Part shown: one piece after another, positions 1 to 64,000 of the stretch | Numbering within the stretch: the stretch's first letter is position 1 | Layout: the number at the start of each line of letters is the position of its first letter | Origin: an uncultured Desulfobacteraceae bacterium | Lineage (GTDB): Bacteria > Desulfobacterota > Desulfobacteria > Desulfobacterales > UBA11574 | Assembly (NCBI GenBank): GCA_964410925.1 | Contig: CAYPIW010000086.1 | Location: forward strand, 17,605 to 81,604 | Direction of reading: 5' to 3' | Length of the DNA stretch: 64,000 bases | The notes under the pieces: generated by a model | Databases searched by the model: none | What the model was told of the DNA's origin: nothing | The model's input: the letters and a program-made list of their open reading frames with translations, nothing else | Program-made: the position numbers and the translations under genes

Positions 1-55
1 TTAAATAACGGGACTGAATAACGAATTCGCCGCAAATAAGGAGTTTTTATATCTT

Positions 56-361
56 ATGCAAAAGAGAACTAATGAACGCCATAAATGCGAAGCCTCCGTT
101 ATATGCAACTGTTTCAATAAAGATAAAACCATTAAGGCCACCATGCTTAACTGCGCCGAAGGCGGTATGTATTTCGAGTCCAATTCATTTTTCAAAGAAG
201 GAACCAATATTTTATTCAAGGTGAAAACCTGTTCCTTTGATACTTCCGCACCGGAAGCGTATAGTGGGCTGCGCACCGTATCGCTTGCTCAAGTAAGATG
301 GTGGAAGGAAATGAGCGACCAGGACGCCTCTCGTTTTGGTATTGGCGTGAAATATTATTAA
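56..361 (+). CDS. PilZ-domain-like small protein (possible c-di-GMP receptor)
   Basis: 101-aa ORF with a basic N-terminal stretch (KRTNERHK) followed by a beta-rich segment (NCAEGGMYFES). This is PilZ-like by eye only. The overlapping minus-strand ORF 1..276 is judged spurious. Confidence 0.4.
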   Translation: MQKRTNERHKCEASVICNCFNKDKTIKATMLNCAEGGMYFESNSFFKEGTNILFKVKTCSFDTSAPEAYSGLRTVSLAQVRWWKEMSDQDASRFGIGVKYY

Positions 362-508
362 CGTCTTTCATCTTTTTATTTTCTACGCGCCAAGGGTGTT
401 CCATGGTTTACGCCCGGAAGGACGGCCTCTGTACCACCTTTCCACCCCGTCGACATAGCATTTTCTAAGAAAAATTTAAGCCGTATTCAAACACGTTGCA
501 GGAGCCGG

Positions 509-1171
509 CTAACAACACCGGTTTTCAAAATCAGTGATGGTTTTGCAGAGTTGGCGCACCCTTTCCGTGATATCCGCAGCACACGTTATGCCGGTGATCA
601 TGGCCACGCGGCGTGCACCCGCTTTCAGAACCCGACCGATATTATCCGGGTGGATACCACCCATGGTAGTAAAGGGCACCGTGAGCTTCGGCCCGATTTC
701 GGCGATGGCTTCAGTTCCCAGAAAACGGACCGTATTTGCTTTGGTCTTGGTAGGAAAAATGGGACCGATGTTCACGTAATCGGCGCCGTCTTGCTCGGCC
801 CTTAGAGCCTCTGCCAGGTTGTGGCTGGAAGCGCCGATAATCAGGTCCGGGGCGATGTTGCGTGCCGCCTTGATGGGCAGATCTTCCTGACCCAGATGGA
901 CCCCGTCGGCGCCCGCAGCCAGGGCTATGTCCACATGATCGTTGATAATCAAAAGCGCATCGGAACTGCGGGTGCGTTTGCCAAATTCAACGGCCAGTTC
1001 ATAGATATCCTTCTTGTCCCAATGCTTTTCCCTGAGCTGAATGATTTTGGCACCGCCCGCCAGGACCGCCGCCAACACTTCCAGATTGGTTCGCCCTTCC
1101 GAAAGCTCCTGGCAGGTAACCGGATAAATATCGATGGCCTTTAATTTTATCAAACGTTCCTTACGATTCAT
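509..1171 (-). CDS. thiE: thiamine-phosphate synthase
   Basis: 220 aa with ThiE/TenI-type motifs (IIQLREK, INDHVDIALAAGADGVHLGQEDLP). It is the last gene of the thi operon and overlaps the thiS stop by 4 nt. Confidence 0.9.
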   Translation of the reverse strand: MNRKERLIKLKAIDIYPVTCQELSEGRTNLEVLAAVLAGGAKIIQLREKHWDKKDIYELAVEFGKRTRSSDALLIINDHVDIALAAGADGVHLGQEDLPIKAARNIAPDLIIGASSHNLAEALRAEQDGADYVNIGPIFPTKTKANTVRFLGTEAIAEIGPKLTVPFTTMGGIHPDNIGRVLKAGARRVAMITGITCAADITERVRQLCKTITDFENRCC

Positions 1172-1374
1172 CCCCCACCTACAAATCGAATAAGTTCCAG
1201 TTCATCACCTTCTTTCAAGATAACGCGATCAAACATATCCCGGTGTAAAATATTTCGGTTGCGCTCCACCACAACACTGGCAGGAGGCACCTTCAATGTT
1301 TCCAGCAAAGATAAGATATCCATGCGGTGTTCAAGCGCGTGGGGTTTACCGTTGAGCGTGATGTGAATCGGCAT
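1168..1374 (-). CDS. thiS: thiamine biosynthesis sulfur-carrier protein
   Basis: 68 aa ending in ...RFVGGG, the C-terminal Gly-Gly of ThiS/MoaD carriers. It sits in the thi operon. Confidence 0.85.
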   Translation of the reverse strand: MPIHITLNGKPHALEHRMDILSLLETLKVPPASVVVERNRNILHRDMFDRVILKEGDELELIRFVGGG

Positions 1375-1460
1375 AAATAGCTCCTCGTGTCACCCGTGGA
1401 TTTACCGGGTTATCGAAAAAAAACCGCCTGGCTCATACCCACAAAAGAAAGGACCGTATG

Positions 1461-2585
1461 TCAAGGCTGTATGTCATTCAAAAAGCCCGCATCCCAATCC
1501 TTCCAGACCGCCTCGTAACCGTGGGCGGCAATCATGCGGACGACTTGTTTTGGACTGCGAAGGTCGCTGATCTCGAACTGGCCCTCGACGTTTTCTTTTA
1601 CGGCATACCCCCCCGGTGCAGTTTTACTGCCCGCGCTCATTTGGGTAATTCCCAGGGGCAGCAAATTCTCGCGCAGGCTGGCGGGTTCGCGCGTGGACAG
1701 CACCAGGCCTGCATCGGGCATCCAGAGTCTTAACGCGCACAAGAGCTGCACCATATGGGCGTCGGTTACAGGAAATTGGGGTTGAAATCCACCTGCCGCG
1801 GGGCGCAGGCGCGGAAAAGAGACCGAAACGTGGCTTTGCCAGTAGCGTCGTGCCAGATAATCGGCGTGTAACCCTGCAAAGGCGCCGTCCACGCGCCAGC
1901 CGGACAATCCTAGCAGGACGCCAATATTCAAACGACGGAATCCGGCCCGGCCCCCGCGGTCCGGGGTTTCCAGGCGCCAGCGGTAGTTGCGCTTGGGACC
2001 CGCCGGGTGAACCTCGGCATATTGTTTTAAGTGGTAGGTTTCCTGGTAAACGGTCAATCCGTCCACGCCGTTTTCGATCAGGCGCCGGTAGTCATCTGTT
2101 GCCATGGGATAGATTTCAACGGATATGGACGCTAAAAGCGGTTGTAATCTCCGGGCGATACGAATCAAGTAGTCCACCGGTACGTGCTGTGGTGATTCGC
2201 CGGTGAGCAACAGCACGTGACGGAATCCCTGTCGGTGCAGAAAAATTACTTCTTTCTCTACTTCTGCCACGGTAAGAGTGGCGCGGGATATCTGATTGTG
2301 CCGGTTGAACCCGCAGTATACACAGGAATTGGTGCACTCGCTGGATATATAAACAGGAGCGAACATTTGGATGGTCCGCCCGAAGCGCTGAACCGTCAGC
2401 CCATGAGCCACCTGGGCCATTTCTTCCAGAAAACCGGATGCTGCCGGAGAAAGCAGTGCCAGTAAATCGTCGAAGTGCCGAGTCGATGCTCTCAAAGCCT
2501 GTCGAACATCTTCGGCGGTTTTACGGAGAATCGCCGCTTCGATTCCATCCCAACGATATTGAATGATTTTTTCCCAGAAACTCAT
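1461..2585 (-). CDS. thiH: 2-iminoacetate synthase (tyrosine lyase), radical SAM
   Basis: 374 aa with the radical SAM cluster motif [10 protein letters not shown] (CX3CX2C). It overlaps the thiG stop, and its length and context fit ThiH. Confidence 0.85.
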
Positions 2586-3370
2586 GCGTGATTGCTCCTT
2601 AAAAATCCGGTCAGAGGAGAACTGGCTTCCGCCTGCCAGGAGTGTTGGCCCAGGCCTGCCCGATATGCCCGATACCCGGCTTCCACACCCAGCCGGAACG
2701 CTTTTGCCATGCCCACCGGATCATCTGCCGTAGCAATGGCGGTGTTGATTAAAACGGCATCAGCGCCCATCTCCATGGCTTCGGCCGCATGGGAAGGCGC
2801 CCCCAGGCCGGCATCCACCACCACCGGCACCTGTGCCTGTTGGATAATGATCTGAATCGAGTCTCGTGTTTTCAACCCGCGATTGGTTCCGATCGGGGCC
2901 CCCAGTGGCATCACCGTAACCGTTCCCACATCTTCCAGGCGCTTGGCCAGGACCGGGTCCGCATTAATATACGGAAGCACCTTGAATCCGTCTTTAACCA
3001 GAATTTCAGCTGCTTTCAGGGTTTCCACCGGATCGGGCAGCAAATAATGGGGATCGGGGGTAACCTCCAGCTTGACCCAGGGCTCGCATCCCGCTGCCCG
3101 TGCAATCCGTGCCAGACGAACAGCTTCCTCCGCATCCCTGGCACCGCTGGTGTTGGGCAAAAACAGGTATCGATCTCGATCTACGGCTTCCATAAGGTTG
3201 TCCTGTGGATCACTCAAATCCACACGGCGCAGGGCCACGGTGACAATCTCGGCCCCCGAGGCCGCAATCGCCTGCTGCATTATCTGCGTAGAGGCAAACT
3301 TTCCGGTTCCCACCAGCAGGCGGGAACCAAAGGCACGATCCGCAATAATCAGCGGGAGTAATTGGGTCAT
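2582..3370 (-). CDS. thiG: thiazole synthase
   Basis: ThiG-like sequence ([24 protein letters not shown]). The start is placed at MTQLLPL (3370), because the ORF-track start at 3424 would overlap thiF. Confidence 0.9.
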
Positions 3371-3384
3371 GGTTGTCTCCTTTT

Positions 3385-4149
3385 TTATTGGATGAATTTT
3401 GCTGCCCGGCATACGTCGCAACATGGCGGCGGCAGTTCTATTTCCCGAAATACCAAATTCAGGGCGTCGAAGGTCAACAGCCGCCCGAGCAGAAGTTTTC
3501 CGCCGCCGGTCAGGAATTTGACGGCTTCAGCGGCCTGAAGGGTTCCCAATATGCCGGGCACCACCCCCAGAACCCCGACTTGGTCGGTGGAGGATACCTG
3601 ATCCGGTTCGGGGATGTTGCCAAACACGCATCGGTAACAGGGCCCTTGACCGGGTACGATGGTCATGACCTGGCCGAACATGCCTAAGATACCGGCATGA
3701 CAAAAGGGCACCCTGGCATGAATGCATATATCGTTGACCAGAAATTTGGCGTCGAAATTATCCGTGGCTTCGATCACGAAATCGTACTCTTTTACCAACT
3801 CGTGGCCGTTTTTTGCAGTAAACCGCTCGCCGTACGGCTTAATGCAAACATCCGGGTTCAGACGATGCAATTTATCCTGTGCGGAGTGGATCTTCAGCTT
3901 GCCCAGATCCTCCGAAGTATGCAAAATCTGGCGCTGCAGGTTAGACAGTTCGACTCGATCCCCGTCTACGATACCGATAGTTCCTACGCCGGCGCAGCCC
4001 AGATAGAGTAAGGCAGGACAGCCCAACCCTCCGGCGCCTATGACCAGGACCCGACCCTTTAAAAGTTTTTGCTGTCCGGTCATACCGATTTCCGGCACCA
4101 GAATATTGCGCGAATACCGAATCTTCTGGGTTGGGGTCAAATCTTTCAT
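3385..4149 (-). CDS. thiF: ThiS/MoaD adenylyltransferase (E1-like)
   Basis: Rossmann motif VIGAGGLGC typical of ThiF/MoeB, plus CxxC pairs (CYRC, CDVC). The likely start is MKDLTPTQ at 4149. Confidence 0.8.
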
Positions 4150-4205
4150 CCGATCCTTTCCTGCGGGTTCCGGACAGCGAGGCCCTCGGTCGGCTGCCAA
4201 TTCCG

Positions 4206-5483
4206 TTAAAGCATGATACGATCAAACGTCTTAATCGCGCAAAGATCACCGCACATGGTGCAAACATCCCGATCATGATCTTCGGTCTGCATGCGGCGCT
4301 TGCGGGCCAGATTCGGGTCGATGGCCTGGCTATACATGGTTTCCCAGTCGAATTTTCGTCGTGCCAGGGACATCCTCCGATCCCAGTCACAGGACCCCGG
4401 CAGCCCCTTTTCCAGATCGCCGATATGAGCCGCAATACGCGTGGCCATGACACCGTCATGCACATCCTGGACCGTAGGCAGATGCAAGTGCTCTGCAGGT
4501 GTCAGATAACACAAGAAATCCACACCGCTGGCCGCAGCTATCGCTCCGCCGATGGCACCGACCAGATGATCGTAGCCAGGAGCAATGTCCGTGGGCAACG
4601 GCCCCAGCACGTAGTATGGTGCGTTGTCGCAAACGCGCTTTTGTAATTGCACATCCCCGGCAATGCGTCCCAGCGGAACATGTCCGGGACCTTCGATCAT
4701 TACCTGGACACCCTCATTGCGGGCGCGTCTCGCCAGATCGCCCAAAATCAAAAGCTCTGAAATTTGGGCACGATCTTCCGCATCATGGATGGCTCCGGGG
4801 CGCAGTCCATCCCCCAAAGACAGGGTAACATCATGTTGCCGGCAGATTTCCAACAAACGATCGTATTGGGAAAACAGGGGGTTTTCCTTTTTATTGGCGG
4901 TGATCCATTCGGCGATAAAGCTGCCGCCACGAGACACCATGCCCATAATCCGATTGCATCCCTTGAGGGCACTTAAGCTTTGTCGGGTGATACCGCAATG
5001 CACCGTTATGAAATCGACTCCCAGATCGGCCTGCGTCTCGATTTCCTCCATAAGGTCGTCTGCGGTCATCTGTACAGGAGTTTTGTGATTTGCCATCAAC
5101 TTGCTGACCACTTTATAGATTGGAACGGTGCCTACCATAACCGGGGAGTGTTTCAATATGGTTTCCAGTATGAGGTCTAAATTTCCGCCGGTGGAAAGGT
5201 CCATCACCGCATCCGCACCGGCCGCAACCGCGGTATCGAGTTTGACCAGTTCTTCTTTCAAATCATGGTGGCTCGGTGAAGTGCCGATATTGGCATTCAC
5301 CTTGGTTTTCAATCCCTGGCCGATGCCGCGTGCTTCAAAATTCCGGTTTCGGTTTTTGGGAATCACCACCACGCCGGCGGCTACTTTTTCTCGAACCTGT
5401 TCGGCGCTTAGACCCTCCTTTTGGGCAACCTGATGCATGGCCTCTGTAATCCGATTGCTTCGGGCCGCTTGAATCTGTGTCAT
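4206..5483 (-). CDS. thiC: phosphomethylpyrimidine synthase
   Basis: ThiC-like throughout, with the C-terminal Cys motif CTMCGDLC. The start is set to MTQIQAARS at 5483, which has a GGAGA ribosome-binding site upstream. The 55 codons upstream in the track look non-coding. Confidence 0.9.
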   Translation of the reverse strand: MTQIQAARSNRITEAMHQVAQKEGLSAEQVREKVAAGVVVIPKNRNRNFEARGIGQGLKTKVNANIGTSPSHHDLKEELVKLDTAVAAGADAVMDLSTGGNLDLILETILKHSPVMVGTVPIYKVVSKLMANHKTPVQMTADDLMEEIETQADLGVDFITVHCGITRQSLSALKGCNRIMGMVSRGGSFIAEWITANKKENPLFSQYDRLLEICRQHDVTLSLGDGLRPGAIHDAEDRAQISELLILGDLARRARNEGVQVMIEGPGHVPLGRIAGDVQLQKRVCDNAPYYVLGPLPTDIAPGYDHLVGAIGGAIAAASGVDFLCYLTPAEHLHLPTVQDVHDGVMATRIAAHIGDLEKGLPGSCDWDRRMSLARRKFDWETMYSQAIDPNLARKRRMQTEDHDRDVCTMCGDLCAIKTFDRIML

Positions 5484-5664
5484 TTCATATCTCCGTTCGT
5501 TGCGTTTTTCCCATTTTATGGGATCCGAAGGCCAGGTACTGCATTTTTGGCCTGAAATGCCGGGTTCCTTGATTGTGTTGAGCAGTGAGAAACCCGGGTT
5601 GAATAGAGGTGTTATCTGGTCGGATGGCAAAAAGGCGGCGATCGGCAAGCAAATAAATTGTATT

Positions 5665-5700
5665 AAAAAAAAAGCCGTTTTTTTGAATAAGAAAACGGCA
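5665..5700 (-). terminator. intrinsic terminator (expression platform of the TPP riboswitch)
   Basis: On the minus strand the sequence reads gccgttttcttattcaaaaaaacggc followed by a run of 9 T. It lies directly 3' of the riboswitch aptamer. Confidence 0.65.
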
Positions 5701-5721
5701 TGGACAATAACATCCGAATCG

Positions 5722-5814
5722 CATGCCCGTTTCCCTTCGCAGGTATTACCCTGATCAGGTGGTTAAGGGTTGTCCCTTGCCGGACTCTCAGATGATACCA
5801 ACACCCCTAACGAG
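5722..5814 (-). promoter_or_regulatory. TPP (THI-box) riboswitch aptamer
   Basis: The minus strand reads ggggtgttggtatcatctgagagtccggcaagggacaacccttaaccacctgatcagggtaatacctgcgaagggaa. This contains the conserved GGGGUG, CUGAGA, ACCCUU, ACCUGAUC-GGUAAUACC and GCGAAGGGAA blocks. It lies upstream of thiC. Confidence 0.9.
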
Positions 5815-5983
5815 ATAATACCATTCTAAATCCAACTGATTCGGTTGTCAAGAGATCTTTGTTTAAAGTGATACGACACTCAATAAACTAATTTTGTTGA
5901 AGTCATATATTGTGAAGGTTTGACATTGAACCGTAAATGTTTATTTTTTTAACACTTATCATAAACAACTACAGGAGGAATTC

Positions 5984-8572
5984 ATGCGTTTTGATAAATT
6001 TACTATAAAATCACAGGAACTTATTCAAAATGCCCAATCCATGGCCACAGAACATAATCACCAGCAGATCGAGCCGGAACATCTGCTTTTTGCCATGCTC
6101 AACGAACCGGAAGGAATTGCACGGGCCATGCTGAATAAACTGGGTGTTTCTTCGGATGATGTTTCCCGTGAACTTACCGCAGCTATTGATAAATTTCCAA
6201 AAGTAAGCGGATCTGCGATTGGAGACGCCTTCATATCTCCCCGGACAAAAACTGTTCTGGATGCTGCGTTTACGGAAGCCGCCAAGATGAAAGATCAATA
6301 CATCAGCATTGAACACATATTTCTTGCCATATCAGACGAAAAAAAAGGAGACGCCGCCAAAATTTTAAGGGAAAAGGGAATTTCAAGAGAAACCATTTTA
6401 AAGGTTCTCCTGGATATTCGAGGGACCCAGCGGATTACCGATCCGAACCCGGAAGAAAAATACCAGGCCCTTGACAGGTTCAGCCGTAATTTGACCGATC
6501 TGGCCCGCCTGGGCAAGCTCGATCCCGTTATCGGACGCGATGATGAAATCCGGCGGATTGTCCAGGTTCTGTCCCGGCGTAAAAAAAATAACCCCGTTTT
6601 AATCGGAGAACCGGGTGTGGGAAAAACCGCCATTGTTGAGGGGCTCGCCCAACGTATTATCTCCGGAGATGTATCTGAAAGCCTTAAAAACAGGCGGCTG
6701 GCCGCCCTTGATATGGGAGCGCTCATTGCGGGCGCCAAGTACAGGGGAGAATTTGAAGATCGTCTGAAAGCGGTTCTAAAAGAGGTGGAAAAAGCAGAGG
6801 GAGAAGTTATTCTTTTTATTGATGAGCTGCATACCCTTGTGGGAGCGGGAGCCAGCGAAGGGGCCATGGATGCTTCAAACATGTTGAAACCCGCCCTTGC
6901 CAGGGGAACCCTGCGGTGTGTGGGTGCGACCACAATCAATGAATACCGTAAGTACATTGAAAAAGATGCTGCCCTGGAACGGCGTTTTCAACCGGTTATG
7001 GTGCTTGAACCCACGGTGGAAGATACCATATCCGTGCTCCGGGGCCTTAAAGAAAAATACGAGGTCCATCACGGAGTACGGATTAAGGATTCGGCCATCG
7101 TTGCCGCTGCCACCCTGTCTCATCGCTACATTTCCGACCGATTTCTTCCCGACAAGGCCATTGACTTGATGGATGAATGCGCTTCAAAACTCAGGATCGA
7201 AATCGATAGCATGCCTGTGGAGATAGATGAGATCCAGCGCAAGATAACCCAGGCTGAAATAGAACGGGAAGCATTAAAAAAAGAATCTGATTCTGATTCC
7301 AAAAAGCGTCTTGCCGATCTTGAAGCCAGGATAAACACCCTGAAGGATGAAATCCTTGAAACCAAAGCCCACTGGCAAAATGAAAAGGATCTGATCCAGA
7401 CCATCAGAAAGATCAAGGAGCAGCAGGAGCAATTGGGTATTGAAGAACAGCAGGCTGAAAGAGAGGGGAATCTGGCAAAGGTTGCGGAGATCAGATACGG
7501 GAAGGCTGCGGAACTCAGGAACAACTTGAACCAGGCCAATGAAAAACTCGCCAATCTTCAAAAAAACAAAAAGATGCTTAAAGAGGAAGTGGATGCCGAA
7601 GACATTGCTCAGGTTATATCCAGATGGACCGGCATCCCGGTGAGCAGGATGCTTGAAGGGGAACGGGCGAAACTTATCCGTATGGAAGATCGCCTCGGGG
7701 ATCGGGTAATTGGACAAAGAAAAGCCATAGTTGCAATCTCAAATTCAGTTCGTCGGGCCCGCTCCGGGTTGCAGGACCCAAACCGGCCCATCGGATCTTT
7801 TATTTTTATGGGTCCCACCGGTGTGGGTAAGACCGAATTGGCCAAGGCGCTGGCGGAATTTCTTTTTGACAGTGAACAGGCCATGGTCAGAATTGACATG
7901 TCGGAATTTATGGAAAAGCATGCGGTTTCGAGACTGATCGGAGCGCCTCCGGGGTACGTGGGATATGAAGAAGGGGGATATCTTACCGAGGCTGTCCGCC
8001 GGAGACCCTATTCTGTGGTGCTGTTTGATGAAATCGAAAAAGCACATCCCGAGGTTTTTAATGTGCTGCTTCAGATTTTAGATGACGGACGGATGACGGA
8101 CGGCCATGGACGGACGGTCGATTTTAAGAATACGATTATCATCATGACGTCAAACGTGGGCAGCCGGTGGATTCAGGAACTCGGAGAATCAAGACGCGAA
8201 GAAATGGAATCTAGAATTACCGAAGCCCTGCGATCTAAATTCAAGCCCGAATTTTTAAACCGGATCGATGAAATCATCATTTTTGATAATCTCACACAGG
8301 AACAAATCCGTGAAATCGTCGACATCCAGGTTAAACGGCTGGGATCGCGGCTTGCTCAAATGAATATGGCCCTTGTCCTTTCAGAAAATGCGCGGAATTT
8401 TCTTGCTGAAAAAGGATTTGATCAAACATATGGCGCCCGCCCATTGAAGAGAGCCATTCAAAAATATATCGAAAATCCGCTTTCCATGGAAATTCTTCAG
8501 GGAACTGTTTCAGAAGGAACAAAGTTGAAAGCTGATGTGAAAGAAGATCGAATCGTGTTCACCCCGGTGTGA
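5984..8572 (+). CDS. clpB: ATP-dependent disaggregase chaperone ClpB
   Basis: 862 aa with a Clp N-domain, two AAA+ modules (Walker A GEPGVGKT and GPTGVGKT) and a long coiled-coil middle domain. Confidence 0.95.
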
Positions 8573-8599
8573 CAGGGAATCAATCAAGGCTGAATGCCC

Positions 8600-8627
8600 C
8601 TGACACCTGAAACCTGACACCTGAAAC
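8600..8627 (+). repeat. tandem 14-nt motif CTGACACCTGAAAC x2
   Basis: Two perfect head-to-tail copies lie just 3' of clpB. The same motif occurs as an inverted pair at 37608-37676. Confidence 0.8.
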
Positions 8628-8666
8628 CCAATAGCCCGGCGTATCATAAGCCAGGCTATTGGGTTT
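8627..8666. terminator. bidirectional stem-loop between convergent clpB and atpF
   Basis: cccaatagcc-cggcgtatcataagcc-aggctattggg forms a stem of about 10-11 bp and is followed by ttt. It lies between two convergent gene ends. Confidence 0.55.
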
Positions 8667-8706
8667 ATTGTTATGAAAAAGATTCGACCGGTTGAAATAT
8701 TAAATT

Positions 8707-9288
8707 CTATTTCACTGAGGTTAAATACTCGGCCGTCAGTTTATCATTATCTTCAGTGGTAATCTCTTTAGGAAGCCTTTCCATTGCAAGATCAAAAGCC
8801 CTGTCGATCAGTTCCGCCTTAAATTTGTTTTTGGCCTTCACAAAATAAGCATCGATTCTTCGTTTTGCATCTTCCAGCATCATCTTGCTTTGATCTTCAG
8901 CGGTTTGGATAATGGCCTCTTTTTTCTGTTCTCCCTGGCGAACAATTCGCTCTTTTAATTCTTCAAAACGGACTTCACTTTCATCGAGAATTTTCGAAGT
9001 CTCCATGATCTTACCTTTAAGCTCCGCCTTCTCATCTTCTATCTGCTTTATTTCCCGAGCCAGATTTTCTTTTTTACCCTGTAAAAAATTCATGAGAGGC
9101 GCTCTGCCAAATTTAACCAACACAAAGGCAAGTATGATGAAATTGATCCATTTTAAGATGATGTCATACGTACTGCGCCAACCCCCTGCGTTTTCAGCAG
9201 CCCAAACGTCTTGCCCGCAAAGATGAAAACTTATAATCCCGGCTAAAAAATAAACACACAGCCACATTGTTTTATCGAACCGTTTCAT
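8707..9288 (-). CDS. atpF: F-type ATP synthase Fo subunit b
   Basis: One N-terminal TM helix followed by a long charged coiled coil. The start is placed at MKRFDK (9288), which has GGAGG 7 nt upstream. Confidence 0.8.
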   Translation of the reverse strand: MKRFDKTMWLCVYFLAGIISFHLCGQDVWAAENAGGWRSTYDIILKWINFIILAFVLVKFGRAPLMNFLQGKKENLAREIKQIEDEKAELKGKIMETSKILDESEVRFEELKERIVRQGEQKKEAIIQTAEDQSKMMLEDAKRRIDAYFVKAKNKFKAELIDRAFDLAMERLPKEITTEDNDKLTAEYLTSVK

Positions 9289-9740
9289 TGAACCAGCCTC
9301 CGATCCAACAAACATTCCATGATATCCACCACCAGAGATTCCGATTTTTTTGGGATATTTTTTCTGGCATCAGAAAGCAGAGTTTCAACTTCTTTTTCAG
9401 CCTTTTGTTTGTTAGCTTTGATCTCCTTTTGGACGGAAGCGTATATCTTAGCGGCATCCTCTTTCCCTAATGCTTCGATTTCGCTCTGTAATTCAAAAGC
9501 CTGAGTTTTTGTTTCCATTTCCTTGGCTTGCAGCTTATCTTTGAGGCCTTGAAGCTCCCGGGTCGCATCCGCAATGTCGCGACTTATCTGATCTATATAG
9601 CTCTCCCTTTCGCTCATTGTATTTTGTAAAGGACGAAACATAATACGGTTAATGATAAACAAAAAGATTAGAAAGGAGATCAGTTGAGCAAACAGCGTTT
9701 CATTTATGGTTATAAGACCTATGTTGCTGATAATATGCAT
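9285..9740 (-). CDS. atpF: F-type ATP synthase Fo subunit b'
   Basis: 151 aa with a single N-terminal TM (LISFLIFLFIINRIMFRPL) and a coiled coil. It is the second b-type gene, directly upstream of b. Confidence 0.8.
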   Translation of the reverse strand: MHIISNIGLITINETLFAQLISFLIFLFIINRIMFRPLQNTMSERESYIDQISRDIADATRELQGLKDKLQAKEMETKTQAFELQSEIEALGKEDAAKIYASVQKEIKANKQKAEKEVETLLSDARKNIPKKSESLVVDIMECLLDRRLVQ

Positions 9741-9769
9741 AATCTGTTTTCCGAAAAAAACTTGAGTAG

Positions 9770-10018
9770 TTAAACAACAAAAAGAAGTAATAAAGCGATC
9801 ACCAGTGAATAGATTCCGGTGGATTCGGAAACCGCCTGACCGACGAGCATCGTTCGGGTCAAGAGTCCCGCTTCTTTGGGGTTTTTCCCGATGGCTTCAC
9901 ATGCTTTTGCAGCGGCCATGCCTTCACCGACTCCCGGTCCTATGGCTCCGAACCCCATTGAAATTCCCGCTCCCAAAAAAGCAGCTGCTTTTATAATATC
10001 CGCACCTTCGATTGCCAT
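9770..10018 (-). CDS. atpE: F-type ATP synthase Fo subunit c (single hairpin)
   Basis: 82 aa with helix-1 motif GAIGPGVGEG and helix-2 ion-site motif GQAVSESTGIYSLV. Confidence 0.9.
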   Translation of the reverse strand: MAIEGADIIKAAAFLGAGISMGFGAIGPGVGEGMAAAKACEAIGKNPKEAGLLTRTMLVGQAVSESTGIYSLVIALLLLFVV

Positions 10019-10070
10019 TTTTATCCTCCTAAAAATTTATGGTTTATTTCGTTATTAAAAGAGATTATCC

Positions 10071-11045
10071 TCACATGACAAAAATTAAAACCAGAGCGAT
10101 CACCAGTGAATAGATTCCGGTGGATTCGGAAACCGCCTGGCCTACCAGCATTGTTCTTACTAACTCTGCACTATTATTCTGATTTTTTCCTACCTGATCC
10201 ACTGCGCTGGACGCTGTCAGTCCTTCTCCGATTCCAGGACCAATAGCACCGACCCCCATGCATAAACCCGCAGCAAGTAAGGCCATGGCAGGTGCAAAAG
10301 TGTTTGTTGCCGGAAAGGTTTTGAACATCAGTATAAAGCTTATTAAAAGTCCGTATATGCCTGTTGTTTCAGTAACCGCCATTCCCAAGAGCATACTACT
10401 TGTCGAAGGTGTCGCTGCCGAAGGTTGCCTGGCCACCACCTTACAGCAGGCACCCGCAACCAAACCTTCGCCAAAACCCGGACCGGCGGCAGCTATTCCG
10501 CACGCAAGCCCTGCCCCCAGAACAGCCGCCCAGGTTGGGGAAAGGGGATGACCGGAGAAATCTAAATTTAAAAGAATAAGAGAAGTTACCAGAGCATAGA
10601 TTGCGGTTGTTTGGGCTATTGATGAACCCACCAGCATAATTGTGTTCAGGCGTTTGGTCATTGACGGCTGGCGTGCTATTCCGGCACATGCTTCGGCCGC
10701 AGGGAACCCTCCGCCCACACCTGGACCTATGGCTCCGAATCCCATACATAAACCGGCCCCTATATAAATTGGCACATTGATAATCGACGGATGGGGGTTT
10801 TTTAAAAACAGCAACATCATCGCAACGATCAGGCCGAAAATCCCGGCTGTCTCGGCAATGGCCTGTCCCACCAGCATGGTTTTAAAAATTTCACCTGACA
10901 TCTGGGGATTGCGCGATATGGCCTCATTGGCCTTGGAAGCCGCATATCCTTCACCAATTCCTGCTCCAATGGCGCTCAAACCCATGGAGATTCCGCTTCC
11001 CACAAATGCAGCCACATTTATCCAGATATTCATATCATATGACAT
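10071..11045 (-). CDS. fused ATP synthase c subunit with four tandem hairpins (about 8 TM)
   Basis: 324 aa containing four c-subunit repeats. The motif pairs are GAGIGEG/AIAETAGIF, GPGVGGG/SIAQTTAIY, GPGFGEG/AVTETTGIY and GPGIGEG/AVSESTGIY. It lies between atpB and atpE. Confidence 0.85.
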   Translation of the reverse strand: MSYDMNIWINVAAFVGSGISMGLSAIGAGIGEGYAASKANEAISRNPQMSGEIFKTMLVGQAIAETAGIFGLIVAMMLLFLKNPHPSIINVPIYIGAGLCMGFGAIGPGVGGGFPAAEACAGIARQPSMTKRLNTIMLVGSSIAQTTAIYALVTSLILLNLDFSGHPLSPTWAAVLGAGLACGIAAAGPGFGEGLVAGACCKVVARQPSAATPSTSSMLLGMAVTETTGIYGLLISFILMFKTFPATNTFAPAMALLAAGLCMGVGAIGPGIGEGLTASSAVDQVGKNQNNSAELVRTMLVGQAVSESTGIYSLVIALVLIFVM

Positions 11046-11048
11046 AAC

Positions 11049-11723
11049 TTAATTAACCTGCACTGAAATGTATACAAGCGTTAGCATGGTAAACACAAAA
11101 GCCTGAATGGTGCCGACAAAAAGTCCAAAAAAAGCATTTAAAAACGGTGGGAAAATGATACTGTAGGTCAGATAGGATACCACTAGAATAATAATCGACC
11201 CCCCCATAATATTGCCGAACAGACGGAATGAGATGGAAACAATCTTGGCAAGTTCACCGATTACGTTCAGCGGCGCCATGATAAAGATCGGGTGGCAGTA
11301 ATCTAATAGATACCGTTTTAAACCCTTGGCCTTAATTCCGGAATAATGGGCAATGAAAAACCCCATGATGCCCAGACTTAACGGCGTGTTGAGGTCCTTG
11401 GTCGGTTCTTCAAGGTGAGGAATGAGTCCCAGCCAGTTGCAAACTAACAGAAACATAAACAGCGCACATATTAGGGGTGCATATTTTTTTGCCAGCTTCT
11501 CATCCAGGGCATCCCCAGTCAAACCGTAAAGGCCTGTAATAAATAATTCTCCCACTACCTGTAAGGGCCCTGGCAGCATATTCCGTTTTCTGGCAGCCAA
11601 AAAACCAAAACAAATCAACCCTGAGATAACGATCCAGGTCATTACAATAATTTCAAGATTAAAGACCATATCGTGTCCGAAAAACGGAACGATGAGTTGA
11701 TGGATTCTACCTAAATCTTCCAT
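11049..11723 (-). CDS. atpB: F-type ATP synthase Fo subunit a
   Basis: 224-aa polytopic protein with the conserved a-subunit arginine region SISFRLFGNIMGG. Confidence 0.9.
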   Translation of the reverse strand: MEDLGRIHQLIVPFFGHDMVFNLEIIVMTWIVISGLICFGFLAARKRNMLPGPLQVVGELFITGLYGLTGDALDEKLAKKYAPLICALFMFLLVCNWLGLIPHLEEPTKDLNTPLSLGIMGFFIAHYSGIKAKGLKRYLLDYCHPIFIMAPLNVIGELAKIVSISFRLFGNIMGGSIIILVVSYLTYSIIFPPFLNAFFGLFVGTIQAFVFTMLTLVYISVQVN

Positions 11724-11735
11724 AATAAAATCTTC

Positions 11736-12122
11736 CTAAACCTGTTTTCCACGGGCGGACCATAACAAAGTTAACACGTGATCCGCCATAATAAAAATCT
11801 GGACAAAAAAGATACCGATAACGACAGCAACAAAATTGTAGTGTTCAAATTTTATGGCCAGTATCAATGGCACGGCTAAAATAAAATATCTGAACAGTAT
11901 GGAACTCAGGGAAAACAAAAAAGTTTTGCCTTTTGATTTGCCTATTTTTAAGGGAAGCGTTTCCCCCATTAAAATAAAATTGATAATACTGAAAATCGTT
12001 CCCAAAATCAAACCCTTGCCAATGGGTTTGAAATCCATCAGGATAAATAAAAGTCCTGTAAAAATTGCAACCATGATTGCTCGGGTACAGTATTTTTTTT
12101 GGGTTTGTCTAAGGGTCTCCAT
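11736..12122 (-). CDS. atpI: ATP synthase protein I (AtpI-like)
   Basis: 128 aa with four hydrophobic segments, positioned immediately upstream of atpB. Confidence 0.6.
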   Translation of the reverse strand: METLRQTQKKYCTRAIMVAIFTGLLFILMDFKPIGKGLILGTIFSIINFILMGETLPLKIGKSKGKTFLFSLSSILFRYFILAVPLILAIKFEHYNFVAVVIGIFFVQIFIMADHVLTLLWSARGKQV

Positions 12123-12393
12123 TTTCGGAATTTATTTTCTCATTTTCCTTTTGTTCGGTGATCTCGAGAATTTGACGATATACAACGTTTGCGCCACCGA
12201 TAACACCCAAAATAATAAAGATGCTGATAAACACCCCCCGTGTTCCCAGCCATCTGTCAAGATATAGTCCGATAAAAAAACAAAAAGTGATACAACCGGC
12301 CATCGTAAGGCCCAGTTGCGTAACGATATAAAGATTTTCGACCCAGGGACGGTTCCTTTTGTAGTCAAAAACCTTTCTTTTCTTTTTTGGCAT
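12109..12393 (-). CDS. atpZ: AtpZ-like small membrane protein (ATPase_gene1 family)
   Basis: 94 aa with a basic N-terminus and two TM helices (LGLTMAGCITFCFFIGLYLDRWLG). It is the first gene of the atp operon and overlaps atpI. Confidence 0.55.
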   Translation of the reverse strand: MPKKKRKVFDYKRNRPWVENLYIVTQLGLTMAGCITFCFFIGLYLDRWLGTRGVFISIFIILGVIGGANVVYRQILEITEQKENEKINSENGDP

Positions 12394-12712
12394 CCTGCCT
12401 GATAAAAACTTTATAAATTCGAAGCACTGCTTTGTTGTTTAATAAATGCCCCTGAAAAAAATGATAGACTGATAACAGATATTATTTGGAACTGTCAAGA
12501 AGATAAACGATTTTTTTTGCTTTATATGAATCGAAAAAAAAGTGTGATTGCATTAATTTTTTTTTGTAATATGGTATAAGTTATTCAACGCTTGTCCGAA
12601 TATCTTGTTTTTTTGGCCAAAAATTCGATACCTGAAGCCAGGGCCTCGAATTTCACATGGGTTTAAAACAAAATCTTAACTGTTAAAGATAAGAGTTTGA
12701 CTGAATGCCCCT

Positions 12713-13702
12713 ATGACACTTTCCGCCGTCGAAAAATTGCGCCGTTTTTATGAAGCGTTCGGGGGAGACAACACGGTTCTTATCCTGATCAATGCCGATC
12801 CGGATTCCATTGCAAGCGCGATGGCTGTCAAAAGATTGCTTTGGCGCAAAGTCTCCAGAGTAACCATTTCCAATATCAACATCATTAAACGTCCGGACAA
12901 TCTTGCAATGGTCCGACTATTGGATGTGGATCTTGTCTCCGTCAAAGACATTGTCAAAGACGCCTTCAACCGTTTTGTAATTGTGGATTCCCAGCCCGAT
13001 CATAATGAAATATTTAAAGAGTACCCGCCGCATGTCATTATAGACCATCATCCCGACACGGGCACGAATGCGCCTTTTGTGGATATCCGCCCGAAATACG
13101 GAGCAACTGCTACTATTATGACCGAATATTTAAGGGCGGCAAAAATTAAACCTTCCGGGAAACTGGCCACCGGCCTGTTTTACGCCATTAAAACAGATAC
13201 GGACAATTTCGTACGTCAAACCTTAATTGAAGATGTCAGGGCATTTCAGTTTCTTTACCGCCATGCAAATCTTCATCTTATCAACAAGATCGAGCAGTCG
13301 GAATTGACACTCGACTTTTTAAAATATTTCAAAAGTGCCCTTGATAGCAAACGGGTTCGTAAAGGACATATGTTTGCTTACCTCGGTCCGGTCGCAAATC
13401 CTGACATTTGCGTGATTATCGCAGATTTTTTTATGAAAATCATCTCGGTGAACTGGAGCATTGTCTCCGGGTTATATAGTAAAAAACTGATTATCGTGTT
13501 CAGAAACGACGGTCTTCGCAAGGATGCAGGTAAAGTCGCAAAACAAAGTTTCGGACAAATCGGTTCCGCAGGCGGCCATAAAAGCGCGGCACGTGCTGAA
13601 ATTTCAGTTGAAGCCTTAAAAGAAGTTGTCGATTATAAGGATGATAAAAAGCTTTTAAGATGGATCATCAACAAAATTGAAAAAAAAGCAGGAAAAAAAT
13701 GA
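12713..13702 (+). CDS. DHH-family phosphoesterase (NrnA-like oligoribonuclease/pAp phosphatase)
   Basis: 329 aa with DHH motifs (NADPDSIASA, VIIDHHPD) and a DHHA1 GGH motif (GSAGGHKSAARA). Confidence 0.8.
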   Translation: MTLSAVEKLRRFYEAFGGDNTVLILINADPDSIASAMAVKRLLWRKVSRVTISNINIIKRPDNLAMVRLLDVDLVSVKDIVKDAFNRFVIVDSQPDHNEIFKEYPPHVIIDHHPDTGTNAPFVDIRPKYGATATIMTEYLRAAKIKPSGKLATGLFYAIKTDTDNFVRQTLIEDVRAFQFLYRHANLHLINKIEQSELTLDFLKYFKSALDSKRVRKGHMFAYLGPVANPDICVIIADFFMKIISVNWSIVSGLYSKKLIIVFRNDGLRKDAGKVAKQSFGQIGSAGGHKSAARAEISVEALKEVVDYKDDKKLLRWIINKIEKKAGKK

Positions 13703-14484
13703 GTACTGCTTCCGTCGAAATATCTGTCACCATTTTGGGTTCCGGAACATGCGTGCCTTCTCTTAAGCGCAGTTCATGCTCAATACTCATGAAAATAAGG
13801 GACAAATTTCTTTTGTTCGATTCCGGAGCCGGTACCATGCGCAGGCTTCTTGAATACGGTATTGAGATTTTCGATATTTCTTTTGTCTTTTACAGTCATT
13901 TCCACCCGGATCATACCGCTGAACTGGTCCCGTTTTTATTCGCCAACAAATATCCCGACGGAAGCCGGCGTAACATTCCGCTGACCCTGACGGCCGGAAG
14001 AGGCTTCACAAAATTCTATGACAACCTGAAAAATGTTTACGGCCGCTGGATCGAACTTGGACCGGATCTTTTAACCATTGTTGAACTCGACAATACCGGT
14101 CATGACATGATAGCGTTTGATGATTTTAAAGTGGAATCGCTTCCGGTTGAGCACAACCCGGAAAGCATTGCATTCAGAATAACCAGTCCCGGCGGGACAT
14201 CCGCGGTCTATTCCGGAGATACGGATTTTTCAGAAAACCTGGTGACCCTTTCAAAGGATGCGGATCTTCTTGTTTGTGAATCGGCGCTTCCCGATGAATT
14301 GAAGGTAAAAGGGCATCTTACCCCTTCTCTGGCAGGGGAGATTGCAACCCGGGCCAATGTTCGCAAACTGGTGTTGACCCATTTTTATCCGGAATGCAAC
14401 CGGGTCGATATCGAGAAACAGTGCCGAAAAACCTATTCCGGACCTCTGCTCCTTGCAGAAGATCTGATGCAAATCCATCTATAG
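13699..14484 (+). CDS. MBL-fold metallo-hydrolase (RNase Z/BN-like)
   Basis: 261 aa with the HxHxDH motif (YSHFHPDH). It overlaps the DHH gene stop by 4 nt (ATGA). Confidence 0.75.
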   Translation: MSTASVEISVTILGSGTCVPSLKRSSCSILMKIRDKFLLFDSGAGTMRRLLEYGIEIFDISFVFYSHFHPDHTAELVPFLFANKYPDGSRRNIPLTLTAGRGFTKFYDNLKNVYGRWIELGPDLLTIVELDNTGHDMIAFDDFKVESLPVEHNPESIAFRITSPGGTSAVYSGDTDFSENLVTLSKDADLLVCESALPDELKVKGHLTPSLAGEIATRANVRKLVLTHFYPECNRVDIEKQCRKTYSGPLLLAEDLMQIHL

Positions 14485-17400
14485 CAATCCAACGGCGTCG
14501 GACGCCGGTTCTGTGGAATGATCCCGTGCAATCAGCATGTAAATGGACGGAACAATAAAAAGGGTGAAAAGACTGCCGATGGCCATGCCGCCGACGATCA
14601 CCAGACCGATGGAATTTCGCGCCGCGGCACCTGCGCCCGTAACCAGGGTCAACGGGAAATGACCGGCAATCGTGGCTCCGGTGGTCATGAGAATCGGTCG
14701 CAGCCGCGTCAAGGCCGCCTCTCGAACCGCCTCGTGTTTGGATCGTCCCTCTGCCTGGACCTTATTGGCAAACTCCACAATAAGAATGCCGTTCTTGGAC
14801 ACCAGCCCCACCAGCGTCACGAGGCCCACCTGGGAATAGATATTCATTGTAGAGGTCCAGCCGTGGGTCCAAAACGGAATATTGGGGTCCGGCATTTTAA
14901 GGAAAGTGAATACCAGCGCACCGAACATGGCCAGCGGCACCGATCCGGCAAGGATGACAAAAGGGTCGCGAAAGCTGTTAAATTGTGCGGCCAGCACTAA
15001 AAAAATAAGCACCACGGCAAACCCGAAAGCGGGCAGGAATTTGTTGGCTTCCATGCGCAACTGGCGGGATTCTCCGGTGTAATCAATTATGTAGCCTTTT
15101 GGAAGAATTTTTGCCGCTTCGTCCTCAAGATAGCGAAGCGCTTCATCCAGGGGACGCACCGATACCCCGCTGATCTTTACGGCATTTAACTGCTGGAATC
15201 GGTTCATGGAGCGCGGTACGGTGGTATTACGGATGGAAGCCACCGTACTGAAGGGCACCAGATGACCCTCCGGGCCGGTGATATAAATATTATTGAGCTG
15301 TTCCGGATTGAGTCGATCCACCCGTTTGATTTGGGGAATGACCTTGTAGCTGCGGCCGGCGATATTAAAGCGATTCACGAAATCTCCCCCCAGCATGGAC
15401 GCCATGTCTGCCCCAACCTGCTCAAGGTTGAGACCCAGGTCCGCCACCCGATCACGATCAATAACCAGTTCTGCCTGGGGCTGGTCAATCTTAACGTCAA
15501 TAATGGGGGGAAAAGCAAACAAGCCGCTTTGCATGGCCTTGATCTGAATCTGTTTGGCAAAGGAGAGGATCTGTTCCGATTCTGCCGTGGAAGCAAGGAT
15601 AAACTCAACGGGGAACTCCCCTCCCCCGGGAAGCGCCGCCGGTGTTACCGGAAGCACTCGAACCCCGGGTATGGCATGCAATTTTTGCTGCACTTCGGGC
15701 AAAATCTGAAAAATATTCCGTTCTCGTTCGCTCCAGGGGACAGTGGCCATACCGCCGAATCCGGAGGAGGGCATGGTCAGCTGAAATGTGTGGTCCGTTT
15801 CCGGTATACTTAAGAAAACCTGGTTCACCGCAGCCGCAGAATGACTGGTCTGGTCAAGGGTTGCGTTTGCCGCAGCATCAATGATACCGAAGATCACCCC
15901 CTGATCCTCGGAAGGTGCAAGTTCTGCCGGAGACATGATAAACATAGGGATAGTGAGCAAACTGACCACTAACCACACTATATAGACCGCCGGACGGGCG
16001 TTAAGAGTGGCATTCAGCAATCGTCCGTATCCGTCTCTAACACGGCTGAACCCCCGGGAAATTTTTCCGGCCAGTCCCCGTTCTTCAATCCCCGGTTTCA
16101 GTAATTTGGATGCCATCATCGGAGAAAGCGTCAGGGCCACCAAACCGGAAATGGTCACCGCACCGGCCAGGGTAAACGCAAACTCCCTGAAAAGCGATCC
16201 GGTAAGCCCTCCCTGCAAAGCGATGGGGATGTAAACCGCCGCAAGGGAAACCGTCATGGCAATGATAGGACCGACAAGTTCACGGGCCCCCAGTATTGCG
16301 GCATCAAAGGGAGACAGCCCTCTTCTCAGATGCCGCTCCACATTTTCCACCACCACGATGGCATCGTCCACCACAAGCCCCACGGAAAGTACGATGGCAA
16401 GCAGGGTGAGCAAGTTAATGGTAAAGCCAAACATCTGCATCAGAAAGACCGCGCCGATAAGGGACAGGGGAATGGCGACCACAGGGATTAATACGGATCG
16501 AAAGGAACCGAGAAACAGAAAAATAATGATCACAACAATGAGCAGGGTTTCACCGAGGGTTTTGGTCACTTCTCGAATGGCGTTTTGGATGTATTTGGTG
16601 CCATCGTAGGCAACGCTCGCGTCCATTCCTGTGGGAAGTTCCTTTTGAATGCCTTGCATCTGGACACGAATCCGGTTAATGACATCCAGGGAATTGGCAT
16701 TCGGCAGGGGCCAGATGCCCATAAACACGGCGGTTTGTCCTGAAAAACGCACTTCCGTATCATAATCTTCCGCCCCCAACACGATGTCTGCAATATCCTC
16801 AAGTCTGATAATGGCGCCATTCTGCTGCCGGATAACCAGCTGTTTGAATTCTTTTGTGGAGCGCAGGTCCGTATCGGCGGTCAGATTCACCTGAATCAGC
16901 GCCCCTTTGGTCCGGCCCACTGCGGCAAGGTAATTGTTGGCGGCCAGCGCGCGTCGCACCTGCACCGGGCTGACGTTGAATGCCGCCATGCGATCGGGCT
17001 TCAGCCAGATGCGCATGGCAAATGTCCTGCCGCCGAGAATATCGGCCCGTTGCACCCCTTCTACCGAAGAGAGTCGGGGTTGAACCACACGAACCAGGTA
17101 GTCGGTGATCTCATTTTGCATCAGCACATCGGAAGTAAAACTCAGATACGATGAGGCAAACCGGCTCTCGGCCGATTCCACATTAATGATGGGAACCTCT
17201 GCTTCCGGGGGCAAATCGTTTCGAACCTGATCCACCTTGGAACTGATTTCGGAAAGCGCCTGGATGGGATCGTAATTGAGTTTCAAGCGAATGTTGATGG
17301 TGGAGAGGCCCAGTGCGCTTTGAGATTCCATATAGTCGATGCCGTCGGCCGCGGCAATGGCACGTTCCAGGGGGGTGGTAATAAATCCCCGGACAAGATC

Positions 17401-17568
17401 GGCGCTTGCCCCCACATAAACCGTCGTGACCGTAACCATGGAAGTCTCGTTGCGGGGATACTGGCGAATATTGAGCGACCGAATCGCCTGCAGGCCCGCA
17501 ATAATAATCAAAAGATTAATGACCCATGCAAGGACCGGACGACGGATAAACAGATCGGTTAATTTCAT
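14479..17568 (-). CDS. RND efflux transporter, inner-membrane permease (AcrB/MdtB-like)
   Basis: 1029 aa with a 12-TM architecture and two large periplasmic loops. The N-terminus is the typical FIRRPVLAWVINLLI. Confidence 0.9.
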   Translation of the reverse strand: MKLTDLFIRRPVLAWVINLLIIIAGLQAIRSLNIRQYPRNETSMVTVTTVYVGASADLVRGFITTPLERAIAAADGIDYMESQSALGLSTINIRLKLNYDPIQALSEISSKVDQVRNDLPPEAEVPIINVESAESRFASSYLSFTSDVLMQNEITDYLVRVVQPRLSSVEGVQRADILGGRTFAMRIWLKPDRMAAFNVSPVQVRRALAANNYLAAVGRTKGALIQVNLTADTDLRSTKEFKQLVIRQQNGAIIRLEDIADIVLGAEDYDTEVRFSGQTAVFMGIWPLPNANSLDVINRIRVQMQGIQKELPTGMDASVAYDGTKYIQNAIREVTKTLGETLLIVVIIIFLFLGSFRSVLIPVVAIPLSLIGAVFLMQMFGFTINLLTLLAIVLSVGLVVDDAIVVVENVERHLRRGLSPFDAAILGARELVGPIIAMTVSLAAVYIPIALQGGLTGSLFREFAFTLAGAVTISGLVALTLSPMMASKLLKPGIEERGLAGKISRGFSRVRDGYGRLLNATLNARPAVYIVWLVVSLLTIPMFIMSPAELAPSEDQGVIFGIIDAAANATLDQTSHSAAAVNQVFLSIPETDHTFQLTMPSSGFGGMATVPWSERERNIFQILPEVQQKLHAIPGVRVLPVTPAALPGGGEFPVEFILASTAESEQILSFAKQIQIKAMQSGLFAFPPIIDVKIDQPQAELVIDRDRVADLGLNLEQVGADMASMLGGDFVNRFNIAGRSYKVIPQIKRVDRLNPEQLNNIYITGPEGHLVPFSTVASIRNTTVPRSMNRFQQLNAVKISGVSVRPLDEALRYLEDEAAKILPKGYIIDYTGESRQLRMEANKFLPAFGFAVVLIFLVLAAQFNSFRDPFVILAGSVPLAMFGALVFTFLKMPDPNIPFWTHGWTSTMNIYSQVGLVTLVGLVSKNGILIVEFANKVQAEGRSKHEAVREAALTRLRPILMTTGATIAGHFPLTLVTGAGAAARNSIGLVIVGGMAIGSLFTLFIVPSIYMLIARDHSTEPASDAVGLL

Positions 17569-17685
17569 GCCTTAACCATAGTAATATGAGTTGAACGTAA
17601 CCACTCGGGTGGACGGGCTGAAGGCTGAAGTTGATCTATCCACCCAAGTTACAAAGAAACTTCATTTGTGTTGCGTGTTTTTGAA

Positions 17686-18822
17686 TTACGCATCTGCCGG
17701 TTCAGGCATTTGCTTGAATTCGGGAGACAGGGTATTGTCTATAACAACGGCCTGGCCGTTTCGAAGCTTGAACACGCCGGTAGTGACCACTGTATCCCCC
17801 GGTTTGAGTCCGGAAATAATCGATACAAAGTCCCCGCGTTTTTCTCCCAAACGAACGAATTTTTGGTTCAGCACCAGGCCGGAGGATTCTTTTGCATCAT
17901 TTTTTTTCTCTTCAACCACAAACACGGAGTCTCCGTAAGGTGCATACAGCACCGAGGTGGAGGGAATGGCGAGCACCTCAATCCTGTCCGGCAACACCAC
18001 CGATACGTTCACGTACATGCCGGGACGAAGCAGCTTTGCCGGATTTTCCACGGTTGCCTGGATCCGAATGTTTCGGGTAGCGGCATCAACCTGGGGGTTT
18101 ATGGCTGTAATTTTTCCGGAAATCAGCTGTCCCGGAAACGCATTGGTGGTCAGGCGAATGGCCAGACCCGGGTGTATTTGGCCAAGCCGTTGCTGGGGTA
18201 AAAGAAAATTCACATAAATGGGATCCAGAGACTGGAGTGAAACAATCTCATCCCCCTCATTGAGCGTTTGCCCCAGGTTCACCTGGCGAATACCGAGACG
18301 GCCGGCAAACGGGGCTCGAATGGTCTTCTTTCCGATCACTGCACGAATGTTATCTGCCTGGGCCATCGCCTGTTTATACTTTGCATCGGCATTATCAAAA
18401 TCGGATTGGGATACGGTTTTATTGGCCACCAGTTTTTTTATGCGCTCAAAATTTATTTTTGCGAGGGCCACCTCAGCCTCGGCCGCGCGCAACTGCGCCG
18501 ATTCTACCGACGTATCCTGCTGCACCAAAAGATCACCCGCTTTCACCACGGAGCCCGGTTCAAAGGCGATATGCACCACTTTTCCCTTAAGTTCCGCGGT
18601 AATGATTACTCCCTGCACGGCTTCCAGGGAGCCGACAGCGGTTAAAAACGATTCCCACGAGTCGGTTTCGGCCATGGTCGTTGTAACAACTTCCGGCGGC
18701 GGTACAAAACTGTCCCCATGGGCGATCATCCGTCTGATTTGAAGGCTTTTAATCCCGGCCAGCCCTCCAACCAACACAATTAGTCCAATCAAAGTGATAA
18801 TTATTCGTTTTATCATAACCAT
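17686..18822 (-). CDS. RND efflux periplasmic adaptor (membrane fusion protein)
   Basis: 378 aa with an N-terminal TM anchor, a lipoyl-like/alpha-hairpin region (ALAKINFERIKKL) and a beta-barrel. It lies upstream of the RND pump. Confidence 0.85.
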   Translation of the reverse strand: MVMIKRIIITLIGLIVLVGGLAGIKSLQIRRMIAHGDSFVPPPEVVTTTMAETDSWESFLTAVGSLEAVQGVIITAELKGKVVHIAFEPGSVVKAGDLLVQQDTSVESAQLRAAEAEVALAKINFERIKKLVANKTVSQSDFDNADAKYKQAMAQADNIRAVIGKKTIRAPFAGRLGIRQVNLGQTLNEGDEIVSLQSLDPIYVNFLLPQQRLGQIHPGLAIRLTTNAFPGQLISGKITAINPQVDAATRNIRIQATVENPAKLLRPGMYVNVSVVLPDRIEVLAIPSTSVLYAPYGDSVFVVEEKKNDAKESSGLVLNQKFVRLGEKRGDFVSIISGLKPGDTVVTTGVFKLRNGQAVVIDNTLSPEFKQMPEPADA

Positions 18823-19059
18823 ACGTTCTTTGCCGAGCCCTTACATCCGGCACTGCTTTTTGATGTTCCATCCGGTTTTCACCAAAAATGTAGAGATTAC
18901 CCCATTTGAAGGAGATATTCAAGAGAAACTCGCCGTCGCTTTGCTGCACCAAAATTAAAGATCAAAAAGTGATTGCTTAATCAATAAGACCTGCTATAAA
19001 TTTAGAAAATTAATTGAAATGCTAATAAAAATAAAACTTGGAGATTAAAGGAGGAAGCA

Positions 19060-19788
19060 ATGAAAAAAACATTTATTCAAGTCCTTACGGTGAGCCTGAT
19101 GCTCATCGCTCATTCTGCCTTTGCTCAATGTCCGTCTGCCCGGGATTGCAATTTAATTCTTACCGACGGCATGGCCGAGGTCACGGGCCAAAATGATTCA
19201 GCCAAAGTCTCCGTTGCCGTCGTGACCCAGGGGCGAAATTTGGAACAGGTTAGCTTAGAAAATGCCGGCAAAACCAAAGCGGTCATACAATCCATAAAGG
19301 GTTTGAACATTAAAGATCTTAAACTGAAGACTTCCGACTATCGCGTTACGCCTCAGAGGGATTATAAAGCCAGGCCCCCCAAAATTAACGGGTATGAAGT
19401 ACACAATGCCATTGAAATTACGCTGGAAGGATTTGAGCCCGAGCCTTTATCCAAGACTGTTTCCATAATGATCGAAAAAGCTCTGGAGAGTGGTTCCAAC
19501 AATATCAATCAAATTCAATTTTATATTAAAAACAAATCAGCATTGGAAAAGAAAGCCTTAAAACAATCAACTCGGCAAGCCATGGATCGGGCGATAACTC
19601 TGGCCGAGTCAGCGGGCGTGAAATTAAAACGCATTGTTTCACTCAGCACCCAGCCGATTCACATACCGACCCGGCAAGATATGCTTCGGGCAGCCGGAAT
19701 GAGAACCGAAGCCTCACCAGCACCGCCCATTGAGACAGGAGAAAGTACAATTCGCGTTCAGGTCAGCATTGCATATGAAATAGAATGA
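19060..19788 (+). CDS. SIMPL-domain (DUF541) periplasmic protein
   Basis: 242 aa with a signal peptide (MLIAHSAFA). The SIMPL-like layout is visible in YEVHNAIEITLEG and QIQFYIKNKSALEKKALKQSTRQAMDRA. Confidence 0.65.
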   Translation: MKKTFIQVLTVSLMLIAHSAFAQCPSARDCNLILTDGMAEVTGQNDSAKVSVAVVTQGRNLEQVSLENAGKTKAVIQSIKGLNIKDLKLKTSDYRVTPQRDYKARPPKINGYEVHNAIEITLEGFEPEPLSKTVSIMIEKALESGSNNINQIQFYIKNKSALEKKALKQSTRQAMDRAITLAESAGVKLKRIVSLSTQPIHIPTRQDMLRAAGMRTEASPAPPIETGESTIRVQVSIAYEIE

Positions 19789-19868
19789 GAAAAGGGAGAG
19801 GGGGGCACAAGCGAAGCACAACCGCGATACAGGGGAGTCCTTGCTCGTACCTTGTTCCATGTTTTCCT

Positions 19869-20873
19869 TTATTTGATACCATCTTTATAGTAGCGTGACG
19901 GACCGTTCCAGATGTCCCAATTGCTTTCCTGAAAAATAGATTTGCAGCTACTAACGGTTTCACCTCTGCCTTGTTCTGTTTTTTCCTTTATATCTCGTGG
20001 ATTGGCTCCGACTTCCGCCCAGAAGAGATTTGCCCCGGCGATTGCGCCTAAAGTACAAGGCTCATGCGTACAGTTGCCCGTCACAGATTGTGGCATTCCC
20101 AGTCTGGTAACCGCGACGATTTGAGCCATACGCATCTCGTTGATTACCCCGCGTTTGGCTATCGCGGTTCCGGGTATGGGGATCCGTCTGGCTGCGCCGC
20201 TGTATGAGGGATTGAAGGAAGCCGTGAATTCTATCATCTCAGCCAGCTCTTCGTTCGTATGTTCCGGCCCCACGGGCTCGACGCAGGTGCCTACTTCAAG
20301 ACCGGCTTCCTTGAAGTTTTTGATACTCTGTTTTCTCTTTTCCACCGAAAGTCCGGTGTCTATTCCCTCGCGCAGCCGAACGGCGTGATACACGCCGGAA
20401 AAGCCCGCCTCCCTGAGCCGGATTGCATTCTTATGAGACTGGTCTCCGACGTTAGCGATCAATGTTGTTTCGGGCTTCAGGTTTTTTTTAACCTCCCTCG
20501 ACATTTCTATGAAGCGTTCAAACGGGTATCTGGCCGTTGACATCATGAATACGGCATTCGCGCCGTCATTTTCAAACTGGCGGGCATAGGCCACGGCCTG
20601 CTCCGGGGTCAACTCTGTCGTCGCGCTGAAGATACCATTGATCTCAGCGAAAGAGCAGAACAGACAGTTGCAAGCACACGGTGCGAGATTGACAGCGAAT
20701 TGAGCATGGACTTCGGCCTTGCCGCCTGACAGCTCTTTGGAAACACGGGTCGCCTCAGCCATGAGCAGATAATTTTCAGCAGAATCCGGCGCCCGGCTGA
20801 GCAGGTAGACAAGTTCTTCTCGTGACAGCACATCGCCCGCCCGAGACTTCTTTATCAGTTCGTCAATATGCAC
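19869..20873 (-). CDS. radical SAM protein, BioB/HydE-like
   Basis: 334 aa with the cluster motif CACNCLFCSF (CX3CX2C). The TIM-barrel-like remainder resembles biotin-synthase-family enzymes. Substrate unknown. Confidence 0.6.
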   Translation of the reverse strand: MHIDELIKKSRAGDVLSREELVYLLSRAPDSAENYLLMAEATRVSKELSGGKAEVHAQFAVNLAPCACNCLFCSFAEINGIFSATTELTPEQAVAYARQFENDGANAVFMMSTARYPFERFIEMSREVKKNLKPETTLIANVGDQSHKNAIRLREAGFSGVYHAVRLREGIDTGLSVEKRKQSIKNFKEAGLEVGTCVEPVGPEHTNEELAEMIEFTASFNPSYSGAARRIPIPGTAIAKRGVINEMRMAQIVAVTRLGMPQSVTGNCTHEPCTLGAIAGANLFWAEVGANPRDIKEKTEQGRGETVSSCKSIFQESNWDIWNGPSRYYKDGIK

Positions 20874-21369
20874 GATCTATGCCCTTTCTTTTTGTTTTTG
20901 TCGGACATGAAATGAAAGTAGATGGCCTAACCCGGTTAAGGGTGATTTTGGCTTTGAAAATACATCCCACAGCACAGAAGCGTATTGGATTATAAAGAGA
21001 TGAAAATAAAATTTGTTAGATTTTATTTTGCATATCACTAATTTTAACGGATCACAAATAATTCTTTCTTGAATTTCCGGAACTGCCGAAAAAAGGCGGG
21101 CGACTCCATGGCTCTTCGCTCATTGGTCAACCAGCGACTTTTAACAGAATATACACCACAAATTTGGAATCTTGTCTAAACCCGTTCGAACTAATCTGTT
21201 TGAAAAATCTCATTAAATTTTATGCAATATTCAGTTATGTACCGGGCAGTGTGGGTAGGGGGGAAGGGGGTTCAGGCGACGGCGGTTCGGGCGATGGGGA
21301 TGGCGCCGATATTATGTTGATTTTGGAATGAAGGTGAAAGTCTCTTTGAAACACCGACCGGCATATCTT

Positions 21370-22194
21370 CTAACCGATGACACTCCCGAAGTCGTTAGCG
21401 GTAGCCCCACCCAACGCCTGTGATTCTTTCCGTAACAAGTCCCCGATCGATCCAATCCCCTCCGGAAGCTTCAAACGAATTCGCTCCCTGATGTTTGGCG
21501 GAGCATAGTTCTCGCTCAATTTTTGCAGAAGTTTGTCCGTTTGGAGGAGGCGAATAGTATTTTCACGCCAGATGATCAGATCCTCTTGCAGCGTTTTCAA
21601 TGCCTTGGAAACCGTAGAAAGGCTCATGGCTTTCTTATCCCAGCATTCTACCAGCAGGTTCCGTTGGTTGATTTCTGCGCAGACATCTTGAACGGTATCG
21701 TACTCGGGGCGAAGGAGAAAGACCCGTCCAACTATGGAACTGTTTTTCCTATAAATATTCTTGATTGGTGCAGAAGAAGTAAAGCGGTTTTTTTCGCCGC
21801 CGCGGAACACGGCGAACATTTCCTGAACAACCACCACACCGTTTCCACACAGATCGATGCCACTGATCTTCTCACGCTCCAACTCCTGCAATTGCCGTTC
21901 ACTAAGAAACGGCACGAATAGCAGAGGCCGACAGCCCTTCGGAAGCGACGATGTTTTCAGCAGGTTGAGCCCATCCTGAAACGCCCTGGACGTGGAAAGC
22001 GATTTGCATTTTACAGCGAACTTTGCTACGCTCTCACCCCATGATGCCTCAACCAGTGCATCGAAACGCAGGTTTCCCCCTGCTTGTGGCCCGGCCTTCA
22101 ACAAACGAAAAGAGATCGGGGGCAGCAAAACCCTTCCCATTCGGAGCTGTTCGATCATCTCTCTTTCAGTTGGTATTTTCCTGATTCTTTCCAT
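21370..22194 (-). CDS. hypothetical protein (possible PD-(D/E)xK-like core plus C-terminal HTH)
   Basis: The start is moved to MERIRK (22194) because the first 50 codons of the track ORF overlap repeat copy A. Weak motifs only: FDALVEA...FAVKCK and MSLSTVSKALKTLQEDLII. Confidence 0.35.
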   Translation of the reverse strand: MERIRKIPTEREMIEQLRMGRVLLPPISFRLLKAGPQAGGNLRFDALVEASWGESVAKFAVKCKSLSTSRAFQDGLNLLKTSSLPKGCRPLLFVPFLSERQLQELEREKISGIDLCGNGVVVVQEMFAVFRGGEKNRFTSSAPIKNIYRKNSSIVGRVFLLRPEYDTVQDVCAEINQRNLLVECWDKKAMSLSTVSKALKTLQEDLIIWRENTIRLLQTDKLLQKLSENYAPPNIRERIRLKLPEGIGSIGDLLRKESQALGGATANDFGSVIG

Positions 22195-22273
22195 TTTCCT
22201 GTTTAAGAAAATAACGTCTTTTAGGAAAGTACGCCAGCAATTCTTATTATGGCAGCAGTGGGTAATTTGCCAA

Positions 22274-22430
22274 GCACCCCGATAAGTTACTGCCGATTCC
22301 ATAATACTCACAACCTTCCTTAAAAGGCTCATTTTTGGGGCCAAAAAGAGTGGTTTAAGACGATTTTAGGGCCTGTCTCAGGCTTGTTTTGCTGTTATTA
22401 TGGATGGTTACCGTGGTCCGACCCCGAGCG
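22274..22430 (+). repeat. inverted-repeat-bounded element, copy A
   Basis: It shares the core gtggtttaaga-gatttt-gggcctgt...gttattat...ggttaccgtggtccga-cccgagcg with copies at 27478, 28064 and 26626 (the last degenerate). The left end is ccccgataagtt...cataat. Confidence 0.75.
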
Positions 22431-22924
22431 TACCCCGAGCGTGCGCCTGAACGTGGCGATTCCGGCGGGGTCGCAGTCTCCCCGGGGCTTCATATATCCC
22501 CCGACTCACTTCCAGTAAAGAGATAGGGACGAATGTAGGATGGAGAAGGCCGCTGAAAGTTGCCGCCGTTTTGCTCTGGCGGTCCAGTGCCCTCATTCTC
22601 GCAGTTCCGAGCACTCCTTGCCATAGTGCTTGATGACTTATACCATTTAACCAGTGTGGTTTACATTAGATAGTCTCGATTTTTAGAAATTATTTAGAAT
22701 CCCATATATTGTGGTCTGCCTAAAATTTGAGAAATGCAGATACCTTATCGGAATTTTATCTCTGAAAATTTCTGTGATTTATTGAGACTATAGCACGAAA
22801 ACGGACCATTGAAAAGCGTGTGCTTTCTTACAATAACGACATTGTTCGCTACAAAAATTTATATTCAAATATCATAATTTTCAACTGTCAAATGAATTCT
22901 GTTTTTAACAATTAGTCTGATCTT

Positions 22925-23266
22925 CTATTCATCCCATGACCAGGCCACCTTAACAAATTCAATCTCATCATTATTTAACGCTCTATCCTTTCCTATCCCA
23001 TGCCATTTCTGAATACAACCCCAGCGACAAGCAGCCGGGGCATGCTGAGCAATGAAAACCGGGTGCCCTCTCATTGGGGTCTGTTCGCCATCATTTTTTG
23101 GATGCTGGGGAGCAATTCTTTTGGAAATGAAATCATGAGCGTGCTGTCTGATTGTATCAATACCTTTATTTTCAATATACTGTCGCTCTTTTTCTGCCAG
23201 TTTGAAACTTGATCTGAACTTTGATATTTTCGGCTCTTTCAGAATTTGAAATGTCCGGTATGTCAT
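22925..23266 (-). CDS. DUF4186-family protein
   Basis: 113 aa. The central block MRGHPVFIAQHAPAACRWGCIQKWH matches my recollection of the DUF4186 signature. Confidence 0.55.
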   Translation of the reverse strand: MTYRTFQILKEPKISKFRSSFKLAEKERQYIENKGIDTIRQHAHDFISKRIAPQHPKNDGEQTPMRGHPVFIAQHAPAACRWGCIQKWHGIGKDRALNNDEIEFVKVAWSWDE

Positions 23267-23458
23267 CTGCTGGTGTCCGGAAATTATTTTTCTCTTGAAT
23301 CTAAACCATACAGAATAGTCTTCAGAATCGGAATAGTTGCAGTCAACAGGAATTTGTGATATGAATTTTAAGCTAAGAGAAACAGTTTATTCAACAATTT
23401 TATTTACTGTAATATTATTTAAAATGATAAAAGCTGAAGTTGAGAAAGCGTAAAAATT

Positions 23459-24283
23459 ATGAGCCTGTTAACCGTAGATCAAGAGAAATGTGAGCGTGAC
23501 GGTATTTGTACTGAAGTTTGCCCTGCGGGAATCATCGAATTTAAAGACAAAGATGCTTTCCCCACCCTTGTCGATGGCGCAGATAGAATGTGTATCAGAT
23601 GCGGACATTGTGTTGCTGTTTGTCCGCACGGTGCCATGTCTCATATAACTATGAAACCAGAAGAGTGCCCACCGGTGAAAGAAGACTGGTTATTTGACCC
23701 GGAACAAGTCGAACATTTTTTACGCTATCGAAGGTCTATAAGAAACTACGAGAAAAAACAGGTTGAGCAAGAGGTTCTGACAAAATTAATTAATGCAGCA
23801 CGATTTGCCCCTTCCGGACACAACCGCCAACCTGTCAGATGGCTGGTTATATATAAAAGGGATGAGGTTCAACGAATGTCTGGATTCGTTATTGATTGGA
23901 TGCGATACTTAATTAAAGAAGATTCTCCACTCGTTTCTGCAATGAACCTGAATCGAGTCGTTGCTTTCTGGGAAGGCGGGAATGATCCCATATGCAGAAA
24001 TGCACCACATATTATCCTTACCTATGCTCATAAAGATGATGTAACAGCTCCGACCGCTTGCACTATTGCCTTAACATACTTGGAACTGGCTGCTCCGTCT
24101 TTTGACCTTGGGACATGTTGGGCCGGTTATTTTAATGCAGGAGCAACTTTCTGGCCGCCAATGCAAGAAGAACTGAGACTCCCTGAAGGAAATGTTAGCT
24201 TCGGATCAATGATGGTAGGATATCCGAAATTTAAATATCAAAGACTGCCGCTCAGAAATGATGCCAAGATAATGTGGCGCTAA
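23459..24283 (+). CDS. ferredoxin-domain/nitroreductase-family fusion protein
   Basis: Two 4Fe-4S motifs sit at the N-terminus (CERDGICTEVCP, CIRCGHCVAVCP). A nitroreductase-fold region follows (RRSIRNY, ARFAPSGHNRQP). Confidence 0.8.
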   Translation: MSLLTVDQEKCERDGICTEVCPAGIIEFKDKDAFPTLVDGADRMCIRCGHCVAVCPHGAMSHITMKPEECPPVKEDWLFDPEQVEHFLRYRRSIRNYEKKQVEQEVLTKLINAARFAPSGHNRQPVRWLVIYKRDEVQRMSGFVIDWMRYLIKEDSPLVSAMNLNRVVAFWEGGNDPICRNAPHIILTYAHKDDVTAPTACTIALTYLELAAPSFDLGTCWAGYFNAGATFWPPMQEELRLPEGNVSFGSMMVGYPKFKYQRLPLRNDAKIMWR

Positions 24284-24300
24284 ATCTAAACATGATTAAA

Positions 24301-24870
24301 CTACATCAAAAACACTCCATATTTCTTCATTTTTTTACTCATCTCTTTGGCATTTCCCACAAACTTATTTAATTCCGCCCAAAATCTCTTGGTGTGATTT
24401 TTTATCCGGGTATGAACGAGTTCGTGTAACAGGACATAATCAATCATTTCATCCGGCAACCTGACCAGCTTCATGTTGAGGCTAATATTATTTTCGGAAG
24501 AACAACTCCCCCATCTGGTCTTTTGGTTTCTCACGGACACCTTGTTATAGCGAAAACCGTGCTTCTCGGACAATTCACTAAGCCGGTTAACCAGTTTTTT
24601 TCTGGCTTTTGCTCTGTTGATTTCAGGCAGATACTTTGAAAAGGCTTCATGTTCCTTTTCCACGTCTTTCATTTTATCCAGATGTTTTTTTATCCAGTCC
24701 TTTTTGGATTGTGCAAATTGCCTGGCGTTATCAAATGATACTCTATAAGGAACGGCCACTCTTACGCCTTTAAATGGTTTTACAGAAATTCTAATATATT
24801 TTGACCGGTTACTGCGCTCAAACAAAACCTTACCAACACTATCAATTTCAATGAGTTTAGATTTCGTCAT
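24301..24870 (-). CDS. YgjP-like (DUF45/M48-type) zinc metallopeptidase
   Basis: 189 aa with RWGSCSSENNISLNMKLV and the HExxH motif LHELVHTRIKNHTKRFW. Confidence 0.75.
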   Translation of the reverse strand: MTKSKLIEIDSVGKVLFERSNRSKYIRISVKPFKGVRVAVPYRVSFDNARQFAQSKKDWIKKHLDKMKDVEKEHEAFSKYLPEINRAKARKKLVNRLSELSEKHGFRYNKVSVRNQKTRWGSCSSENNISLNMKLVRLPDEMIDYVLLHELVHTRIKNHTKRFWAELNKFVGNAKEMSKKMKKYGVFLM

Positions 24871-24898
24871 TTAACAACTCGCAACACATGGGTTTCCC

Positions 24899-25090
24899 TT
24901 ACCACTTTGGCCTTTTCCGTCTGTCTTTGTAAACAAGTTCCAATTTGTCCAATATAGCATCAGCCACAAACTCCTCAATCGGTATATTTCTTCCGGTACA
25001 AAAATTCTTTAATCTTTCAAGCAATCCTTCATACAGGTTAATGCTTAGCTTCTCAGCTTGGATTTTTTCAGGTGCCGGTTTCTTTTCCAT
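24899..25090 (-). CDS. small hypothetical protein (possible ribbon-helix-helix)
   Basis: 63 aa. The beta-alpha-alpha pattern is suggested by KLSINLYEGLLERLKNF...IEEFVADAILDKLE. It is tightly packed between YgjP and a small TM protein. Confidence 0.35.
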   Translation of the reverse strand: MEKKPAPEKIQAEKLSINLYEGLLERLKNFCTGRNIPIEEFVADAILDKLELVYKDRRKRPKW

Positions 25091-25253
25091 GGTAATCCTT
25101 TCTTTTGCCTAAAATGATAAAAGGCAGGGCAAACGGGCCGAACAAAATTCCCATGATAAACCAGAATTGTTTATTATACCCTTTCCGGCCAGCCAGATAA
25201 TAACACAGCACTCCGAAAAGCAATGAAATAAGAATAACGGCTGCAAGTTCCAT
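25068..25253 (-). CDS. small two-TM membrane protein
   Basis: 61 aa with two hydrophobic helices (AAVILISLLFGVLCYYLAG, FWFIMGILFGPFALPFIILG). It overlaps the downstream ORF. Confidence 0.4.
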   Translation of the reverse strand: MELAAVILISLLFGVLCYYLAGRKGYNKQFWFIMGILFGPFALPFIILGKRKDYHGKETGT

Positions 25254-25260
25254 TCAGTTA

Positions 25261-25959
25261 TCATTCAACCTTTTCAACATATTCCAGAATAGCCTTAAAT
25301 AACGAAGCACTGTGGCTTATTTGCTCATATGCTTCATCTCTGGTTAACAACCTTTTCTCATCTTCAATTTGATATCCTTTCTTGAGTGAAAGGTTGGCAA
25401 TTCTGGCGATCTTATTTGTCAGATCTTCTTCAGAATCTATTTTTATGGGGTAGATTTTGATCCTGTCCATATTATCCAGAACTTCATCGTTGATTATCCC
25501 ATCTGTGGTTTTATGGTACTTACGATTGTATGAATTGTATAAGGTGTTATGAAGCGGTTGGGAAAGATCACCGACATAATGGGTACAAAAGCCAAGATGA
25601 TATTCACCATACTTACCTTCATGTCTTGCTTTTAAATAATCCCGAACTGAGGCTATGATAGCACCATAAAGATGGCCGATTGGATCATTTGTTGTGTTAT
25701 ATTTTTTTACCTGCTGGAGAACCATTGCTGGAGTTACAACTGTTCCTCTCGGGTTATTCACATAATGATTCTGCTTTTCCAAATCCCCAGCCTTCAATTT
25801 AGACATGTCGGCACCGGTGGCATTGTACCATTTCTTATACCCCGTGGCTTTTGCTATGGCTATGTGGATTTCATCATGCCATGGATATGAGTTGTCAGAA
25901 AAACTGATTACAAAGAAAATTGAAAGAAGGGTAATGATGGGATACTTTATTGCTTTCAT
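25261..25959 (-). CDS. secreted S1/P1-nuclease / zinc phospholipase C superfamily protein
   Basis: Signal peptide followed by W-H (SYPWHDEIHIA). The S1/P1-type metal motif is HYVGDLSQPLHN. Confidence 0.55.
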   Translation of the reverse strand: MKAIKYPIITLLSIFFVISFSDNSYPWHDEIHIAIAKATGYKKWYNATGADMSKLKAGDLEKQNHYVNNPRGTVVTPAMVLQQVKKYNTTNDPIGHLYGAIIASVRDYLKARHEGKYGEYHLGFCTHYVGDLSQPLHNTLYNSYNRKYHKTTDGIINDEVLDNMDRIKIYPIKIDSEEDLTNKIARIANLSLKKGYQIEDEKRLLTRDEAYEQISHSASLFKAILEYVEKVE

Positions 25960-25967
25960 TTACTTTT

Positions 25968-26201
25968 CTATTTGTTTCCCTTGGTTCCCGAACAGGTGAA
26001 TGCCTTGGAAATCATTTTAATATAAGGCCCCTTATCTATACCAATGTATTTCCCACAAGAGCATTTTATTTTTCCATCTTTATTTAGCTGAGAATAAATT
26101 TTAATGATTCGATCTTTATGACATCTTAAAACTTCACCGGAGCCAACCTTGTCATATTTCCAGAGTTTCTTTTTACATGCAGCACATCTTATGACTAACA
26201 C
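25968..26201 (-). CDS. small zinc-ribbon protein
   Basis: 77 aa with Cys pairs CAAC...C-H and CSCG. It lies 9 nt from the downstream gene. Confidence 0.4.
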   Translation of the reverse strand: MLVIRCAACKKKLWKYDKVGSGEVLRCHKDRIIKIYSQLNKDGKIKCSCGKYIGIDKGPYIKMISKAFTCSGTKGNK

Positions 26202-26213
26202 AATGCCCTCAAA

Positions 26214-26642
26214 TTATTTGCGTTGCCCCCATTTGGATTTCAGTCTCAAATATTTCCTGGTAAGCTCAGGATCTCCCCAAATATTCAGCTTCTCTTTCCG
26301 GGCCTGCTTCTCGGCGGTTAGAAATTGAGCATCGTATTTTTCACTCTTGCCATACTTGATGTAATACGGTGATAACCCCTGCCTGACGAGATCTATGTTT
26401 AAATTTTTACCGTCTAAAAATACATAAGCCAGAAGCCTTCCATGATTTCCTCGTATTCTGCCCATTTCAAATCCAAGGTCAACATATTTGCCATATTCAT
26501 CGAGAAGTTTCTTTTGCGTAACCTTGGGGACAAGGCGGTAATAAATTTTTTCTATGCCATGCTGAAGGGTATAACCTTTTGTTATCTTAATATATAACGT
26601 CCATTGGAATATTGGTTGACGATGTGGATCAGACCACGCTAA
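26214..26642 (-). pseudogene. thermonuclease (SNase)-family remnant
   Basis: The last 83 aa match the SNase C-terminal core (HGRLLAYVFLDGKNLNIDLVRQGL...AEKQARKEKLNIWG). The frame stays open 59 codons further upstream with no ATG, GTG or TTG and no recognisable Ca/catalytic motif. It runs into repeat copy D. Confidence 0.5.
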
Positions 26643-26844
26643 CTATCTGATAATCTGTAAAAAAGCTCAAAAAATGGCCGTTTTTTGGTCTTCAGCATAT
26701 CATTTTGGATGGAAAATAACCGGCTTAAGAGATTTTAAAGATCGTCTAGTTTTATAAACAAAAGCAACCTTGTAATATTTCTTTATTCGCCTTTGCCAGA
26801 ATACCTTACAGGTTGTTGGAGTAAAACGGAAATCCCGCACAGCG
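26626..26844 (+). repeat. inverted-repeat-bounded element, copy D (degenerate)
   Basis: The left end ggatcagaccacgctaactatctgataat matches copies B and C. The interior (ggcttaagagattttaaag) and right end (ggttgttggag...cccgcacagcg) are diverged versions of the core. Confidence 0.55.
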
Positions 26845-27249
26845 GGGCTGCGGGGAGCTTCATCAAAACAACAAAACCCCACCTCTCTATGTGAGAAACG
26901 GGGTTCATGGTCTGCAACATATGTGTTCTCCCTTATCCTAAATAGTGCCTGAACGAAAACTGTCTTTTCCGCCAATATCTGCGCCTTGTGAAATGCGGAG
27001 CCTATTTCTCTGGGGTCAGACTCTAATTTTAATCCTCGAAATACTACCAGTATTCCTGTCTGCCCCGTAGGTCCGGCAGATCGTACTGGGATGGTTAAAA
27101 TTTTCGTCTTTCCCTACGGGCCGGAGGCTTGATCTTAACGAAAAACCCTGGTTTTCGTTCGGGCATTATAAGTTGAGGAAAAATTCGAACATTACGGGCA
27201 ATTTTACTCCTATGAAATATTATGTCAAGGAATTTAGGATATTAAGAAT

Positions 27250-27399
27250 GACGCCTTCGTAAAAAGTCCAATTTCTGCGTTGCGCTTCATTTCATGTTCA
27301 CTGCGGCGTACATCAGTACGCCTCATTCCACGAAATTCGCAACGCCTTTTTATCCAAAGAGATTTGTTCGGGGGAACTTGAACTTTTTACTTTGCCGTC
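27250..27399. repeat. nested palindromic (rod-like) element of unknown function
   Basis: The outer arms are gacgccttcgtaaaaagtcc / gaactttttactttgccgtc. The middle stem is gcgttgcg / cgcaacgc. The apical hairpin is ggcgtac-atca-gtacgcc. There is no ORF. Confidence 0.6.
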
Positions 27400-27477
27400 T
27401 CAATTTTAACTTTTTACAAGTTCATCAAGAATGATTGCTAAAGTTAACAAAACCAAATCATTTGTATCTATCCAATG

Positions 27478-27611
27478 GGAGCCGAATACGCTAACTGTCT
27501 GATAATTCATAAAAAGAGGTTGCGAAATGAAAGGATTAAGAAGATTTTAGGGCCTATTTTAAACTTCTATTGACAATATTATGGGTTGTTACCGCGACCC
27601 GATCCCAAGCG
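27478..27611 (+). repeat. inverted-repeat-bounded element, copy B
   Basis: Left end gggagccgaatacgctaactgtctgataattc, core ggattaagaagattttagggcct, right end attatgggttgttaccgcgacccgatcccaagcg. Confidence 0.75.
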
Positions 27612-27636
27612 TTTCTTCTTTTGATTTATTCATTTT

Positions 27637-27930
27637 TCAACGGCTGAATATGCTTTTTCCCTTGCAGATGTGTAAGCCACCTTTCAGCGCCCCTCCCTCT
27701 GTTCCTGGTTGTAAGGTAACTCGCCCTCCGGATTCAAATACAATATCTGTCTTCATCAATCTCCCTGAAACATAATCTGATGAAAAGCACAGGCATTCGT
27801 TCTCGAATTCAAGGCCCTGAACAAAATATTCAAGGTTCCATTCTTCGTCCGGAATAAAATGCATTTCGGAAATGCCCCGTGGTGCTGAATATGAAAATGA
27901 CATCAATGATAGGGCAAACAAGACCCCCAT
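27637..27930 (-). CDS. hypothetical protein (possibly 5'-truncated)
   Basis: 97 aa with no family recognised. The reading frame stays open 36 codons upstream of the ATG with protein-like sequence (ADPGRIKEITVNTYHRIIFQIKEEEPDLWA) but no start codon. Confidence 0.35.
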   Translation of the reverse strand: MGVLFALSLMSFSYSAPRGISEMHFIPDEEWNLEYFVQGLEFENECLCFSSDYVSGRLMKTDIVFESGGRVTLQPGTEGGALKGGLHICKGKSIFSR

Positions 27931-28063
27931 CGCCCATAAATCAGGTTCTTCCTCTTTTATCTGGAAAATAATTCTATGGTAGGTGTTGACGGTAATTTCT
28001 TTGATTCTACCCGGATCGGCACCCCGATTTTCGAATTCTTACCGGTATACGCTTTGCTCGAAT

Positions 28064-28259
28064 GGGGAGCAGACCACGATAAGTATATGATAATTCAAAA
28101 TAAATATCAAAAAAATAGACGTTCTAAGGATTTTTTTTGAAATACCGTTCATCTTAACAGGGTCTTTTTGGCGCCCAAAAAAGTGGTTTAAGAAGATTTT
28201 TGGCCCTGTGTGGGCTTTTTTTGTTATTATAGCTTGTTAACGTGGTCCGATTCCGAGCC
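28064..28259 (+). repeat. inverted-repeat-bounded element, copy C
   Basis: Left end ggggagcagaccacgataagtatatgataattc. Internal hairpin tttttgg-cgc-ccaaaaa. Core gtggtttaagaagatttttggccctgtgtgggcttttttt. Right end gttattatagcttgttaacgtggtccgattccgagcc. Confidence 0.8.
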
Positions 28260-28280
28260 ACCCGCTATAACGACACCCTC

Positions 28281-28682
28281 TCATCGCGGCTCGATAACGG
28301 TTATCGGCGAGTCAATAACGCCAGCGTAAAAAACGACAATCTCCGCAGGAATTTTTCCTTGATTAATACCATGGTGCGACGTGTTCACTACCTCGACGAT
28401 AGGATCTCCTGCTTTGAGATGCAGCGTTTTCCCGTGTGTTGTCACGACTGTGAGCTGCCCGCTTATCAGAACGCTGGCATTTATTACCGGATGACGGTGA
28501 GTATCGAGCCGGGTTCCCGCAGGTATGCTAATCCGCAGAATAGTGATTTCAGGCTGACCTGTCGGATATGCAGGCAAAAACTCCCCATTCCAGCTTTGAG
28601 TGGTTTTAACGAGTTTCTTAACGATTATAGACTTCTCGTTCGCCTCCGGACGGGTCCGAACCATGGCACAACCAGATTGCAA
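28281..28682 (-). CDS. cupin-domain protein, probably a lipoprotein with a disrupted 5' end
   Basis: The cupin core is RISIPAGTRLDTHRHPVINASVLISGQLTV...HHG. In frame upstream lies a signal/lipobox-like peptide (NTIRILAAVSVIIFLQSGC). The only ATG (28734) is one frame off, across an A7 run. Confidence 0.6.
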   Translation of the reverse strand: MQSGCAMVRTRPEANEKSIIVKKLVKTTQSWNGEFLPAYPTGQPEITILRISIPAGTRLDTHRHPVINASVLISGQLTVVTTHGKTLHLKAGDPIVEVVNTSHHGINQGKIPAEIVVFYAGVIDSPITVIEPR

Positions 28683-28753
28683 GAAAATAATAACAGAAAC
28701 GGCTGCGAGAATTCGAATGGTGTTTTTTTGTCATGAAATTGCCTCTTCTCTTG

Positions 28754-29113
28754 TTAAATTTTGTTTTCCGATGCACATAGCGCCATGCCGAACGAATGAA
28801 TAGCGAGAATTTTTTTGCGTTTATTGGGCTCCTTCCGCACCACTTTGAAACAAGCCTTTACACAAAAACCTGTGCAAAGATACCCTGAGAATTGTGCAAA
28901 TTTGCAGATCATTGAGATGATATTGTTGAAAACGGATTTGTCAAAACCCGATCGCTTATTATGAACACAAGCTGAAACCAAATTTCGTTCATTACATATA
29001 CCATAAAAAATGAATCGCGCAAACCTGGTGAGAACCGAAAGCCCTGATTTATGGTTTGATGAACGCTGTTTACCCATCACAAATCTCCTCATTTTGGAGA
29101 ATACCACTATCAT
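28754..29113 (-). CDS. hypothetical protein
   Basis: 119-aa Cys/Phe/Lys-rich ORF with no recognisable family. It may not be coding. Confidence 0.25.
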   Translation of the reverse strand: MIVVFSKMRRFVMGKQRSSNHKSGLSVLTRFARFIFYGICNERNLVSACVHNKRSGFDKSVFNNIISMICKFAQFSGYLCTGFCVKACFKVVRKEPNKRKKILAIHSFGMALCASENKI

Positions 29114-29425
29114 CTTGACATTTCATTCATACCCGTAATAGTCTGCTTTTAAAGAATTTGGGAGGGTTCCAGGGCAGGCACAACCCGACATCATTTGCAC
29201 TACCGTGGATGAGGAAGGCCGGATCCGTATGGCCTCAAATTTTTCCATTCTGGTGGACGTCCGGCAGCAAAGCGGCGTCAACCTTCTTTGAGCACTCGCT
29301 CTACAGCACTCTGAAACCAACAACCGTTCAAATTCGAATTCCCGAAAGCGGGCGCTGGCCTGCCGCACTGTGAAAACTGGTAACTGAAAATCCTTAAATG
29401 AACAGTCTCTCAATGGAGGTGCCTC

Positions 29426-30619
29426 ATGAGAAAAATTTCGGTACTGGCGTTGATCTTGTCTCTGGCTTCAATCCTGGTAATCCCGCCGGTATGGGCGGAG
29501 GACACAATCAAGGTTGGCATCGTTTTGCCTCTCACCGGAAGCCAGGCTGCCTTTGGTGAAATCGAAAGAAACTCGTTTGAAATGGCTCTTGAGAAGATCA
29601 ATGCCGATGGCGGCATCAATGGGAAAAAGCTGGTATTTCTGTTTGAAGATGATACCGGAAAACCCGAGGTAGCTCGATCCGCGGCCGAAAAGCTTATCAA
29701 CAAAGACAAAGTAGTGATGCTCGGCGGCGGTTATGGAAGCTCGGAAACCTTTGCGCTTGCGGGAGTGGCTCAACAGAACCGAATGCCGTTTCTGGTCAAC
29801 ACGGGCTCGGCCGACAAGATTACCGAACAGGGATGGAATTACGTGTTTCGCCTCAACCCGCCTGTAAGTGCCTATCCGGAAGGCCTGGAATCTTTTCTTG
29901 TCGAAGTGGTCAAGCCAAGAACAGCAGCCATTCTATTCGAAGACAGCGCTTTTGGTACCAGCGGCTCCAAGAACTTCAGGCAAACCTGTGAGGACCAGGG
30001 GATCAAAATCGTATTGATGGAAGGCTATTCCAAAGGCGGTCTGGATTTCAAGCCGATGCTCGTGAAGGTCAAAAAAGCAAACCCCGACTTGATCTATATG
30101 ATCTCCTATATTATGGATGCGGCCCTGCTTATGAGCCAATCCATGGAGTTGCATGTTGCGCCCAAACTTTTTGTGGGCGGCGGAGCGGGCTTTACACTTC
30201 CCGAGTTCCAGAATAACGCCGGAAAAGCAGCCAATATGGTCTATTCCGTGACCCTCTGGTATCAGACCCTTCCTTACCCGGGGGCGAGGCCGTACTACGA
30301 CGAATATGTGAAAAAATACGGCAAACCAACGGAATACCACGGTGCCGAGGCTTATTCAGCCGCCCAGATCATCGCCGATGTGCTGAAGCGCACCCAATCG
30401 TTCAAGGCTGAAGACGTACGAGCCGCTTTGGCTGGAACAAATGTCATGACGGTGTTCGGCCCGGTGAAATTCATCTCCTACGACAAAAAAATCAACCAGA
30501 ACAGACTGCCCACCTATCTGGTTCAGTGGATGGACGGAAAACTTGATCTCGTATGGCCCAAGGATGTCGCAACAAGGCCTTACGTGTATCCGATTGATTG
30601 GGCACAAGTCTGGGAATAA
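29426..30619 (+). CDS. ABC transporter substrate-binding protein, branched-chain amino acid (LivK/LivJ-like) family
   Basis: 397 aa with a signal peptide. The type I periplasmic-binding-protein pattern is visible in IKVGIVLPLTGSQAAFG and GGGYGSSET. A GGAGG ribosome-binding site lies upstream. Confidence 0.85.
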   Translation: MRKISVLALILSLASILVIPPVWAEDTIKVGIVLPLTGSQAAFGEIERNSFEMALEKINADGGINGKKLVFLFEDDTGKPEVARSAAEKLINKDKVVMLGGGYGSSETFALAGVAQQNRMPFLVNTGSADKITEQGWNYVFRLNPPVSAYPEGLESFLVEVVKPRTAAILFEDSAFGTSGSKNFRQTCEDQGIKIVLMEGYSKGGLDFKPMLVKVKKANPDLIYMISYIMDAALLMSQSMELHVAPKLFVGGGAGFTLPEFQNNAGKAANMVYSVTLWYQTLPYPGARPYYDEYVKKYGKPTEYHGAEAYSAAQIIADVLKRTQSFKAEDVRAALAGTNVMTVFGPVKFISYDKKINQNRLPTYLVQWMDGKLDLVWPKDVATRPYVYPIDWAQVWE

Positions 30620-30706
30620 CGCCATTTTCCAAGGGGGTGCGCCGGGGACCCCCTCTGAGCCCTTCATCTGGGTTTCACCATCCTTTAAACGAAAGGTCTG
30701 CACTCC

Positions 30707-31582
30707 ATGAACGTGTTCGTTCAAACGCTCGTGTCGGGGATTCTTATCGGAGGCATTTATGCACTGATCGGACTCGGCATGACCTTGATCATGGGTGTCA
30801 TGAAAATCATCAACCTGGCTCACGGGCAGTTGATGATGATAGCCATGTACATCACCTATGTTCTCTACAACTACTTCCATCTGGATCCCTATTTTTCTCT
30901 TCTGGTGGCAATGCCTGCCCTATTTCTCATAGGAGCCCTTCTCCAGAAATACCTTTTGAATCCACTTCTCGAAATCGATTCCATTCTCCCGGAAAACCAG
31001 GTTTTAATGACCGTGGGAATCGCAATGGTCCTGACCGAGGTTATCCGCTTTATTTTTCAATCCGATTATAGATCGGTCAAAACGGGCTATAGCTCCGCCA
31101 CTTTTTTTATCGGCGACATCTCATTCAATATCCCGATGTTTGTGGCCTTCGGCATTGCGATTTTTCTGACGGTCTGCCTGTTTTTCTTTTTGCTCAAGAC
31201 GGATCTGGGCAAATCGGTTCGAGCCACCGCGCAAAACAGGGACGCCGCCCTTTTGATGGGAATCAATGCCTCCCGGATAACCATCCTGACCTATGGACTG
31301 GGATCTTCTCTGGCGGCTGCGGCGGGTACGCTCCTGCTGCCGATCTACTATCTTTTTCCCGACATCGGCGGGCCTTTCACTCTAAAGGCTTTTGTCATCA
31401 CCATGCTGGGCGGCATGGGAAGCACGATCGGGGCAATCATTGGGGGAGTGGTTCTGGGAGTGGCCGAATCATTGGGCGCTACCTACATCTCCATGGCTCT
31501 GAAAGACGCCGTGGCAATGGTCATTTTCCTCCTGGTACTCATCTTTCTGCCGGGTGGACTCAAGACACTGACCAAGGTGTAG
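30707..31582 (+). CDS. livH: branched-chain amino acid ABC permease (LivH-like)
   Basis: 291-aa polytopic protein with the N-terminus MNVFVQTLVSGILIGGIYALIGLGMTLI typical of LivH. Confidence 0.85.
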   Translation: MNVFVQTLVSGILIGGIYALIGLGMTLIMGVMKIINLAHGQLMMIAMYITYVLYNYFHLDPYFSLLVAMPALFLIGALLQKYLLNPLLEIDSILPENQVLMTVGIAMVLTEVIRFIFQSDYRSVKTGYSSATFFIGDISFNIPMFVAFGIAIFLTVCLFFFLLKTDLGKSVRATAQNRDAALLMGINASRITILTYGLGSSLAAAAGTLLLPIYYLFPDIGGPFTLKAFVITMLGGMGSTIGAIIGGVVLGVAESLGATYISMALKDAVAMVIFLLVLIFLPGGLKTLTKV

Positions 31583-31595
31583 CAGGGGTGATGTT

Positions 31596-32585
31596 ATGAA
31601 ATTGTTTCGATGGCCTACAATCATTATCGTTGCCTTGCTCGTTCTCTTCCCGTTCTTCGTCGAATCCGGCTACTACAGGCACATTTTCATTGTTTCCTTG
31701 ATGTGGGTGGTGATCGGGTCCTCCTGGAACCTTCTGGCCGGGTATACGGGGCAGGTTTCCTTCGGACACGCCATTTTTTTCGGTATAGGGGCTTATGCCG
31801 CTGGCCTGTGTGTCACCAAGCTGGGAATTTCCGCCTGGTGGGGCATGCTCCTTGGAGGCCCCGTCGCACTCCTGGCGGGTCTTGTCATCGGATGGATCTG
31901 CTTTCGGCTTCGGGGTCCCTATTTTGCCCTCGCAACCATAGCCATCGGCGAGATCTTCCGGTTGTTCGCCATCGACTGGAGGAGCCTTACCCAAGGGATG
32001 GAAGGCATCCTGATCATTCAGACCTTTCGGAGCAAGCTTCCCTACTACTATGTAGCTCTTTTCCTGGCCATTGCATGTACTTATACGATCTATCGGGTAC
32101 TGGATTCAAAATGGGGCTATTACTTCATAGCCATCCGCGAAGACCAGGACGTCTCTGAATCCATCGGGGTCAGCTCGTTTCGGTACAAGAGCCTGTCTCT
32201 GATGATCAGCTCTTTTTTCACGGGCATGGCGGGTGCTTTCTATATGAACTACATGGCTTTTATTGATCCGCACGTGGTTTTTTCCCTGCACGATGTTTCC
32301 ATCATGGCTATTCTGGTTGCGATCATCGGAGGCGTCGGGACCCTCATGGGGCCAACGGTGGGAGCGTTCATCATGGTGTGGCTTCAGGAGACTTTCCGAA
32401 GCGCTTTTTTCGGTCTGGCGCCTTCGTGGGTAAGCAAAGCACACGTGCTGGTTTTCGGTTTGCTCGTCATTTTTGTGATCCGCTACCTGGCGAACGGGAT
32501 CATAGGGGACTGGCGGAAGATCGTGAGGATCCGACCCAAAAGAGAAAAGGAACCGTCTTGCTCGGTTGGTGGCAACTGGCCATGA
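31596..32585 (+). CDS. livM: branched-chain amino acid ABC permease (LivM-like)
   Basis: 329-aa polytopic protein with NLLAGYTGQVSFGHAIFFGIGAY typical of LivM. Confidence 0.85.
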   Translation: MKLFRWPTIIIVALLVLFPFFVESGYYRHIFIVSLMWVVIGSSWNLLAGYTGQVSFGHAIFFGIGAYAAGLCVTKLGISAWWGMLLGGPVALLAGLVIGWICFRLRGPYFALATIAIGEIFRLFAIDWRSLTQGMEGILIIQTFRSKLPYYYVALFLAIACTYTIYRVLDSKWGYYFIAIREDQDVSESIGVSSFRYKSLSLMISSFFTGMAGAFYMNYMAFIDPHVVFSLHDVSIMAILVAIIGGVGTLMGPTVGAFIMVWLQETFRSAFFGLAPSWVSKAHVLVFGLLVIFVIRYLANGIIGDWRKIVRIRPKREKEPSCSVGGNWP

Positions 32586-33295
32586 ACCTTTTCGAAACAC
32601 AACATTTGACGAAAACGTTCGGCGGTTTGACGGCTCTCAAAAACCTCAGCTTCCGGGTGAAAGAAGGGGAAATATACGGCTTGATCGGCCCGAACGGGTC
32701 GGGCAAGACCACGGTTTTCAACCTCATTACCGGTTTCTACCCCATCACCTCCGGAGATATTTTCTATAAAGGCGAAAGGCTCAATGGCCTTCCCACCTGG
32801 AAAATCTGCAAACTGGGCGTTGGAAGGACATTCCAGGTCGCCAAGCCCCTGAGGCGAATGACAGTTATGGACAATGTCATGGCTTCCGCATTCAACCGGA
32901 CGTCGGCAAACGATGAAGCCTATGAGAAGGCTCTGGAAGTACTGAAGTTTTGTGAACTCGAAAAGAAGAAGAATTACTCGGCCAAGGACATCACCATCGG
33001 AGACCGGAAGCGGCTCGAGATTGCCCGTGCCCTGGCCACCGGTCCGGAGCTTCTCCTGCTGGATGAAACCATGGCCGGCCTTACGCCGCAGGAACAGACA
33101 GACGGGTCGCTCCTTATCCGCAAAATCCGCGATTCAGGAATCACCATCATTATCGTCGAACACATCATGCAGGTCATTATGAACATTTGCGATCGTGTGC
33201 TGTGCATTAATTATGGTAAAGAAATCGCCCAGGGATCCCCTGCGGAAGTCGGCAACCACCCGGCCGTCATTGAAGCGTATCTTGGAAAGGAATAA
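32582..33295 (+). CDS. livG: ABC transporter ATP-binding protein (LivG-like)
   Basis: The start is set at MNLFETQHLTK, overlapping the livM stop (ATGA). Walker A is GPNGSGKTT and the signature-like sequence is GDRKRLEIARAL. Confidence 0.85.
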   Translation: MNLFETQHLTKTFGGLTALKNLSFRVKEGEIYGLIGPNGSGKTTVFNLITGFYPITSGDIFYKGERLNGLPTWKICKLGVGRTFQVAKPLRRMTVMDNVMASAFNRTSANDEAYEKALEVLKFCELEKKKNYSAKDITIGDRKRLEIARALATGPELLLLDETMAGLTPQEQTDGSLLIRKIRDSGITIIIVEHIMQVIMNICDRVLCINYGKEIAQGSPAEVGNHPAVIEAYLGKE

Positions 33296-33299
33296 AATC

Positions 33300-34004
33300 A
33301 TGCTGCAGGTGAAAGGCCTTGACGCAGGGTATGGAGATATCCAGGTGCTCTGGGACGTTTCCTTTCATGTGGAAGCCAGGGAGTTCGTTGTCCTCGTCGG
33401 CGCCAACGGAGCCGGGAAAAGCACCATCATGAAGGCAGTGTCCAGCCTTATCTCTCCGTTGTCAGGCGAAATCCTTTTCGAGAACAAACGTCTCGATCGT
33501 GTTCATGCCTGCCGAATCTCCGATCTGGGCATTGCCCACGTCCCCGAAGGGCGGCAGTTGTTCCCCGAAATGACGGTTCTCGAAAATCTTGAACTGGGAT
33601 CACTCGGCCGCAAAGCCAAGGCGCGCCGCAAAGAGAGACTGGAATGGATTTTCGAGCTGTTCCCCAGACTGCGGGAACGGAAAAAGCAAATGGCGGGAAC
33701 GCTTTCCGGAGGAGAGCAGCAGATGTGCGCCATCGCTCGAGGACTTATGTCCTGCCCCAAAATGGTACTTTTCGATGAACCTTCCCTCGGCCTGTCCCCC
33801 CTCCTCACCCAGGAAATCTTCCGGCTTGTCCGAAGGATCCACAAGCAAGGACTGACTCTGCTCATGGTGGAGCAAAATGTCAAGCAGACCCTCGCCATCT
33901 GTAACCGGGCATATGTTTTGGAAAACGGTCGAATTACCATGGAAGGCAGGGGCCGGGAACTGCTGCAAAACGAACGGATAAAACAGGCATTCCTGGGGAT
34001 CTGA
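33300..34004 (+). CDS. livF: ABC transporter ATP-binding protein (LivF-like)
   Basis: The start is set at MLQVKGLDAGYG. Walker A is GANGAGKST, the signature is LSGGEQQM and Walker B is VLFDEPS. Confidence 0.85.
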   Translation: MLQVKGLDAGYGDIQVLWDVSFHVEAREFVVLVGANGAGKSTIMKAVSSLISPLSGEILFENKRLDRVHACRISDLGIAHVPEGRQLFPEMTVLENLELGSLGRKAKARRKERLEWIFELFPRLRERKKQMAGTLSGGEQQMCAIARGLMSCPKMVLFDEPSLGLSPLLTQEIFRLVRRIHKQGLTLLMVEQNVKQTLAICNRAYVLENGRITMEGRGRELLQNERIKQAFLGI

Positions 34005-34154
34005 GGGCTGATTGAGGGTGATACTCCGTTTCTGTGGCCGGCGACCTGACGGGCGAGCCAGTTTCGTTCTGAAGAAAATATCCATTACCTGGTAATTGCG
34101 CGATATGCCAGGCACACAATGCCGGGTTGTTCACCAGCCTGCTCAGTTAGGAGC

Positions 34155-35528
34155 TTAGCGTGTGTGCACATAGACGGTTTTAATATTAACGAATTCCTTA
34201 ATACCGTAATGTGAAAGCTCGCGGCCGTAGCCACTTGATTTGATACCCCCGAACGGAAGCCTGGGATCGGATTTTACGAAAGCGTTCACAAAACAGCTGC
34301 CCGCTTCCAGATCGTAGGTGGCGATTCGCTCGCCGCGTTCGATATCTCCGGTGAAAACAGCCGCACCAAGACCGAAGCATGAATCGTTTGCTACCCGAAT
34401 CGCTTCTTTTTCATCTTTAACAGAAATAATCGCACTTACAGGTCCGAAGATTTCTTCCTCATAGGCAGGCATGCCTTTTTGAACACCGTTGAGAACTGTG
34501 GGGGGATAAAATATCCCTTTGCCTTTTGGAATTTCTCCGCCGAGGAGGCATTTAGCGCCTTTTATGATGCTCTGGCTTACCTGACGGTGAAGATTTTCCC
34601 GCAGATCAAAGCGGGCTTGAGGACCAATATCAACGTCTTCTTCCAAAGGATTTCCCATCTTTTTCATGCGTATCTGCTCAACAAACATGCTTTCAAACCG
34701 ATGGCGGACGGCCTCAACGACAACAAAGCGTTTTGCGGCGATGCAGCTTTGTCCGGAGTTCAGAAGTCTGCTTTCAACGCAGGTTTTAACGGCACTCTCA
34801 AGGTCAGCGTCTTCCAAAATGATATACGGATCACTGCCGCCAAGTTCAAGCACTGTTTTTTTCAGTAATTTGCCGGCCTTGGCCGCTACCGCTTGACCGG
34901 AGGACATGCTTCCCGTCAGTGTCACGGCACGTATTAGCGGATGTTCTATCACCTTTTTTACCTGTTTTCTGGAAATTAGAAGATTTTGAAAAAGGTGTTC
35001 AGGAAATCCCGCCTTTTTGAAGATATCTTCGATTGCCAGAGAACAGCCAGGAACATTGGAGGCGTGTTTCAATACCACCGAATTGCCAGCCATTAATCCC
35101 GGAGCGACAAACCGAAAAACCTGCCAGAAAGGATAGTTCCACGGCATGATCGCAAAGATAATACCCAAAGGTTGAAACGATACGAAGTAGCTGCCGACGT
35201 CGGTGTCAATTATCTCGGGCAGCAACATTTTTGAAGCATTGTCGGCATAGTATTCGCACACCCAGGCACATTTTTCGATTTCAGCACGACCCTGACGAAT
35301 GGGCTTTCCCATTTCAAGGGCCATCATTTTCGCATATTCTTCCTTGTTACTGGTTAGTACTTGAGAAGCTTTCCTCATTAATTCGGCTCGTTGGAGAAAT
35401 GTCATTTTTTTCCAGATGGTAAACGCCTCATGGGCGGTCTTCACTCGGTTATGGATTTTCTCTGCGGTTGTTTTTTTGTATGTTTTGATCTTATTGCCGT
35501 TTGCCGGATTGATTGCGGTTAATGCCAT
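34155..35528 (-). CDS. NAD(P)-dependent aldehyde dehydrogenase (succinate-semialdehyde dehydrogenase-like)
   Basis: 457 aa with ALDH motifs ELGGSDP and the catalytic Cys context GQSCIAAKRF. Confidence 0.8.
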   Translation of the reverse strand: MALTAINPANGNKIKTYKKTTAEKIHNRVKTAHEAFTIWKKMTFLQRAELMRKASQVLTSNKEEYAKMMALEMGKPIRQGRAEIEKCAWVCEYYADNASKMLLPEIIDTDVGSYFVSFQPLGIIFAIMPWNYPFWQVFRFVAPGLMAGNSVVLKHASNVPGCSLAIEDIFKKAGFPEHLFQNLLISRKQVKKVIEHPLIRAVTLTGSMSSGQAVAAKAGKLLKKTVLELGGSDPYIILEDADLESAVKTCVESRLLNSGQSCIAAKRFVVVEAVRHRFESMFVEQIRMKKMGNPLEEDVDIGPQARFDLRENLHRQVSQSIIKGAKCLLGGEIPKGKGIFYPPTVLNGVQKGMPAYEEEIFGPVSAIISVKDEKEAIRVANDSCFGLGAAVFTGDIERGERIATYDLEAGSCFVNAFVKSDPRLPFGGIKSSGYGRELSHYGIKEFVNIKTVYVHTR

Positions 35529-35590
35529 ATGGCCTCCTCATTCAATTAAGATTTAACTTTTATGATAATGCACCACAATTTTAGGTGGTT

Positions 35591-36331
35591 TTATTCATTC
35601 GAATCATGATCAAAAATATAGCCCACTGATCTGACGCTTTTAAAATAAACCGGTTTTTTTGGATCGTTTTCAAAATACTTCCGAAACCTAACGATAAAAT
35701 TGTCCACGGTCCGTGTGGTCATACTCCCTGTATATCCCCAGCCGATTCCCAACAGCTTGCTCCTTGAAATGGGTTTTCCCTTATTGGCGATAAACAGCTT
35801 CAAAAGCTTGACCTCCTGTTCGGTAAGACATATTTCACCGCATTTGCAACAGGCAACAGACAATTCAAAATCGATCCGGTTGCCGCCAAACATATAGGTC
35901 TTTGTCAATGAAGAAGGATCGGTTTCGTCCGGGCCGCCATTCTTGCGATACCAGGATGCATGGGTCAAAAGGCGTTCCACCCTCAGCAAAAGCTCCTCGA
36001 GGTCGAAGGGCTTTGCAAGATAATCATCCACACCGTACGAAAGCCCTTTAACCTTATCATCTGCAGCGCTTTTGGCAGACAATATCAGAATCGGAATCCG
36101 TTCATCTTCAAGACGTATGCTTTGAAGAACGGACAACCCGTCAATACCGGGAAGCATTATATCGAGTATGATCAGGTCGGGCTGCCATTTCTTCCATTGA
36201 TTAAGGCCCGAAGCCCCGTCCGGAGCTATCACGACATCATACCCTTGAAGCGCCAGGTTCAGTTTCAAACCTTCTGCGATATGACGCTCATCTTCTACGA
36301 TCAAAATACGTTTTTTTTCAATCCGTTTCAT
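35591..36331 (-). CDS. OmpR/PhoB-family response regulator
   Basis: Receiver domain (ILIVEDE, DLIILDIMLPGIDG, LSAK) plus a winged-helix output (LTEQEVKLLKLF...VRSVGYIF) joined by an unusually long linker. Confidence 0.85.
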   Translation of the reverse strand: MKRIEKKRILIVEDERHIAEGLKLNLALQGYDVVIAPDGASGLNQWKKWQPDLIILDIMLPGIDGLSVLQSIRLEDERIPILILSAKSAADDKVKGLSYGVDDYLAKPFDLEELLLRVERLLTHASWYRKNGGPDETDPSSLTKTYMFGGNRIDFELSVACCKCGEICLTEQEVKLLKLFIANKGKPISRSKLLGIGWGYTGSMTTRTVDNFIVRFRKYFENDPKKPVYFKSVRSVGYIFDHDSNE

Positions 36332-36480
36332 AAAAGCCTTCTTGTATCAATGGAAGTCTCGGATTTGTGCAAAATTCAAGTTCAAGGCGTCGCAAATTTC
36401 GTGGAATGAGGCGCACTCATGTACGCCGTAGTAAACACGGAATGAAGTACAACGCAGAAATTGGATTTTTTACAAAGCCG

Positions 36481-37446
36481 TCAAGATTTAAAAGGAAGTA
36501 TTACAGTAAACACCGACCCTTTCCCGCACCCATCGCTTTGAGCAACGACTTTTCCTTTATGAATCCGTGCAATATTCTGCACCAGGTGCAATCCGAGCCC
36601 GCTCCCTCTGGCTGTCATATCATCCGCCCGGCCTGACTGATAAAATTTCTTGAAAATTTTTTTGAGTTCCGTCTTTTCAATGCCGATCCCGTTGTCCTCA
36701 AATCGTATATGCAATCTGCGATGATACAACTTAAAAATAATATCTATCGTTGGTTTTTCCGAGTCATTATACTTAACCGCATTGATCATAAGATTCATCA
36801 AAAGCATCTCAAATAAAGACAAGTTAATACGATATGCAAAGGAGCGTCCTGAAGGATTATGAATATTGATTTTGCAATTTTGAAAAATATGGTCATTATC
36901 TTTAATAAATTGCTCAACCGTGGCCACAAGATCCGCTGTAACAAATTCTTCAGCATAAATCTTGCTCTCAATTCTTGCGAGATTCAGAATGCGGTGGATA
37001 TTTTCCGAAAGCCGTCCCACATCCTGAACCATGTAATCAAGATACGTTAACTGCTCATCACGGGCAAGTTCGTATTTTGTAAATGTTTCCAGATAAAGTT
37101 TTAACGAGGTAACCGGAGTTTTAAGCTCATGGGTAAAATTATTTATAAAATTGTTTTGCAGCCGGTAGAGTTGTATTATTTTTTGATTGTACACAAAAAT
37201 AATAAAAATCCCCACCAGAATGATTCCGACAAGAATCGAAAGTACCAGAATAACCACCCAGGTATCGGATTCCAAAAACTGCCCGGGGTCCAGGTTGAAT
37301 CTTCCCGCAACCTCCTTGAGCCCTGTGCTGACTTCCATATACCAGTAGATGTACAATACCAGGGATGTGGCCAGCGCTACGATGGAAAAAATAAAGATAA
37401 AAACGGGATGAAAAAACCATTTTGTTCGAGTTATTGCCCGTTCCAT
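36481..37446 (-). CDS. sensor histidine kinase
   Basis: Two N-terminal TM segments, H-box FTHELKTPVTSL, N-box LMINAVKYN, G-boxes DNGIGI and GSGLGL. Confidence 0.85.
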   Translation of the reverse strand: MERAITRTKWFFHPVFIFIFSIVALATSLVLYIYWYMEVSTGLKEVAGRFNLDPGQFLESDTWVVILVLSILVGIILVGIFIIFVYNQKIIQLYRLQNNFINNFTHELKTPVTSLKLYLETFTKYELARDEQLTYLDYMVQDVGRLSENIHRILNLARIESKIYAEEFVTADLVATVEQFIKDNDHIFQNCKINIHNPSGRSFAYRINLSLFEMLLMNLMINAVKYNDSEKPTIDIIFKLYHRRLHIRFEDNGIGIEKTELKKIFKKFYQSGRADDMTARGSGLGLHLVQNIARIHKGKVVAQSDGCGKGSVFTVILPFKS

Positions 37447-37607
37447 TTGGTAACCAACCGTTTTTTAATGAAAATATTTTGGGAGACATCGGAAAGCAAT
37501 TTTCTAAACATCATAGATGTCTTTAAAAATGACCCGTTCCCCGTGTGTGATTCATTGATGTTGGTTAACAGCGGTCATTTATTACTTTCCATCGGAATTC
37601 GAAGGTC

Positions 37608-37676
37608 TGGTTTCAGGTGTCGGGTGTCAGGAGGACGAACGTAAGAGCTGACACCTGAACACTGACACCTAAAACC
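37608..37676. repeat. inverted pair of the CTGACACCTGAAAC-type motif (long hairpin)
   Basis: ggtttcaggtgtcgggtgtcag - 18 nt - ctgacacctgaacactgacacctaaaacc. It is related to the tandem copies at 8600-8627. Confidence 0.75.
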
Positions 37677-37770
37677 TGGATTGCTTGAGCTAAATCACCA
37701 ACAATCTTGATTTACACCCTCTTTCCCCGGTTATTTATTAATGAATTTATATAACAAATTTATCTGGGCT

Positions 37771-37790
37771 TTGTAAAACTTTTGTAAAAC
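37771..37790 (+). promoter_or_regulatory. direct repeat TTGTAAAAC-N2-TTGTAAAAC (candidate response-regulator site)
   Basis: Two perfect 9-mers with an 11-bp period lie in the divergent intergenic region between the HK-RR operon and the B12-rSAM gene. The function is inferred only. Confidence 0.3.
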
Positions 37791-37902
37791 CAAAAAAGAC
37801 CCGTGTAATTTTTCAACCATTGCTATTACACTATATTATCAAAGAGACCCGTGAAAAATGACGATTTTTGGTCATACACCCCTAAAATTCAGGATATAGA
37901 TT

Positions 37903-39651
37903 ATGAAACCTGCACCATCTGTCCATCCACTCGGCACCCGTGCCCGCGTGTTACTATCCAGCGTCTTTGGGCCATATGCCCAAAATGACAAATACGGAAG
38001 CCGGAAAATCAATCCCATGGAACTTTATCATAACCAGGTCACAAGGCTTCAGGGCGCTTTTTCTCTCCGAATGTTTCATCGCAGCTTCGGGTTGATGTTA
38101 ATTCAGAGCAATATCCAAGCGCCGTGCACCCTTCTCGATTTTCCGTCCCTGGACCGTTTTATTCGCGAAATCGAATATCATTCCTACGACATCGTCGGCA
38201 TCAGTTCCATTATACCCAATATCGGAAAACTGAAAAAAATGTGTGAACTGGTCAGAAGATTCCTGCCAAAAGCGACGATTGTCGTTGGAGGACATGTGGC
38301 CAATAAAGGCGGTCTCAACGAAATCATTGACGCGGATCATATCGTGAAGGGAGAGGGGGTTCAATGGTTTCGCGCCTTTCTGGGACAAAATACAACCGAC
38401 GCCATAAGGCATCCCATGGTCTATTCCGGATTCGGCGCCAGAATCCTGGGGATTACGCTTCGAGACCAGCCCGGCGATACCGCCGCTGTCTTAGTTCCTT
38501 CCGTGGGGTGTCCCGTGGGCTGTAATTTTTGTTCGACGTCCGCATTATTCGGCGGCAAGGGCAAATTTATCAATTTTTACCCAACCGGCGATGAGCTGTT
38601 TTCCGTCATGTGTCAGCTGGAAGAAAAACTCAACGTTCAATCTTTTTTTACCATGGATGAAAATTTTCTCCTTCATCGAAAAAGAGCGCTGCGACTTCTT
38701 GAGTTGATGCAAAAAAACAATAAAAGCTGGTCACTGTATGTTTTCAGCTCGGCCCGGGTACTAAAATCTTATACCATTGAGCAACTGGTGGAGATGGGAA
38801 TATCCTGGGTGTGGATGGGACTGGAAGGCAAACAAAGCCAATATTCCAAGCTCAAAAATATAGACACGTTGTCTCTGGTCCGGTGTCTTCAATCCCATGG
38901 AATTCGAGTTCTGGGATCATCGATTATCGGCCTGGAAAACCATACCCCCGACAACATCCATCGTATCATCGACCACGCCCTTAGCCATCATACGGATTTT
39001 CATCAGTTTATGCTGTACACCCCGATTCCCGGGACGCCGCTGTATGAAGCGCATCAAAAACATGGAACCCTTTTGCCCGAATCGGAATTCCCGCTGGCCG
39101 ACAGCCATGGGCAGTATCGCTTTAATTACCGTCATCAACACATTCCAAACGGCCGGGAAGAACAATTCATTCTCGACGCTTTCCAGCGTGATTTTGAGGT
39201 CAACGGTCCCAGTATTGCCCGATTGATCCGAACCCTATTAAAGGGCTGGAAAAGATACAAAGACGACCCGGACAAGCGGATTCGAGACCGTTTTGCACGG
39301 GAAGTCAAGCCGCTCCGAACAACTTACGCCGCTGCGGTCTGGGCCATGAAGAAACGATTCCGGACAAACAAACGAATGGCCGCAAAAATGAATTCTCTGC
39401 TCCAGGATATTTACGAAACCTTCGACTGCAAAACAAGGGTAATCGCTCCCCTGGCAGGGATATACGTTTATGCTGTTCTTAAAAAAGAAGAAAGACGCCT
39501 GGAAAAGGGATGGACGTATGAGCCCGATTGTTTTTGCGAAAAAAATGCTGAGGCCCTGGCCCTGGAAAATGCCTCACCGCCCTGCTCCGAACCGCTATCC
39601 CCAAAAATCAGATGCGTTTCATGTAAGCCTTCCCTCGTCCCCGGCAAATAA
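37903..39651 (+). CDS. B12-binding-domain radical SAM protein (class B rSAM)
   Basis: 582 aa with an N-terminal cobalamin-binding-like Rossmann region (DIVGISSI...IVVGGHVA) and the radical SAM motif GCPVGCNFCS. Confidence 0.75.
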   Translation: MKPAPSVHPLGTRARVLLSSVFGPYAQNDKYGSRKINPMELYHNQVTRLQGAFSLRMFHRSFGLMLIQSNIQAPCTLLDFPSLDRFIREIEYHSYDIVGISSIIPNIGKLKKMCELVRRFLPKATIVVGGHVANKGGLNEIIDADHIVKGEGVQWFRAFLGQNTTDAIRHPMVYSGFGARILGITLRDQPGDTAAVLVPSVGCPVGCNFCSTSALFGGKGKFINFYPTGDELFSVMCQLEEKLNVQSFFTMDENFLLHRKRALRLLELMQKNNKSWSLYVFSSARVLKSYTIEQLVEMGISWVWMGLEGKQSQYSKLKNIDTLSLVRCLQSHGIRVLGSSIIGLENHTPDNIHRIIDHALSHHTDFHQFMLYTPIPGTPLYEAHQKHGTLLPESEFPLADSHGQYRFNYRHQHIPNGREEQFILDAFQRDFEVNGPSIARLIRTLLKGWKRYKDDPDKRIRDRFAREVKPLRTTYAAAVWAMKKRFRTNKRMAAKMNSLLQDIYETFDCKTRVIAPLAGIYVYAVLKKEERRLEKGWTYEPDCFCEKNAEALALENASPPCSEPLSPKIRCVSCKPSLVPGK

Positions 39652-40033
39652 TCTGATGTATCGATAGTTCTACAACTTATCGAAAATATAGGTTTTTAAT
39701 GGCAATCTGTTTGTGCTGTCAGAATGGAAGATCGGCCACCGGCCCCTCTTTCATCCCTATAGCTTACAGGCGGACTTGCAGTTCGCAGAAACTACAGCTC
39801 GTAGAGCAGGCCGGAGTTTTCCGGCACTGCCTTAAGAATCTCTGCAAGAGTTTGAAGTGAACTAAATCCGCTGGAATACAATGGCGGATAAAGTTTAATT
39901 TCAGATATTATGATTTATTTGACATAACAGGCTTATTTTTCTATATTCCATGACAAAAAGAGACTTTCTATCGCTGAATTGGCATTATGCTTATTTGCAT
40001 GTCTGAAAAACGGCATAGGGAAACAACTGCAAT

Positions 40034-41761
40034 ATGAAACAGCGATTTCAATGTGTGGCCGGAAGCATCATTTTTTTACTGGTGCTCTGCATCCTGACTA
40101 CCGACGGATATGCGGCAGAACGCGGTATCAATGTTGTGAAGATAATCGACGCCCAGGGGCTGGAAGTCGGTTTATATCACCAAAGCCATGCTTTGGTTAT
40201 CGGTGTCAGTAACTATAATGAAGGATGGCCTCCATTGCCGGGTGTTCAGCAGGATGTCAGGGAAGTATGCCTTGTTTTAAAGGAACATGGATTTAACGTA
40301 GAAACTGTTACCAATCCCACAAGAACGAAGTTGAACCAAGCGTTTTTAAATTTCATCAATCGGTATGGCCAAACCGTCGAAAATCGCTTGCTGTTTTATT
40401 TTGCCGGTCATGGTCATACGCGCAAGCTGGCTTACGGCGAAGATATGGGCTATATTGTGCCGGTGGATGCACCGAACCCCAGTCGTGATCCTCAGGGCTT
40501 CACCGTAAAAGCGATGGATATGCAGGAAATTGAGGTATTTGCCAAACGCATCCAGTCAAAACATGCCTTGTTCATCTTCGACAGTTGTTTTTCCGGTTCC
40601 ATTTTCTCTTTATCAAGGGCGGCCCCCGACAACATCACTTACAAAACGGCCAAGCCCGTACGCCAATTCATCACTTCCGGGAGTGCCGAGGAGAATGTCC
40701 CGGATAAAAGTGTTTTTCGCCAGCAATTCATCGCGGCTCTGAAAGGAAATGCCGATGCGGATAAGGATGGGTATGTCACGGGCATGGAACTGGGAGAATT
40801 CCTGCAGAAACAAGTAGTTAATTATTCCCATAACTGCCAGCATCCACAATATGGTAAAATTCGAAATCCTCATTTGGACAAAGGAGACTTTGTATTCGTC
40901 ATGCCCGTGCCAAAATCACTCTCCCGTCTCGTCCAAAAGCCACCCATTCCCGGTTCAACGGCTGAATCGGTCAACCCGGACACCTTTGAACTTACCTTCT
41001 GGAACTCTATTAAAGACAGTTCCAACCCGGACGATTACCTCGCCTATCTGAAACAGTATCCCAATGGCCGTTTTGCTGCATTGGCCAAAATCAGAGCAAA
41101 GCCAGCTACACAGGTAAAAGCAACCCCGGATACAAGAGTATCTCCGCAACAAATAGATACATGGTTACAGCAGGCCAAAGGGCATCTGGCCACCTCCCGG
41201 TTGACCAGCCCCAGGGGAAATAATGCCCGCGAATTATATCAGAAAGTGCTGAACATAGACCCGGACAATCCGGATGCCCGAGAGGGGCTTCACGAGATAG
41301 CCGACAAATATTTGGACTTGGCAACGCAAGCTCTTGATGAGGAAAACTTGTCCAAAGCAAAGACTTATGTGAACCGGGGTTTGGAAGTCGTAAAAGATCA
41401 TGAGGGTTTGTTGGAGTTGCAGATGGGATTAGTAACAGGGCAACCGGACTCTGATGAGCGATTCTCGCACCCTCCACCAAGTTACCCTGCACATGGTGGC
41501 ATACCCCGTAGCAATCTGAACGGTGTGTGGCAGAGCCAGGATGGAACCATCGTTTTTATAGAAGGTAACAGCTATAGGATCTCTTTAGGCAACTCTGTAA
41601 TGGATATGGGCAGCTACACCTTGCAGGGGAATCAAATTGTCGTCTATAGCATGATGGGCTTAAACAGAATCGTGAGCTACTCTTTGCAGGAAAATAAGTT
41701 AACCTTCTTTGATTATTCGAGTGGTTATCCACTGACCACTGTCTACTATCGTATGAAATAA
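40034..41761 (+). CDS. exported caspase-fold (peptidase C14) protein with TPR-like region
   Basis: Signal peptide. The caspase dyad contexts are FYFAGHGHT and IFDSCFSGS. An EF-hand-like ADADKDGYVTGMELGEF and the motif YLKQYPNGRFAALA follow. It is paralogous to 45503..47056. Confidence 0.8.
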   Translation: MKQRFQCVAGSIIFLLVLCILTTDGYAAERGINVVKIIDAQGLEVGLYHQSHALVIGVSNYNEGWPPLPGVQQDVREVCLVLKEHGFNVETVTNPTRTKLNQAFLNFINRYGQTVENRLLFYFAGHGHTRKLAYGEDMGYIVPVDAPNPSRDPQGFTVKAMDMQEIEVFAKRIQSKHALFIFDSCFSGSIFSLSRAAPDNITYKTAKPVRQFITSGSAEENVPDKSVFRQQFIAALKGNADADKDGYVTGMELGEFLQKQVVNYSHNCQHPQYGKIRNPHLDKGDFVFVMPVPKSLSRLVQKPPIPGSTAESVNPDTFELTFWNSIKDSSNPDDYLAYLKQYPNGRFAALAKIRAKPATQVKATPDTRVSPQQIDTWLQQAKGHLATSRLTSPRGNNARELYQKVLNIDPDNPDAREGLHEIADKYLDLATQALDEENLSKAKTYVNRGLEVVKDHEGLLELQMGLVTGQPDSDERFSHPPPSYPAHGGIPRSNLNGVWQSQDGTIVFIEGNSYRISLGNSVMDMGSYTLQGNQIVVYSMMGLNRIVSYSLQENKLTFFDYSSGYPLTTVYYRMK

Positions 41762-41846
41762 AGGAACAAAACTTGACCGGAAAACTTTCTCAAGCTCTTC
41801 TTAACAGGACCCGCTATTCCTGATTCCATAGAATAGGGAGTTAAGC

Positions 41847-43331
41847 GTGCAACCCGTTAAAGCCGATCGCAAACTGACAGTGTTACTCTTCTCTCTATGG
41901 TTTGTCTTCTCTCTATGGTTTGTCTTCTCAGGCTGTGTTCACTCATTCAAGGCCTTACCTGATGGTATTGATTACCAAAGCAAAGGATATTGTGCTGGTG
42001 CCGGGGATATAGAATTCCTCGTGGATTTAACGTATAAAAATACTCTTGGAAACACCTTACATGAACAGGAAATTTTTGACACGATTTTTAATCTGATTGA
42101 TAACGCCCGCAAGTACATTCTAATTGACATGTTTCTCTTCAATTCATATCAGGGCAAGGCAGAAAAAGCTTACCGCAGGCTTTGTTTTGAGCTCATGACC
42201 CGACTCGTAGAGAAGAAAAAACTGATTCCGTCGATAAAAATAGACTTTATCACCGATCCGGTGAATAATGTGTATGGCGGGGTAAAATCCAAAGAGATCG
42301 AATTAATGAGGGAAGCCGGAATCAATGTTATCTACACGGATCTTAAAAAATTACGTGACAGCAACCTGTTGTATTCCCCCATTTGGAGAATATTCATACA
42401 ATGGTTTGGCAACTCCGACAGCGGGGGTATTTTCAAACATCCTTTCAGCGAAAATGAGCCGGGCGTAACGCTAAGATCATACCTGGCTCTCTTGAATTAC
42501 AAGGCAAATCACCGGAAGGTTGTTTTGACGGATGACAGGGAACAGTGGACAAGTGTCATTACCTCCGCCAATCCCCACGACGGAAGCTCAGCTCACTCCA
42601 ATATTGCCTTGAAGATTACCGGCGACTTTTGTCGGGAGGTCTATGTTGCCGAAAAATCGATTGCCGCATTCTCCCGTGGAAAATTACATGATGTTGTCTT
42701 TGAATATGAGGATAGTGCAAATCCCGTTCAAACCAATTGTGTGTATTTATTCCTGGTGACCGAAAAAAAGATTCAAGACGAACTGATTCGACAGCTCGAG
42801 GGCCTCGGACCGGGTGACCGTGTTCTCATGGCAGTGTTTTACCTCTCGGACAGAGATATTATAAAAGCTTTGTTGAAGGCTGCCCAAGCCGGCGCGGAGG
42901 TAAAAATCATTCTTGACCCGAGCAAGGATGCGTTCGGCCGTGAGAAAAACGGCATTCCCAATCAGCCTGTGGCCTGTGAATTGATGAAAAAATCATGCAG
43001 CAAGATAAAGATCAGGTGGTACCATACCCATGGGGAGCAGTTTCACACCAAACTCACTCTGGTTGAAAAACAGAACGGTAGCGCTGTGGCTCTATTAGGA
43101 TCGGCGAATCTGACGAGAAAAAACATCGAAAATTTCAATCTGGAATTAAATGTCAAGGTCCTCGGAACTTCGTCAGCAGAAGTTATCCGGGAGATAAAGC
43201 AATATCATGATAGAGTCTGGCACAACAAGGGGGGACATTATACCGTTGATTATGAGTTCTATGAGGATAGATCCTTGAGCAAAACCTTTTTATACCGATT
43301 ATATGAATCTACGGGTATCTCCACTTTCTGA
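41847..43331 (+). CDS. phospholipase D-family (HKD) protein, membrane-anchored
   Basis: Two HKD-type motifs are present: HRKVVLTDD...SANPHDGS and HTKLTLVE...GSANLT. There is an N-terminal TM segment. Confidence 0.75.
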   Translation: MQPVKADRKLTVLLFSLWFVFSLWFVFSGCVHSFKALPDGIDYQSKGYCAGAGDIEFLVDLTYKNTLGNTLHEQEIFDTIFNLIDNARKYILIDMFLFNSYQGKAEKAYRRLCFELMTRLVEKKKLIPSIKIDFITDPVNNVYGGVKSKEIELMREAGINVIYTDLKKLRDSNLLYSPIWRIFIQWFGNSDSGGIFKHPFSENEPGVTLRSYLALLNYKANHRKVVLTDDREQWTSVITSANPHDGSSAHSNIALKITGDFCREVYVAEKSIAAFSRGKLHDVVFEYEDSANPVQTNCVYLFLVTEKKIQDELIRQLEGLGPGDRVLMAVFYLSDRDIIKALLKAAQAGAEVKIILDPSKDAFGREKNGIPNQPVACELMKKSCSKIKIRWYHTHGEQFHTKLTLVEKQNGSAVALLGSANLTRKNIENFNLELNVKVLGTSSAEVIREIKQYHDRVWHNKGGHYTVDYEFYEDRSLSKTFLYRLYESTGISTF

Positions 43332-43388
43332 AAATTGCACTTTACCATCATAATTAATCCAACCGCCTGAAAAATACTTATACGATCG

Positions 43389-44600
43389 GTGACTGTCAAC
43401 GATACTGCAGGTTTTTTGCAGGAGGCAATAATGGTAAACTTTTTACGGAAAAACCTGTCTTTCCTGGCAAATAACCCAATGTTCAAGGGGTTGTCCAATG
43501 ACCAGCTTGAAGAGGTCATCCAAGTGCTGGAAGAAGTGCATGTCAAGGCAGGAGAAATAATAACTATGGAGGGAAATCCCGCATCAGAACTCTATTTCAT
43601 AAAAAGTGGTACCGCAGAAGTTTTTAAGAAAGAACCCGGGATTGATTATGAACATCGGCTGTCAGCACTGTCACCGGGCGACAGCATCGGTGAAATGCCG
43701 GTTCTGGATTGCAAACCTCGTTCGGCTTCTGTCCGGGCGGTTTCGGATTGTTCCCTTTTACTGCTTAAAAATGACAAACTACAATCCCTTTCAGCGGCCG
43801 AAGAATCCGCCTATTCCAAGATCAAAAGCAATCTGAGTTGTGAAATGAGTGAGCGCTTACGTCAGACCAACGAAATGACGGTACGTTCCTTACGAATACA
43901 GCTGGCCGAAGAAAAATCCAGAGTCTCTATGGGAATTCTCATCTGCATGCTGCTGGTGGGAATATGTTTGTATGTGTTCTCTCTACAGGTTATTGCATCT
44001 TGGGCCAAGGCGGCGTCAACAACTACGGTAGTTAGCGTAAACATTATCTTCCTGTTTGCGGCAATGTCTTTTTTTGTTATTAAAAAAGGTGGTTATCCCT
44101 TTAGTATGTACGGTCTCACTACGGATAACTGGCGCCAATCGGTGATGGAGTCTATTCTGTTTCTGGTCCCTATTCTACTATTCTTATACGTTCTGAAATG
44201 GGTTTACCTGACCCGGCTCTCCGGCATGCAGGAATATCCGTTGATATCCCTGGGACAACATTTAAAACTAAGCAAAATCGGCCTCATCATCACTTGTTTA
44301 GCCTATTCGCTGTTCGCCCCTGTGCAGGAATTTATCGCCAGGGGATGCTTTCAATCTTCCTTTCAAAATTTCCTGACAGGCAAATATAGAACTTTGACTG
44401 CCATTGTTATTTCAAATCTTATGTTCAGTATGACCCATCTTCGCATCTCCATCAGTTTTGCTCTGGTAGCCTTTATTCCCGGACTTTTCTGGGGGTGGCA
44501 ATATGGACGTCATAAAACGCTCATCGGAATTTCAATTTCACATATTATCATCGGCCTATCCGCTTCTATTTTCATTGGGTTCCCGGGAGTTTTATCATAA
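43389..44600 (+). CDS. cyclic-nucleotide-binding domain fused to a CPBP (CAAX/Abi) intramembrane protease domain
   Basis: The cNMP-binding beta-roll is NPASELYFIKSGTAEV...GDSIGEMPVLDCKPRSASVRA. About 6 TM segments follow, with CPBP-like motifs PVQEFIARG, MFSMTHL and ISISHIIIG. An alternative start is MVNFLRK at 43431. Confidence 0.65.
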   Translation: MTVNDTAGFLQEAIMVNFLRKNLSFLANNPMFKGLSNDQLEEVIQVLEEVHVKAGEIITMEGNPASELYFIKSGTAEVFKKEPGIDYEHRLSALSPGDSIGEMPVLDCKPRSASVRAVSDCSLLLLKNDKLQSLSAAEESAYSKIKSNLSCEMSERLRQTNEMTVRSLRIQLAEEKSRVSMGILICMLLVGICLYVFSLQVIASWAKAASTTTVVSVNIIFLFAAMSFFVIKKGGYPFSMYGLTTDNWRQSVMESILFLVPILLFLYVLKWVYLTRLSGMQEYPLISLGQHLKLSKIGLIITCLAYSLFAPVQEFIARGCFQSSFQNFLTGKYRTLTAIVISNLMFSMTHLRISISFALVAFIPGLFWGWQYGRHKTLIGISISHIIIGLSASIFIGFPGVLS

Positions 44601-44640
44601 AGAAATCCGTTCATAAGAATCCCGGTTACCATCGAATCTC

Positions 44641-45390
44641 CTAACGCCAGCCGCCGGGCAGTATGGTGAAGTCGGAAAATGTGACTTCAACCGGTTGCGC
44701 GCTCCAGGTTTTAACAATCATCCCAACACGATTCAGATTATCTTTGGCCGTGGTCAGAATACTACCGAGATCCTGCCATGCGTCCGCCCCGGCCAACCGA
44801 ACCCAGAACCGAAACGTGGTTCCTGTCTTTGCAACCCGAAGCAAGCCGGAGGTTCCTTCATATTTGATCAGAAACTCACCCGCGTTGTCTGGGATCTTTG
44901 CAAGATCGTAATGAGCACCAGTACAGTCATCCCGATAAGACCCGGAAATAACAACGTCATTGGTCCCGGCCGGACCAAAATAAAGGGCGTATGCAGGTTT
45001 GTCTTCGTTGCCATTCCATAAGACTATACCCACATGGCTGTTTCCAACACGTTCCGGCATCTGAAATCTGACATGGGCGATCCAGGTTTCCCGCGGCGGT
45101 GCTTCAACCGTCAACATGGGGGCCAGTCCCCGGTCGCAGTCCCAAATGTTATGTTCCCCGTTCGCCTTCATAAGCACAGTGTTACCAAGAATCTGATGCA
45201 TGGAGTCGCCCTGGGGATCACTCCACTCGAAATCGGAGAACTTTATCCCGGAAAAGACTTCCGACTCACCGTTTTCCAGCCGGGTGAAATAGGACGGCAT
45301 CCATTGCCGGATTCCTGCTACGCCCACCGCCACCTTAAAATCAGAAAAACTAACACTCACGGGATTGCCCGCCCAGGTCTTGCTAATCAT
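44641..45390 (-). CDS. beta-sandwich repeat protein, likely the detached C-terminal part of the upstream caspase gene
   Basis: 249 aa. Residues about 55-249 repeat the C-terminal extension of 45503..47056 (SDPQGDSMHQILGNTVLMKANGEHNIWDCDRGLAPMLTVEAP vs SNPQGDGMYKIDGKWIHMRANGGRNIWDCNRGQAPMLTVKAP). Confidence 0.55.
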   Translation of the reverse strand: MISKTWAGNPVSVSFSDFKVAVGVAGIRQWMPSYFTRLENGESEVFSGIKFSDFEWSDPQGDSMHQILGNTVLMKANGEHNIWDCDRGLAPMLTVEAPPRETWIAHVRFQMPERVGNSHVGIVLWNGNEDKPAYALYFGPAGTNDVVISGSYRDDCTGAHYDLAKIPDNAGEFLIKYEGTSGLLRVAKTGTTFRFWVRLAGADAWQDLGSILTTAKDNLNRVGMIVKTWSAQPVEVTFSDFTILPGGWR

Positions 45391-45502
45391 GCCGATCCGA
45401 TTGAATCCGTCTTTGACCGTTGTTAAAACAGAGCCCAGTTCCTGCCATTGTTTCTTAAAAGGTGACCTGAAGAAGAAACTGTAGGTGTCGGCATTTCGAA
45501 CC

Positions 45503-47056
45503 TCACCCAGGCTCTGTCCATGTTTGGGTTACGGGTGCTTTTACCGTCAGCATGGGCGCCTGTCCGCGATTGCAGTCCCAGATATTGCGCCCTCCGTTGG
45601 CCCGCATGTGAATCCACTTGCCATCAATTTTATACATACCGTCTCCCTGTGGATTGCTGAACTGCCAGGCATTGGCGGAGACACGGCCCTCTCCTGTTTC
45701 CTGGATAATCTTTTCTGAGGCCGAAGCCGAATCTTTTGGAGATATTGCAGATAGTTCTGCTCCTGAAATGAATAAATTACCCAGCTCTTCCTGGGCCGAG
45801 ATTTTAAAGGAAGGTTTCGTTTGAGAAAGTGCTTTTGGTGCCCATTCGTCCTGTTTGCCCCCCCCCGCTTCAGAGATTTCCTGAGCGGACGATATTTGTA
45901 AGGGAATTGCCTGTTCTTCGCTCTTTACCTCCGGCGCCACAACTTTTCGTTTTTCTTTAAGATCGCCAGTTTTCCGTGCATTGAGAGACTCGATCTTTTT
46001 ATGTGCAACGGCCGCAAAATTACCATTGGGATATTTTTGAAGGTAGCCCTCAAAATCAGCGGGGCTTTCACTGGCAGCCACCGATGCCCAGTAAGTTATT
46101 TCGACCATGGCGTCCTCACCGGTTGGAACCACGGAAGACAGACGTGCCGTTTCACTTTCCGGCGCCAGGTGGCCGGGCAAAAGAAAAACAAAGTCGCCCC
46201 GGTCAAAATCAGGGTCACGGAGCTTACCGTAGCGGGGGGTTTGGGCCTGCTCCGTTAAATTTGTGATCCGGTCGGAGAGATACATGCCCATCTCACTGGC
46301 GGTAAGGTAGCCGTCTCTGTTGGCATCGGCCCGCTCTTCGCCCCGTATTCCGCGCAGGAACAACTTTCGAAACGCACCGTCGTCGCTAACGGTTTGATTG
46401 GCGTCACCCGAACTGAGAAACTGGCGGACAGGCAGGGTAGTTGCCCGGGTAATCGAGGCCGGAACGGCTCCGGCACGGGCTTCAGAAATGGTGCCAGCAA
46501 AACACCTGTCGAAAATGGCGAATACATGTTTGGATTCTGCCAGCCGCATGAACCCGGCAAAGTCACGCATATGGATTGCTTTCAACTTAAACTCCGGTGA
46601 GATCGGTTGCGGTGCATCGACCGGAACCAGAAAGCCTTCACCCTTGATGGTGTGTCCATGGCCGGCAAACCAAAGAAACAGCCTGGCCTCCGGATCGGAC
46701 CCCTTGATCGCAAAAAAATTCTTCAGGCTTTGTTGAAGTTCATTTGATTTAAGATCTTTCTTGAATATAACCTCAAATCCGCGGTTCTCCAATTCGGTTG
46801 CCACCTCACGGGCATCTGATACGGCATTATGAAGCGGAGGCCATCCGCTCGTATACGTATCGATACCGATAACCAACGCATAGCTTTTATCATAGAGTTT
46901 AAGCGTCTCGGTCACCGGGGCGCTGATGCTATCCTCCGCTCGGATTTTTACGATGATCCCCCGGTCTTGAGCATGAGCAGCCCGAAAGCCGATAGAGGCG
47001 ATCCATACAACCATGGTCAATAACAAGCCAACTCTGTTTAAACTCAACATCTGCAT
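45503..47056 (-). CDS. exported caspase-fold (peptidase C14) protein, C-terminal domain truncated
   Basis: Signal peptide. The dyad contexts are LWFAGHGHT and IFDRCFAGT. ADANRDGYLTASEMGMY and YLQKYPNGNFAAVA follow. The frame ends inside a beta-sandwich repeat. The start is placed at MQMLSL. Confidence 0.75.
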   Translation of the reverse strand: MQMLSLNRVGLLLTMVVWIASIGFRAAHAQDRGIIVKIRAEDSISAPVTETLKLYDKSYALVIGIDTYTSGWPPLHNAVSDAREVATELENRGFEVIFKKDLKSNELQQSLKNFFAIKGSDPEARLFLWFAGHGHTIKGEGFLVPVDAPQPISPEFKLKAIHMRDFAGFMRLAESKHVFAIFDRCFAGTISEARAGAVPASITRATTLPVRQFLSSGDANQTVSDDGAFRKLFLRGIRGEERADANRDGYLTASEMGMYLSDRITNLTEQAQTPRYGKLRDPDFDRGDFVFLLPGHLAPESETARLSSVVPTGEDAMVEITYWASVAASESPADFEGYLQKYPNGNFAAVAHKKIESLNARKTGDLKEKRKVVAPEVKSEEQAIPLQISSAQEISEAGGGKQDEWAPKALSQTKPSFKISAQEELGNLFISGAELSAISPKDSASASEKIIQETGEGRVSANAWQFSNPQGDGMYKIDGKWIHMRANGGRNIWDCNRGQAPMLTVKAPVTQTWTEPG

Positions 47057-47361
47057 CCTCCCTGGTTGCGGCCTTCTCAACGGTTTCTTATTACGGCAAA
47101 GCTCTGCCAAATATCCTAACCATATATAAAAGAACCTGCTTAAATATGGAAAAAAGTCAAGCGGTTTTGATTAAATTAAACCGGGGGAAAAAATATTTTC
47201 AGGCCACTTGATTACAATTATAAAATGTATTCTTTATTGACGTTTAAATATTAGATGATGTAGATTGTTTTTATGATATCGTGCTGGTATTCATATCGCG
47301 TAATTTGCTGATATCATACTATATTTATACAGAAAATCCTGCAGGAAACAAGGCGTATCAA

Positions 47362-48711
47362 ATGAAGGATGGGTCTGTTTTAAGAAAACTCTGTCAAGAG
47401 TATGGCAATACTGTATCCTGGACGGTGCCGGCCGCTCTTTTCATCCTCATTTTCATGTCTCTAAATACACTTGCCGCTTCCGGCGAAATCACCGGATCGG
47501 ATCTTTTGAAAAAATACGCACCTGTTTTATACTTCCATCCCGAAGAAAAAGTGTATCCCTGGGGAATCAACAGCATGCTATATAATGCCGATTTGAAAAA
47601 GATGAGAAATAAACGGACAGTTCCTATGCCGGTTGGCTCTAAAGATCTATTATCCAATAACAGTGATAAGCTCTATCTGGATATGCGAAATATAGATCCC
47701 TATCATGACGCTGTAAATTCCTTAAAAAGTATAGATACCACCTTTAAAAGATTTCCCTTTAAAGTTTGCGGAAGACGGATAGATCCCCAGAAAAATTCTA
47801 CTCATATTGTACTCCAATACTGGCTGTTCTATCCCTTTAACGACTGGCATAATGATCACGAAGGGGACTGGGAACTCCTCCAAATCCGTTATGCCAAAAA
47901 TAGACACGGACCCGACCAGGTCACGACTTCGCACCATCACAGTGGATCTGTGACCGCATGGGATAACATCAGCAAGATAAACGGAACCCATCCTAAAGTT
48001 TTCGTTGCCAAAGGAAGTCATGGAAACTGGCCGGCCGGCGGCAATCACGCCGTTGGGAAAATATGGAGAAAAGTGGGCGTTTTCCGGGATAAAACTTCGG
48101 AAAATGGAATGGTTTTGTATCCTGAAGATATTATGGACACCGTTGGTGGAAAAAAACAAAAATACATACTTGAGGACATCAGTGATATGCCGGGATCAAG
48201 CTGGATATACTGGAACGGAAGATGGGGAGATGTCAAGGTTTTATTTTGGGGCTATAGAGGCCCGGCAAGCCCGGGAGTGCAGGATAAATGGAAGGACCCC
48301 ATAAAATGGGGAAACAGTCCGGCGAAATCGTCGTTTTGGGTATACTTCGGTAGTCCGGGTTACCTGCATATCTATGACCCTCACGGCAACCATGTTGGCG
48401 TAACTGAAGAAGGCCGGAAAGATACAATCGATGAAATAGAAGGAAATATACCCGGCACTTATTTTTACGTGCCTTCTTCTGATAAGGTCCCGGAAGCATG
48501 CGCATGGATTAATACTTCAGAAAACCTTCGATTTGAAATAAAGGCCACGCGTTCAGGTAACTTCAATCTTTGTTTCGACTCTGATCCCAGGACTGCAGGA
48601 CAAAATCAGGGGGAAATTGCCATTCATGTCACATATAAGGATGTTAAGATCACGAAAGGCGGTATCCGCCAAGGCGAATGTACCGTCGGAAAAATTAAGC
48701 GAACGGCTTAA
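47362..48711 (+). CDS. Vps62/DUF946-like secreted protein
   Basis: The start is set at MKDGSV, ahead of the signal peptide. YAPVLYFHPEEKVYPW and NDHEGDWELLQIRY resemble the Vps62 family. The C-terminal part looks like a beta-sandwich. Confidence 0.45.
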   Translation: MKDGSVLRKLCQEYGNTVSWTVPAALFILIFMSLNTLAASGEITGSDLLKKYAPVLYFHPEEKVYPWGINSMLYNADLKKMRNKRTVPMPVGSKDLLSNNSDKLYLDMRNIDPYHDAVNSLKSIDTTFKRFPFKVCGRRIDPQKNSTHIVLQYWLFYPFNDWHNDHEGDWELLQIRYAKNRHGPDQVTTSHHHSGSVTAWDNISKINGTHPKVFVAKGSHGNWPAGGNHAVGKIWRKVGVFRDKTSENGMVLYPEDIMDTVGGKKQKYILEDISDMPGSSWIYWNGRWGDVKVLFWGYRGPASPGVQDKWKDPIKWGNSPAKSSFWVYFGSPGYLHIYDPHGNHVGVTEEGRKDTIDEIEGNIPGTYFYVPSSDKVPEACAWINTSENLRFEIKATRSGNFNLCFDSDPRTAGQNQGEIAIHVTYKDVKITKGGIRQGECTVGKIKRTA

Positions 48712-48718
48712 AGCCATT

Positions 48719-49204
48719 ATGACGCAGGAGCCGGATAAGATAAAAGTCTTTGGAATAAATGATTCGGTTTCAAAAGAGTTTGAATCAACGGAGCTGGAAC
48801 TTGAGGACATGATAAAAAAAAGCAGAGCATATATCCAGCAGAGGTCAAAGAAAAAAGTGGCCGAGATAATGGAAAAAGAGCTGGCGGAGCTGGAAGCTTT
48901 GCTCAAAGCCGGCGCCATGGAAAAATCGGTAAATACAAAAGACGATGATGAAGCGGATATTAAGTTAGCGGAGCTGGAACTCGAAAACATGGCTGAGATA
49001 GCCGGGTTATCGAGAAAGTTGGTAAGAAAAAAAGGCTTGGATAGAGTGGATGAAGAATTAGCAGAAATAGAAGATACACTCAAGGGGGTTAATCTGCTGG
49101 AAAGGATGTTGAAACCCATTCTTATTATGAAAATAGATTTGGACGGAAACGGAACTGTAGACGAATTCAGACAGCCGGATAGGATCTTTTGGGTTGAGGA
49201 ATAA
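48719..49204 (+). CDS. acidic coiled-coil protein with C-terminal EF-hand-like loop
   Basis: The start is placed at MTQEPDK, 8 nt after the upstream stop. Repeated ELAELE/ELAEIE heptads are followed by DLDGNGTVDEF. The track ORF start at 48617 would overlap the upstream gene. Confidence 0.4.
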   Translation: MTQEPDKIKVFGINDSVSKEFESTELELEDMIKKSRAYIQQRSKKKVAEIMEKELAELEALLKAGAMEKSVNTKDDDEADIKLAELELENMAEIAGLSRKLVRKKGLDRVDEELAEIEDTLKGVNLLERMLKPILIMKIDLDGNGTVDEFRQPDRIFWVEE

Positions 49205-49262
49205 AAAAAGCAATCTTTAACAGCGAATTTTGAAAATATGATCTGTTTGAAAGGGGCATATT

Positions 49263-50744
49263 TTGTTTGATACTGTTTTTTGGCAAATCCTCATTGCTGT
49301 GGTTTTACTCAGCGGATACGTTATTATATCCAAACGGTTCCGGGAAATACCCGACATTCCCATCGGGCTTATCATCCTTTATCTGATTACACGTATCATC
49401 CTATCGATTACCCGCAATCTGAGATGGACGGCGCATTGGGCACCATGGATTCACCTTGCGTCCTTTGTTATTCTATCCTGGGCAGTCGCCCGGTTAACTT
49501 TTTTTCTTTTTGTCGAGTTGCCTCTCCGCCTGAGAAAAAAAAAAGAGCTTCCCATTATTACCCGTGACCTTATACTCATTACCTGTTATGCAATCCTTTT
49601 TTTTATTGTGCTTCGCTTTAAAAGTAATATTAATCTTACCGGCATACTCACAACCTCAGCGGTTTTGACCGTTGTCGTGGGTTTTGCTGCCCAGACAACA
49701 TTGAGCAGCCTTATTTCCGGTCTTTTGCTGCAAATCGAACGTCCTTTTGCATTGGGAGATTGGATTAAACTTGGGGAAAATTGCGGCCAGGTGATCGGTA
49801 TTACCTGGAAATCCACGCGACTGCTTACCCGTCAAGATGTTTTGGTTTATATCCCCAACGCAGAAATAACCAATAAAAGCTTTTTGAATTATTCGAAACC
49901 CACTCGAAGGATTGTCTCTCGAATGAACATCGGGTTAGAATACGGAGCACCCCCCAACACGGTTCGGAAAGTTGTTTTAGAAATCATAAACCAGCATCCC
50001 CAGGTTTTGGAAATACCTTCGCCGGAAATTTATCTTGTCAGTTTCGATGATTTTGCCATTACCTATGAAATTCGATTTTACCATAATAATTTTGCCGATG
50101 AACGTAGAATCAAGTCCGACATAAATACGAAACTCTGGTATGCGCTTCGTCGCAACAACATCAAAATTCCCTTTCCAATCCGCGATGTTCATCACAGCCA
50201 CATAGAAAGGCGCTTTCATGCCAAAAAATTGGCTGCACAAAGAAGTTCTTTTGATATTGAAGGATTGCTTAAGCGCGTCTCGATTTTTTCATCCCTGTCC
50301 GAAGAACTCCTGACCCGGATCGCAGAACGTTCGGAAATTATCGATTATGGTTCCGGAGAATTCATTGTTCGTCAGGATGATCAAGGAGATTCCCTTTATA
50401 TCATTCGCTCGGGGTTATGCGGGGTTTACATCAGAAAACATGGAAAGCAGGAGAAAAGAATTGCAACCATTGACACCGGCGGATTTTTTGGCGAGATGAG
50501 CCTTTTGACCGGCGAACCGCATACTGCCACGGTACAGGCCGTGGAAGATACCTCGGTTATCATAATTGACAAGGAAAATTTCTCTAATATTTTAACCGAA
50601 AATCCTTCTATTTCTGTCCAGCTGGGTGAGATCCTGGCCGAACGACAGAATGAGCTGGCCGAGGAAGCCGGCCGGATCGTCGCAGCCTCTGCTTCCTCCA
50701 CCAGCATGATTGCCAAAATCAAGTCGTTTTTTCGAATCGACTGA
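49263..50744 (+). CDS. MscS-family mechanosensitive channel with C-terminal cNMP-binding domain
   Basis: TTG start. The MscS core is LSSLISGLLLQIERPFALGDWIKL...VIGITWKSTRL. The cNMP domain is FIVRQDDQGDSLYIIRSG...FFGEMSLLTGEPHTATVQA. Confidence 0.8.
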   Translation: MFDTVFWQILIAVVLLSGYVIISKRFREIPDIPIGLIILYLITRIILSITRNLRWTAHWAPWIHLASFVILSWAVARLTFFLFVELPLRLRKKKELPIITRDLILITCYAILFFIVLRFKSNINLTGILTTSAVLTVVVGFAAQTTLSSLISGLLLQIERPFALGDWIKLGENCGQVIGITWKSTRLLTRQDVLVYIPNAEITNKSFLNYSKPTRRIVSRMNIGLEYGAPPNTVRKVVLEIINQHPQVLEIPSPEIYLVSFDDFAITYEIRFYHNNFADERRIKSDINTKLWYALRRNNIKIPFPIRDVHHSHIERRFHAKKLAAQRSSFDIEGLLKRVSIFSSLSEELLTRIAERSEIIDYGSGEFIVRQDDQGDSLYIIRSGLCGVYIRKHGKQEKRIATIDTGGFFGEMSLLTGEPHTATVQAVEDTSVIIIDKENFSNILTENPSISVQLGEILAERQNELAEEAGRIVAASASSTSMIAKIKSFFRID

Positions 50745-50823
50745 GCAGTCGATGTTACGTTCTGATTGAAGAACCATTAACACTTTTATATTATTTTTTT
50801 AGCGAAAAACACAGGAACGACTC

Positions 50824-51867
50824 ATGACGGATCATCATAACCCCGCATCAAATGTATCTGCGAACCCCACCGACACGCTAAAGACATGTCTTGAAGTTGG
50901 CAAATTATTAACTTCGACGTTGAATCTGCAGGAAATTCTGGAACTGATTATGCTTAAGGTCAGTCAACTCATCAGAGCACAGAACTGGTCGTTACTTTTA
51001 AAAAATGAAGAATCCGGCGAACTGACCTTTGAAATTGTAGTGGGTCTTAAGCAGGAGTTATTTAATGGATTATATCTGTCGCCAGGCGAAGGGATAGCCC
51101 CCCATGTCGCAGAAACCGGCAAAGCAGTATTCATACCGGATGTTAATGATTCCCCCCTGTTCAACAGAAAGGTTGATCTTCATACCGGCTTTATCACCCG
51201 GTCGGTAATTTGTCTGCCACTTATTTTCCGTGGAAAGAGTCTGGGAGTTATTGAAATCGTCAATGTCAGGGACATGAAGATTTTTGAATTAGAGGATTTC
51301 CCCATTTTAACCATCCTCACGGATTATGCGGCAATCGCAATCGAAAATTCCCGGTATGTCGATAAAATCAGGAAAATGAGTATAATGGATGAGTATACAG
51401 GCCTGTATAACTCCCGTTTTCTCCACCAGATATTAGATGAATTTTTCAGTAAAACAGATCAAAAAACACAACTTTCCGTCGTTTTTATGGACATTGATAA
51501 TTTTAAATCCATTGTGGACAAATACGGCCATCTCCTTGGAACCAAATTATTAAAAGAAATCGGTATAACCATCACAAGCAATCTTTGGAAAGAGGATATT
51601 CTGATAAAATACGGCGGGGATGAATATATAATCATCCTTCCCGGCAGAAGTAAACCCGAGGCGGTAAAACACTGTGAAAACATCCTCTTTGCGATCAACG
51701 AGTCAACCTATCTGAAATCAGAAGCAGAGCCCGCCAGAATTACGGCAAGTTTTGGAATTGCAACTTATCCCGAGGATGCAGAGACCAAAAAGGAGGTATT
51801 GATTTTAGCCGATAATGCTTTATTTAAAATTAAAAACTCAACAAAAAACAGTGTGGGTACGGCCTAA
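50824..51867 (+). CDS. GAF-GGDEF diguanylate cyclase-like protein
   Basis: GAF domain followed by a GGDEF domain (DEYTGLYNSRF, FMDIDNFKSIVDKYGH). The active-site motif reads GGDEY rather than GGDEF. Confidence 0.8.
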   Translation: MTDHHNPASNVSANPTDTLKTCLEVGKLLTSTLNLQEILELIMLKVSQLIRAQNWSLLLKNEESGELTFEIVVGLKQELFNGLYLSPGEGIAPHVAETGKAVFIPDVNDSPLFNRKVDLHTGFITRSVICLPLIFRGKSLGVIEIVNVRDMKIFELEDFPILTILTDYAAIAIENSRYVDKIRKMSIMDEYTGLYNSRFLHQILDEFFSKTDQKTQLSVVFMDIDNFKSIVDKYGHLLGTKLLKEIGITITSNLWKEDILIKYGGDEYIIILPGRSKPEAVKHCENILFAINESTYLKSEAEPARITASFGIATYPEDAETKKEVLILADNALFKIKNSTKNSVGTA

Positions 51868-51915
51868 ATCTGGGAGGAATGATCGATTTGACACAATACA
51901 ATAGAAGGAAAACCC

Positions 51916-52251
51916 ATGTTTAAGTTTTATTCCAAATTGTGGCGCGGTGAACTGAAACTGGCGCATACGTTCTGGATAGCGAATGTTGCGGTATGGCTCG
52001 CATGCATGTTTTTCTTTCATCTATGATCCAAGGTTCTCAGTATGAGCTCAGGCCCTGTGGTGGGCATGCCTCTCGGCCTGATATTTGTCATCTATAATGC
52101 GGTGGCCCTGTCCGGAGTGATCCGCAGTTCCTGCAAAGGCGGCACAAAAAAAATCTATGGGTTCTTTACAATTCTTATTTCATTTTTGCTCTTAATACTC
52201 TCATTGTGGGTCCCGATTTATTTTTACGGAAAACCGCTGATCCGTCTTTAG
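51916..52251 (+). CDS. small membrane protein interrupted by an in-frame TGA (36 aa + 69 aa)
   Basis: The ATG at 51916 has an AAGGA ribosome-binding site. A TGA lies at 52024-52026. ORF 52042..52251 is in the same frame, and both halves are hydrophobic. Confidence 0.35.
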
Positions 52252-52752
52252 GGAACTGGAAATGCCGTGACTCATTGGATTCACTATAAACCTGATCATC
52301 TGAATTTTCCACGAGGCCCTAACCCCCGGCTCGTCCGTTTTTACTTACTTTGCTCCAGATGACAACTGAAACAGGGATAAGTAGAATTAACATGAGTATC
52401 CAGAAACAGGCCATGATTTCCTGTGGAAGAAATCTGTGGCCCGCCATGGACTCATAGACCCACTGCGAGATGGCAGGCAGGGCTGCTTTTCCATTCCTGA
52501 CGTGGGCATAGAAATGAGTGAGAAGGATATCCAGGAGTGACCTCATGAAAAAAAGAGGGATGAAAGAAATCAGAATGCAATAGAGATTATTTTATTGGAC
52601 AAGCTTGTAACCGCCTGTTATGAATAATATAAGGTGGAAAATAAATCCTTATATATACTTTCTCGGCAAAAACTCAAACAGGCGAGAAGTTGCCACCTGC
52701 AAGCTTTTTTACAACTCATTTACAATGATGCAACAGGCGGGTTTTATTACAG

Positions 52753-53958
52753 ATGAAATATTTCATTCTAATCGTTTTGTGTTTGGTGCCTTTTGGCTGT
52801 GGCCCTACATACAGACAAATTACATCCGACCCACCCGGTGCAAGCATTTATTTTGGCCGGTCAGAGGATAAATTGAAAAGAACTGCTTATGGACTGACTC
52901 CTTATAGTCATAGCGATTTCGGGTTCTTAGCCGAAGGATACTTTCAGGTGCGAAAAGACGGCTATCATGATTCAGAGCTACAATACTGTCCAGGAGGTCC
53001 AGGGAACTTCCGGTATCATTTCACGCTAGAGCCAGAGAATGCAAGTCAAACAGAAGTGGTTTCTTCCAGCAACGGTGCGGTTTTGATTGAGCCTTCTCCT
53101 CAAACACAATCCACAGACAATTTAAGGATTTCTAAAATAGAAAAAGAGTTACAGCCCATGTATTTACAGTCTCAGAAGTGGGCGGTTATCATCGGAATTT
53201 CGGAGTACAAGTATGCAGGCCGGAATGATTTGACCCATCTGATCTTTGCAGATGATGATGCGAAGGCGTTTGCGCGCCTGCTCAGAAATCTGGGATGGAA
53301 CCAAGGTCATATGAGACTGCTGGTCAATGAGGAGGCGACCCAGAGAAACATAATTATAGCTCTGGAATCATGGCTCACGAAGGCTGGCTCTGATGACCAG
53401 GTGGTGCTGTTTTGGTCCGGACATGGTTTTCCTGACCCGGAGGATCCGGAAAAAGTCTATTTTGTATGTTATGATACTGACATCTCAATTCCTGCTACCG
53501 GTTATAGAATGGACAGAGTCAGGGATGCTCTGGAAGAGAGAAGGACTCGAAACGTGGTTGTTTTTGCCGATACCTGTCATGCGGGTAAACTCATCACCCG
53601 TGGGGAAAAGGGTATATCAATTATGCCAAAGATAGATCAAATGAGTCGGGAGAACAGAATTCCGAAGGGTTGGATTTTTATGGCAGGAGCTGATACTGAC
53701 CGAAAAGCGTTTGAGCATACTTCCTGGAGAAATGGAGCCTTCACGCATTGTTTGTTGAACGCCCTCTCCGGAAAAGCTGACGGCTATATGAGTTCAGGAG
53801 CAAAAGATGGAATTGTCACAATGGGAGAGCTGCGCGCGTATATGAACAGTGTAATGCCCGATGAGACTCAGAAAGTCATCGGAGTGGCCAAAAGGCCGGT
53901 CATCAGCACAAGCACGGGGGATCCTGAAATCTGGAAGCTGTCGTTGCAAGACAAATAG
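52753..53958 (+). CDS. lipoprotein with PEGA-like domain and caspase-fold (C14) domain
   Basis: Lipobox LVPFGC and a PEGA-like ITSDPPGASIYFG...GLTPY. The caspase contexts are WAVIIGISEY, LFWSGHGFP and FADTCHAGK. Confidence 0.75.
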   Translation: MKYFILIVLCLVPFGCGPTYRQITSDPPGASIYFGRSEDKLKRTAYGLTPYSHSDFGFLAEGYFQVRKDGYHDSELQYCPGGPGNFRYHFTLEPENASQTEVVSSSNGAVLIEPSPQTQSTDNLRISKIEKELQPMYLQSQKWAVIIGISEYKYAGRNDLTHLIFADDDAKAFARLLRNLGWNQGHMRLLVNEEATQRNIIIALESWLTKAGSDDQVVLFWSGHGFPDPEDPEKVYFVCYDTDISIPATGYRMDRVRDALEERRTRNVVVFADTCHAGKLITRGEKGISIMPKIDQMSRENRIPKGWIFMAGADTDRKAFEHTSWRNGAFTHCLLNALSGKADGYMSSGAKDGIVTMGELRAYMNSVMPDETQKVIGVAKRPVISTSTGDPEIWKLSLQDK

Positions 53959-54153
53959 GGCCCCGTCGCCATTGAAAAAATGATATCCCCGTAATTTTTA
54001 AGATCTGTCTGGTGGATTCCGACGAAAAATTCATAACCGATAATGATAATGTATATTTTACCGCATATATGTGAGCTATACGATTCATATATGGGATCAA
54101 AGCTGTACCAGCATGACCAAAATTGAAGATTTCTAAAAAGAATGCCTCAATAC

Positions 54154-55572
54154 TTAGGGGCTTCTTCGGGTGATGATAAAACAGGTGTCAGAAACATGAG
54201 ATCCCGTGTCATCCGTAGAAGTATCTCCGGTAAACTTTGCCACTCCAATTCCTCTACTTTGGATCGCTTCACGGACACTTCTGGTAACTTTTTGATAGTA
54301 CTGGCCACTGGCGGCAGCCTCACGTAGACTTTCCTCGATGTCGGCAAACTGGCTTGTCGAGGCAACCACCGTGACAATATCTTTGCCATAGGGTGTTTGT
54401 GCCACAAGCTCCCCCATTTTGCCGATAATCGACGGTTTCCCGGCTTTAATAAAATTGTTTCGATCATGAAGATTGGGAAACAGCAGGGTATTCATCCGGG
54501 TCTCACCGGCGCCCTCATCACTGATGGAAGAAAGATAGATAACTTTAACGTAGCAATCTCTTGATCCATGGACACGGAACCGGATGCATTCCCCATCATA
54601 ATAAACTGCACCCTGGCCCTTGAGGGGAGTAATTCCAACAGTAAATTCCGGATTCATGCTTTGGTTCCTCACATCATCCTGGGTCAGGGCCAGAAAATGA
54701 TCTCCCTGTATATTGTTGGAAATTTTAGCGAATAATTCCTGAAGAGCTTTACTTTGAGACATTAGAGCTTCCATCTGGGAACTGCCGGCGGATTCTTTGA
54801 AAAGATCTTGCAGCGCTTCATTTTTACGCATCAGTGCTTCCATCTTTTCATTCTGATCGCGAAGCATCTGTTCCTGTTTATTCCACTGATTCCCGAGTTT
54901 TGTAATTTCACTTTTTATGCCGGCATACTCCACTTGGGTCTGATCACCCGCTGAACCCACCTTCTGGCTAATGGTTTTCAACAGTTTTTCAAAATTATTC
55001 ATCCTTTTTTGATAGAACTGCATCTGCTGATTGAGGACGGCGGTCATTTTCTTTATTCCGGCAACGATTTCCCGTTGATTATTTTCCAGTCGATTGACCA
55101 CCTCATTAACAAAATTCTGCTGTTTGGCCTGCCTGTCCGCTTTTGCCTTGTCAATCACCACCATTACCCAGTAAACGCTGTTTTGGGGATCAGCCCAATT
55201 TTGCTTTTCCCGGATACCGGAAAACACTTTGCGCGATTCGACAAAAAGGGACGACGCCACTTCCTGTTCCGAATATTGCCCTTTCTGGGATAGATTTTCC
55301 TTTAATTCGGATTTAACGGACACCGAGAGCTGATAACAGAGTTCATCCAAGGCGCGGTCTTTGGATAGTTTTCTACTATCATAATTCGGTTGATCACCTA
55401 TAAAATCTGCTGACCCCACGCCGTAATAAACTCCCGTCAAATGAAGGGTTCCATCATGATACGCCTGCAGCCATTGAGGATAATTTGAGGAATACCCCAT
55501 ACCCGGAATGACCAGCAAAAGCCATAGGGCCGCTGCCATCCGGAAAATCCGGGAAGTATCTTTTTTTATCAT
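54154..55572 (-). CDS. exported LPP20-like / coiled-coil / DUF4384-like protein
   Basis: Signal peptide and an N-terminal LPP20-like region (YYGVGSADF...DRALDELCYQLSVSV). A Q/N/K-rich coiled coil follows. The C-terminal block IRFRVHGSRDCYVKVIYLS...LLFPN...GKDIVTVVAS is DUF4384-like. Confidence 0.55.
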   Translation of the reverse strand: MIKKDTSRIFRMAAALWLLLVIPGMGYSSNYPQWLQAYHDGTLHLTGVYYGVGSADFIGDQPNYDSRKLSKDRALDELCYQLSVSVKSELKENLSQKGQYSEQEVASSLFVESRKVFSGIREKQNWADPQNSVYWVMVVIDKAKADRQAKQQNFVNEVVNRLENNQREIVAGIKKMTAVLNQQMQFYQKRMNNFEKLLKTISQKVGSAGDQTQVEYAGIKSEITKLGNQWNKQEQMLRDQNEKMEALMRKNEALQDLFKESAGSSQMEALMSQSKALQELFAKISNNIQGDHFLALTQDDVRNQSMNPEFTVGITPLKGQGAVYYDGECIRFRVHGSRDCYVKVIYLSSISDEGAGETRMNTLLFPNLHDRNNFIKAGKPSIIGKMGELVAQTPYGKDIVTVVASTSQFADIEESLREAAASGQYYQKVTRSVREAIQSRGIGVAKFTGDTSTDDTGSHVSDTCFIITRRSP

Positions 55573-55589
55573 GCAGCCTCCTCATCTTT

Positions 55590-58166
55590 TTATTTTTCGT
55601 GAAGCAGGTTTAGAAACTGCCGGGCATCCTTATTGTCCGGCTCACGATGCAGGACCTCTTTATATATGATTTCCGCTTTTGACGGCTGACCGGACAGATA
55701 GAAAGCAGAACCCAGATGTAACAGATATTGTGAGTTATCAGGATCAAGCTTCGTAGCCCGGTGATAGTTGAAAATAGCCTTTTTCAATTGGCCGGTTTCA
55801 AGATAACAAAAGCCAAGCCAGAAGCGTGCTTCGGCCTCCCGTGATTTCTCTTCTTTTGCGATGTTTAAAAGTTTAATTGCTTTAGGGTAATCCTTTTCCC
55901 GTACTGCCGAGACCCCCTGGATAAAGGCATCCAGAGTAGATTTTATGTCGGCTTTAAGTGTATCCGGTTGAGTTGCAGTGGATTTTTGTTCGGTTGTTGC
56001 AGCCTCCACTTTTCCCGAAGCAGGGGGTTGTGCCGCAAGGGTAGAAATTATCAGGCTTTTTTCATTTTTTGATGCGGATTCAGTTAATGGGGAAATTGCG
56101 ACCGTCTGATTCTGACCTTGATAATCTTCCGAAGTCAGGATTGTGATATGGGCTGTTTTATGCCCCGGATGCGAACTGAAAATACGAACATCCCGGGGAT
56201 TACCAAAATAGTTCAAATCGATTTTCAATGATAAAAGGTCCATATTCTTTGATACGATTCCATTTTTCAGGTTACCAATGATCTGGTTCCCGCCGATCAG
56301 TGCAGGCGCCTGATCCAAAAAAACGCCATTTTGGTTATAGCTGATGTCATTTTTAAGCACTTTGGCCGGAGAGCGAACAAGCTTTATGCCGGTAACCGAG
56401 TTATAGGCGATCCGGCAGCCTGTGATACGCGCTTTAGCCATATCCACCGCCTCAATTCCATTGGTTTTATTTCGGTAAATGGTCAGATCATTCAAATGCG
56501 GAGCTGCGTTGCTGCCTTCAATCCGTATTCCGGTAATGCACTCTTTTACCGTACCACCGGATATTTCCGGAGAGCTTTCGATAATTCGAAAGCCGATCTC
56601 GGAACCGTGCACTTCAAAATGAGACAGCCGGCATTTCTCCGAAGACCTTTCGAAAATGATTCCCCCCCAGTTTTGGTCTTTATCCGCCGCTAAAAAAAGC
56701 ACAGGCGCATTTTTTTCCCCGCTGACATCCAATGTCCCCCGGAGAATCAAACGGGACTTTGGGTCAGCCTGGACCATTACTCCCGGGTGTATGGTAAGTA
56801 TGGAACCCGCCGGGACAATGACATCACCTTTCAAACAGTAGGGATTGGCACCGGAATGCCACACCGAATCCTCAGCAAGACTTCCTTGAACCGGTGTAGG
56901 ACCCGGCGGCACAGGAGTAGCGGGAATACCCACATTCGTCTGACTGTTGTTTCCGGCTAGGTCGGCCGCAATAACCCGGTAAAAATAACGGGTATAATTC
57001 TCCAGGTCTTTATCTTCAAAACGCGTAAATTCAGTGGTATGAATTTTTTCATATCCGGAAAGCGGGGTAATGCTCCGCCATATGCTGTAGCCGGCAACAT
57101 CGGCTGCAGTAGATTTGTTCCACCGAAGAACTATTTTTTGGCTGCCCGCTATGGTTTGCAGACCGGTAGGAGGGTCCGGCGGAGCTCCGTCGACATTTAC
57201 GAACCCCAGAGTGTCTTCCCATCTGCAAACATTATTCCAGTCGTCTGACAGCCGAACCACAATCACTGCGTCACTAAAGGTATCATTATGCCGGACAAGA
57301 CAGGAGCCGATATAAGTTCCCGGAGTTTTTTCCTGCATTTCAACAGCAGTTTTCCAGGGGGCAATGCTAAAAGTCGCTTTCAATCCGGCAGTGCCTTCAA
57401 TACCCACCTGAAGGCGCTCTCCCTTTCCAAGAGTTCGGTTCATGCCGTCATGGACCAAATTGGATATTTTGGGAAAGGATTTGCCCTTTAGGTTAGCGGA
57501 AGGCGGAATTGTCTCCACCGCAGCCTGGCAAAGTTTATTGATTGTGGTAATAATGTGGTACCTGGACAGATCAAGTGCACTGGAAGCCGCCGCAATAATA
57601 GCCCCAATGGGAGTTGTCGGAATGCTGCCGCTTCTTTGAATCTCCTTGTGTTTTACGGACCACAGCACCCGCCGGGTTTCTGCATCAATCATTTTAACCT
57701 CAACCGCAACGGTAAAAGAAGAGTAAATCCCCGCATAATAAGATTTAAATTCCGTTATCCGGCCAATGATCAGTGCGTCGGAGGCAAGGAGTTCTCCGGT
57801 TTTCGCAGGATCGATATTTTCAAAAATATTTTGCGGGTTAAAATTTTTCAGATTGGCATTTATGGCGCTCAGTTCGATATCCTTATAAGCCAGGGAACTG
57901 AAATTATTGTAAAACAGGCGTTGCAAAAGAACAGATGCTTCCTTTTCTTGGGTCAGGTTTTCAAAAGGAAGGATGGCCACAGACAAGGGCCGGTCTTTAT
58001 TATAATCCGGGGCAACAAATATATTTTCAACAGGGATTTTACGCTCAAGTGCCCCCTGAACGCGATCTATTTGTTCACTCAACCTGCTGCCCAGGCAGGC
58101 AAACAGCAAAAAACAGATACTGATTGAAAATACAGCTGTCAGAATCAGTTTGCAGAAGGATTTCAT
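55590..58166 (-). CDS. multidomain lipoprotein: DUF799-like + FN3 + right-handed beta-helix (PbH1/NosD-like) + TPR
   Basis: The start is set at MKSFCK with lipobox LLFAC. The DUF799-like region is VAILPFENLT...IIGRITEF. The FN3 domain is PPTGLQTIAGSQKIVLRWN...YFYRVIAADLAGN. Repeated NGI/TGI beta-helix turns follow, then C-terminal TPRs. Confidence 0.65.
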   Translation of the reverse strand: MKSFCKLILTAVFSISICFLLFACLGSRLSEQIDRVQGALERKIPVENIFVAPDYNKDRPLSVAILPFENLTQEKEASVLLQRLFYNNFSSLAYKDIELSAINANLKNFNPQNIFENIDPAKTGELLASDALIIGRITEFKSYYAGIYSSFTVAVEVKMIDAETRRVLWSVKHKEIQRSGSIPTTPIGAIIAAASSALDLSRYHIITTINKLCQAAVETIPPSANLKGKSFPKISNLVHDGMNRTLGKGERLQVGIEGTAGLKATFSIAPWKTAVEMQEKTPGTYIGSCLVRHNDTFSDAVIVVRLSDDWNNVCRWEDTLGFVNVDGAPPDPPTGLQTIAGSQKIVLRWNKSTAADVAGYSIWRSITPLSGYEKIHTTEFTRFEDKDLENYTRYFYRVIAADLAGNNSQTNVGIPATPVPPGPTPVQGSLAEDSVWHSGANPYCLKGDVIVPAGSILTIHPGVMVQADPKSRLILRGTLDVSGEKNAPVLFLAADKDQNWGGIIFERSSEKCRLSHFEVHGSEIGFRIIESSPEISGGTVKECITGIRIEGSNAAPHLNDLTIYRNKTNGIEAVDMAKARITGCRIAYNSVTGIKLVRSPAKVLKNDISYNQNGVFLDQAPALIGGNQIIGNLKNGIVSKNMDLLSLKIDLNYFGNPRDVRIFSSHPGHKTAHITILTSEDYQGQNQTVAISPLTESASKNEKSLIISTLAAQPPASGKVEAATTEQKSTATQPDTLKADIKSTLDAFIQGVSAVREKDYPKAIKLLNIAKEEKSREAEARFWLGFCYLETGQLKKAIFNYHRATKLDPDNSQYLLHLGSAFYLSGQPSKAEIIYKEVLHREPDNKDARQFLNLLHEK

Positions 58167-58248
58167 CCCATAACCAGTGAATGTTAATTGATTCAGACTC
58201 GCAACAACCACATCCATGCCTGCAAATTTGTTCAGTTATCGGCAGGGA

Positions 58249-59067
58249 CTAGCGTGCCGGAGTCGGCATTCGAGCCAGGGCATAAAAACATTTGCCGGCA
58301 TGGCTATAGGCATGCCGGCAAATGGCAGCACCTGTTAGAACAACTTCAGCCGTGGTCTCAGAAAGGTTTTGAGACATGGAGCCGGTATTTTTAGAACTTG
58401 TTTTTTGAAGGACATTGTATCGGGCCGAAAGCTTAAAGGCCAGGTCGGCTCTGGCCTGACGCTCGGCTTCCTGCCAGGCCTCACCCGGTTTAATATAACT
58501 TGGAGCAGTGCCGATCCCGTATACATATTCAGCAGGTGATTTCGGTTCTTTGACCCATTCAGGAGGCTCATCAGAGTTTATATCGACCAGACGGTTATCA
58601 ATTTTATTTATCATTTGTTGTAGCAAAGATCCATCCGGACAGATTGCACAAAGAGCGATAACCCCACTTCCCAAACGATATTCGTGAACAATCTGAAGAT
58701 GTTTTTCCAATTGGGATGCCCGATCCTGCCATCCGTTTTCTATCACATAGGATGCTGTCAGACTTTGGCTATGGGTTTGGGTGCCGGCCCATGCCGCTTT
58801 AATAAAAACTTTTTGGTTTTTCGCCATATTCGCGGCACCGCTTTTCACAAGCATTTCTTTCTGGCATTTTTGGTCAAGATATATTCCACTGTACCCATAA
58901 GCAAACCGGCACCCATTAACATTGGGCTGTTCAGCATACCATCCGGGTACCATCAAGATTCCAGACAGATTTGATTTCTCGATTGGTCGCGTAAGGTCCT
59001 GCCGGGGACTTTGACAGGAAATCAGGGATATTATCAATGCAACTGAAAAAAGGACCCGCAGGGTCAT
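58249..59067 (-). CDS. LPP20-family lipoprotein
   Basis: The start is set at MTLRVLFSVALIISLISCQ (lipobox). The LPP20-like C-terminal region is PPEWVKEPKSPAEYVYGIGTA...AERQARADLAFKL. Confidence 0.55.
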   Translation of the reverse strand: MTLRVLFSVALIISLISCQSPRQDLTRPIEKSNLSGILMVPGWYAEQPNVNGCRFAYGYSGIYLDQKCQKEMLVKSGAANMAKNQKVFIKAAWAGTQTHSQSLTASYVIENGWQDRASQLEKHLQIVHEYRLGSGVIALCAICPDGSLLQQMINKIDNRLVDINSDEPPEWVKEPKSPAEYVYGIGTAPSYIKPGEAWQEAERQARADLAFKLSARYNVLQKTSSKNTGSMSQNLSETTAEVVLTGAAICRHAYSHAGKCFYALARMPTPAR

Positions 59068-59352
59068 GCAGTGGTGGCATCCTCTAATCTTTACAAATTG
59101 CCGATAGCAACTATATTTTTTAACTGTCATCGGATATTTAAATGGGTCTCTGTACACAAAGCCGACCCTGGGAGATTGATCAAACGTTAGTTCTATGCAT
59201 CTGGAAATCTGCTGTTCAGACTTTCCTGTAAGAAGTGCAACAGGCAAAACTTTTAAATTAGGGTGCCCGTTCATTTTATTCAATGAATCATACGGGCACC
59301 CTACCCTGAAAGCGATTTGCATAGAACTGTGAAAAGAACTCCGGTAATGAGT

Positions 59353-59949
59353 CTATTCTTCGGTAAAATCGAGTTTGTCGAGTTCTTTTTGTAACTCGTC
59401 AAAGCCTTGTTTTGCTTTGAATTCATTATAAAGGGCTTGCTCATTTTTAACCAGCTTTTTGGTCTGATCGTCGATTTGCTTTTTAAGTGCCTCTGCATTT
59501 TCTATGGGCCATAGAGCTAAGCTGTGCCAGGTGCCGTCCGGACATACTTCACGCTTTACGATTTTGCAGCCGTAAAGAACATGGGAAGCAATCGCTTTGC
59601 TTACCGACTCAGAGAACTGGAGCGCCTGGGCTCCTTCTCCAATGCCGGACTGCTGCATAAAGTCTTTCATCATGGTTTGAACTTTGACCCGGATGGCCAT
59701 AACCACTTCATCCCGGGCCCGCTGGTCAGCCGTTTTCTTTGAAAGGGCCGCCATTTGCATTTTGGCGAGCCCGCTTCCGTAAATACCGTCTTCAGCGGAA
59801 GGCGGATTTTTTTCCCATTCCGGGATACACTGAGCCTGTTCGGCAGGCCCTGCAGGACGAGGCTCCGGGGCTGTTGCACAGGCCATAATTAAAAAACAGC
59901 CCATAATAATAATTCCCAATACCAAAGTCCTTTTTTTTCCGTTCATCAT
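59353..59949 (-). CDS. LPP20-family lipoprotein
   Basis: 198 aa with lipobox IMACAT and PEWEKNPPSAEDGIYGSGLAK...ADQRARDEVVMAIRVKV. Confidence 0.6.
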   Translation of the reverse strand: MMNGKKRTLVLGIIIMGCFLIMACATAPEPRPAGPAEQAQCIPEWEKNPPSAEDGIYGSGLAKMQMAALSKKTADQRARDEVVMAIRVKVQTMMKDFMQQSGIGEGAQALQFSESVSKAIASHVLYGCKIVKREVCPDGTWHSLALWPIENAEALKKQIDDQTKKLVKNEQALYNEFKAKQGFDELQKELDKLDFTEE

Positions 59950-60010
59950 TTACGTCTCCTTTTTATCTTCTGGTTAACAGGTTAAACTAAAATAAAAATT
60001 TATCACATAT

Positions 60011-61147
60011 TCAGAGACCACGATAAATTTTAGATCGACTGAACACTCTCTGAATATAGTCCTGGGTTTCCTTATACGGAAGTTTTTTTCTCAGGGCCAT
60101 ATGAATATCCTCCGTAGTCATGCTTTGGGCTTTTTTCACTGCCGGTTTCAGATTGGTTTTTCCGGTGAGTGCCCTTGCAACATTGCCAGCTCCGGTGTTA
60201 TAGGCTGCAACCGTCAGTAAATAGGCAATCCCCGGGTTTTCAATTCCTGCGAAATACACATTTTTCGTCAGGTCCAAATAGGCCACTCCCAAATTGATAT
60301 TGTTTTCTGGATTGTACAGAAATTCGGCTGAAGGTTTCTTATCCTCATTATAAAGATGCTTATACGCATCCCGTCCGCCTGAGACGGGGACAAGTTGCAT
60401 TAAGCCATAGGCAGGAACGTGGGAACGGGCCATGGGATTAAAATATGACTCGGTATGAATGAGGCCGAATACAATACTGGGATCTATGTTCCGTTGTTTG
60501 CAATATTTAAGGACGATGGGTTTATATCGGTCAGCACGAATTTTCAGGTGCTCCGGCACCATCTGGACTTCAACGGATACGACTCTTTTGGGCGGTGCGG
60601 ACGGTTGAGGTATGAGTTTTGAAGATGTTTTCAACTTTTCTTTAAGACGCTCTTGGACAAATTTATCAACGTTTTCCGGGGAGAGGTCTTTTTTACCGTC
60701 AACAGAAATCTGACCGGTAAGCAGATTTTTGCCTGTGGGCCAGCGGTCCGACATCATGCGTTTGAGTTGGCGTTTAATTTTTTCACTGGCTGCCTGTCGC
60801 GGATTTTTTTCATTCTCCGGGATAAGGACTTCAAGGGAAATCTTGCCTGATTTAAAATCAACCTGGCTTCGACTTTCTTTATCGGCCCCGTAATCAACCC
60901 AGACCTTTTTGCTGGAACCGATAAACTCTCCCCACTTGGATCTCACTTCGGCCTGATAGGCGGCGTAATCCTTTTCCTGTTCGTCGATGAAAGAGCTGAA
61001 TTGCTCCTTTTCTTGTTTAACAAAAGACTGGAAATCCTCATCGGAAGCAAAAATTGGATTGGCAACCGCCAAAAACAGGAAACAGGATAGAATTGTGAAA
61101 AGAACATCTTTTATGCTGCGCATGGTGCCCTCCCGGTATTTTTTCAT
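60011..61147 (-). CDS. membrane-bound lytic murein transglycosylase (MltC-like)
   Basis: Signal peptide with an MltC-type N-terminal domain. The SLT catalytic region is GLIHTESYFNPMARSHVPAYGLMQLVP...AAYNTGAGNV. Confidence 0.75.
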   Translation of the reverse strand: MKKYREGTMRSIKDVLFTILSCFLFLAVANPIFASDEDFQSFVKQEKEQFSSFIDEQEKDYAAYQAEVRSKWGEFIGSSKKVWVDYGADKESRSQVDFKSGKISLEVLIPENEKNPRQAASEKIKRQLKRMMSDRWPTGKNLLTGQISVDGKKDLSPENVDKFVQERLKEKLKTSSKLIPQPSAPPKRVVSVEVQMVPEHLKIRADRYKPIVLKYCKQRNIDPSIVFGLIHTESYFNPMARSHVPAYGLMQLVPVSGGRDAYKHLYNEDKKPSAEFLYNPENNINLGVAYLDLTKNVYFAGIENPGIAYLLTVAAYNTGAGNVARALTGKTNLKPAVKKAQSMTTEDIHMALRKKLPYKETQDYIQRVFSRSKIYRGL

Positions 61148-61477
61148 AACTTAATGCATTATAGGAGATCAATCTAACTGTCAAAACAGCGACCCGGCAA
61201 ACGTAGATTAAAATTCATATTTCCCGGACAATACAACCAAAGCTTTTTTGAAATCAAGTGCATATACGATGCAACCATCTTGCATTCAAATTTTCAATAT
61301 GCTAAGTGTAGTTATTGTTATTATAGGTGATTTCATTCTTAACCGGATGATATCAATGTATATATTAAGTTTTAGTAAAAAATGTCAACATTAATTCATT
61401 CTTCCAAGGACTCCCTTTGATTCGCACAGATTTGCAGAACTTAAAGGCGATTGTGATGGTAACGAGTTCTGCGAGCT

Positions 61478-63685
61478 ATGATCGGAAGGCTCATGATTTT
61501 CCAGAATTTTTTTACAAGATTTAGATCATCATTTCCCGAACAATATAAAAAATGGTATTCAGGATTGGCAGTTGCTTTCCTGATCTCCTTTTTGATTGTA
61601 ATCTTGCAGCGGTTTTCCTTTATGCAAATTCTGGAGGCCAAAACTCTTGATTCCAGATTCTCAATAAATGATCCCCCTGAACAAGTATCCGAGGATATCA
61701 TTCTGGTGGGAATAGATGATTCGAGTCTGAAATATTTTTCCGACAACGGCATTTCCTGGCCCTGGCCAAGGGATTTTTATGCACACCTTTTAGGCTATTT
61801 AACGGATTCGGGCGTAAAATCCGTAATTTTTGATCTTTTATTTTACCAGCCGGATATCGATCGGGGTGAATCTGATGCAACCGAAACAGATAAAGCCTTT
61901 GCCGGTGCCATTCACGCAAACGGCACCGTCGTCCTGGCAAGCCAACTCACCCAAGAGAACCTTGGGTCTCACTTCGATCTTTCAAGATTCTATCTCCATC
62001 TCAACAAAAAAGATAGCATCACCTTGAACCCCTATAATGGCATTCTTGCTCCAATAGAATCCTTTCTCCATGCGACTCGCCATTTGGGTATCGTGAATGT
62101 GGAACCTGATGCGGACGGGATTATCCGGCGGGTCCCTTTAATATATCCGTTCAATGGCCGTTTTCTGCCGCAGATAGCGGTTAGCGCGTTTCTGTCTTCC
62201 AAAAATAAACCGGTTCCTTTGCGACTGTCATCAAAATATCTGGATATCGGCCAAACACAAGTCCCCCTCGACAATGCCGGTAACTATCTTATTCACTGGT
62301 ATGGTCGCCAAAGCACCTGCCAATTCATCCGATGTGTTCCTCTCGCGGCGGTGATTCAGTCGGCCTCTGCCGTTCAGGCGGGGGTAACGCCACAGCTTTT
62401 ACCGAATGTTTTCAAGAACAAATTCGTTATTATCGGTGTGACCGCTGCGGGGCTTATGGATTTAAAGTCCACACCTGTCTCAGACATTCATCCGGGCATG
62501 GAAATATGGGCCACAATTCTCCTCAACCTGATACGGAACGATTTTGTTAAGCACAGCAGCTTACTTCTGAACTCGTTACGGGTAATGATCGTCACTTTTG
62601 GTGTATTCCTGCTTATCACAAAAATTCCCGGCATTGCATCCCATGTTCTGGTTCTTCTCATGACGCTCCTGGTTGGGGTTGAAACGGTTTGGGCGTGGCG
62701 GTTTCATCGGCTGGCCTTAAGCTTCACCATGCCCATATGCGGGTTAATGGTATCCTATTTAGCCCATACGTCCCTTGGGTATTTCATTGAAGGGCAGGCA
62801 AAAAGAAAAATAAGCAAGGCCATGACTCGCTATCTTCACCCGGACATTGTGCAACAAATTGCACGCGACCCGGAACAGGTTAAAATGGGTGGGCAGGAGG
62901 TGGAAGCAACAGTGATGTTTTCAGATATATACGATTTTACGACTATTTCAGAAAACTTTTCGCCACATGAGCTTGTTGCCCACCTGAACCGTTATTTTTC
63001 CGATATCAGCAGCTTTATTCTTGACCACGGCGGCATGCTGGACAAATATACCGGTGACGGAATTATGGCCATTTTTGGAGCGCCGCTTCCAAGGGAGGAT
63101 CATGCCCTTCTGGCATGCCGCGCGGCACTTGCCCATAGGAATTTTAGCAGTAAACTGGGTAGCGGAAAGGAGTTGTCCGTCTCGGATCGGTTCCACAGTC
63201 GCACTCGACTCGGAATCCATTCCGGCAATATCGTTGCCGGAAATATTGGGTCCGAACGGCGAATGGACTATACCGCAATCGGAGATACCGTAAACCTGTC
63301 CGCCCGGCTGGAAGGAGTTAACAAAATTTACAAAACCAAAATCATTCTCAGCCATGCCACCTATAAACGGATTAAAAATGAGTTCATTTGCAGGGAATTG
63401 GATTTTTTGAAGGTAAAAGGGAAAACAACCCCCACCCGGATTTACGAATTAATCGCAAATCGGGAATTTTCAGACCCTGAGCAGTTTCAATGGATAGCAA
63501 ACTATCACGAGGCCCTTTCCCTCTATCGTCAGGGAAACTGGGGAAAGGCCGGCACCCTTTTTGAATCACTGGTCCATTCGGCCTGTCCCGATCCGGCCAG
63601 TGTGGTAATGTTGGAGCGTTGCGGGCATTTAATTAAAAATCCGCCCCGGCACTGGGATGGAATTATAAAGCTTGAGGTGAAATAA
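61478..63685 (+). CDS. CHASE2-sensor class III adenylate/guanylate cyclase
   Basis: The CHASE2 region is IILVGIDDSSLKYF...WPWPRDFYAHLL...IFDLLFYQPD. TM segments follow, then the cyclase core ATVMFSDIYDFTTISE...KYTGDGIMAIFGAP...GDTVNLSARLEG. Confidence 0.85.
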   Translation: MIGRLMIFQNFFTRFRSSFPEQYKKWYSGLAVAFLISFLIVILQRFSFMQILEAKTLDSRFSINDPPEQVSEDIILVGIDDSSLKYFSDNGISWPWPRDFYAHLLGYLTDSGVKSVIFDLLFYQPDIDRGESDATETDKAFAGAIHANGTVVLASQLTQENLGSHFDLSRFYLHLNKKDSITLNPYNGILAPIESFLHATRHLGIVNVEPDADGIIRRVPLIYPFNGRFLPQIAVSAFLSSKNKPVPLRLSSKYLDIGQTQVPLDNAGNYLIHWYGRQSTCQFIRCVPLAAVIQSASAVQAGVTPQLLPNVFKNKFVIIGVTAAGLMDLKSTPVSDIHPGMEIWATILLNLIRNDFVKHSSLLLNSLRVMIVTFGVFLLITKIPGIASHVLVLLMTLLVGVETVWAWRFHRLALSFTMPICGLMVSYLAHTSLGYFIEGQAKRKISKAMTRYLHPDIVQQIARDPEQVKMGGQEVEATVMFSDIYDFTTISENFSPHELVAHLNRYFSDISSFILDHGGMLDKYTGDGIMAIFGAPLPREDHALLACRAALAHRNFSSKLGSGKELSVSDRFHSRTRLGIHSGNIVAGNIGSERRMDYTAIGDTVNLSARLEGVNKIYKTKIILSHATYKRIKNEFICRELDFLKVKGKTTPTRIYELIANREFSDPEQFQWIANYHEALSLYRQGNWGKAGTLFESLVHSACPDPASVVMLERCGHLIKNPPRHWDGIIKLEVK

Positions 63686-63686
63686 A

Positions 63687-64000
63687 ATGAGACCGTTTTT
63701 ATGCATAGTTATTCTGTTCGTATGTTTCAGTCCTTGCCTTTCAATCGCCGAGGAATCAACAGTTCATGTGAGGCAGGACCGGGCAGTTATACGCAACGGT
63801 CCGGGATCATTTTATGAGGTGCTTGCCACCGTACCCAAAGGCGCCACCTTAAACTCTTTAGAGACTGTCGGTGGCTGGTTAAAAGTCCGTTTCCGCAATA
63901 AGGTGGGATTTATGTCTGCGAAGGTTACTCGAGAGGTCTCACCTCACAAAGATGTTTTTTCTCAAATGGCATTTCATCCGGCCGCGCTCAAGCTCTCGCG
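63687..64000 (+). CDS. secreted SH3b-like protein (partial, runs off window)
   Basis: Signal peptide followed by VIRNGPGSFYEVLATVPKGATLNSLETVGGWLKVRF, typical of a bacterial SH3 domain. It starts 2 nt after the cyclase stop. Confidence 0.5.
   Translation, partial: MRPFLCIVILFVCFSPCLSIAEESTVHVRQDRAVIRNGPGSFYEVLATVPKGATLNSLETVGGWLKVRFRNKVGFMSAKVTREVSPHKDVFSQMAFHPAALKLS

Follow-up and report, generated by a model that had tools for sequence, protein, structure and literature searches.

What does an F-type ATP synthase gain from a c subunit in which four hairpins are joined in one chain, one of them without the carboxylate that binds the ion? Normally each hairpin has one ion site and the ion/ATP ratio follows from how many identical c subunits there are, and the ring of Acetobacterium woodii, with a two-hairpin c1 subunit from which one site has been removed, is to our knowledge the sole characterised bacterial F-type exception. 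The gene that raises the question lies on the minus strand of the window (the whole stretch of 64,000 nt analysed here) at 10071..11045, opens with ATG, and encodes 324 aa followed by a stop codon. Four separate parts of this ORF match the Pfam family PF00137 (ATP-synt_C), with E 9.3e-64 and 212 bits where the cut-off is 24, which is far beyond chance. An earlier note on this DNA had described a 324-aa ORF between atpB and a normal 82-aa atpE, and both the Pfam matches and the coordinates of the neighbouring genes confirm that description.

The four hairpins follow one another on the minus strand as R1 (10800..11045, aa 1-82), R2 (10557..10799, aa 83-163), R3 (10314..10556, aa 164-244) and R4 (10074..10313, aa 245-324). 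All four possess the Gly-rich GxGxGxG packing motif of helix 1, reading GAGIGEG, GPGVGGG, GPGFGEG and GPGIGEG from R1 to R4, and the corresponding helix-2 motifs are AIAETAGIF, SIAQTTAIY, AVTETTGIY and AVSESTGIY, all eight being exactly as quoted before. The helix-2 carboxylate is therefore present in R1, R3 and R4 (Glu65, Glu226 and Glu307) and not in R2. R1 keeps both Glu32 and Glu65, with Ala and Phe rather than Thr and Tyr at positions 67 and 70; in R3 Glu193 and Glu226 are kept and the site is live; and R4 combines Glu274 and Glu307 with Ser-Thr-Tyr, the same site motif as that of the monomeric c subunit encoded next to it. In R2 both carboxylate positions are replaced, by Gly112 (codon at 10710-10712) and Gln145 (codon at 10611-10613), with Thr/Thr/Tyr kept. 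The motifs thus point to a member of the F-type c family (PF00137 / TIGR01260) with one degenerate repeat, and R2 almost certainly carries no ion. In an AlphaFold2 model, for which a 12-sequence alignment was the input, the fusion forms eight long helices arranged as four hairpins with linkers of 7–9 residues (mean pLDDT 94.1, pTM 0.90), in agreement with the four consecutive repeats claimed earlier.

The repeats share 33–41% identity in protein and 44–51% in DNA, values at which a collapse of identical atpE copies is impossible, and collapsed tandem copies were ruled out on the DNA identity. No stop codons or gaps separate the repeats and the reading frame is intact; the concern of the earlier note that such interruptions might expose an assembly artefact is further allayed by the presence of the same uninterrupted gene on independent contigs. 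The fusion is on this evidence an old one, and not a collapsed array.

The fusion is encoded inside an F-type Fo operon, between the genes for subunits a (atpB) and b (atpF), and all genes of this operon lie on the minus strand in the order atpZ-atpI-atpB-c(4x)-c(82 aa)-atpF'-atpF. The operon is headed by an atpZ-like gene (12109..12393; PF09527, ATPase_gene1, E 1.2e-13), which holds the same position in relatives, followed by atpI (11736..12122; PF03899, E 1.9e-9) and by atpB (11049..11723; PF00119, E 3.1e-50), the stop codon of which lies 3 nt before the start codon of the fusion. Downstream of the fusion are the monomeric c gene, atpE (9770..10018; 82 aa, PF00137, E 1.7e-18), with a two-carboxylate Na+ motif, then atpF' for the b' subunit (9285..9740; PF00430, assigned by Pfam) and atpF for the b subunit (8707..9315; PF00430, likewise by Pfam), which closes the operon with no F1 genes after it. 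The window holds no F1 genes at all (no alpha/beta Walker-A motif was found), and the Fo operon is therefore separate from F1, or split; a second rotary ATPase was not found within the window either. A scan of the operon for promoters and terminators gave matches no commoner than in shuffled sequence.

This arrangement is not peculiar to the window. Relatives with N = 4, 5 and 6 hairpins share the gene order atpZ-I-B-c(N)-c(82 aa)-F'-F, and of 83 related four-hairpin loci 80 have, like the window, the monomer gene downstream of the fusion. Of the three loci without it, two stop ∼200 bases or less from the fusion gene, and the third, L028, has no monomer gene in ∼1.1 kb of downstream sequence. 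The nearest upstream stop triplet lies 0–4 nt before the start of the fusion in 83 of 87 loci, and is the stop of atpB where this was checked, so that translation of the fusion is coupled to that of atpB and hence to the single-copy a subunit. The monomer gene, on the other hand, is preceded in the window by a strong Shine-Dalgarno sequence, AGGAGG (10025..10030, minus strand), within the 52-nt spacer. The Shine-Dalgarno sequence of the fusion is weaker than that of the monomer in all 84 paired loci, with median duplex energies of -4.8 vs -10.3 kcal/mol, and of -3.9 vs -10.2 kcal/mol in the window. Protein levels can be read from Shine-Dalgarno strength only imperfectly, but the asymmetry of these signals would fit a fusion made in about the amounts of the a subunit and a monomer made in large excess.

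The search for orthologues that had been suggested was fruitful, with >2,000 matches to the fusion among 5.8 billion proteins; each of the best 120 is a multi-hairpin protein, with a length near 324, 405 or 485 aa. When each hairpin is reduced to one helix-2 letter by an HMM-based parse, the 49 four-hairpin proteins read EQEE (30) or EQQE (19), the 55 five-hairpin proteins EQQQQ (36) or EQQQE (19), and the about 17 six-hairpin proteins mainly EQQQQQ. Three-hairpin forms with the pattern EQE exist as well, and there is a separate, abundant four-hairpin lineage with EQED, one member of which is labelled Candidatus Dependentiae. Among 84 four-hairpin loci, the window included, ∼56 are EQQE, 15 are EQEE (the class of the window) and 13 are EQQQ; EQEE has the most live sites of any four-hairpin class, R3 being dead as well (Gly/Gln) in most relatives. 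Hairpin 2 has Gln in 49/49 four-hairpin homologues and in 84/84 four-hairpin loci including the window, which extends to the whole set the earlier proposal that repeat 2, with Gln for the essential Glu and Gly in helix 1, is without an ion. The hairpins are orthologous by position, a five-hairpin form being R1-R2-R2'-R3-R4 and a six-hairpin form R1-R2-R2'-R2''-R3-R4. As the additional hairpins of these longer forms are copies of R2, the family grew by duplication of the dead hairpin. The family as a whole therefore comprises 3–6 hairpins with 1–5 adjacent dead sites, and is widespread in Desulfobacterales.

The full four-hairpin gene is present in at least 80 species-representative genomes, on independent contigs and on complete chromosomes. 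Carriers include Desulfosarcina variabilis (complete chromosome, NZ_CP159846), D. cetonica and Desulfatibacillum alkenivorans, as well as Desulfatitalea, Desulfococcus and Desulfatirhabdium, and the closest relatives of the window protein among the best 80 loci (78–81% identity) include Desulfobacteraceae bacterium Eth-SRB2. The fusions of Desulfosarcina variabilis and Desulfatibacillum alkenivorans are EQQE, and those of the Eth-SRB2 group EQEE. The DNA flanking the fusion is 87–90% identical to that of the closest relatives. In 12 orthologues with 65–82% identity to the window protein, the columns of the alignment are on average 81% identical, and dN/dS against close relatives is 0.19–0.33 for each of the four hairpins, the dead one included, compared with ∼0.04 for the monomer. 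The fusion is thus real and under purifying selection, with the dead hairpin still under constraint. In public databases the gene is annotated plainly as 'ATP synthase F0 subunit C'; no NCBIfam model is devoted to it, and it is matched four times by the single-hairpin F-type models.

The monomer of the window has the motif E32...V63-x-E65-S66-T67...Y70, of the two-carboxylate Na+ type, and all full-length monomers in the four-hairpin loci examined have a helix-1 Glu together with helix-2 Glu-Ser-Thr...Tyr. This type of motif was defined in the c11 structure of Fusobacterium nucleatum (PMC3692424). In the F. nucleatum and I. tartaricus rings, one subunit contributes Glu/Gln32 and Glu65, and its neighbour Val63:O and Ser66, to the binding of Na+, with Thr67 and Tyr70 as support for the ion site (PMC3692424; PMC2359735). 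The complete two-carboxylate motif is present in the monomer and in R4, and the site of R3 is completed by the Thr/Thr/Tyr of R2. On the basis of these motifs, the ATP synthase of the window is probably coupled to Na+. R4 and the monomer gene also share a 45-nt exact repeat, found only in the window. General concerted evolution of R4 and monomer was considered and rejected, with helix-2 protein identity being 0.84 both within and between genomes; use of identical codons is 0.50 within vs 0.43 between genomes.

Loss of the carboxylate in one hairpin goes together with changes in the hairpin before it. Across the fusions, a hairpin i with T/S67 and Y70 is followed by a Glu in hairpin i+1 in 71/71 cases, and a hairpin lacking them is followed by a hairpin without Glu in 178/194, although these counts are not phylogenetically independent. 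Within the same set there is no association between positions 67/70 and the Glu of one and the same hairpin. The 16 exceptions include the closest relatives of the window, in which R2 has Thr-Pro-Phe (TPF) and R3 has Asp/Glu. In all fusion loci examined R1 has Ala/Phe and R2 is dead, and Ser-Thr-Tyr is never missing from the last hairpin, not even where this has Gln for Glu, implying that the next hairpin in the ring is a live one. The pairing of i with i+1 agrees with crystal structures in which ligands are shared by adjacent subunits (PMC3692424, PMC2359735), and the direction of the interface rests on the covariation together with these published structures. The dead sites therefore look like co-evolved interfaces, a hairpin dropping Thr67/Tyr70 when the next one drops its Glu, and the fusion of the window appears to have exactly one of them, R1|R2, dead on both sides (Ala/Phe on one, Gly/Gln on the other).

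We consider it probable, though well short of certain, that the gene encodes a functional, anciently fused rotor subunit which takes part, in few copies, in a hybrid Na+-type F1Fo c-ring together with the monomer. Few fusions among many monomers are suggested because the monomer gene follows the fusion and has the stronger Shine-Dalgarno site. The fusion, of ∼32 kDa, would be inserted in the membrane as eight helices and join the c-ring alongside many 82-aa monomers of ∼8 kDa, probably with few copies per ring and possibly only one. Each ion site would lie at the interface of two neighbouring hairpins, with hairpin i+1 providing the helix-1 and helix-2 Glu and hairpin i providing Val63:O, Ser/Thr66, Thr67 and Tyr70. 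The complete sites would then be those of R1, R3, R4 and the hairpin after R4, with R2 completing the site of R3, R3 that of R4, and R4 that of the hairpin that follows. Each copy of the fusion would thus occupy four hairpins of the circumference and provide three ion carriers, and would therefore lower the ion/ATP ratio by 1/3 ion; as an illustration, an 11-hairpin ring would go from 11/3 to 10/3. It was claimed previously that the ratio falls to 3 sites per 4 hairpins, of which the loss of one site per copy stands, but the ratio itself presumes a ring made of fusions only, and a monomer is co-encoded. By virtue of being one chain, the fusion would hold the dead interface beside its co-adapted neighbours, and in relatives with several dead sites would also keep these adjacent. 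In relatives with EQQQQQ the monomer must supply most of the sites, as a ring of fusions only would have 1 site per 6 hairpins, which is energetically implausible. Tolerance of a dead site is not automatic, since an engineered H+-coupled c10 with one E56Q made no ATP. What the analysis shows directly is the structure of the gene, its conservation, the residues at the sites, the covariation across interfaces, the operon context and the unequal translation signals; that fusion and monomer share one ring, how many copies of the fusion it has, that Na+ is the coupling ion and what the cell would gain are inferred.

Other readings of the locus have to be set against this hybrid ring. The ring might instead be a homo-oligomer of the fusion (a trimer, say, would have 12 hairpins and 9 sites and need 3 ions/ATP), with the monomer forming a separate ring as an alternative for other conditions. 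V- and A-type rotors do consist solely of multi-hairpin subunits (PMC2359735; PMC9171764), the live Glu pair of R1 and the Ser-Thr-Tyr of R4 would make a complete R4|R1 site between copies, and 9 sites per ring would be energetically reasonable for EQEE. This is difficult to reconcile, however, with the weak translation signals of the fusion and its coupling to the single-copy a subunit, when the monomer has the strong Shine-Dalgarno sequence in 84/84 loci. The monomer is also kept in essentially every locus, with a dN/dS of 0.04 vs 0.2–0.3 for the fusion, orthologous forms with 1 site per 5–6 hairpins are implausible as such rings, and the precedent in A. woodii is a mixed ring (PMC9171764). 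A ring of fusions only is therefore regarded as unlikely. That the gene is merely an artefact, either a mis-assembled tandem of atpE or a decaying pseudogene, might be suspected from the exact repeat of 45 nt between R4 and the monomer, but the repeats are 44–51% identical in DNA with the frame intact, many species carry the gene, on independent contigs and on complete chromosomes, and it shows both purifying selection and a confident predicted fold, so that this explanation is effectively excluded.

It might also be argued that the fusion is an assembly template, which starts assembly of the c-ring or determines how large or how curved it is, perhaps with AtpI and AtpZ, and that the lost site is a tolerated by-product. 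The gene is indeed coupled to atpB and comes after the assembly-related atpI and atpZ, a ring could naturally be nucleated by a covalent piece that makes up a quarter or a third of it, and the fusion evolves faster than the monomer. A by-product would not, however, be expected to show a dead interface whose two sides have co-evolved and which never varies at hairpin 2, nor would it explain why expansion of the family duplicated exactly the dead hairpin. As the dead hairpin was duplicated and its interface co-evolved, selection appears to have acted on the number of dead sites, beyond scaffolding. A role of the fusion purely as a template is thus improbable, but such a role is compatible with the hybrid ring and the two are not exclusive.

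Bacterial F-type c subunits have been described as single hairpins, with the exception of the c1 type of A. woodii and C. aceticum (PMC9171764; PMC2359735), and a 2026 paper on related Desulfatiglandales notes just 'two to four atpE copies'. In the searchable full-text literature, a scope outside of which one hybrid-rotor review (2015) lies, no account was found of F-type c subunits that have more than two hairpins, and the earlier note likewise knew of no four-hairpin c subunit in a bacterial F-type operon. If the fusions enter the ring, bioenergetic calculations would shift, both for the ATP yield per ion and for the threshold driving force. A tentative proposal, in which our confidence is rather less than even, is that the poly-hairpin c family of Desulfobacterales, and independently of others such as Dependentiae, amounts to an encoded gear-setting of the ATP synthase, with the ion/ATP ratio tuned through the loss of further interfaces, duplication of the dead hairpin or the exchange of whole Fo operon cassettes. 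Were this true, the ratio would go from ∼3.3 down to ∼2 for an assumed 11-hairpin ring with one copy of the fusion, and Fo would have to step across consecutive carboxylate-less hairpins, something that engineered rings suggest is unworkable.

How Fo could rotate past such a run is a mechanical puzzle, for the device known from A. woodii would here be extended to four to six hairpins and as many as five dead sites side by side. That runs of Gln hairpins occur in nature is noteworthy, as a single E56Q killed the engineered H+-coupled enzyme, and these naturally co-adapted sequences could be used to test models of c-subunit cooperation. The carriers are ecologically dominant marine sulfate reducers and syntrophic partners, and with Eth-SRB2 among the closest relatives, relevance to energy-limited anaerobes is plausible. 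The existence of cultured carriers (Desulfosarcina variabilis, D. cetonica and Desulfatibacillum alkenivorans) makes the question testable.

Of the known systems, the closest is the c1 subunit of A. woodii (4BEM_J), which is the best match in the PDB by sequence (phmmer E 4e-30) and by fold, and the analogy drawn in the earlier note was therefore well chosen. Foldseek superimposes the fusion on 4BEM_J with an rmsd of 1.3 A over 164 columns at 37% identity, covering half of the query (TMq 0.47), and no solved chain in the PDB matched more than two of the four hairpins in the Foldseek search. The A. woodii ring contains 9 single-hairpin c subunits and 1 c1 (PMC9171764), with 10 Na+ sites on 11 hairpins (PMC9171764; PMC7793690). 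In both systems a multi-hairpin c gene lies directly after atpB and before the single-hairpin c gene or genes of an F-type operon, and the window accordingly shows the gene arrangement of a hybrid rotor, with a multi-hairpin c containing a carboxylate-less hairpin beside a single-hairpin c in the same operon. The likeness extends to the sites, as hairpin 1 of c1 is live, hairpin 2 has Gln for Glu, Phe replaces Tyr70 before the dead hairpin, and the live hairpins have Na+-type ligands. The sequence of c1, AETSGIF then AQTTGIY, follows the pattern of R1 and R2, and this pattern has arisen independently. Common descent was considered and is not supported, as both c1 hairpins are nearer to the monomer class (identity 0.55 and 0.47) than to R1/R2, which points to separate origins within the limits of resolution set by hairpins of ∼80 residues. 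There are differences too: c1 is a V-type-like 16-kDa protein of two hairpins, whereas the fusion of the window has four in 324 aa; the helix-1 position is Gln in A. woodii and Glu, of the two-carboxylate type, in the fusion; the A. woodii operon includes the F1 genes, from which the Fo operon of the window is separate; and the stoichiometry is a measured 9:1 in A. woodii and a predicted one, of few fusions to many monomers, in the window.

The F. nucleatum c11 ring (3ZK1; PMC3692424), the third-best sequence match in the PDB, has the ligands Glu32, Val63, Glu65, Ser66, Thr67 and Tyr70 that are found in the monomer and in R4, but is a homomer of single hairpins without dead sites, unlike the fusion. 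The proteolipids of archaeal A-type and of V-type enzymes resemble the fusion in having hairpins multiplied per polypeptide and ion sites often lost, with 2 hairpins in NtpK of E. hirae, 3 in M. jannaschii and 13 in M. kandleri (PMC2359735; PMC9171764), and in Foldseek their fold resembles two of the four fusion hairpins (TMt about 0.8). They belong, however, to another class of enzyme and another type of operon, and have no co-encoded monomer. Among NCBIfam models the F-type ones score highest for the fusion, and assignment to V-type K was ruled out with these models below their cut-offs. An N-ATPase (TIGR03322) was likewise ruled out, the operon being atpZ-I-B-E-E-F'-F and not atpDCQRBEFAG; for TIGR03322, where 130.85 bits are needed, the monomer reaches 68, and the fusion passes only by summing its four repeats.

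That linked hairpins can form a working F-type ring is established by engineered fused c subunits (c2 to c10 in Bacillus PS3; c2 and c3 in E. coli), in which a pair of impaired sites does least harm when the two are neighbours (PMC8809890). For the H+-coupled fused c10, abolition of ATP synthesis by a single E56Q is reported as cited in a later paper (Mitome 2004, cited in PMC8809890). These engineered fusions are artificial and H+-coupled, whereas the natural fusions carry 1–5 Gln sites with co-adapted neighbours.

When window positions 4018-15158 are compared with the related locus L014 (JBARSG010000120.1), the flanks are 88-90% identical, whereas identity drops to 72-75% throughout the Fo operon (window 8673-12578). 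The fusion of L014 reads EQQE (helix-2 ion-site residues, one letter per hairpin), leaving two live sites, as opposed to EQEE in the window. The comparison suggests that the Fo operon was swapped as a cassette through recombination between lineages, and that the number of ion sites was altered in the process.

The helix-2 coding region of hairpin R4 (window 10095-10139, minus strand) and that of the monomeric atpE (window 9794-9838, minus strand) share 45 nt of exact DNA identity, which is the maximum among approximately 80 loci, where the median is 14 nt. From the nucleotide match, this patch looks like a local gene conversion restricted to the lineage of the window, whilst the similarity between R4 and the monomer in the family as a whole is due to constraint at the protein level instead of gene conversion. 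In F-type enzymes, the R/K-N/Q-P motif of the cytoplasmic loop contacts the central stalk. The window encodes this motif as RNP in R1, RQP in both R2 and R3, and KNP in the monomer; the R4 loop (aa 285-287, window 10185-10193) is KNQ, without the proline, and the consensus of 12 orthologues at this position is R-N-E.

Elsewhere in the window, two caspase-domain (Peptidase_C14) proteins alternate with cNMP-binding proteins, one with a fused Rce1-like protease domain and one with a fused MscS channel, and a PLD-like protein lies in the same region (cluster at window 40034-41761, 43389-44600, 45503-47110, and 49263-50744). These genes, which have no relation to the four-hairpin c subunit, may serve in signalling or defence.

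Orthologues with five or six hairpins (loci L084, L085, and L086, and proteins P0012-P0120) originated when the dead R2 hairpin was duplicated; they retain no more than one or two Glu sites, with patterns such as EQQQQ and EQQQQQ. A motor containing such a fusion would face up to five successive hairpins lacking the carboxylate. A second, distant four-hairpin lineage with 27-32% identity (P0181, P0194, P0220, and around 24 further cluster representatives, one member labeled Candidatus Dependentiae 'ATP synthase F0 subunit C') has the pattern E-Q-E-D, the dead hairpin again being the second. Very long single-polypeptide rotors with 7-14 hairpins, nearly all of these hairpins keeping Glu, were also observed: P0127 and P0285 (1139-1147 aa; labels Promethearchaeota and Hodarchaeota, Asgard archaea), P0187 (1042 aa), P0144 (968 aa), and P0140 (524 aa; label Gracilibacteria).

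The 82-aa monomer gene also follows the five- and six-hairpin fusion genes. Two fusion loci, L028 and L023, occur in the MAG CSMAG_469; one of the two has 20x coverage and the other 254x, which could reflect a mixed bin or a second copy, and at L028 the monomer gene is absent within 1.1 kb downstream of the fusion. At locus L072, two monomer genes follow the fusion, a pair resembling atpE2 and atpE3 of Acetobacterium woodii.

Follow-up and report, generated by a model that had tools for sequence, protein, structure and literature searches.

TIRYT, or TIRtron, is the published name for RAYT-like genes that sit between long inverted ends carrying the motif GGGGWSAS (Di Nocera et al. 2013, PMC3733652); these elements have been treated as equivalent to TnpA-Y1 subclass 2.1 and RAYT group 1 (Quentin et al. 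2018, PMC6006769; Bertels et al. 2017, PMC5581495). Their end repeats form families in dimers or clusters (PMC3733652; PMC6006769), and a C-terminal HTH/DnaA_C-like domain has been reported for subclass 2.1. The published end families are only "moderately abundant," and that literature contains no formal mobility evidence (PMC3733652; PMC6006769; PMC5581495).

The window analyzed here, a 64-kb stretch of DNA, holds four related repeats, copies A to D. We conclude that they are most probably decayed, non-autonomous miniatures (a MITE/REPIN-like "TIR repeat" family) of an element with a Y1 HUH, RAYT-like "TIRYT" transposase. The same judgment covers the autonomous form, a unit of ~0.93 to 1.15 kb with a ~263-aa transposase of the TIRYT type (subclass 2.1/RAYT group 1). 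Of the two readings first suggested, the MITE with terminator-like content is supported, with a Y1 (IS200/RAYT-like, TIRYT) tyrosine transposase as its partner, and the attC reading is not. The features in the window are as follows.

22274-22317, + strand: variant left segment joined to copy A, CACCCCGATAAGTTACTGCCGATTCC..., differing from the canonical left end
22318-22425, + strand: copy A, right half of the element (HMM and direct reading), with the core palindrome CTTAAA..TTTTTGGGGCCAAAAA..TTTAAG, a terminator-like hairpin, a TATTAT box, and the right inverted end ...GTTACCGTGGTCCGACCCC
22369-22385: terminator-like hairpin and T-run in copy A
22421-22442, + strand: tandem duplication (two units of ACCCCGAGCGT) across the right tip of copy A
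26624-26749 (left bound approximate), + strand: copy B, left half only (HMM), with the degenerate tip GTGGATCAGACCACGCTAAC, a GATAAT box, and the first core palindrome
27477-27606, + strand: copy C, decayed and short (130 bp), with a single core and with both ends, GGGAGCCGAATACGCTAAC ... GTTACCGCGACCCGATCCC (HMM and direct reading)
28064-28254, + strand: copy D, 191 bp long and the fullest of the four (HMM); it has both ends, GGGGAGCAGACCACGATAAG ... GTTAACGTGGTCCGATTCC, plus a terminator-like hairpin and one complete core palindrome
28202-28216: terminator-like hairpin and T-run in copy D

A profile HMM was built from nine intact copies from other genomes, and its only matches in the window were copy A (94 bits; E value of 1e-27; HMM positions 133-241), copy B (74 bits; 2e-21; positions 6-133), copy C (50 bits; 5e-14; positions 159-241), and copy D (87 bits; 2e-25; positions 94-240). 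A repeat search recovered three 3-copy families, with 62 to 81% identity across them: the left end common to B, C, and D; the interior plus right end common to A, C, and D; and, separately, the right end of A, C, and D. Short motifs alone were marginally above chance (4 matches versus 1.1 and 0.9 expected), and 3 to 4 of 100 shuffles equaled the observed count. The sequence-only reading had proposed four copies, and these are present at about the places it gave, together with all of the end and interior strings it quoted and the GC hairpin and T-run, which is terminator-like in A and D. Two of its extents did not hold, since A is confined to 22318-22425 and B to ~26624-26749; positions 26750-26844 are part of an unrelated conserved block outside copy B. 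The coordinates of C and D shift slightly too, their actual ends being the GGGG and CCCC tips.

The half-elements have counterparts elsewhere. In L022, L009, and L010, the variant left segment of A stands before right halves and is ~130 bases longer; in the window, a truncated AbiEi-like gene lies downstream of this segment. Copy B is fused to a ~700-bp noncoding block, a combination also found in L030 and L163; its left flanks are of three unrelated kinds.

A strict end pattern was found at 34 loci in Desulfobacterales and other MAGs (GTDB genomes), with several loci per MAG and many at contig ends, and the left-end pattern was found in at least 120 metagenome contigs. Intact miniature copies are ~235 to 245 bp long and near-palindromic, with inverted ends of 24 to 30 bp starting GGGGTCGGRCCACG. 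The terminal inverted repeats of the family are GGGGTCGGRCCACGCTAAG-N5-GATAAT-like. An inverse pairing of GATAAT with ATTAT, claimed earlier, is seen in the window and is not general in the wider family. An intact copy, which has nested inverted repeats along its entire length, is predicted to fold as one long hairpin (z score of -4.15; 0 of 200 shuffles as good), and copy D has a predicted end-to-end stem (z score of -1.81). The single-strand fold of copy C is no better than those of shuffles (z score of +0.81). Two of the window copies amount to halves of the element and a third has lost its fold, so we read the four as relics. Any terminator or promoter activity they have today would be incidental.

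The same ends flank larger elements in other contigs. These elements, of 0.93 to 1.15 kb, encode a ~263-aa Y1 HUH transposase. L056, at 935 bp, is a complete unit bounded by inverted ends of ~30 bp; L112 and L147 are complete or near-complete units; L087 carries a near-full-length transposase open reading frame (ORF) whose right end was not found; and there are many decayed copies. Transposase matches occur at 26 loci. The protein scored 38 bits against Pfam Y1_Tnp (cutoff of 23), 75.7 bits against the NCBIfam REP-associated tyrosine transposase (just under the curated cutoff of 80), and only 18 bits against the NCBIfam IS200 model. Its best PDB match was 4ER8, E. coli TnpA-REP, in an alignment that spans the HUH motif and the tyrosine. 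Relatives number at least 7,918, mostly on ~1-kb contigs, and the IS200/RAYT-type transposase is common in sulfate-reducing bacteria. An element with an identical transposase, and with the same ends as far as read, occurs in at least three left and at least three right flank contexts; chimeric assembly of the metagenomes may account for part of this flank swapping.

The miniature elements agree with the transposase-bearing ones in ends and subterminal architecture, and the miniature-element HMM aligns ~110 nt into the ends of transposase-bearing units. L157 (226 bp) retains the left end and the first ~30 nt of the transposase ORF, and L076 and L083 are shorter still (121 to 130 bp). These three are internal-deletion intermediates that join the autonomous to the miniature elements. 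Since the 64-kb window has no transposase gene, the window copies are linked to the transposase through ends and architecture shared with elements in other contigs, ends that the left-end pattern itself selected. No transposase-bearing copy of the exact window subfamily (left end ...AAGTATCTGATAAT...) was found, and cross-mobilization of this subfamily by the Y1 transposase is assumed.

Among ~45 elements with both ends delimited, none had a target-site duplication. Such duplications are detectable here, since two further MITEs of this island carry them; their absence from the family fits a Y1 rather than a DDE transposase partner. The sequence-only reading had named copies scattered genome-wide with target-site duplications among its grounds against attC sites; the scatter was found, the duplications were not. 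No empty-site/filled-site pair was found for the family, so element boundaries and cleavage points are approximate. A constant short sequence, GATTT, lies on one flank in five contexts. Short tandem duplications cross 15% of element tips versus 1.2% of control positions; that of copy A is polymorphic, differing by a 16-bp indel in contig L001 from the same population. The classical precise "peel and paste" model does not predict such tip-spanning duplications. Adjacent copies were co-oriented in 32 pairs versus 4 (P value of 2e-6), a set that includes one locus with six copies among ordinary operons and no integrase. Where single-stranded DNA at replication forks is the insertion target, a strong local orientation bias is expected (PMC5027513); the GC skew of the short loci showed no sign of replication-strand bias.

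If it works like IS200/IS605 TnpA and E. coli TnpA-REP, the Y1 transposase would act in trans on single-stranded DNA. The two inverted ends would pair into a stem, the enzyme would cut at the stem foot, and the strand would be moved or copied without target duplication. Replication forks expose single-stranded DNA asymmetrically, so that neighboring insertions would be co-oriented.

It is unlikely that the copies are instead host-functional intergenic modules (bidirectional terminators, promoter-bearing leaders, a protein-binding palindrome, or a small RNA gene) spread by recombination, with the transposase association secondary. The terminator-like hairpins of A and D, interior palindromes strongly conserved across distant taxa, an inward-facing TATAAT-like box within the right end, and the frequent position of copies 20 to 50 nt past stop codons would all suit such a module. 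However, RNAalifold gave no consensus structure, the named hairpins show almost no compensatory change, Rfam gave no match, and many copies have lost the terminator hairpin. Copies face either way with respect to flanking genes, and decay is free, as halves, solo ends, and the loss of folding in C attest.

Still less probable is a MITE of the classical kind, mobilized by a DDE transposase, for instance a Tn3-derived inverted-repeat miniature element. The family is noncoding, small, and multicopy and has inverted ends, all of which fits a MITE, and the ends start GGGGTC and contain CACGCTAAG, as those of the Tn3 family do. Nevertheless, neither a 5-bp nor any other regular target-site duplication was seen, the distance between the two end motifs is 19 bp and not 38, no DDE transposase recurs in the flanks, and the gene between matching ends is a Y1 transposase, with no DDE gene seen within such ends.

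The least probable reading, integron-type attC sites in an integrase-less array (CALIN), folded as single strands and used by an IntI encoded elsewhere, draws on the ends of B, C, and D (TAAC-N5-GATAAT ... ATTAT-N5-GTTA, with a noncomplementary 5-nt spacer, mimicking R''-spacer-L''/L'-spacer-R') and on co-oriented window copies interleaved with small genes, but it is largely refuted: the left end in most family members is TAAG rather than AAC, without L-box pairing; conservation and intergenome homology blocks end not at the proposed G|TT cassette boundary but at the CCCC tip, ~20 nt beyond; intact copies reach 235 to 245 bp; halves and solo ends are frequent (HMM); copies lie in either orientation to genes, among ordinary operons; and the same ends enclose the Y1 gene. 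As first noted for intI, no integrase is present among the window ORFs examined (island ORFs and ten mid-sized candidates, which are ATP synthase, DHH, GGDEF, caspase, and similar), and no integrase family recurs among 135 ORFs flanking the 34 related loci.

Among known systems, attC/CALIN arrays share with the family imperfect inverted ends, an unpaired spacer in some window copies, and co-oriented copies between small genes; they differ in that the partner here is a Y1 transposase and not an integrase, no AAC...GTT pair is conserved across the family, and family sizes are larger. IS200/IS605 elements and PATEs likewise combine a Y1 HUH transposase with subterminal hairpins and no target-site duplication; the GATTT flank is reminiscent of the fixed IS200/IS605 target tetra- or pentanucleotide, and the strong local orientation bias is a further likeness. 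Unlike the family, IS200/IS605 elements lack terminal inverted repeats, their TnpA is ~130 to 150 aa long, the IS200 model gives the transposase found here only 18 bits, and tip-spanning tandem duplications are foreign to their precise transposition.

REPIN-RAYT systems resemble the family in having non-autonomous intergenic elements in which two inverted units form one hairpin, no target-site duplication, and a partner Y1 transposase whose gene has the same units on its flanks; the transposase also matches the NCBIfam RAYT model best. In contrast, units here are not GT[AG]G-tagged palindromes of 20 to 40 nt, the doublet is 130 to 245 bp versus ~70 to 110 bp in REPINs, and the transposase gene appears multicopy and IS-like, whereas RAYT genes are single copy and vertically inherited. 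From TIRYTs/TIRtrons, the family differs in its IS-like unit, with thousands of variants on ~1-kb contigs and many decayed copies, in an element with identical transposase in several contexts, in a clear series of 120- to 250-bp hairpin derivatives, and in that Pfam detected no C-terminal HTH/DnaA_C-like domain of subclass 2.1 in the protein. As in TIRYTs, a RAYT-like Y1 HUH gene lies between long terminal inverted repeats, not GTAG palindromes; the ends, which start GGGGTCGG, agree with GGGGWSAS at 7 of 8 positions; they too form a dispersed repeat family in dimers and clusters; and the protein exceeds IS200 TnpA in length, with a C-terminal extension. The element is of a kind already known and corresponds to the published TIRYT/TIRtron class.

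A profile HMM trained on nine intact copies, all from other genomes, matched the 64-kb window at exactly four places, all in the island at about 21 to 29 kb:

22318-22427: copy A, HMM 94 bits, E 1e-27
26626-26749: copy B, HMM 74 bits, E 2e-21
27526-27608: copy C, HMM 50 bits, E 5e-14
28112-28255: copy D, HMM 87 bits, E 2e-25

The four-copy family proposed by the sequence-only reading is therefore real, and this search with foreign intact copies is its decisive test. Repeat searches within the window grouped B, C, and D by their left ends and A, C, and D both by interior plus right ends and by right ends (three-copy families in each case, spanning 62 to 81% identity), while short motifs by themselves barely exceeded chance (4 matches each versus ~1 expected; equalled in 3 to 4 of 100 shuffles). 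Every end and interior string quoted in that reading was present when 20.5 to 30 kb was read, and its conserved GC hairpin with a T-run was recovered as terminator-like hairpins in A and D. The proposed bounds stood in part: the four sites hold, but A is a right half only and B is a left half only. The extension of B to 26844 was abandoned, since other sequence occupies 26750-26844. Runs of GGGG (left) and CCCC (right) form the element tips.

Species-representative genomes were scanned with a strict right-end pattern. The scan found 34 loci, the majority in Desulfobacterales or Desulfobacteraceae MAGs; a Nitrospinaceae MAG contributed two and a Gammaproteobacteria MAG one. Several of the 34 shared a MAG, and many lay at contig ends. 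Intact copies are ~235 to 245 bp long, begin with (ATTT)GGGGTCGGGCCACGCTAAG... and finish with ...GTTACCGTGGCCCGACCCC(AAAT), and carry in their interior two copies of the core palindrome CTTAAA-N6-TTTTTGG..CCAAAAA-N6-TTTAAG; from end to end, the intact element forms a nested quasi-palindrome. Right halves, left halves, and solo 55-nt right ends are numerous. A metagenome scan with the left end GGGGTCGGRCCACGCTAAG yielded at least 120 loci, and many subfamilies share a layout in which the left end is followed by N5, a GATAAT-like box, a spacer, and the core palindrome. The elements are short, noncoding, multicopy, and bounded by terminal inverted repeats, all generic traits of MITEs. Searches of plasmid and phage collections for the element, and of the literature with the end sequence, gave no matches, and all-against-all comparison around the 34 genome loci revealed no recurrent neighbor gene. 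The recurrent flanking cluster of L020, L029, and L032 (three of the related loci), considered as a transposase, encodes ABC ATPases.

Folding of single strands, which the sequence-only reading had put forward as informative, gave one long hairpin for an intact family copy (z -4.15; none of 200 shuffles was as good), whereas window copy D folded weakly (z -1.81) and copy C had lost the fold (z +0.81). Because D folds weakly and C not at all, we regard the window copies as relics. A tblastn search of the 64-kb window with the Y1 protein described below found no Y1 transposase gene, and the window holds nonautonomous copies only.

The sequence-only reading had likened the copies to chromosomal attC sites, on the strength of AAC...GTT cores within inverted ends. 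Its observation that there is no intI here was borne out, as no integrase domain was found among the window ORFs examined. Neither an integrase nor a transposase was found among the mid-sized ORFs of the window, no integrase recurred among 135 flanking ORFs of related loci, and none was present in the six-copy locus L050. Across the family, the left-end consensus ACGCTAAG has TAAG rather than AAC, and conservation runs ~20 nt beyond GTT, to the CCCC tip. Likewise, the homology block shared by the window and the related contig L022 stops 6 nt past the CCCC tip instead of at G|TT. The L-box-like GATAAT/ATTAT pairing is confined to the window subfamily (the consensus has GAAAAG versus TTATTAT). 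Typical attC sites are ~57 to 141 nt long, and the intact copies, at 235 to 245 bp, lie above this range; their orientation relative to neighboring genes is mixed. The attC reading is rejected on the lack of a nearby integrase, TAAG in place of AAC, conservation up to the CCCC tip, and mixed gene orientation. A reading as an RNA family fails as well: the elements had no Rfam match in gathering or E-value mode, RNAalifold gave no consensus structure, and pair counting showed the named hairpins to be conserved as sequence, almost without compensatory change. The MITE alternative was upheld and made specific, as the ends are common to a Y1-transposase element. The window copies are relics of miniature elements associated with TIRYTs, RAYT-like Y1 HUH transposase genes flanked by long terminal inverted repeats, and not attC sites.

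The matching transposase that the sequence-only reading had thought worth seeking was found between the same ends, in other contigs. In at least 10 loci the left module is directly followed by an ORF starting MARAKRHYIPGH(I/V)WHITHRCHKREFL, which carries the HUH motif SNHIHLL and the tyrosine motif YIDLNMVRAG. Locus L056 carries an entire unit of 935 bp with inverted ends of ~30 bp, two others, L112 (1146 bp) and L147, are complete or nearly so, and L087 has a near-full-length ORF behind a left end, with no right end found. Transposase copies, full or decayed, occur in 26 loci overall, and the gene lies between long terminal inverted repeats in L056, L112, L147, and L166-L178. The protein matches Pfam Y1_Tnp (PF01797) with 38 bits (cutoff 23) and the NCBIfam REP-associated tyrosine transposase model NF047646 with 75.7 bits, just under the cutoff of 80; the IS200 model scores 18 bits. 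Among PDB entries the best match is 4ER8, E. coli TnpA-REP, in an alignment that covers the HUH motif and the tyrosine, and a C-terminal extension of ~120 amino acids has no Pfam match at an E value of ≤0.01. At least 7,918 proteins of ~263 amino acids belong to the family; most are on ~1-kb contigs, and the names given in their sources are "putative transposase" or "RayT." L032, from a MAG labelled as Gammaproteobacteria, has another, distantly related Y1-like ORF at 6378-7304, 26% identical to the TIRYT protein over residues 1 to 138. A full-length miniature element is situated 2.5 kb away, and no matching ends were found around this ORF.

Transposase-bearing and miniature elements share ends and architecture. 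The miniature-element HMM extends ~110 nt into the ends of the transposase-bearing units, giving the miniature copies an autonomous partner of the kind looked for in MITEs. A series of internal deletions is also apparent: L157 (226 bp) runs from the left module through ~30 nt at the start of the ORF straight into the right end, and L076 and L083 (121 to 130 bp), of the same subfamily, are shorter still. An element encoding an identical transposase (P0215), with ~934 bp between tips and the same terminal sequences in every locus read, has three or more different left flanks and three or more different right flanks. Its left flank always ends in GATTT (five contexts), its right flank is variable, and no direct repeats are present. 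Across the family, the target site duplications that the sequence-only reading had tied to a MITE were absent around ~45 two-ended copies, and a search with joined flanks found no pair of empty and filled sites for the TIRYT-type miniature family. The flank contexts, the many decayed copies, and the ~1-kb contigs argue for a multicopy, IS-like gene in these MAG and metagenome contigs. Because an element with an identical transposase sits in several contexts and an internal-deletion series exists, the in silico evidence suggests that a TIRYT unit is mobile as a whole and gives rise to miniature derivatives.

By analogy with IS200/IS605 TnpA and TnpA-REP (PMC5027513, PMC6006769), the Y1 enzyme would act on single-stranded DNA whose inverted ends pair and would cut at the foot of the stem; the strand would then be moved or copied without duplication of the target. 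Adjacent copies are co-oriented in 32 of 36 pairs (32 versus 4; P = 2e-6), and the 14.6-kb locus L050 carries six copies, all facing the same way, among ordinary operons. Such strong local agreement in orientation is consistent with strand-specific insertion at replication forks; comparison of GC skew with element orientation gave no signal in the short loci. At 39 of 259 distinct tips (15%) we found a tandem duplication of 7 to 14 bp, compared with 1.2% of 20,000 random positions, and each duplication comprises the last 2 to 9 nt of the tip plus adjoining flank. The right tip of copy A has ACCCCGAGCGT twice, and a 16-bp indel falls exactly there (22426-22446) relative to L001, a contig of the same population; tip repeats differ in the same manner between L174 and L176. 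Left flanks show reiterated GATTT/GGGG units. Such duplications are not predicted by classical precise peel-and-paste, and candidate causes are offset cleavage with rejoining, tip-primed copying, and slippage at the hairpin base. Tentatively, we propose as possible rather than probable that TIRYTs (subclass 2.1) in Desulfobacterota are a very large active insertion sequence family with hairpin-MITE progeny, whose tip duplications and strict co-orientation are footprints of a single-strand chemistry unlike the precise IS200/IS605 "peel and paste," e.g., offset cleavage or tip-primed copying.

The window sequence matches uncultured metagenome contigs (JGI 3300001335 and others). Across 21 to 29 kb its G+C content is ~0.38 to 0.44, versus ~0.50 on the flanks, and the island genes are small and mostly on the minus strand:

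21370-22194 (-): truncated AbiEi-like gene
DUF4186 gene
ferredoxin-nitroreductase gene
YgjP-like metallopeptidase gene
S1/P1-like nuclease gene
26214-26620 (-): truncated SNase-like ORF
cupin gene

The AbiEi-like gene, beside copy A, encodes 274 of ~364 amino acids and has TAG where L022 has TGG. Window and L022 share a 1.1-kb block (copy A plus this gene) at 91.6% identity, with unrelated flanks. The protein family is very large and has no Pfam domain, only a weak AbiEi_2/wHTH match; elsewhere, its members are usually followed by an overlapping partner of 289 to 297 amino acids without a known domain. PADLOC and NCBIfam gave no matches, and the gene and its partner may form an uncharacterized AbiE-like two-gene module. 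The 320-amino-acid ORF beside copy A that was considered as a mobilizing recombinase is this truncated family member and is rejected in that role; its homologues in L040-L045 have no element nearby. The SNase-like ORF aligns with positions 47 to 106 of the 107 in the Pfam profile, the C-terminal half only, and its frame is open upstream until a stop codon inside the left end of copy B, which suggests a truncated or rearranged gene abutting that copy. L001 differs from the window by a 34-bp indel at 25137-25170, inside a 61-amino-acid ORF (25068-25253). Rfam detected a single family in the window, a TPP riboswitch far from the copies at 5715-5818 (-), with 60.9 bits, above the gathering score. 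A 324-amino-acid ATP synthase c-subunit ORF at 10071-11045 (-) has four PF00137 stretches, i.e., a fused multihairpin c subunit, and belongs to an atp operon, where its neighbors encode two b subunits and an a subunit.

Two further miniature elements are nested in the sequence after copy B. An unrelated MITE of 176 bp (27252-27427) is flanked by the 8-bp direct repeat AAGAATGA at 27244-27251 and 27428-27435, and L030 has the corresponding empty site, an uninterrupted TTAAGAATGATTGCTAAA. A 100-nt paralogue, 87% identical, lies at 36384-36483 (-) between histidine kinase and response regulator genes, and L013 and L092 have related fragments. The other, at ~26945-27167 (~223 bp; ends GTGCCTGAACGAAAAC and GTTTTCGTTCGGGCA), is present in L030, while L163 has an empty site at exactly this position; in L020 it occurs in another context, flanked by TAAATA. 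It has no Rfam match, and a structured RNA at 26939-27170 is rejected in favor of a MITE because L163 lacks exactly that segment. Unlike the A-D family, these two have 6- to 8-bp duplications. The noncoding block at 26750-27463, joined to the left half of copy B, is ~78 to 80% conserved with L030 and L163, and has unrelated left flanks in the three sequences. On its minus strand are strong terminator-like hairpins at 26906-26874 and 26846-26834. The island is a patchwork of defense and toxin-antitoxin-type genes, heavily interspersed with miniature transposons of at least three families. In L009 (an Eth-SRB2 MAG), 4091-5768 is a truncated type I-F CRISPR-Cas remnant consisting of the Csy3 C terminus (profile positions 214 to 328), Csy4, and a CRISPR array with repeat GTTCACCGCCGTACAGGCGGCTTAGAAA, whose final repeat is truncated immediately ahead of the reiterated flank of an element tip. 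Since this remnant sits between two inverted tips, the element repeats mark rearrangement breakpoints.

For the window, an apparent integron-like mystery is removed. Hairpin repeats of 130 to 245 bp, abundant in Desulfobacterales, are tied to a Y1 tyrosine transposase with inverted-repeat flanks; such repeats cause breaks in MAG assemblies and might be misread as attC sites or small-RNA genes. The tip-spanning duplications and co-orientation are two mechanistic oddities worth following, as cheap, testable clues to DNA processing by RAYT-like enzymes, whose mechanism, to our knowledge, is not yet settled by experiment. Tn3-derived TIMEs, with ~38-bp Tn3-type inverted repeats, a 5-bp target duplication, and a DDE TnpA partner, do not match the family, in which GGGG and TAAG are 19 bp apart, no 5-bp duplication is present, and the partner is a Y1 enzyme.

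Among known systems, the window copies would by analogy work like REPINs or PATEs. As in REPIN-RAYT systems, two inverted units form one hairpin, seen in the intact copy. However, individual ends are not self-complementary, there are no GTAG-tagged palindromes of 20 to 40 nt, and the 5′ flank is subfamily specific (ATTT, AATG, or GGCT; RTAG in one subfamily). In REPIN-RAYT systems the transposase gene is single copy and vertically inherited; here, an identical protein occurs in several flank contexts. IS200/IS605 elements and PATEs have subterminal hairpins on one strand and lack terminal inverted repeats, which are 24 to 30 bp long in this family; IS200/IS605 elements insert 3′ of a fixed tetra- or pentanucleotide, with a strand bias in orientation and no target duplication, to be compared with the GATTT left flank in five contexts of one element here. 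With TIRYTs and the TIRtrons that contain them, the family shares a Y1 HUH RAYT-like transposase whose gene lies within long terminal inverted repeats, as named by Di Nocera et al. (PMC3733652), who also described a motif common to many TIRtron ends, GGGGWSAS, and moderately abundant end-repeat families in dimers or clusters. Quentin et al. (PMC6006769) equate most TIRYTs with subclass 2.1 of TnpA-Y1, the counterpart of RAYT group 1 in the scheme of Bertels et al. (PMC6006769; PMC5581495). REP-like sequences were not found near subclass 2.1 genes, and non-IS200 subclasses were without typical insertion sequence features, with formal evidence for autonomous mobility lacking (PMC6006769). Subclass 2.1 has a C-terminal HTH/Bac_DnaA_C-like domain; the protein here has its C-terminal extension of ~120 amino acids, in which Pfam gave no match at an E value of ≤0.01. 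Since the ends GGGGTCGG match GGGGWSAS at 7 of 8 positions (GGGGAGCA of window copy D at 6 of 8), we file the window copies as nonautonomous members of a TIRYT-associated end-repeat family, a further case of a kind of element already known.

Follow-up and report, generated by a model that had tools for sequence, protein, structure and literature searches.

Exported caspase-fold proteases within a conserved envelope and second-messenger gene neighborhood: probably a patchwork rather than one system

Bacterial caspase homologs have been described in the same polypeptide as DUF4384 or CHASE2: some cyanobacterial orthocaspases are DUF4384 fusions (PMC7475262), and C14 plus CHASE2 make up one Trichodesmium protein (PMC3501461). 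The initial annotation of a 64,000-nucleotide stretch from an uncultured Desulfobacteraceae bacterium (hereafter, the window) called on this association when it noted caspase genes beside DUF4384 and CHASE2 genes. The association does stand in the literature, but there it takes the form of domain fusions.

We examined the caspase cluster at positions 40034-63685 of the window using Pfam (Peptidase_C14 cutoff, 21.4 bits). Pfam scores and the motifs in the translations confirmed three Peptidase_C14 proteins whose His/Cys dyads are intact, here called Casp1, Casp2, and Casp3, and every other gene reported earlier was recovered at its coordinates by open reading frame and Pfam analysis. The combinations CHASE2 with Guanylate_cyc, cNMP_binding with Rce1-like, MscS with cNMP_binding, and GAF with GGDEF, as well as PLDc_2, Vps62, and DUF4384, all scored above the Pfam gathering thresholds. 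Envelope and second-messenger genes are abundant in this neighborhood, and signals read from the sequence predict that all three proteases are exported, both as originally described. The further proposal of a functionally linked single assembly did not hold up in a comparison with relatives, all of them metagenome contigs. Loss of synteny had been set beforehand as the refutation test, and synteny is lost for Casp1 and Casp3. Because relatives keep the neighboring genes yet lack or swap the caspase genes, we read the region as a patchwork and not as one machine: it is probably a mosaic of a backbone and separate caspase gains.

Casp1 (40034-41761, + strand; Pfam C14, 68.9 bits; FAGHGH/FDSCFSG) is a 575-aa C14 peptidase with a predicted export signal (MKQRFQ, a hydrophobic stretch, then GYA/AE). 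The signal peptide is followed by a paracaspase-like caspase domain (residues about 50-290), a small helical "YPNG" hairpin (315-355), a TPR-like region (371-468), and a C-terminal beta domain (497-573). In an alignment of 51 Casp1-family sequences, H126, D183, and C185 are invariant, the Asp lying two residues before the Cys. The AlphaFold2 model (pLDDT 78; caspase domain > 85) gave the MALT1 paracaspase as its best Foldseek match (E 3e-12, TMt 0.70), followed by GSU0716 and metacaspase-9, and a phmmer search of Casp1 against the PDB also led to MALT1 (4e-6).

The Casp1 gene sits in a 2.13-kb indel (39698-41830) that is absent from the related locus L016, where 461 bp are found instead. L016 retains the gene order RR, HK, radical-SAM, PLD at 87-91% nucleotide identity, with the radical-SAM gene adjoining the PLD gene without Casp1. 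In L015, another caspase (46% identity to Casp1) occupies the same position on the opposite strand. Upstream of Casp1 lies a putative promoter (39919-39947, + strand; TTGACA, 17-nt spacer, TATATT) that matches 11 of the 12 consensus positions, the best in a region whose total of such sites does not exceed the shuffled expectation. This site sits in a 43-bp block (39897-39939) conserved in relatives, with 95% identity in L015, and the L006 alignment starts there. Casp1 would have landed between this promoter, already in place, and the PLD gene.

Two backbone genes follow Casp1. The PLD-superfamily lipoprotein gene (41847-43331, + strand; PLDc_2, 93 bits) encodes two HKD motifs, and H222/K224/D229 and H400/K402 are invariant in 25 homologs, which share the lipobox consensus GC. 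The second gene (43389-44600, + strand) encodes a membrane protein with an N-terminal cNMP-binding domain (65.7 bits) and a CPBP/Rce1-like intramembrane protease domain (44.1 bits); it is syntenic in L006 at 90% identity. In L018, the PLD gene precedes a free-standing cNMP-binding domain with 72% identity to the N terminus of the cNMP-CPBP protein, so that PLD and a cNMP-binding gene stay linked in the window, L006, and L018. Casp1, PLD, and cNMP-CPBP are co-directional, with gaps of 86 and 58 bp and a single strong promoter-like site, and are therefore probably co-transcribed in the window and in L006. PLD homologs at 41-55% identity occur across many phyla, and no caspase was found near any of them in 75 distant loci.

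Casp2 (45503-47110, - strand; 45503-47050 counted from Met21; Pfam C14, 61.9 bits; FAGHGH/FDRCFAG) is a truncated C14 peptidase of 515 aa from Met21, where a predicted export signal starts (MLSLNR, a hydrophobic stretch, then AHA/QD). It is the remnant of a 1103-aa protein, of which L006 carries an intact ortholog: Casp2 matches ortholog residues 1-512 and then meets a stop, with ~300 aa deleted and a frameshift. The C-terminal ConA/DUF1349-like repeats of the ancestral protein persist, detached, in a 249-aa open reading frame (44641-45390, - strand) that lacks a signal peptide, has no Pfam match, and shares 87% identity with residues 818-1103 of the L006 ortholog; three-frame translation shows the broken junction between the two. 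Beside the catalytic Cys, Casp2 carries an Arg at the S184 position, found in 1 of 51 family sequences. The dN/dS of its caspase domain is 0.066. The adjacent Vps62-like gene for a predicted exported protein (47281-49204, + strand; 31.4 bits against a threshold of 22.1) is broken up by a frameshift near 48650, giving frames at 47281-48711 and 48617-49204, and the intact 615-aa ortholog in L006 aligns to both frames, with the break after "KITKGG". Both defects are present in four independent assemblies, in which the Casp2 sequence is identical and gap-free. Casp2 and the Vps62-like gene are kept in one close relative only. The left block of Casp1, PLD, CPBP, Casp2, Vps62, and MscS is kept whole in one relative at a dS of about 0.42, an observation that counts against a mosaic.

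Further along lie an MscS-type channel with a C-terminal cNMP-binding domain, a bCNG-type architecture (49263-50744, + strand; MS_channel_2nd, MS_channel_3rd, cNMP_binding), and a GAF-GGDEF protein with the motif GGDEY (50824-51867, + strand; GGDEF 118.9 bits, GAF 62.5 bits). The channel gene adjoins the DUF4384 operon in L100, L103, and L105; the GAF-GGDEF gene abuts the DUF4384 gene directly in L103 and is missing in L100. Between the GAF-GGDEF and DUF4384 genes in the window is Casp3 (52753-53958, + strand; Pfam C14, 65.6 bits; WSGHGF/ADTCHAG), a 401-aa lipoprotein-type C14 peptidase. Its lipobox, read as ...LVPFGC, ends in Cys16, which is at least 90% conserved in 41 homologs, and the protein would be lipid-anchored. 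A PEGA-like beta domain follows, and then a metacaspase-like domain with DTCHAG; H224, D273, and C275 are invariant in an alignment of 41 Casp3-family sequences. The AF2 model of Casp3 was poor (pLDDT 60).

Casp3 is the sole gene of a 1.59-kb lineage-specific segment (52577-54162) that stands in place of about 85 bp in relatives. We found Casp3 in none of 12 loci related through the DUF4384 operon. In L099, L100, and L105 the site is empty, with the conserved flanks 52375-52576 and 54163 onward lying 81-93 bp apart; neither repeats nor tRNA or integrase genes flank the segment. Casp1 and Casp3 each amount to a presence/absence polymorphism of a single gene, be it by gain or by loss, within a conserved backbone.

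The right part of the region is a conserved five-gene envelope operon (54154-61147, - strand; Pfam) encoding, in the order of transcription, an MltC-like lytic transglycosylase (60011-61147, - strand), LPP20 (59353-59949, - strand), a putative LPP20-like protein, so assigned from weak self-similarity (58249-59322, - strand), a GNA1162-like protein with fn3, beta-helix, and TPR regions (55590-58217, - strand), and, last, a coiled-coil DUF4384 protein (54154-55572, - strand). The gene order is kept in L096, L097, L098, L101, and L104 at 61-90% identity. The CHASE2 class III nucleotidyl cyclase (61478-63685, + strand; CHASE2 170.8 bits, Guanylate_cyc 83.9 bits) is divergent from this operon in all five relatives with enough flank, at 79-86% identity.

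By sequence comparison, each caspase falls into one of two very large families that combine a highly conserved C14 catalytic module, marked by the His, the Cys, and an Asp at the second position before the Cys, with swappable binding modules: in this region, TPR with a beta domain, ConA-like repeats, and PEGA. The N-terminal module of Casp1 recurs at 45-60% identity across Acidobacteriota, Desulfobacterota, and Proteobacteria, with partner domains that include FGE-sulfatase, WD40, TPR, and Lcl_C; hundreds of proteins share the Casp3 catalytic domain at about 75% identity but differ in their N termini (PEGA, ankyrin, HEAT, MORN). Distant members of both families are mostly stand-alone genes amid housekeeping or mobile genes, and no common partner gene was found across six distant Casp1-family and four Casp3-family loci. 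Caspase paralogs generally co-localize: of 11 caspase-anchored loci, 4 have another caspase within 10 kb, versus 1 of 80 background loci (p = 6e-4), and three C14 genes in 14 kb, as here, are more than the background seen in unrelated 20-kb loci (1 in 80).

We suggest that a vertically inherited backbone of envelope and second-messenger genes, running from the radical-SAM gene through the PLD lipoprotein and cNMP-binding CPBP protease to the cNMP-gated MscS-type channel and GAF-GGDEF protein, and on to the five-gene lipoprotein operon paired divergently with the CHASE2 cyclase, would have received three separate caspase gains. Besides Casp1, Casp2 and the Vps62-like gene would have been placed between the CPBP and channel genes, both now broken, and Casp3 between the GGDEF and DUF4384 genes. 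The cyclase together with the cNMP-binding channel and protease may form a backbone cNMP pathway that does not need caspases. Each caspase would be exported by Sec and act alone, in the periplasm or at the surface, as an Arg/Lys-directed cysteine peptidase whose target would be chosen by its variable module.

Alternatively, the caspases, DUF4384 lipoprotein operon, CHASE2 cyclase, and cNMP-binding channel and protease could form a single envelope signaling and proteolysis pathway. An exported caspase might, for instance, cut the CHASE2 domain or a partner in the periplasm, after which the cyclase would make cNMP, and this would gate the MscS channel and CPBP protease. The probable co-transcription of Casp1 with PLD and cNMP-CPBP and the cyanobacterial fusions are consistent with such a pathway. 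So are a distant Ca. Electrothrix locus (L107), in which a DUF4384 gene (236 aa), a CHASE2 cyclase whose start overlaps by 8 bp, and a Casp1-family caspase form an apparent operon with a C14+DUF4384 fusion nearby, and L009, where a cyclase-TPR gene adjoins a 73% Casp1 homolog. These two make up the 2 of 7 independent loci at which a class III cyclase adjoins a Casp1-family gene, versus 1 of 80 in a taxonomically unmatched background (p = 0.016; range 0.016-0.038). However, the L107 cyclase is only 23.5% identical to that of the window and is therefore not orthologous, and CHASE2 receptors on four of four proteobacterial plasmids are partnered by FecR-domain genes, not caspases. No cyclase, cNMP-binding, or DUF4384 gene occurs at four of the six distant Casp1-family loci or at any of the four Casp3-family loci, and an 85% Casp3 ortholog has an unrelated neighborhood (TrkAH, a toxin-antitoxin pair, PKS genes). 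Close relatives can dispense with Casp1 and Casp3 while retaining the whole signaling backbone, and Casp2 is broken in the window. We consider a single pathway unlikely; the recurrent caspase/class III cyclase link remains weak.

A different possibility, which we rate as quite improbable, is that variable "hotspot" slots carry the caspase genes as cargo, a fast-turnover, polymorphic conflict repertoire for, say, kin discrimination, antagonism, or action against phages or predators at the cell surface, with the signaling neighbors incidental. The same intergenic slots do carry differing cargo among relatives: the other caspase of L015; a WD40-caspase (1010 aa) and a 330-aa caspase in L096; an AAA_21/AbiEii-type ATPase and an unknown 801-aa protein in L104; and an FtsK-like ATPase, three caspases, and Lcl_C in L006. 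At the Casp3 slot the cargo of L096, L101, and L104 is unrelated. Some homologs adjoin a phage integrase or a restriction-modification island, caspase paralogs cluster, and a fixed catalytic module with variable binding modules resembles diversifying families. Yet the junctions lack integrase, tRNA, or repeat hallmarks, dN/dS values of 0.15-0.26 indicate ordinary purifying and not diversifying selection, many distant homologs lie amid housekeeping genes, and export signals speak against a cytoplasmic abortive-infection role. Under the patchwork reading that we prefer, the repeated occurrence of non-orthologous caspases around this one backbone, in L006, L015, and L096, could still reflect function rather than chance.

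Comparison with known defense systems likewise speaks against conflict cargo. PADLOC and NCBIfam recognized no known system in the region, in keeping with the original impression that this is not a classical cytoplasmic defense operon, and the window holds no partner NTPase, EACC1, or immunity gene. The caspases score 37-86 bits against the caspase_w_EACC1 model, versus its 140-bit cutoff. What the region shares with catalogued systems in PADLOC is at the level of domains: the caspase, the PycTIR cNMP domain, a DrmC-type PLD, and the PycC cyclase domain matched by the CHASE2 cyclase.

ORF listing and Pfam scans confirmed that all of the genes named by the initial annotation are present in the region, with corrections needed for Casp2 and the Vps62-like gene. 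We found no further C14 gene in the first 40 kb of the window, no Rfam family in the region, and no tRNA in the whole window. Exact-protein look-ups and homologue searches placed the window in uncultured Desulfobacterales. A B12/radical-SAM gene (37903-39651, + strand) lies directly upstream of the region and is followed on the same strand by Casp1 (40034-41761), the first of three C14 caspase-fold genes, by a PLD-family lipoprotein gene (41847-43331), and by the CPBP gene (43389-44600), which encodes a cNMP-binding domain and a CPBP/Rce1-like membrane protease. On the minus strand are a 249-aa ORF without a Pfam match (ORF249; 44641-45390) and Casp2 (45503-47110). The plus strand then carries the Vps62-like gene (47281-48711), a 195-aa ORF overlapping it (48617-49204), an MscS channel gene with a cNMP-binding domain (49263-50744), and a GAF-GGDEF gene (50824-51867).

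The order Casp1, PLD, CPBP, Casp2, Vps62, MscS was retained only in a close relative (loci L006-L008), whose Casp1 is 79% identical to that of the window (dS about 0.42). Upstream of Casp1, where the window has radical-SAM and two-component genes, this relative carries three more C14 genes, an FtsK/SpoIIIE-like ATPase gene (746 aa), a 172-aa partner ORF and a gene for an Lcl_C protein (L006, 1825-9721). We then scanned a genome collection with the PLD protein as anchor and compared each of the 80 recovered loci with all window proteins. Locus L016 (PLD 88% identical, radical-SAM 91%) showed the same RR, HK, radical-SAM, PLD backbone as the window, with 461 bp in place of the 2.13 kb that holds Casp1. 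At locus L015 (PLD 91%), the Casp1 gap was filled by another caspase (46% identity) on the opposite strand. The gap between the radical-SAM and PLD genes was thus seen in three states: with Casp1 on the plus strand (window, 39652-41846), with the other caspase on the minus strand (L015, 2127-4590), and as a 461-bp spacer (L016, 9423-9943). Pairs among the three had just two blocks in common, a promoter-like one of 43 bp and a PLD-proximal one of 92 nt. The 43-bp block, which the window shares with L015 and L006, contains the region's best promoter-like site (39919-39947); Casp1 therefore appears to lie between this putative promoter, which would predate it, and the PLD gene, with which it is probably co-transcribed.

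At locus L018 (80% PLD identity), the gene after PLD encodes a cNMP-binding domain alone, with 72% identity to the N-terminus of the CPBP protein, and no caspase was found within 18 kb; locus L017 (75%) had neither a caspase nor a cNMP-binding gene. The remaining 75 PLD loci (41-55% identity, from many phyla) had no caspase, Vps62 or DUF4384 gene near, a count of 0/75 on which we rejected PLD as a caspase partner. A 73% Casp1 homologue (L009) had no PLD gene near it and adjoined a cyclase-TPR gene, a GAF histidine kinase gene and a PilZ gene. The PLD lipoprotein itself belongs to a dual-HKD family of a single architecture, with 41-55% identity over many bacterial phyla, that also occurs in candidate-phyla-radiation MAGs and in MAGs with the label Woesearchaeota; neither of its HKD motifs varies.

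One of the three caspase genes is already decaying. Intact Casp2 in L006-L008 is a protein of 1103 aa that starts with a putative signal peptide and a caspase domain and, after a linker, ends in three ConA/DUF1349-like repeats in tandem. The window encodes residues 1-512 of this orthologue in one frame, and a second frame, that of ORF249, covers residues 818-1103; the stretch at 44641-47110 (minus strand) is therefore the remnant of the 1103-aa protein after the deletion of ~300 aa and a frameshift. The Vps62-like gene (47281-49204, plus strand) is also broken: a frameshift after 'KITKGG' near 48650 splits it into two overlapping ORFs, and its orthologue in L006 is one intact protein of 615 aa. 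Four independent assemblies gave identical, gap-free sequence over these breaks, and we rejected an assembly artefact. Between the window and L006, dN/dS was 0.15 for Casp2, 0.066 for its caspase domain and 0.10 for ORF249. Since these values are still low for Casp2 and ORF249, we rejected relaxed selection as a pseudogene mark, and the damage is either recent or the truncated protease is still in use.

On the right side, Casp3 (52753-53958, plus strand) precedes a five-gene operon on the minus strand (54154-61147), which encodes MltC-like, LPP20, LPP20-like, GNA1162-like/fn3/beta-helix/TPR and coiled-coil DUF4384 proteins, and the divergent gene for a CHASE2 + class III cyclase (61478-63685, plus strand). 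Scanning metagenomes with the DUF4384 protein as anchor, we recovered 12 loci at 67-86% identity. The CHASE2 cyclase gene was divergent from the MltC, LPP20, LPP20-like, GNA1162/beta-helix and DUF4384 genes at every locus with enough flank (L096, L097, L098, L101 and L104). Casp3 was found at none of the 12. The sequences that flank it in the window (52375-52576 and 54163 onward) lie 81-93 bp apart in L099, L100 and L105, indicating that Casp3 sits in a 1.59-kb lineage-specific segment that stands in place of about 85 bp; this segment has no target-site duplication. A GGDEF gene directly abuts the DUF4384 gene in L103. Other relatives carry different cargo in the slot downstream of the operon: an uncharacterised 455-aa protein in L101; a WD40-caspase (1010 aa), a 330-aa caspase and uncharacterised proteins in L096 (11595-20035); and an uncharacterised 801-aa protein with an AAA_21/AbiEii-type ATPase in L104 (11820-18341). 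The slot thus behaves like a variable hotspot whose cargo differs per relative. The 85% orthologue of Casp3 was found elsewhere, amid genes for TrkAH, a toxin-antitoxin pair and polyketide synthases, and homologues at 57-60% occupied unrelated contexts, one adjoining a phage integrase and a second caspase.

We also noted two stretches around this side of the region. The "intergenic" segment 51881-52576 keeps 80-88% nucleotide identity in relatives whose flanking proteins are just 67-86% identical. Within it, a hydrophobic ORF of 69 aa (52042-52251) may encode a genuine small membrane protein. Within the operon, a 357-aa ORF (58249-59322, minus strand) is Pfam-negative and bears a weak likeness to the adjoining LPP20 protein (24%, E 3e-4). 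An internal lipoprotein-like start (MTLRVLFSVALIISLISC) suggests that its true start probably lies downstream of the listed ATG.

All three caspases scored about threefold above the 21.4-bit gathering score of PF00656 (Casp1 68.9, Casp2 61.9 and Casp3 65.6 bits). The His/Cys dyads claimed for them are indeed intact: H126, D183 and C185 were invariant in an alignment of 51 Casp1/Casp2 relatives, as were H224, D273 and C275 in an alignment of 41 Casp3 relatives. Casp2 keeps both catalytic residues and has an Arg directly beside the Cys, where 50/51 family members have Ser. An AlphaFold2 model of Casp1 (mean pLDDT 78; >85 over most of residues 50-180) predicts a caspase domain followed by a short hairpin of helices, a region resembling TPRs and a beta domain at the C-terminus, and supports a caspase/haemoglobinase fold. 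Foldseek against the PDB returned the MALT1 paracaspase first (E 3e-12, TM 0.70 on target), followed by Geobacter GSU0716, plant metacaspase-9 and animal caspases 3, 8 and 9 (probability 1.00). A sequence search of the PDB matched Casp1 to MALT1 and Casp3 to Arabidopsis metacaspase-4; the confidence of the Casp3 model (pLDDT 60) was too low for use. The invariant Asp two residues before the Cys (D183, D273) we take to be the acidic S1-pocket residue, as in MALT1 and metacaspases, and the Casp3 motif D-T-C-H-A-G is metacaspase-like. Both features fit Arg/Lys-directed enzymes, and by analogy with MALT1 and metacaspases the three proteins, which look catalytically competent, are putative Arg/Lys-directed peptidases. 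They also look exported: n-, h- and c-regions are readable at all three N-termini, where the models of Casp1 and Casp3 place predicted helices, and the putative signal peptides and lipobox of the earlier reading were evident in the sequences. Cys16, the lipobox Cys of Casp3, shows conservation of at least 90% in the 41-sequence family; the lipobox itself, PFGC, is non-canonical at position -3.

Beyond close relatives, the first ~330 residues of Casp1 matched >3000 proteins, with 45-60% identity in Acidobacteriota, Desulfobacterota and Proteobacteria, and C-termini in this family include FGE-sulfatase, WD40, TPR and Lcl_C. N-termini with PEGA, ankyrin, HEAT or MORN domains precede the Casp3 catalytic domain in other proteins, where it is about 75% identical. 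These observations document two very large families of putatively exported caspase-fold peptidases, in each of which binding domains are exchanged around a catalytic core that is highly conserved; we found no biochemical or functional description of either sub-family in the literature searched. Distant family loci (L108-L112) lay amid housekeeping genes or adjoined IS, integrase or restriction-modification genes, and a plasmid database gave six matches to the Casp1 family, all distant. The exception was Ca. Electrothrix sp. GW3-4 (CP147990; L107, 1792-9626): there, a gene for a DUF4384 protein of 236 aa runs 8 bp into the start of a CHASE2 cyclase gene, a Casp1-family caspase follows 169 bp past the cyclase, and a C14+DUF4384 fusion and an FHA-cyclase are near; the DUF4384, cyclase and caspase genes form an apparent operon. 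This cyclase is only 23.5% identical to that of the window, and the association thus has an independent origin.

We took a census by a uniform HMM search of all fetched loci, with the 80 PLD-anchored loci (1.32 Mb) as background. A second C14 gene was present at 4/11 independent caspase-anchored loci, against a C14 gene at 1/80 background loci (Fisher p 6e-4). A class III cyclase was present at 2/11 against 1/80 (Fisher p 0.038), or at 2/7 when only Casp1-family loci were counted (p = 0.016), and DUF4384 at 1/11 (L107) against 0/80. Because the background is taxonomically unmatched, the caspase-cyclase signal is suggestive at most, and the recurrent tie of caspases to CHASE2/class III cyclases is weak. 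DUF4384 and CHASE2 had been described as repeatedly found with bacterial caspase homologues; the literature records these pairings as rare domain fusions only (PMC3501461, PMC7475262). On four proteobacterial plasmids (L113-L116; Microvirga, Eleftheria, Leisingera and Burkholderia), a FecR-domain gene lay directly upstream of the CHASE2 gene, overlapping or nearly abutting its start in 4/4, and no caspase was found near. Two of the four have a response-regulator gene upstream of the FecR-domain gene.

Taken together, the synteny did not bear out a linked cluster of three caspases: Casp1 is absent or replaced in L016 and L015, Casp3 is missing from all 12 operon relatives with its orthologue elsewhere, and the left block persists in L006-L008 only. 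The initial annotation had read the region as an envelope-level signalling or proteolysis neighbourhood, with functional linkage as an inference, and this reading is supported in part: the linkage was not borne out, and its signal sequences and its view that this is no classical defence operon stood, as PADLOC on 17 proteins gave domain-level matches alone and no known system. We think it probable, on balance, that a stable signalling/envelope backbone has had caspases separately gained or lost within it. The stable units pair the PLD lipoprotein with a cNMP-binding gene, and the CHASE2 cyclase with the lipoprotein operon of five genes; in some relatives, a further one is the predicted cNMP-gated MscS channel with the GGDEF gene beside the DUF4384 operon. 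The three caspase genes would be separate lineage-specific additions, or differential losses, and the 'cluster of three' is best explained if high-copy families such as these generally tend to gather close together in variable slots between genes. Caspase genes in this Desulfobacterales lineage show the pattern of single-gene presence/absence polymorphisms. Domains of related theme can lie densely together without forming a system; in this region the signalling/envelope genes persist, and the caspases vary from relative to relative.

An integrated envelope signalling pathway joining caspases, cyclase and cNMP-binding proteins has the Electrothrix operon and the cyclase census on its side, and the close relatives that keep the backbone but lack Casp1 or Casp3 against it; we regard it as unlikely. 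If the weak tie to CHASE2/class III cyclases is real, it would be the first extracytoplasmic signalling role for bacterial caspase homologues. A conflict-type hotspot repertoire of caspases, to which the AbiEii-type ATPase of L104 and the integrase-adjoining homologues could be assigned, seems less likely still when set beside the PADLOC result. We would give only a slim chance to a more specific scheme, in which exported caspases of Desulfobacterota are extracytoplasmic partners of CHASE2/class III cyclases and DUF4384: envelope cleavage would lead to cNMP synthesis and so to gating of an MscS-type channel and a CPBP protease, with the caspase swappable between strains. Such swappability, if true, would explain the recurrence of non-orthologous caspases round the same backbone, and the protease-linked cyclase would amount to a bacterial 'protease-activated receptor' pathway.

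Bacterial C14 caspase homologues (orthocaspases or 'prokaryotic metacaspases') were surveyed by Asplund-Samuelsson et al. 2012 (PMC3501461), who found them abundant in Deltaproteobacteria and already recorded N-terminal hydrophobic helices, read as signal peptides. The window proteins share with orthocaspases PF00656, the His-Cys dyad, multi-copy occurrence and modular accessory domains, among them TPR, Sel1, WD40 and FGE-sulfatase (PMC3501461). The EACC1-associated caspase systems (Kaur et al. 2020; NF047832) are similar in that a caspase effector module is joined to partner domains that vary, and the FtsK-like ATPase beside the extra caspases of L006 recalls them; however, the window caspases are predicted to be exported, no EACC1 or NTPase partner was found among their neighbours, and we rejected an EACC1-type assignment at 60.3, 37.2 and 86.1 bits against the 140-bit cutoff of NF047832. 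A mobile element or genomic island was also rejected: the region has no tRNA or integrase and an unremarkable GC content, and the junctions of Casp1 and Casp3 showed neither meaningful repeats nor a target-site duplication.

The region resembles Pycsar in its class III-type cyclase domain and its membrane proteins with cNMP-binding domains, both matched by PADLOC at domain level; full-length PADLOC models gave only partial domain-level matches and no cyclase-effector pair. Unlike in Pycsar, the window cyclase is a CHASE2 membrane receptor that lies 11-18 kb from the cNMP-binding genes, outside any two-gene operon, and is conserved with a housekeeping-type lipoprotein operon; in place of PycTM/PycTIR, the effector roles would fall to an MscS channel and a CPBP protease. 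The FecR + CHASE2 plasmid modules likewise conserve a CHASE2 receptor with genes for exported accessory proteins, and in Electrothrix the DUF4384 gene takes the overlapping upstream position of the FecR gene. In contrast, the window cyclase has no co-directional upstream partner, and the divergent operon ends with the DUF4384 gene; hhalign gave no signal of DUF4384/FecR homology, from very small alignments.

For the channel, the 49263-50744 protein has PF00924, PF21082 and PF00027 in that order, the exact architecture of bCNG channels (MscS with a C-terminal cNMP-binding domain), which predicts cNMP gating; its linkage to the cyclase differs in being found in some relatives only. For the protease, the catalytic domain of Casp1 resembles the MALT1 paracaspase more than cyanobacterial orthocaspases, both in sequence and in fold. 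MALT1 (PDB 3V4O, 3UO8) is its best structural and sequence match, with the motifs YAGHG, VPVDAPNP and D-x-C in common, and the Asp two residues before the Cys would be consistent with P1-Arg specificity. MALT1 is cytoplasmic, and its control depends on dimerisation and on death and Ig domains; Casp1, at only about 20% identity, has a predicted signal peptide with TPR and beta-domain partners.

Follow-up and report, generated by a model that had tools for sequence, protein, structure and literature searches.

The fusion gene analysed here encodes a bacterial inner-membrane protein in which a cyclic-nucleotide-binding (CNB) domain precedes an Rce1/CPBP-fold membrane domain, and it belongs to a large, widespread and uncharacterised family. 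The gene lies outside any cyclase-plus-effector phage-defence operon, and the protein is probably an output of ordinary cyclic-nucleotide signalling, in which it would act as a cAMP-controlled membrane effector and not as part of a defence operon. Its phosphate-binding cassette is intact and its membrane domain carries a strictly fixed set of polar residues, which, as read from conservation across the family, differs from the canonical glutamic-protease site.

Architecture and predicted fold

The open reading frame extends upstream to a GTG codon at 43389 (43389-44600, plus strand; 403 aa). Translation probably starts instead at ATG 43431, which follows a Shine-Dalgarno sequence (Table 1) and yields a protein of 389 aa, the length of most homologues. 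Because of this likely start, the gap to the preceding phospholipase D (PLD) superfamily gene is put at 99 nt, in place of the 58 nt given in the first-pass annotation.

Table 1. Features of the fusion gene and its surroundings in the window (the whole 64,000-nt stretch analysed)
Feature	Position	Strand	Basis and remarks
Peptidase_C14 caspase gene	40034-41761	+	E 7e-19
PLD-superfamily gene	41847-43331	+	494 aa; PLDc_2 E 1.7e-26; upstream of and co-oriented with fusion gene
Shine-Dalgarno AGGAGG	43420-43425	+	5 nt upstream of ATG 43431; read directly from sequence
CNB-CPBP fusion gene	43431-44600	+	389 aa; upstream extension of ORF to GTG 43389 gives 403 aa
CNB domain, beta-roll	43488-43805	+	~aa 20-125; Pfam and Foldseek
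Phosphate-binding cassette GDSIGEMPVLDCKPRSASVRA	43677-43739	+	Ribose-contacting Glu88, phosphate-contacting Arg97; translation
Linker	43809-43925	+	Cytoplasmic part of helix aa 127-192; conserved RLRxTNExTV (DSSP, alignment consensus)
Rce1/CPBP-fold membrane domain, seven helices	43926-44597	+	Pfam, NCBIfam, AF2
Motif 1, QEFIAR	44325-44342	+	QExxxR where EExxxR is canonical
Motif 2, FSMTH	44424-44438	+	FxxxH kept
GLFWGW, family signature, membrane helix 6	44481-44498	+	W354 and G355 in 79/79
Motif 3, SHIIIG	44538-44555	+	SHxxxG where HxxxN is canonical
Peptidase_C14 caspase gene	45503-47110	-	E 9e-17
CHASE2 class III cyclase	61478-63685	+	CHASE2 E 5e-50; Guanylate_cyc E 1.4e-23; 16.9 kb downstream of fusion gene

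The two-domain architecture proposed in the first-pass annotation is borne out by Pfam profiles and by the predicted fold. The N-terminal part matches cNMP_binding (PF00027) with an E-value of 3.8e-18 (65.7 bits against a cut-off of 27.5). In the AF2 model its strands occupy aa 34-113 and are followed by a helix, which gives the eight-stranded beta-roll and C-helix of a CNB domain, and Foldseek matched this part to the CNB domains of CRP/GlxR, PKG and MloK1 at E ~1e-9; the earlier description of a canonical cyclic-nucleotide-binding beta-roll therefore stands. The cassette pattern G-E...R-[ST]-A is present, as GEMPVLDCKPRSA, and is conserved among 79 homologues (G87 in 79/79, E88 in 74/79, R97 in 76/79, S/T98 in 76/79 and A99 in 78/79), so that a domain with its cassette intact in this way would be expected to bind a cyclic nucleotide.

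The C-terminal part matches the Rce1-like/CPBP profile PF02517 above its cut-off (E 2.6e-11; 44.1 bits against 22.4), the test that had been set for this domain, and matches the NCBIfam CPBP models MrtS, MrtJ and Mrt_core at E 6e-8 to 1e-5, below their equivalog cut-offs. Modelled by itself, the membrane domain reached a pTM of 0.85, and its sole meaningful PDB match was MmRce1 (4CAD; probability 0.99-1.0, TM-score 0.56-0.60 over ~250 columns), the remaining matches having TM-scores of ~0.2 and at most 0.27. The full-length monomer model (pLDDT 87.6) has seven membrane helices where about six had been estimated, the first being continuous with the CNB C-helix: DSSP assigned a single unbroken helix, aa 127-192, that spans both.

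An altered constellation of polar residues

The three motifs quoted in the first-pass annotation (QEFIARG, FSMTH and SHIIIG) were located in the sequence, as was the cassette. Their description as CPBP-like holds for their presence; it does not extend to catalysis, since glutamic intramembrane proteases have four catalytic residues and two of these are missing throughout the family. Canonical enzymes position their catalytic water with the leading Glu of EExxxR and the His of motif 2, and build the oxyanion hole from HxxxN; that Glu and the HxxxN Asn are catalytic in MmRce1 and MrtX (PMC11980579). When conservation was counted in 79 homologues and 137 independent representatives (216 in total), the first position of motif 1, its register fixed by the invariant Arg at +5, was Gln in 215/216 sequences in place of the catalytic Glu (Q299; 78/79 and 137/137), and the +4 position of motif 3 was Gly in 214/216 in place of the Asn or Asp of an oxyanion-hole motif (G375; 78/79 and 136/137). 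The surrounding positions are as strongly conserved: E300 and R304 (each 79/79 and 137/137), H336 in motif 2 (78/79 and 137/137), S370 (79/79) and H371 (79/79 and 137/137) in motif 3, and Q308, which is present in all sequences compared.

Because the first Glu is replaced by Gln and the HxxxN Asn by Gly family-wide, we use "protease" as a putative label. The strict fixation of the constellation as a whole argues for a site that still functions, in catalysis or ligand binding, over one that has degenerated.

Distribution, neighbours and likely ligand

Searches with a profile of the membrane domain yielded 3585, 1526 and 858 representatives (clusters at 50% identity) at E<=1e-3, E<=1e-10 and E<=1e-30, respectively, and the CNB domain is present in 110 of the 111 that are full-length. 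Matches in genomes (n=195) are spread over roughly ten major bacterial lineages, and the family occurs in Legionella, Chlamydiae, Variovorax and Azospirillum. The first-pass annotation, which thought the architecture unusual, had named a common fusion always set in housekeeping contexts as an outcome that would refute its reading; with at least 858 clusters, this is largely what we observed. The literature searched contained no description of a CNB-Rce1/CPBP fusion. In the neighbour censuses the prevailing families were those of MFS transporters, acyltransferases, methyltransferases and two-component proteins, and the neighbours are mostly housekeeping genes. An MFS gene lies upstream of the fusion gene in five of the ten Variovorax records that hold a family member and in four further Burkholderiales loci.

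The immediate surroundings in the window are as first described: ORFs, Pfam and phmmer bear out a PLD gene and two bracketing caspase genes, which are mutually convergent paralogues (mutual phmmer E ~1e-71). The PLD protein has two HKD-type motifs (HRKVVLTD, 42510-42533; HTKLTLVE, 43044-43067) and a hydrophobic N-terminal signal ending in a lipobox-like FSGC, and no terminator-like site was found in the 99-nt gap that separates its gene from the fusion gene. A PLD homologue adjoins the fusion gene only in the three closest relatives (L001-L003; 80-90% identity), homologues of the window caspases occur only at the same three loci, and neither was found at the other 77 of the 80 loci examined; the next-closest relatives (46% identity) have different immediate flanking genes. 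The PLD and caspase genes are lineage-specific neighbours, and a functional link finds no support in a neighbourhood kept at L001-L003 only. In a search that covered genes larger than those of small peptides, bacteriocin-type neighbours, of the kind expected for Abi self-immunity, were absent from the window and from the top census families.

As had been noted, no cyclase adjoins the fusion gene in the window, and the distance to the nearest, the CHASE2 enzyme, had been correctly put at about 17 kb (Table 1). Its specificity residues (DKYTGD and YTAIGDTVN) are of the Lys/Thr adenylate type, and it is a candidate source of the ligand. Of the 80 loci, 12 have a class III cyclase no more than 10 kb from the fusion gene and the other 68 have none. 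At nine loci the cyclase is on the same strand and at most 3 kb upstream; eight of these are from Bacteroidota, with the five checked being REC- or PAS-fused cyclases, and the ninth, from a Legionellales genome, has a CHASE2-cyclase 14 nt upstream. A full-length homologue of the window cyclase (29% identity, E 4e-85) precedes the fusion gene at this same distance at L009, and at L045 the gene order runs from a hybrid histidine kinase through a REC-cyclase to the CNB-CPBP gene. Because most cyclase cases come from one Bacteroidota clade, the independent associations are few (~3-5). The adjoining cyclases carry Lys/Asp or Lys/Thr specificity residues, the adenylate type, and it is from these residues, indirectly and in some lineages, that we take the ligand most likely to be cAMP.

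A cyclase or phosphodiesterase-like gene adjoins the fusion gene in a minority of loci only. In loci from Legionella and Chlamydiae the next gene downstream encodes an MBL-fold Apyc1-like hydrolase; against the NCBIfam cyclic-nucleotide phosphodiesterase model the Legionella neighbour scores 25.9 bits, far under the cut-off of 400.

A proposed mechanism and its alternatives

We propose that the cytoplasmic CNB domain binds its nucleotide and that, because the CNB C-helix and membrane helix 1 form one helix in the model, the ligand-induced motion would be passed straight to the membrane domain, where movement of this helix may alter access to, or the geometry of, a buried polar cavity. The ligand-gated CPBP domain of the first-pass annotation is, on this evidence, a fair reading. 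The predicted cavity would hold an invariant Gln for the water-activating Glu and an invariant Gly for the oxyanion-hole Asn, together with a second Glu, an Arg, another Gln, a Ser and both His, all invariant or nearly so. What the cavity does is a closer question. Regulated intramembrane hydrolysis with altered chemistry, which falls just short of an even chance, is judged slightly likelier than an APH-1-like binding module; the Gln amide would stand in for the lost Asn amide and either Glu300 or His336 would be the base, with the substrate or partner probably encoded elsewhere.

An APH-1-like non-catalytic binding module is a possible alternative that we consider somewhat less likely. Equally tentative in our estimate is its broader form, a pseudo-protease that, under cNMP control, would bind and regulate another membrane protein as its scaffold or receptor in the membrane, for which Abx1 and SpdC, protease-independent regulators with Abi domains, are precedents. 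The replacement of the catalytic first Glu (215/216) and of the HxxxN Asn (214/216) favours such a role, as do lineage-specific membrane proteins encoded directly downstream of the fusion gene in some clades, among them a 121-aa three-helix protein in Verrucomicrobia and a ~540-aa membrane protein in Bacteroidota. The family lacks the residue taken to be the catalytic base of Rce1, MmRce1 and MrtX, which counts against catalysis, and so does the fact that APH-1, the only family with a comparable pattern, is non-catalytic: this subunit of gamma-secretase retains exactly QExxR and two His (PMC6588880). Against a scaffold, seven buried polar positions and GLFWGW are near-invariant over roughly ten lineages, more than is usual for a scaffold interface, and no partner is conserved across lineages. 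Moreover, the best 50 matches that Foldseek listed for the membrane-domain model include MmRce1 but not APH-1.

Two further readings set the protein in other pathways. An improbable one places CNB-CPBP with phospholipid-modifying enzymes, PLD here and PlsC-type elsewhere, in cNMP-controlled remodelling of lipids or lipoproteins. Known CPBP enzymes do act on lipidated proteins (PMC11980579), the lipoprotein-like PLD gene is close by on the same strand with nothing resembling a terminator between, PlsC-type acyltransferases lie within 1.4 kb at 11/80 loci drawn from two or more lineages, among them Desulfobacteraceae-type relatives and Burkholderiales, and fatty-acid desaturases adjoin the fusion gene at two. 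These lipid-gene associations are nevertheless a minority in raw counts and partly reflect common descent within Burkholderiales, the acyltransferase genes frequently lie on the opposite strand, and the PLD adjacency is limited to one shallow lineage. Less credible still is a Pycsar-like anti-phage effector, in which a cyclic nucleotide made upon infection would cause CNB-CPBP to damage the membrane or cleave a target, leading to abortive infection, and in which PLD and the caspases might be co-effectors. PADLOC models for PycTIR and Pycsar effectors do match the fusion protein (E 7e-15 to 1.6e-10), but chiefly in the CNB region (aa 23-223), the part shared with those effectors. At some loci the adjoining class III cyclase gives weak hits to PycC models (E 4e-18 to 7e-29); these cyclases, however, have REC, PAS or CHASE2 sensor domains, some behind histidine kinases, and adenylate-type residues, and the Bacteroidota ones match Guanylate_cyc at E 1e-51 as against E 4e-18 for PycC. 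No dedicated PycC operon is seen, cyclase adjacency being absent in the window and at 68/80 loci. A giant nSTAND/NACHT protein is encoded upstream at two Verrucomicrobia loci, yet the PADLOC census of neighbours returned scattered matches only, with no recurring defence system. A search of 50,697 phage records gave no match, and one of 72,556 plasmids gave two full-length matches only, each on a large replicon, so that neither these searches nor the neighbour censuses place the gene in defence islands or on mobile elements. The sharing of an upstream MFS gene by five of the ten Variovorax records and the absence of the PLD and caspase neighbours beyond 80%-identical relatives also speak against it. 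The defence role on which the first-pass annotation had speculated is thus unsupported: the fusion is common, its neighbours are mostly housekeeping genes, the cyclases that adjoin it in some loci are sensor-coupled, and no phage copies were found.

Implications

To our knowledge, few bacterial cAMP/cGMP effectors other than CRP-type regulators have been described, and the fusion family would add a membrane effector to them. We also know of no intramembrane protease-fold protein under direct control by a nucleotide second messenger. The boldest form of our proposal, which we regard as doubtful, is that a second messenger would here directly gate an intramembrane hydrolase, the first of its kind, with cAMP switching on a CPBP-fold enzyme that has a Gln/Glu/His site and a Gln amide in place of the Asn. 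If true, it would define a widespread class of non-transcriptional bacterial cAMP effectors, present in Legionella, Chlamydiae, Variovorax and Azospirillum among others. The QExxxR/FxxxH/SHxxxG site bears on whether a CPBP-fold protein without the catalytic Glu is a dead enzyme or one with a different chemistry, and since the family is large, phylogenetically broad and present in culturable organisms, ligand-binding, mutant and substrate studies are feasible. For annotation, CNB-plus-membrane proteins should not be called Pycsar-like defence unless a dedicated cyclase adjoins.

Comparison with known systems

The family resembles the Rce1/CPBP proteases (MmRce1 4CAD, yeast and human Rce1, and the myxosortase MrtX) in profile, fold and the order of motifs on successive helices, and keeps the second Glu, the Arg, the FxxxH His and the motif-3 His. 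It differs in having Gln for the first Glu and Gly for the oxyanion Asn, in the added invariant Q308, S370 and GLFWGW, and in an N-terminal CNB domain on a continuous helix; no substrate that is prenylated or bears a C-terminal sorting signal is evident for it. With APH-1 it shares a QE-type first motif and two conserved intramembrane His (PMC6588880), whereas APH-1 spaces its motif as QExxR and is one subunit of a eukaryotic complex, and the fusion family conserves many more polar residues. The Pycsar effectors PycTM and PycTIR likewise fuse a CNB domain to a membrane or effector module and follow a nucleotide-triggered logic. In contrast to them, the fusion family has no dedicated adjoining PycC, its partner cyclases, where present, being sensor-coupled and of the adenylate type; it sits in a housekeeping context and not in a defence island, and its output is a seven-helix CPBP fold rather than a two- or four-helix pore-former or a TIR domain. 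CRP/GlxR, the MloK1 channel, MscS-CNB and the cAMP-regulated acetyltransferase Pat share the sensor, the cassette and the principle that one CNB domain controls an output, which in the present family is instead an Rce1/CPBP-fold membrane domain. An MscS-CNB gene is also found in the window, at 49263-50744.

The fusion gene and its immediate neighbours

The open reading frames around the fusion gene, listed in the table below, agree with their description in the first-pass annotation apart from minor corrections, one of which concerns the start of the fusion gene itself. This is probably the ATG at 43431, since most homologues recovered by protein search are 389 aa long and an AGGAGG stands before this codon; the gap to the upstream phospholipase D (PLD) gene is therefore 99 nt, in which no terminator-like site was found. 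Gene order in the window is identical to that of a matching 54.7-kb JGI metagenome contig (ML8_10000385), and the closest genome relatives are Desulfobacterales MAGs.

Features of the window and of related loci (L-numbers)
Feature	Sequence	Position	Strand	Detail
Caspase (Peptidase_C14) paralogue	window	40034-41761	+	flanks fusion gene
PLD-superfamily protein, 494 aa	window	41847-43331	+	PLDc_2 E 1.7e-26
PLD signal sequence	window	41847-41940	+	direct duplication SLWFVF-SLWFVF immediately before FSGC
PLD HKD-type motifs (two)	window	42510-42533, 43044-43067	+	from translation
CNB-CPBP fusion ORF	window	43389-44600	+	Pfam cNMP_binding E 3.8e-18; Rce1-like/CPBP E 2.6e-11
AGGAGG	window	43420-43425		precedes ATG 43431
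Fusion gene from probable start	window	43431-44600	+	389 aa
Downstream caspase, both pieces	window	44641-47110	-	535-aa and 249-aa ORFs; frame shift near 45501-45515
Caspase (Peptidase_C14) paralogue	window	45503-47110	-	flanks fusion gene
Vps62-like protein	window	47281-48711
MscS channel with CNB domain	window	49263-50744	+
GAF-GGDEF diguanylate cyclase	window	50824-51867	+
Third caspase	window	at 52753
DUF4384 protein	window	54154-55572
GNA1162-like/beta-helix/TPR protein	window	55590-58217
CHASE2 class III cyclase	window	61478-63685		16.9 kb downstream of fusion gene
MBL-fold hydrolase	L013/L084 (Legionella maioricensis)	11323-12090		directly downstream of fusion, same strand
MBL-fold hydrolase	L019	7667-8431		same arrangement
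MBL-fold hydrolase	L027	11197-11970		same arrangement
Two tandem family copies	L018	8832-11212
Three family copies	L050	9977-14221
Longer family gene	L005	9551-11134		528-aa form
Cyclase cluster	Bacteroidota loci	~10000-12800 in most

The PLD protein has a hydrophobic N-terminal signal that closes with a lipobox-like FSGC. Its orthologous ORFs in the three closest relatives (L001-L003) measure 513 aa when read from the earliest start codon, against 494 aa in the window, so that the N-terminus or the start call may differ between these loci and the window.

A nucleotide-binding domain joined to a CPBP-fold membrane domain

Both Pfam matches of the fusion protein, to the cyclic-nucleotide-binding (CNB) and Rce1-like/CPBP families, lie well over the curated cut-offs, and its C-terminal half also gives weak NCBIfam matches to CPBP 'glutamic-type intramembrane protease' models (MrtS, MrtJ and Mrt_core). 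The full-length AlphaFold2 model, for which 79 homologues were used, has a confident mean pLDDT of 87.6. It places a beta-roll at aa 34-113, followed by a single unbroken helix (aa 127-192) that extends the CNB C-helix into the membrane and by six further helices, giving seven membrane helices in total. Since a Foldseek search of the PDB with this model returned CNB-domain structures only (CRP/GlxR, PKG and MloK1; E ~1e-9), the membrane domain was modelled separately (pTM 0.85). This yielded one meaningful match, MmRce1 (4CAD; probability 0.99-1.0, TM-score 0.56-0.60 over ~250 columns), the next PDB matches having TM-scores of ~0.2. Searches of the PDB with the membrane-domain sequence, as a single sequence or as a 20-sequence profile, gave no match at E<=10, which leaves Pfam and the fold as the basis for the link to MmRce1. 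With both in agreement, the predicted CPBP assignment holds at the profile and fold levels, bearing out the CNB plus CPBP architecture first proposed from the sequence.

The phosphate-binding cassette of the CNB domain reads GDSIGEMPVLDCKPRSASVRA. In such cassettes the Glu contacts the ribose and the Arg the cyclic phosphate. These positions and those around them are retained across the 79 homologues (G87 in 79, E88 in 74, R97 in 76, S/T98 in 76 and A99 in 78), and the sensor looks competent. As for the proposal to predict the bound nucleotide from the pocket, the cassette sequence (RSAS) is not decisive, and the specificity residues of partner cyclases were used in its place.

An altered but strongly conserved active site

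The catalytic water of CPBP enzymes is bound by the leading Glu of the EExxxR motif together with the FxxxH His, and the oxyanion hole is made by HxxxN (PMC11980579). The fusion family instead carries QExxxR as motif 1, its register fixed by the invariant Arg at +5, and SHxxxG as motif 3; of the four catalytic residues, two are thus replaced. Conservation was scored twice, over the alignment of 79 sequences and over 137 independent representatives. E300, R304, Q308 and H371 are invariant in both sets; Q299 and H336 are found in 78/79 and 137/137, S370 in 79/79 and 135/137, and G375 in 78/79 and 136/137. The replacement residues and the remaining polar constellation are under very strong constraint. 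Helical periodicity would place E300, R304 and Q308 on one helix face, as for the E2-Arg pair of canonical enzymes, and would put Q299 where those enzymes have the catalytic Glu, facing the cavity; in MmRce1 the cavity is lined by E140, H173, H227 and N231. The 'intramembrane protease' of the first-pass annotation stands as to its CPBP fold; as a protease it is putative and atypical.

A common family

A protein search gave 194 matches, nearly all with both Pfam domains, and a genome scan found 195 relatives. Besides Desulfobacterales, these come from Alpha-, Beta- and Gammaproteobacteria (including Legionella, Coxiellaceae, Rickettsiales, Variovorax, Rubrivivax and Caenispirillum), Bacteroidota (Cyclobacteriaceae, Ohtaekwangia), Verrucomicrobiota, Lentisphaerae, Chlamydiota, Gemmatimonadota, Myxococcota, Binatia and one Paenibacillus. 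An exhaustive search of 1.84 billion representatives with a profile of the membrane domain alone gave 858 clusters (50% identity) at E<=1e-30, 1526 at E<=1e-10 and 3585 at E<=1e-3. Among the 137 top representatives outside the alignment, 110 of the 111 full-length proteins have a CNB domain; this near-universal presence indicates that the two domains, CNB and this type of CPBP, belong to a single family that is both coherent and common. RefSeq labels its members 'cyclic nucleotide-binding domain-containing protein'. We found no paper on the CNB-CPBP fusion in the searched literature; the family is common in databases and, so far as that literature goes, unstudied.

A 265-aa QE-type CPBP paralogue in L050 was withdrawn as a 'stand-alone' copy, all its full-length homologues being CNB-bearing; either the gene or its call is probably truncated. 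A weak match to the membrane-domain profile in L026 was spurious, the aligned region lacking the conserved motifs of the family. L018 carries two copies in tandem, L050 three copies and L071 two, and a 528-aa form (P0044, which matches the longer gene of L005) bears an extra N-terminal response-regulator receiver domain.

Genomic context and the candidate ligand

Genes were called in 80 related loci with a codon-usage caller and tblastn-fixed anchors, as a greedy longest-ORF caller failed to call the anchor gene where loci were high in GC. PLD and caspase neighbours proved to be confined to L001-L003 (80-90% identity, syntenic throughout), and the immediate flanking genes already differ in L004-L006 (46% identity). 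We therefore rejected PLD as a conserved partner, and likewise the caspases as partners; these neighbours are incidental. Same-strand upstream neighbours in 43 loci included MFS transporters (8), PD40/OmpA proteins (5), class III cyclases (4), UvrA-like proteins (3) and PLD (3), and same-strand downstream neighbours in 29 loci included three MBL-fold, Apyc1-like hydrolases (Legionella and Chlamydiae); other neighbours were diverse metabolic genes.

In 12 of the 80 loci a class III cyclase is encoded no more than 10 kb from the fusion, and in nine of these it is on the same strand and <=3 kb upstream. Eight of the nine are Bacteroidota, as in L045, where a hybrid histidine kinase is followed by a REC-fused cyclase, CNB-CPBP and a conserved ~540-aa membrane protein. 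In the ninth, from Legionellales, a CHASE2-cyclase stands 14 nt upstream of the fusion and is a full-length homologue of the distant CHASE2-cyclase of the window (E 4e-85). At the positions that define the substrate, the adjacent cyclases have Lys/Asp or Lys/Thr; by the established rules for class III cyclases, these pairs denote the adenylate type.

Across the Bacteroidota cluster (L034, L035, L036, L045, L046, L048, L062 and L064), a REC- or PAS-fused adenylate-type cyclase precedes CNB-CPBP in six of the eight loci. The ~540-aa membrane protein, 0-46 nt downstream and without a Pfam family, is a candidate partner or substrate. Elsewhere, the MBL-fold hydrolase (Pfam Anti-Pycsar_Apyc1/Lactamase_B) may be a cyclic-nucleotide phosphodiesterase, with NCBIfam support far under the cut-off. 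Verrucomicrobia L031, L042, L043 and L049 share a conserved 121-aa protein whose gene follows the fusion at a distance of 11-14 nt. It contains some three hydrophobic segments, ends in a highly acidic tail and gave no Pfam or NCBIfam match; upstream of the fusion lies a UvrA-like protein in L042 and, in L043 and L049, a ~1900-aa protein in which the census flagged nSTAND/NACHT domains. Nine Burkholderiales loci have an MFS transporter directly upstream on the same strand, and only L044 of these is also among the loci with a PlsC-type acyltransferase (L005, L006, L026, L044, L051, L055, L056, L063, L073, L075 and L077).

Candidate functions

CNB-CPBP combines two known kinds of protein, outputs under CNB control and proteins of the CPBP fold, and is best supported as a second-messenger output protein of normal signalling. 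A sensor would activate the cyclase, the cyclase would produce cAMP, and cAMP would bind the CNB half of the fusion. The rigid inter-domain helix offers the obvious route by which ligand binding could be passed to the CPBP-fold membrane domain. For what that domain then does, two precedents point in opposite directions. The soluble eqolisin (G1) glutamic peptidases work through a Gln/Glu dyad whose Gln amide stabilises the intermediate. APH-1, by contrast, is a non-catalytic subunit of gamma-secretase and retains QExxR and two His (PMC6588880). Hydrolysis by an altered chemistry is a reading we hold tentatively; that the domain is a non-catalytic binding module is a lesser though substantial possibility, and other functions share the remaining probability.

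The Pycsar-like defence role once speculated for this protein fails its defining genomic tests and is very improbable. The Bacteroidota cyclases match a general cyclase model at E 1e-51, as against E 4e-18 for Pycsar cyclase models. A PADLOC census around the related loci gave scattered matches, of which only mad2 recurred (four loci); these are probably generic, their count equalling that of methyltransferase-domain neighbours in the same set. No family copy was found in 50,697 phage records, and the two full-length copies among 72,556 plasmids are both on large replicons, one in Azospirillum lipoferum 4B (AZO_p1, about 833.5 kb) and one in Legionella lytica. A connection with membrane-lipid enzymes is a weak lead and unlikely; it draws on the PLD gene of the window and on PlsC-type (1-acylglycerol-3-phosphate) acyltransferases within 1.4 kb in 11 of the 80 loci.

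The wider window

The downstream caspase of the window is broken into two ORFs, with residues 513-817 absent; in each of L001-L003 the orthologue is one unbroken protein of 1103 aa, carrying three ~222-aa C-terminal repeats. The repeats may have collapsed during assembly, or the deletion may be real; JGI and Logan contigs show the same split. The MscS channel is a second CNB-domain membrane protein in the window and, with the GAF-GGDEF gene that follows it and the CHASE2 cyclase, makes up a local concentration of nucleotide-signalling genes. Two of the three caspases have hydrophobic signal-like N-termini, and together with the nearby Vps62-like, DUF4384 and GNA1162-like/beta-helix/TPR proteins they make 40034-58217 look like an envelope 'caspase' neighbourhood.
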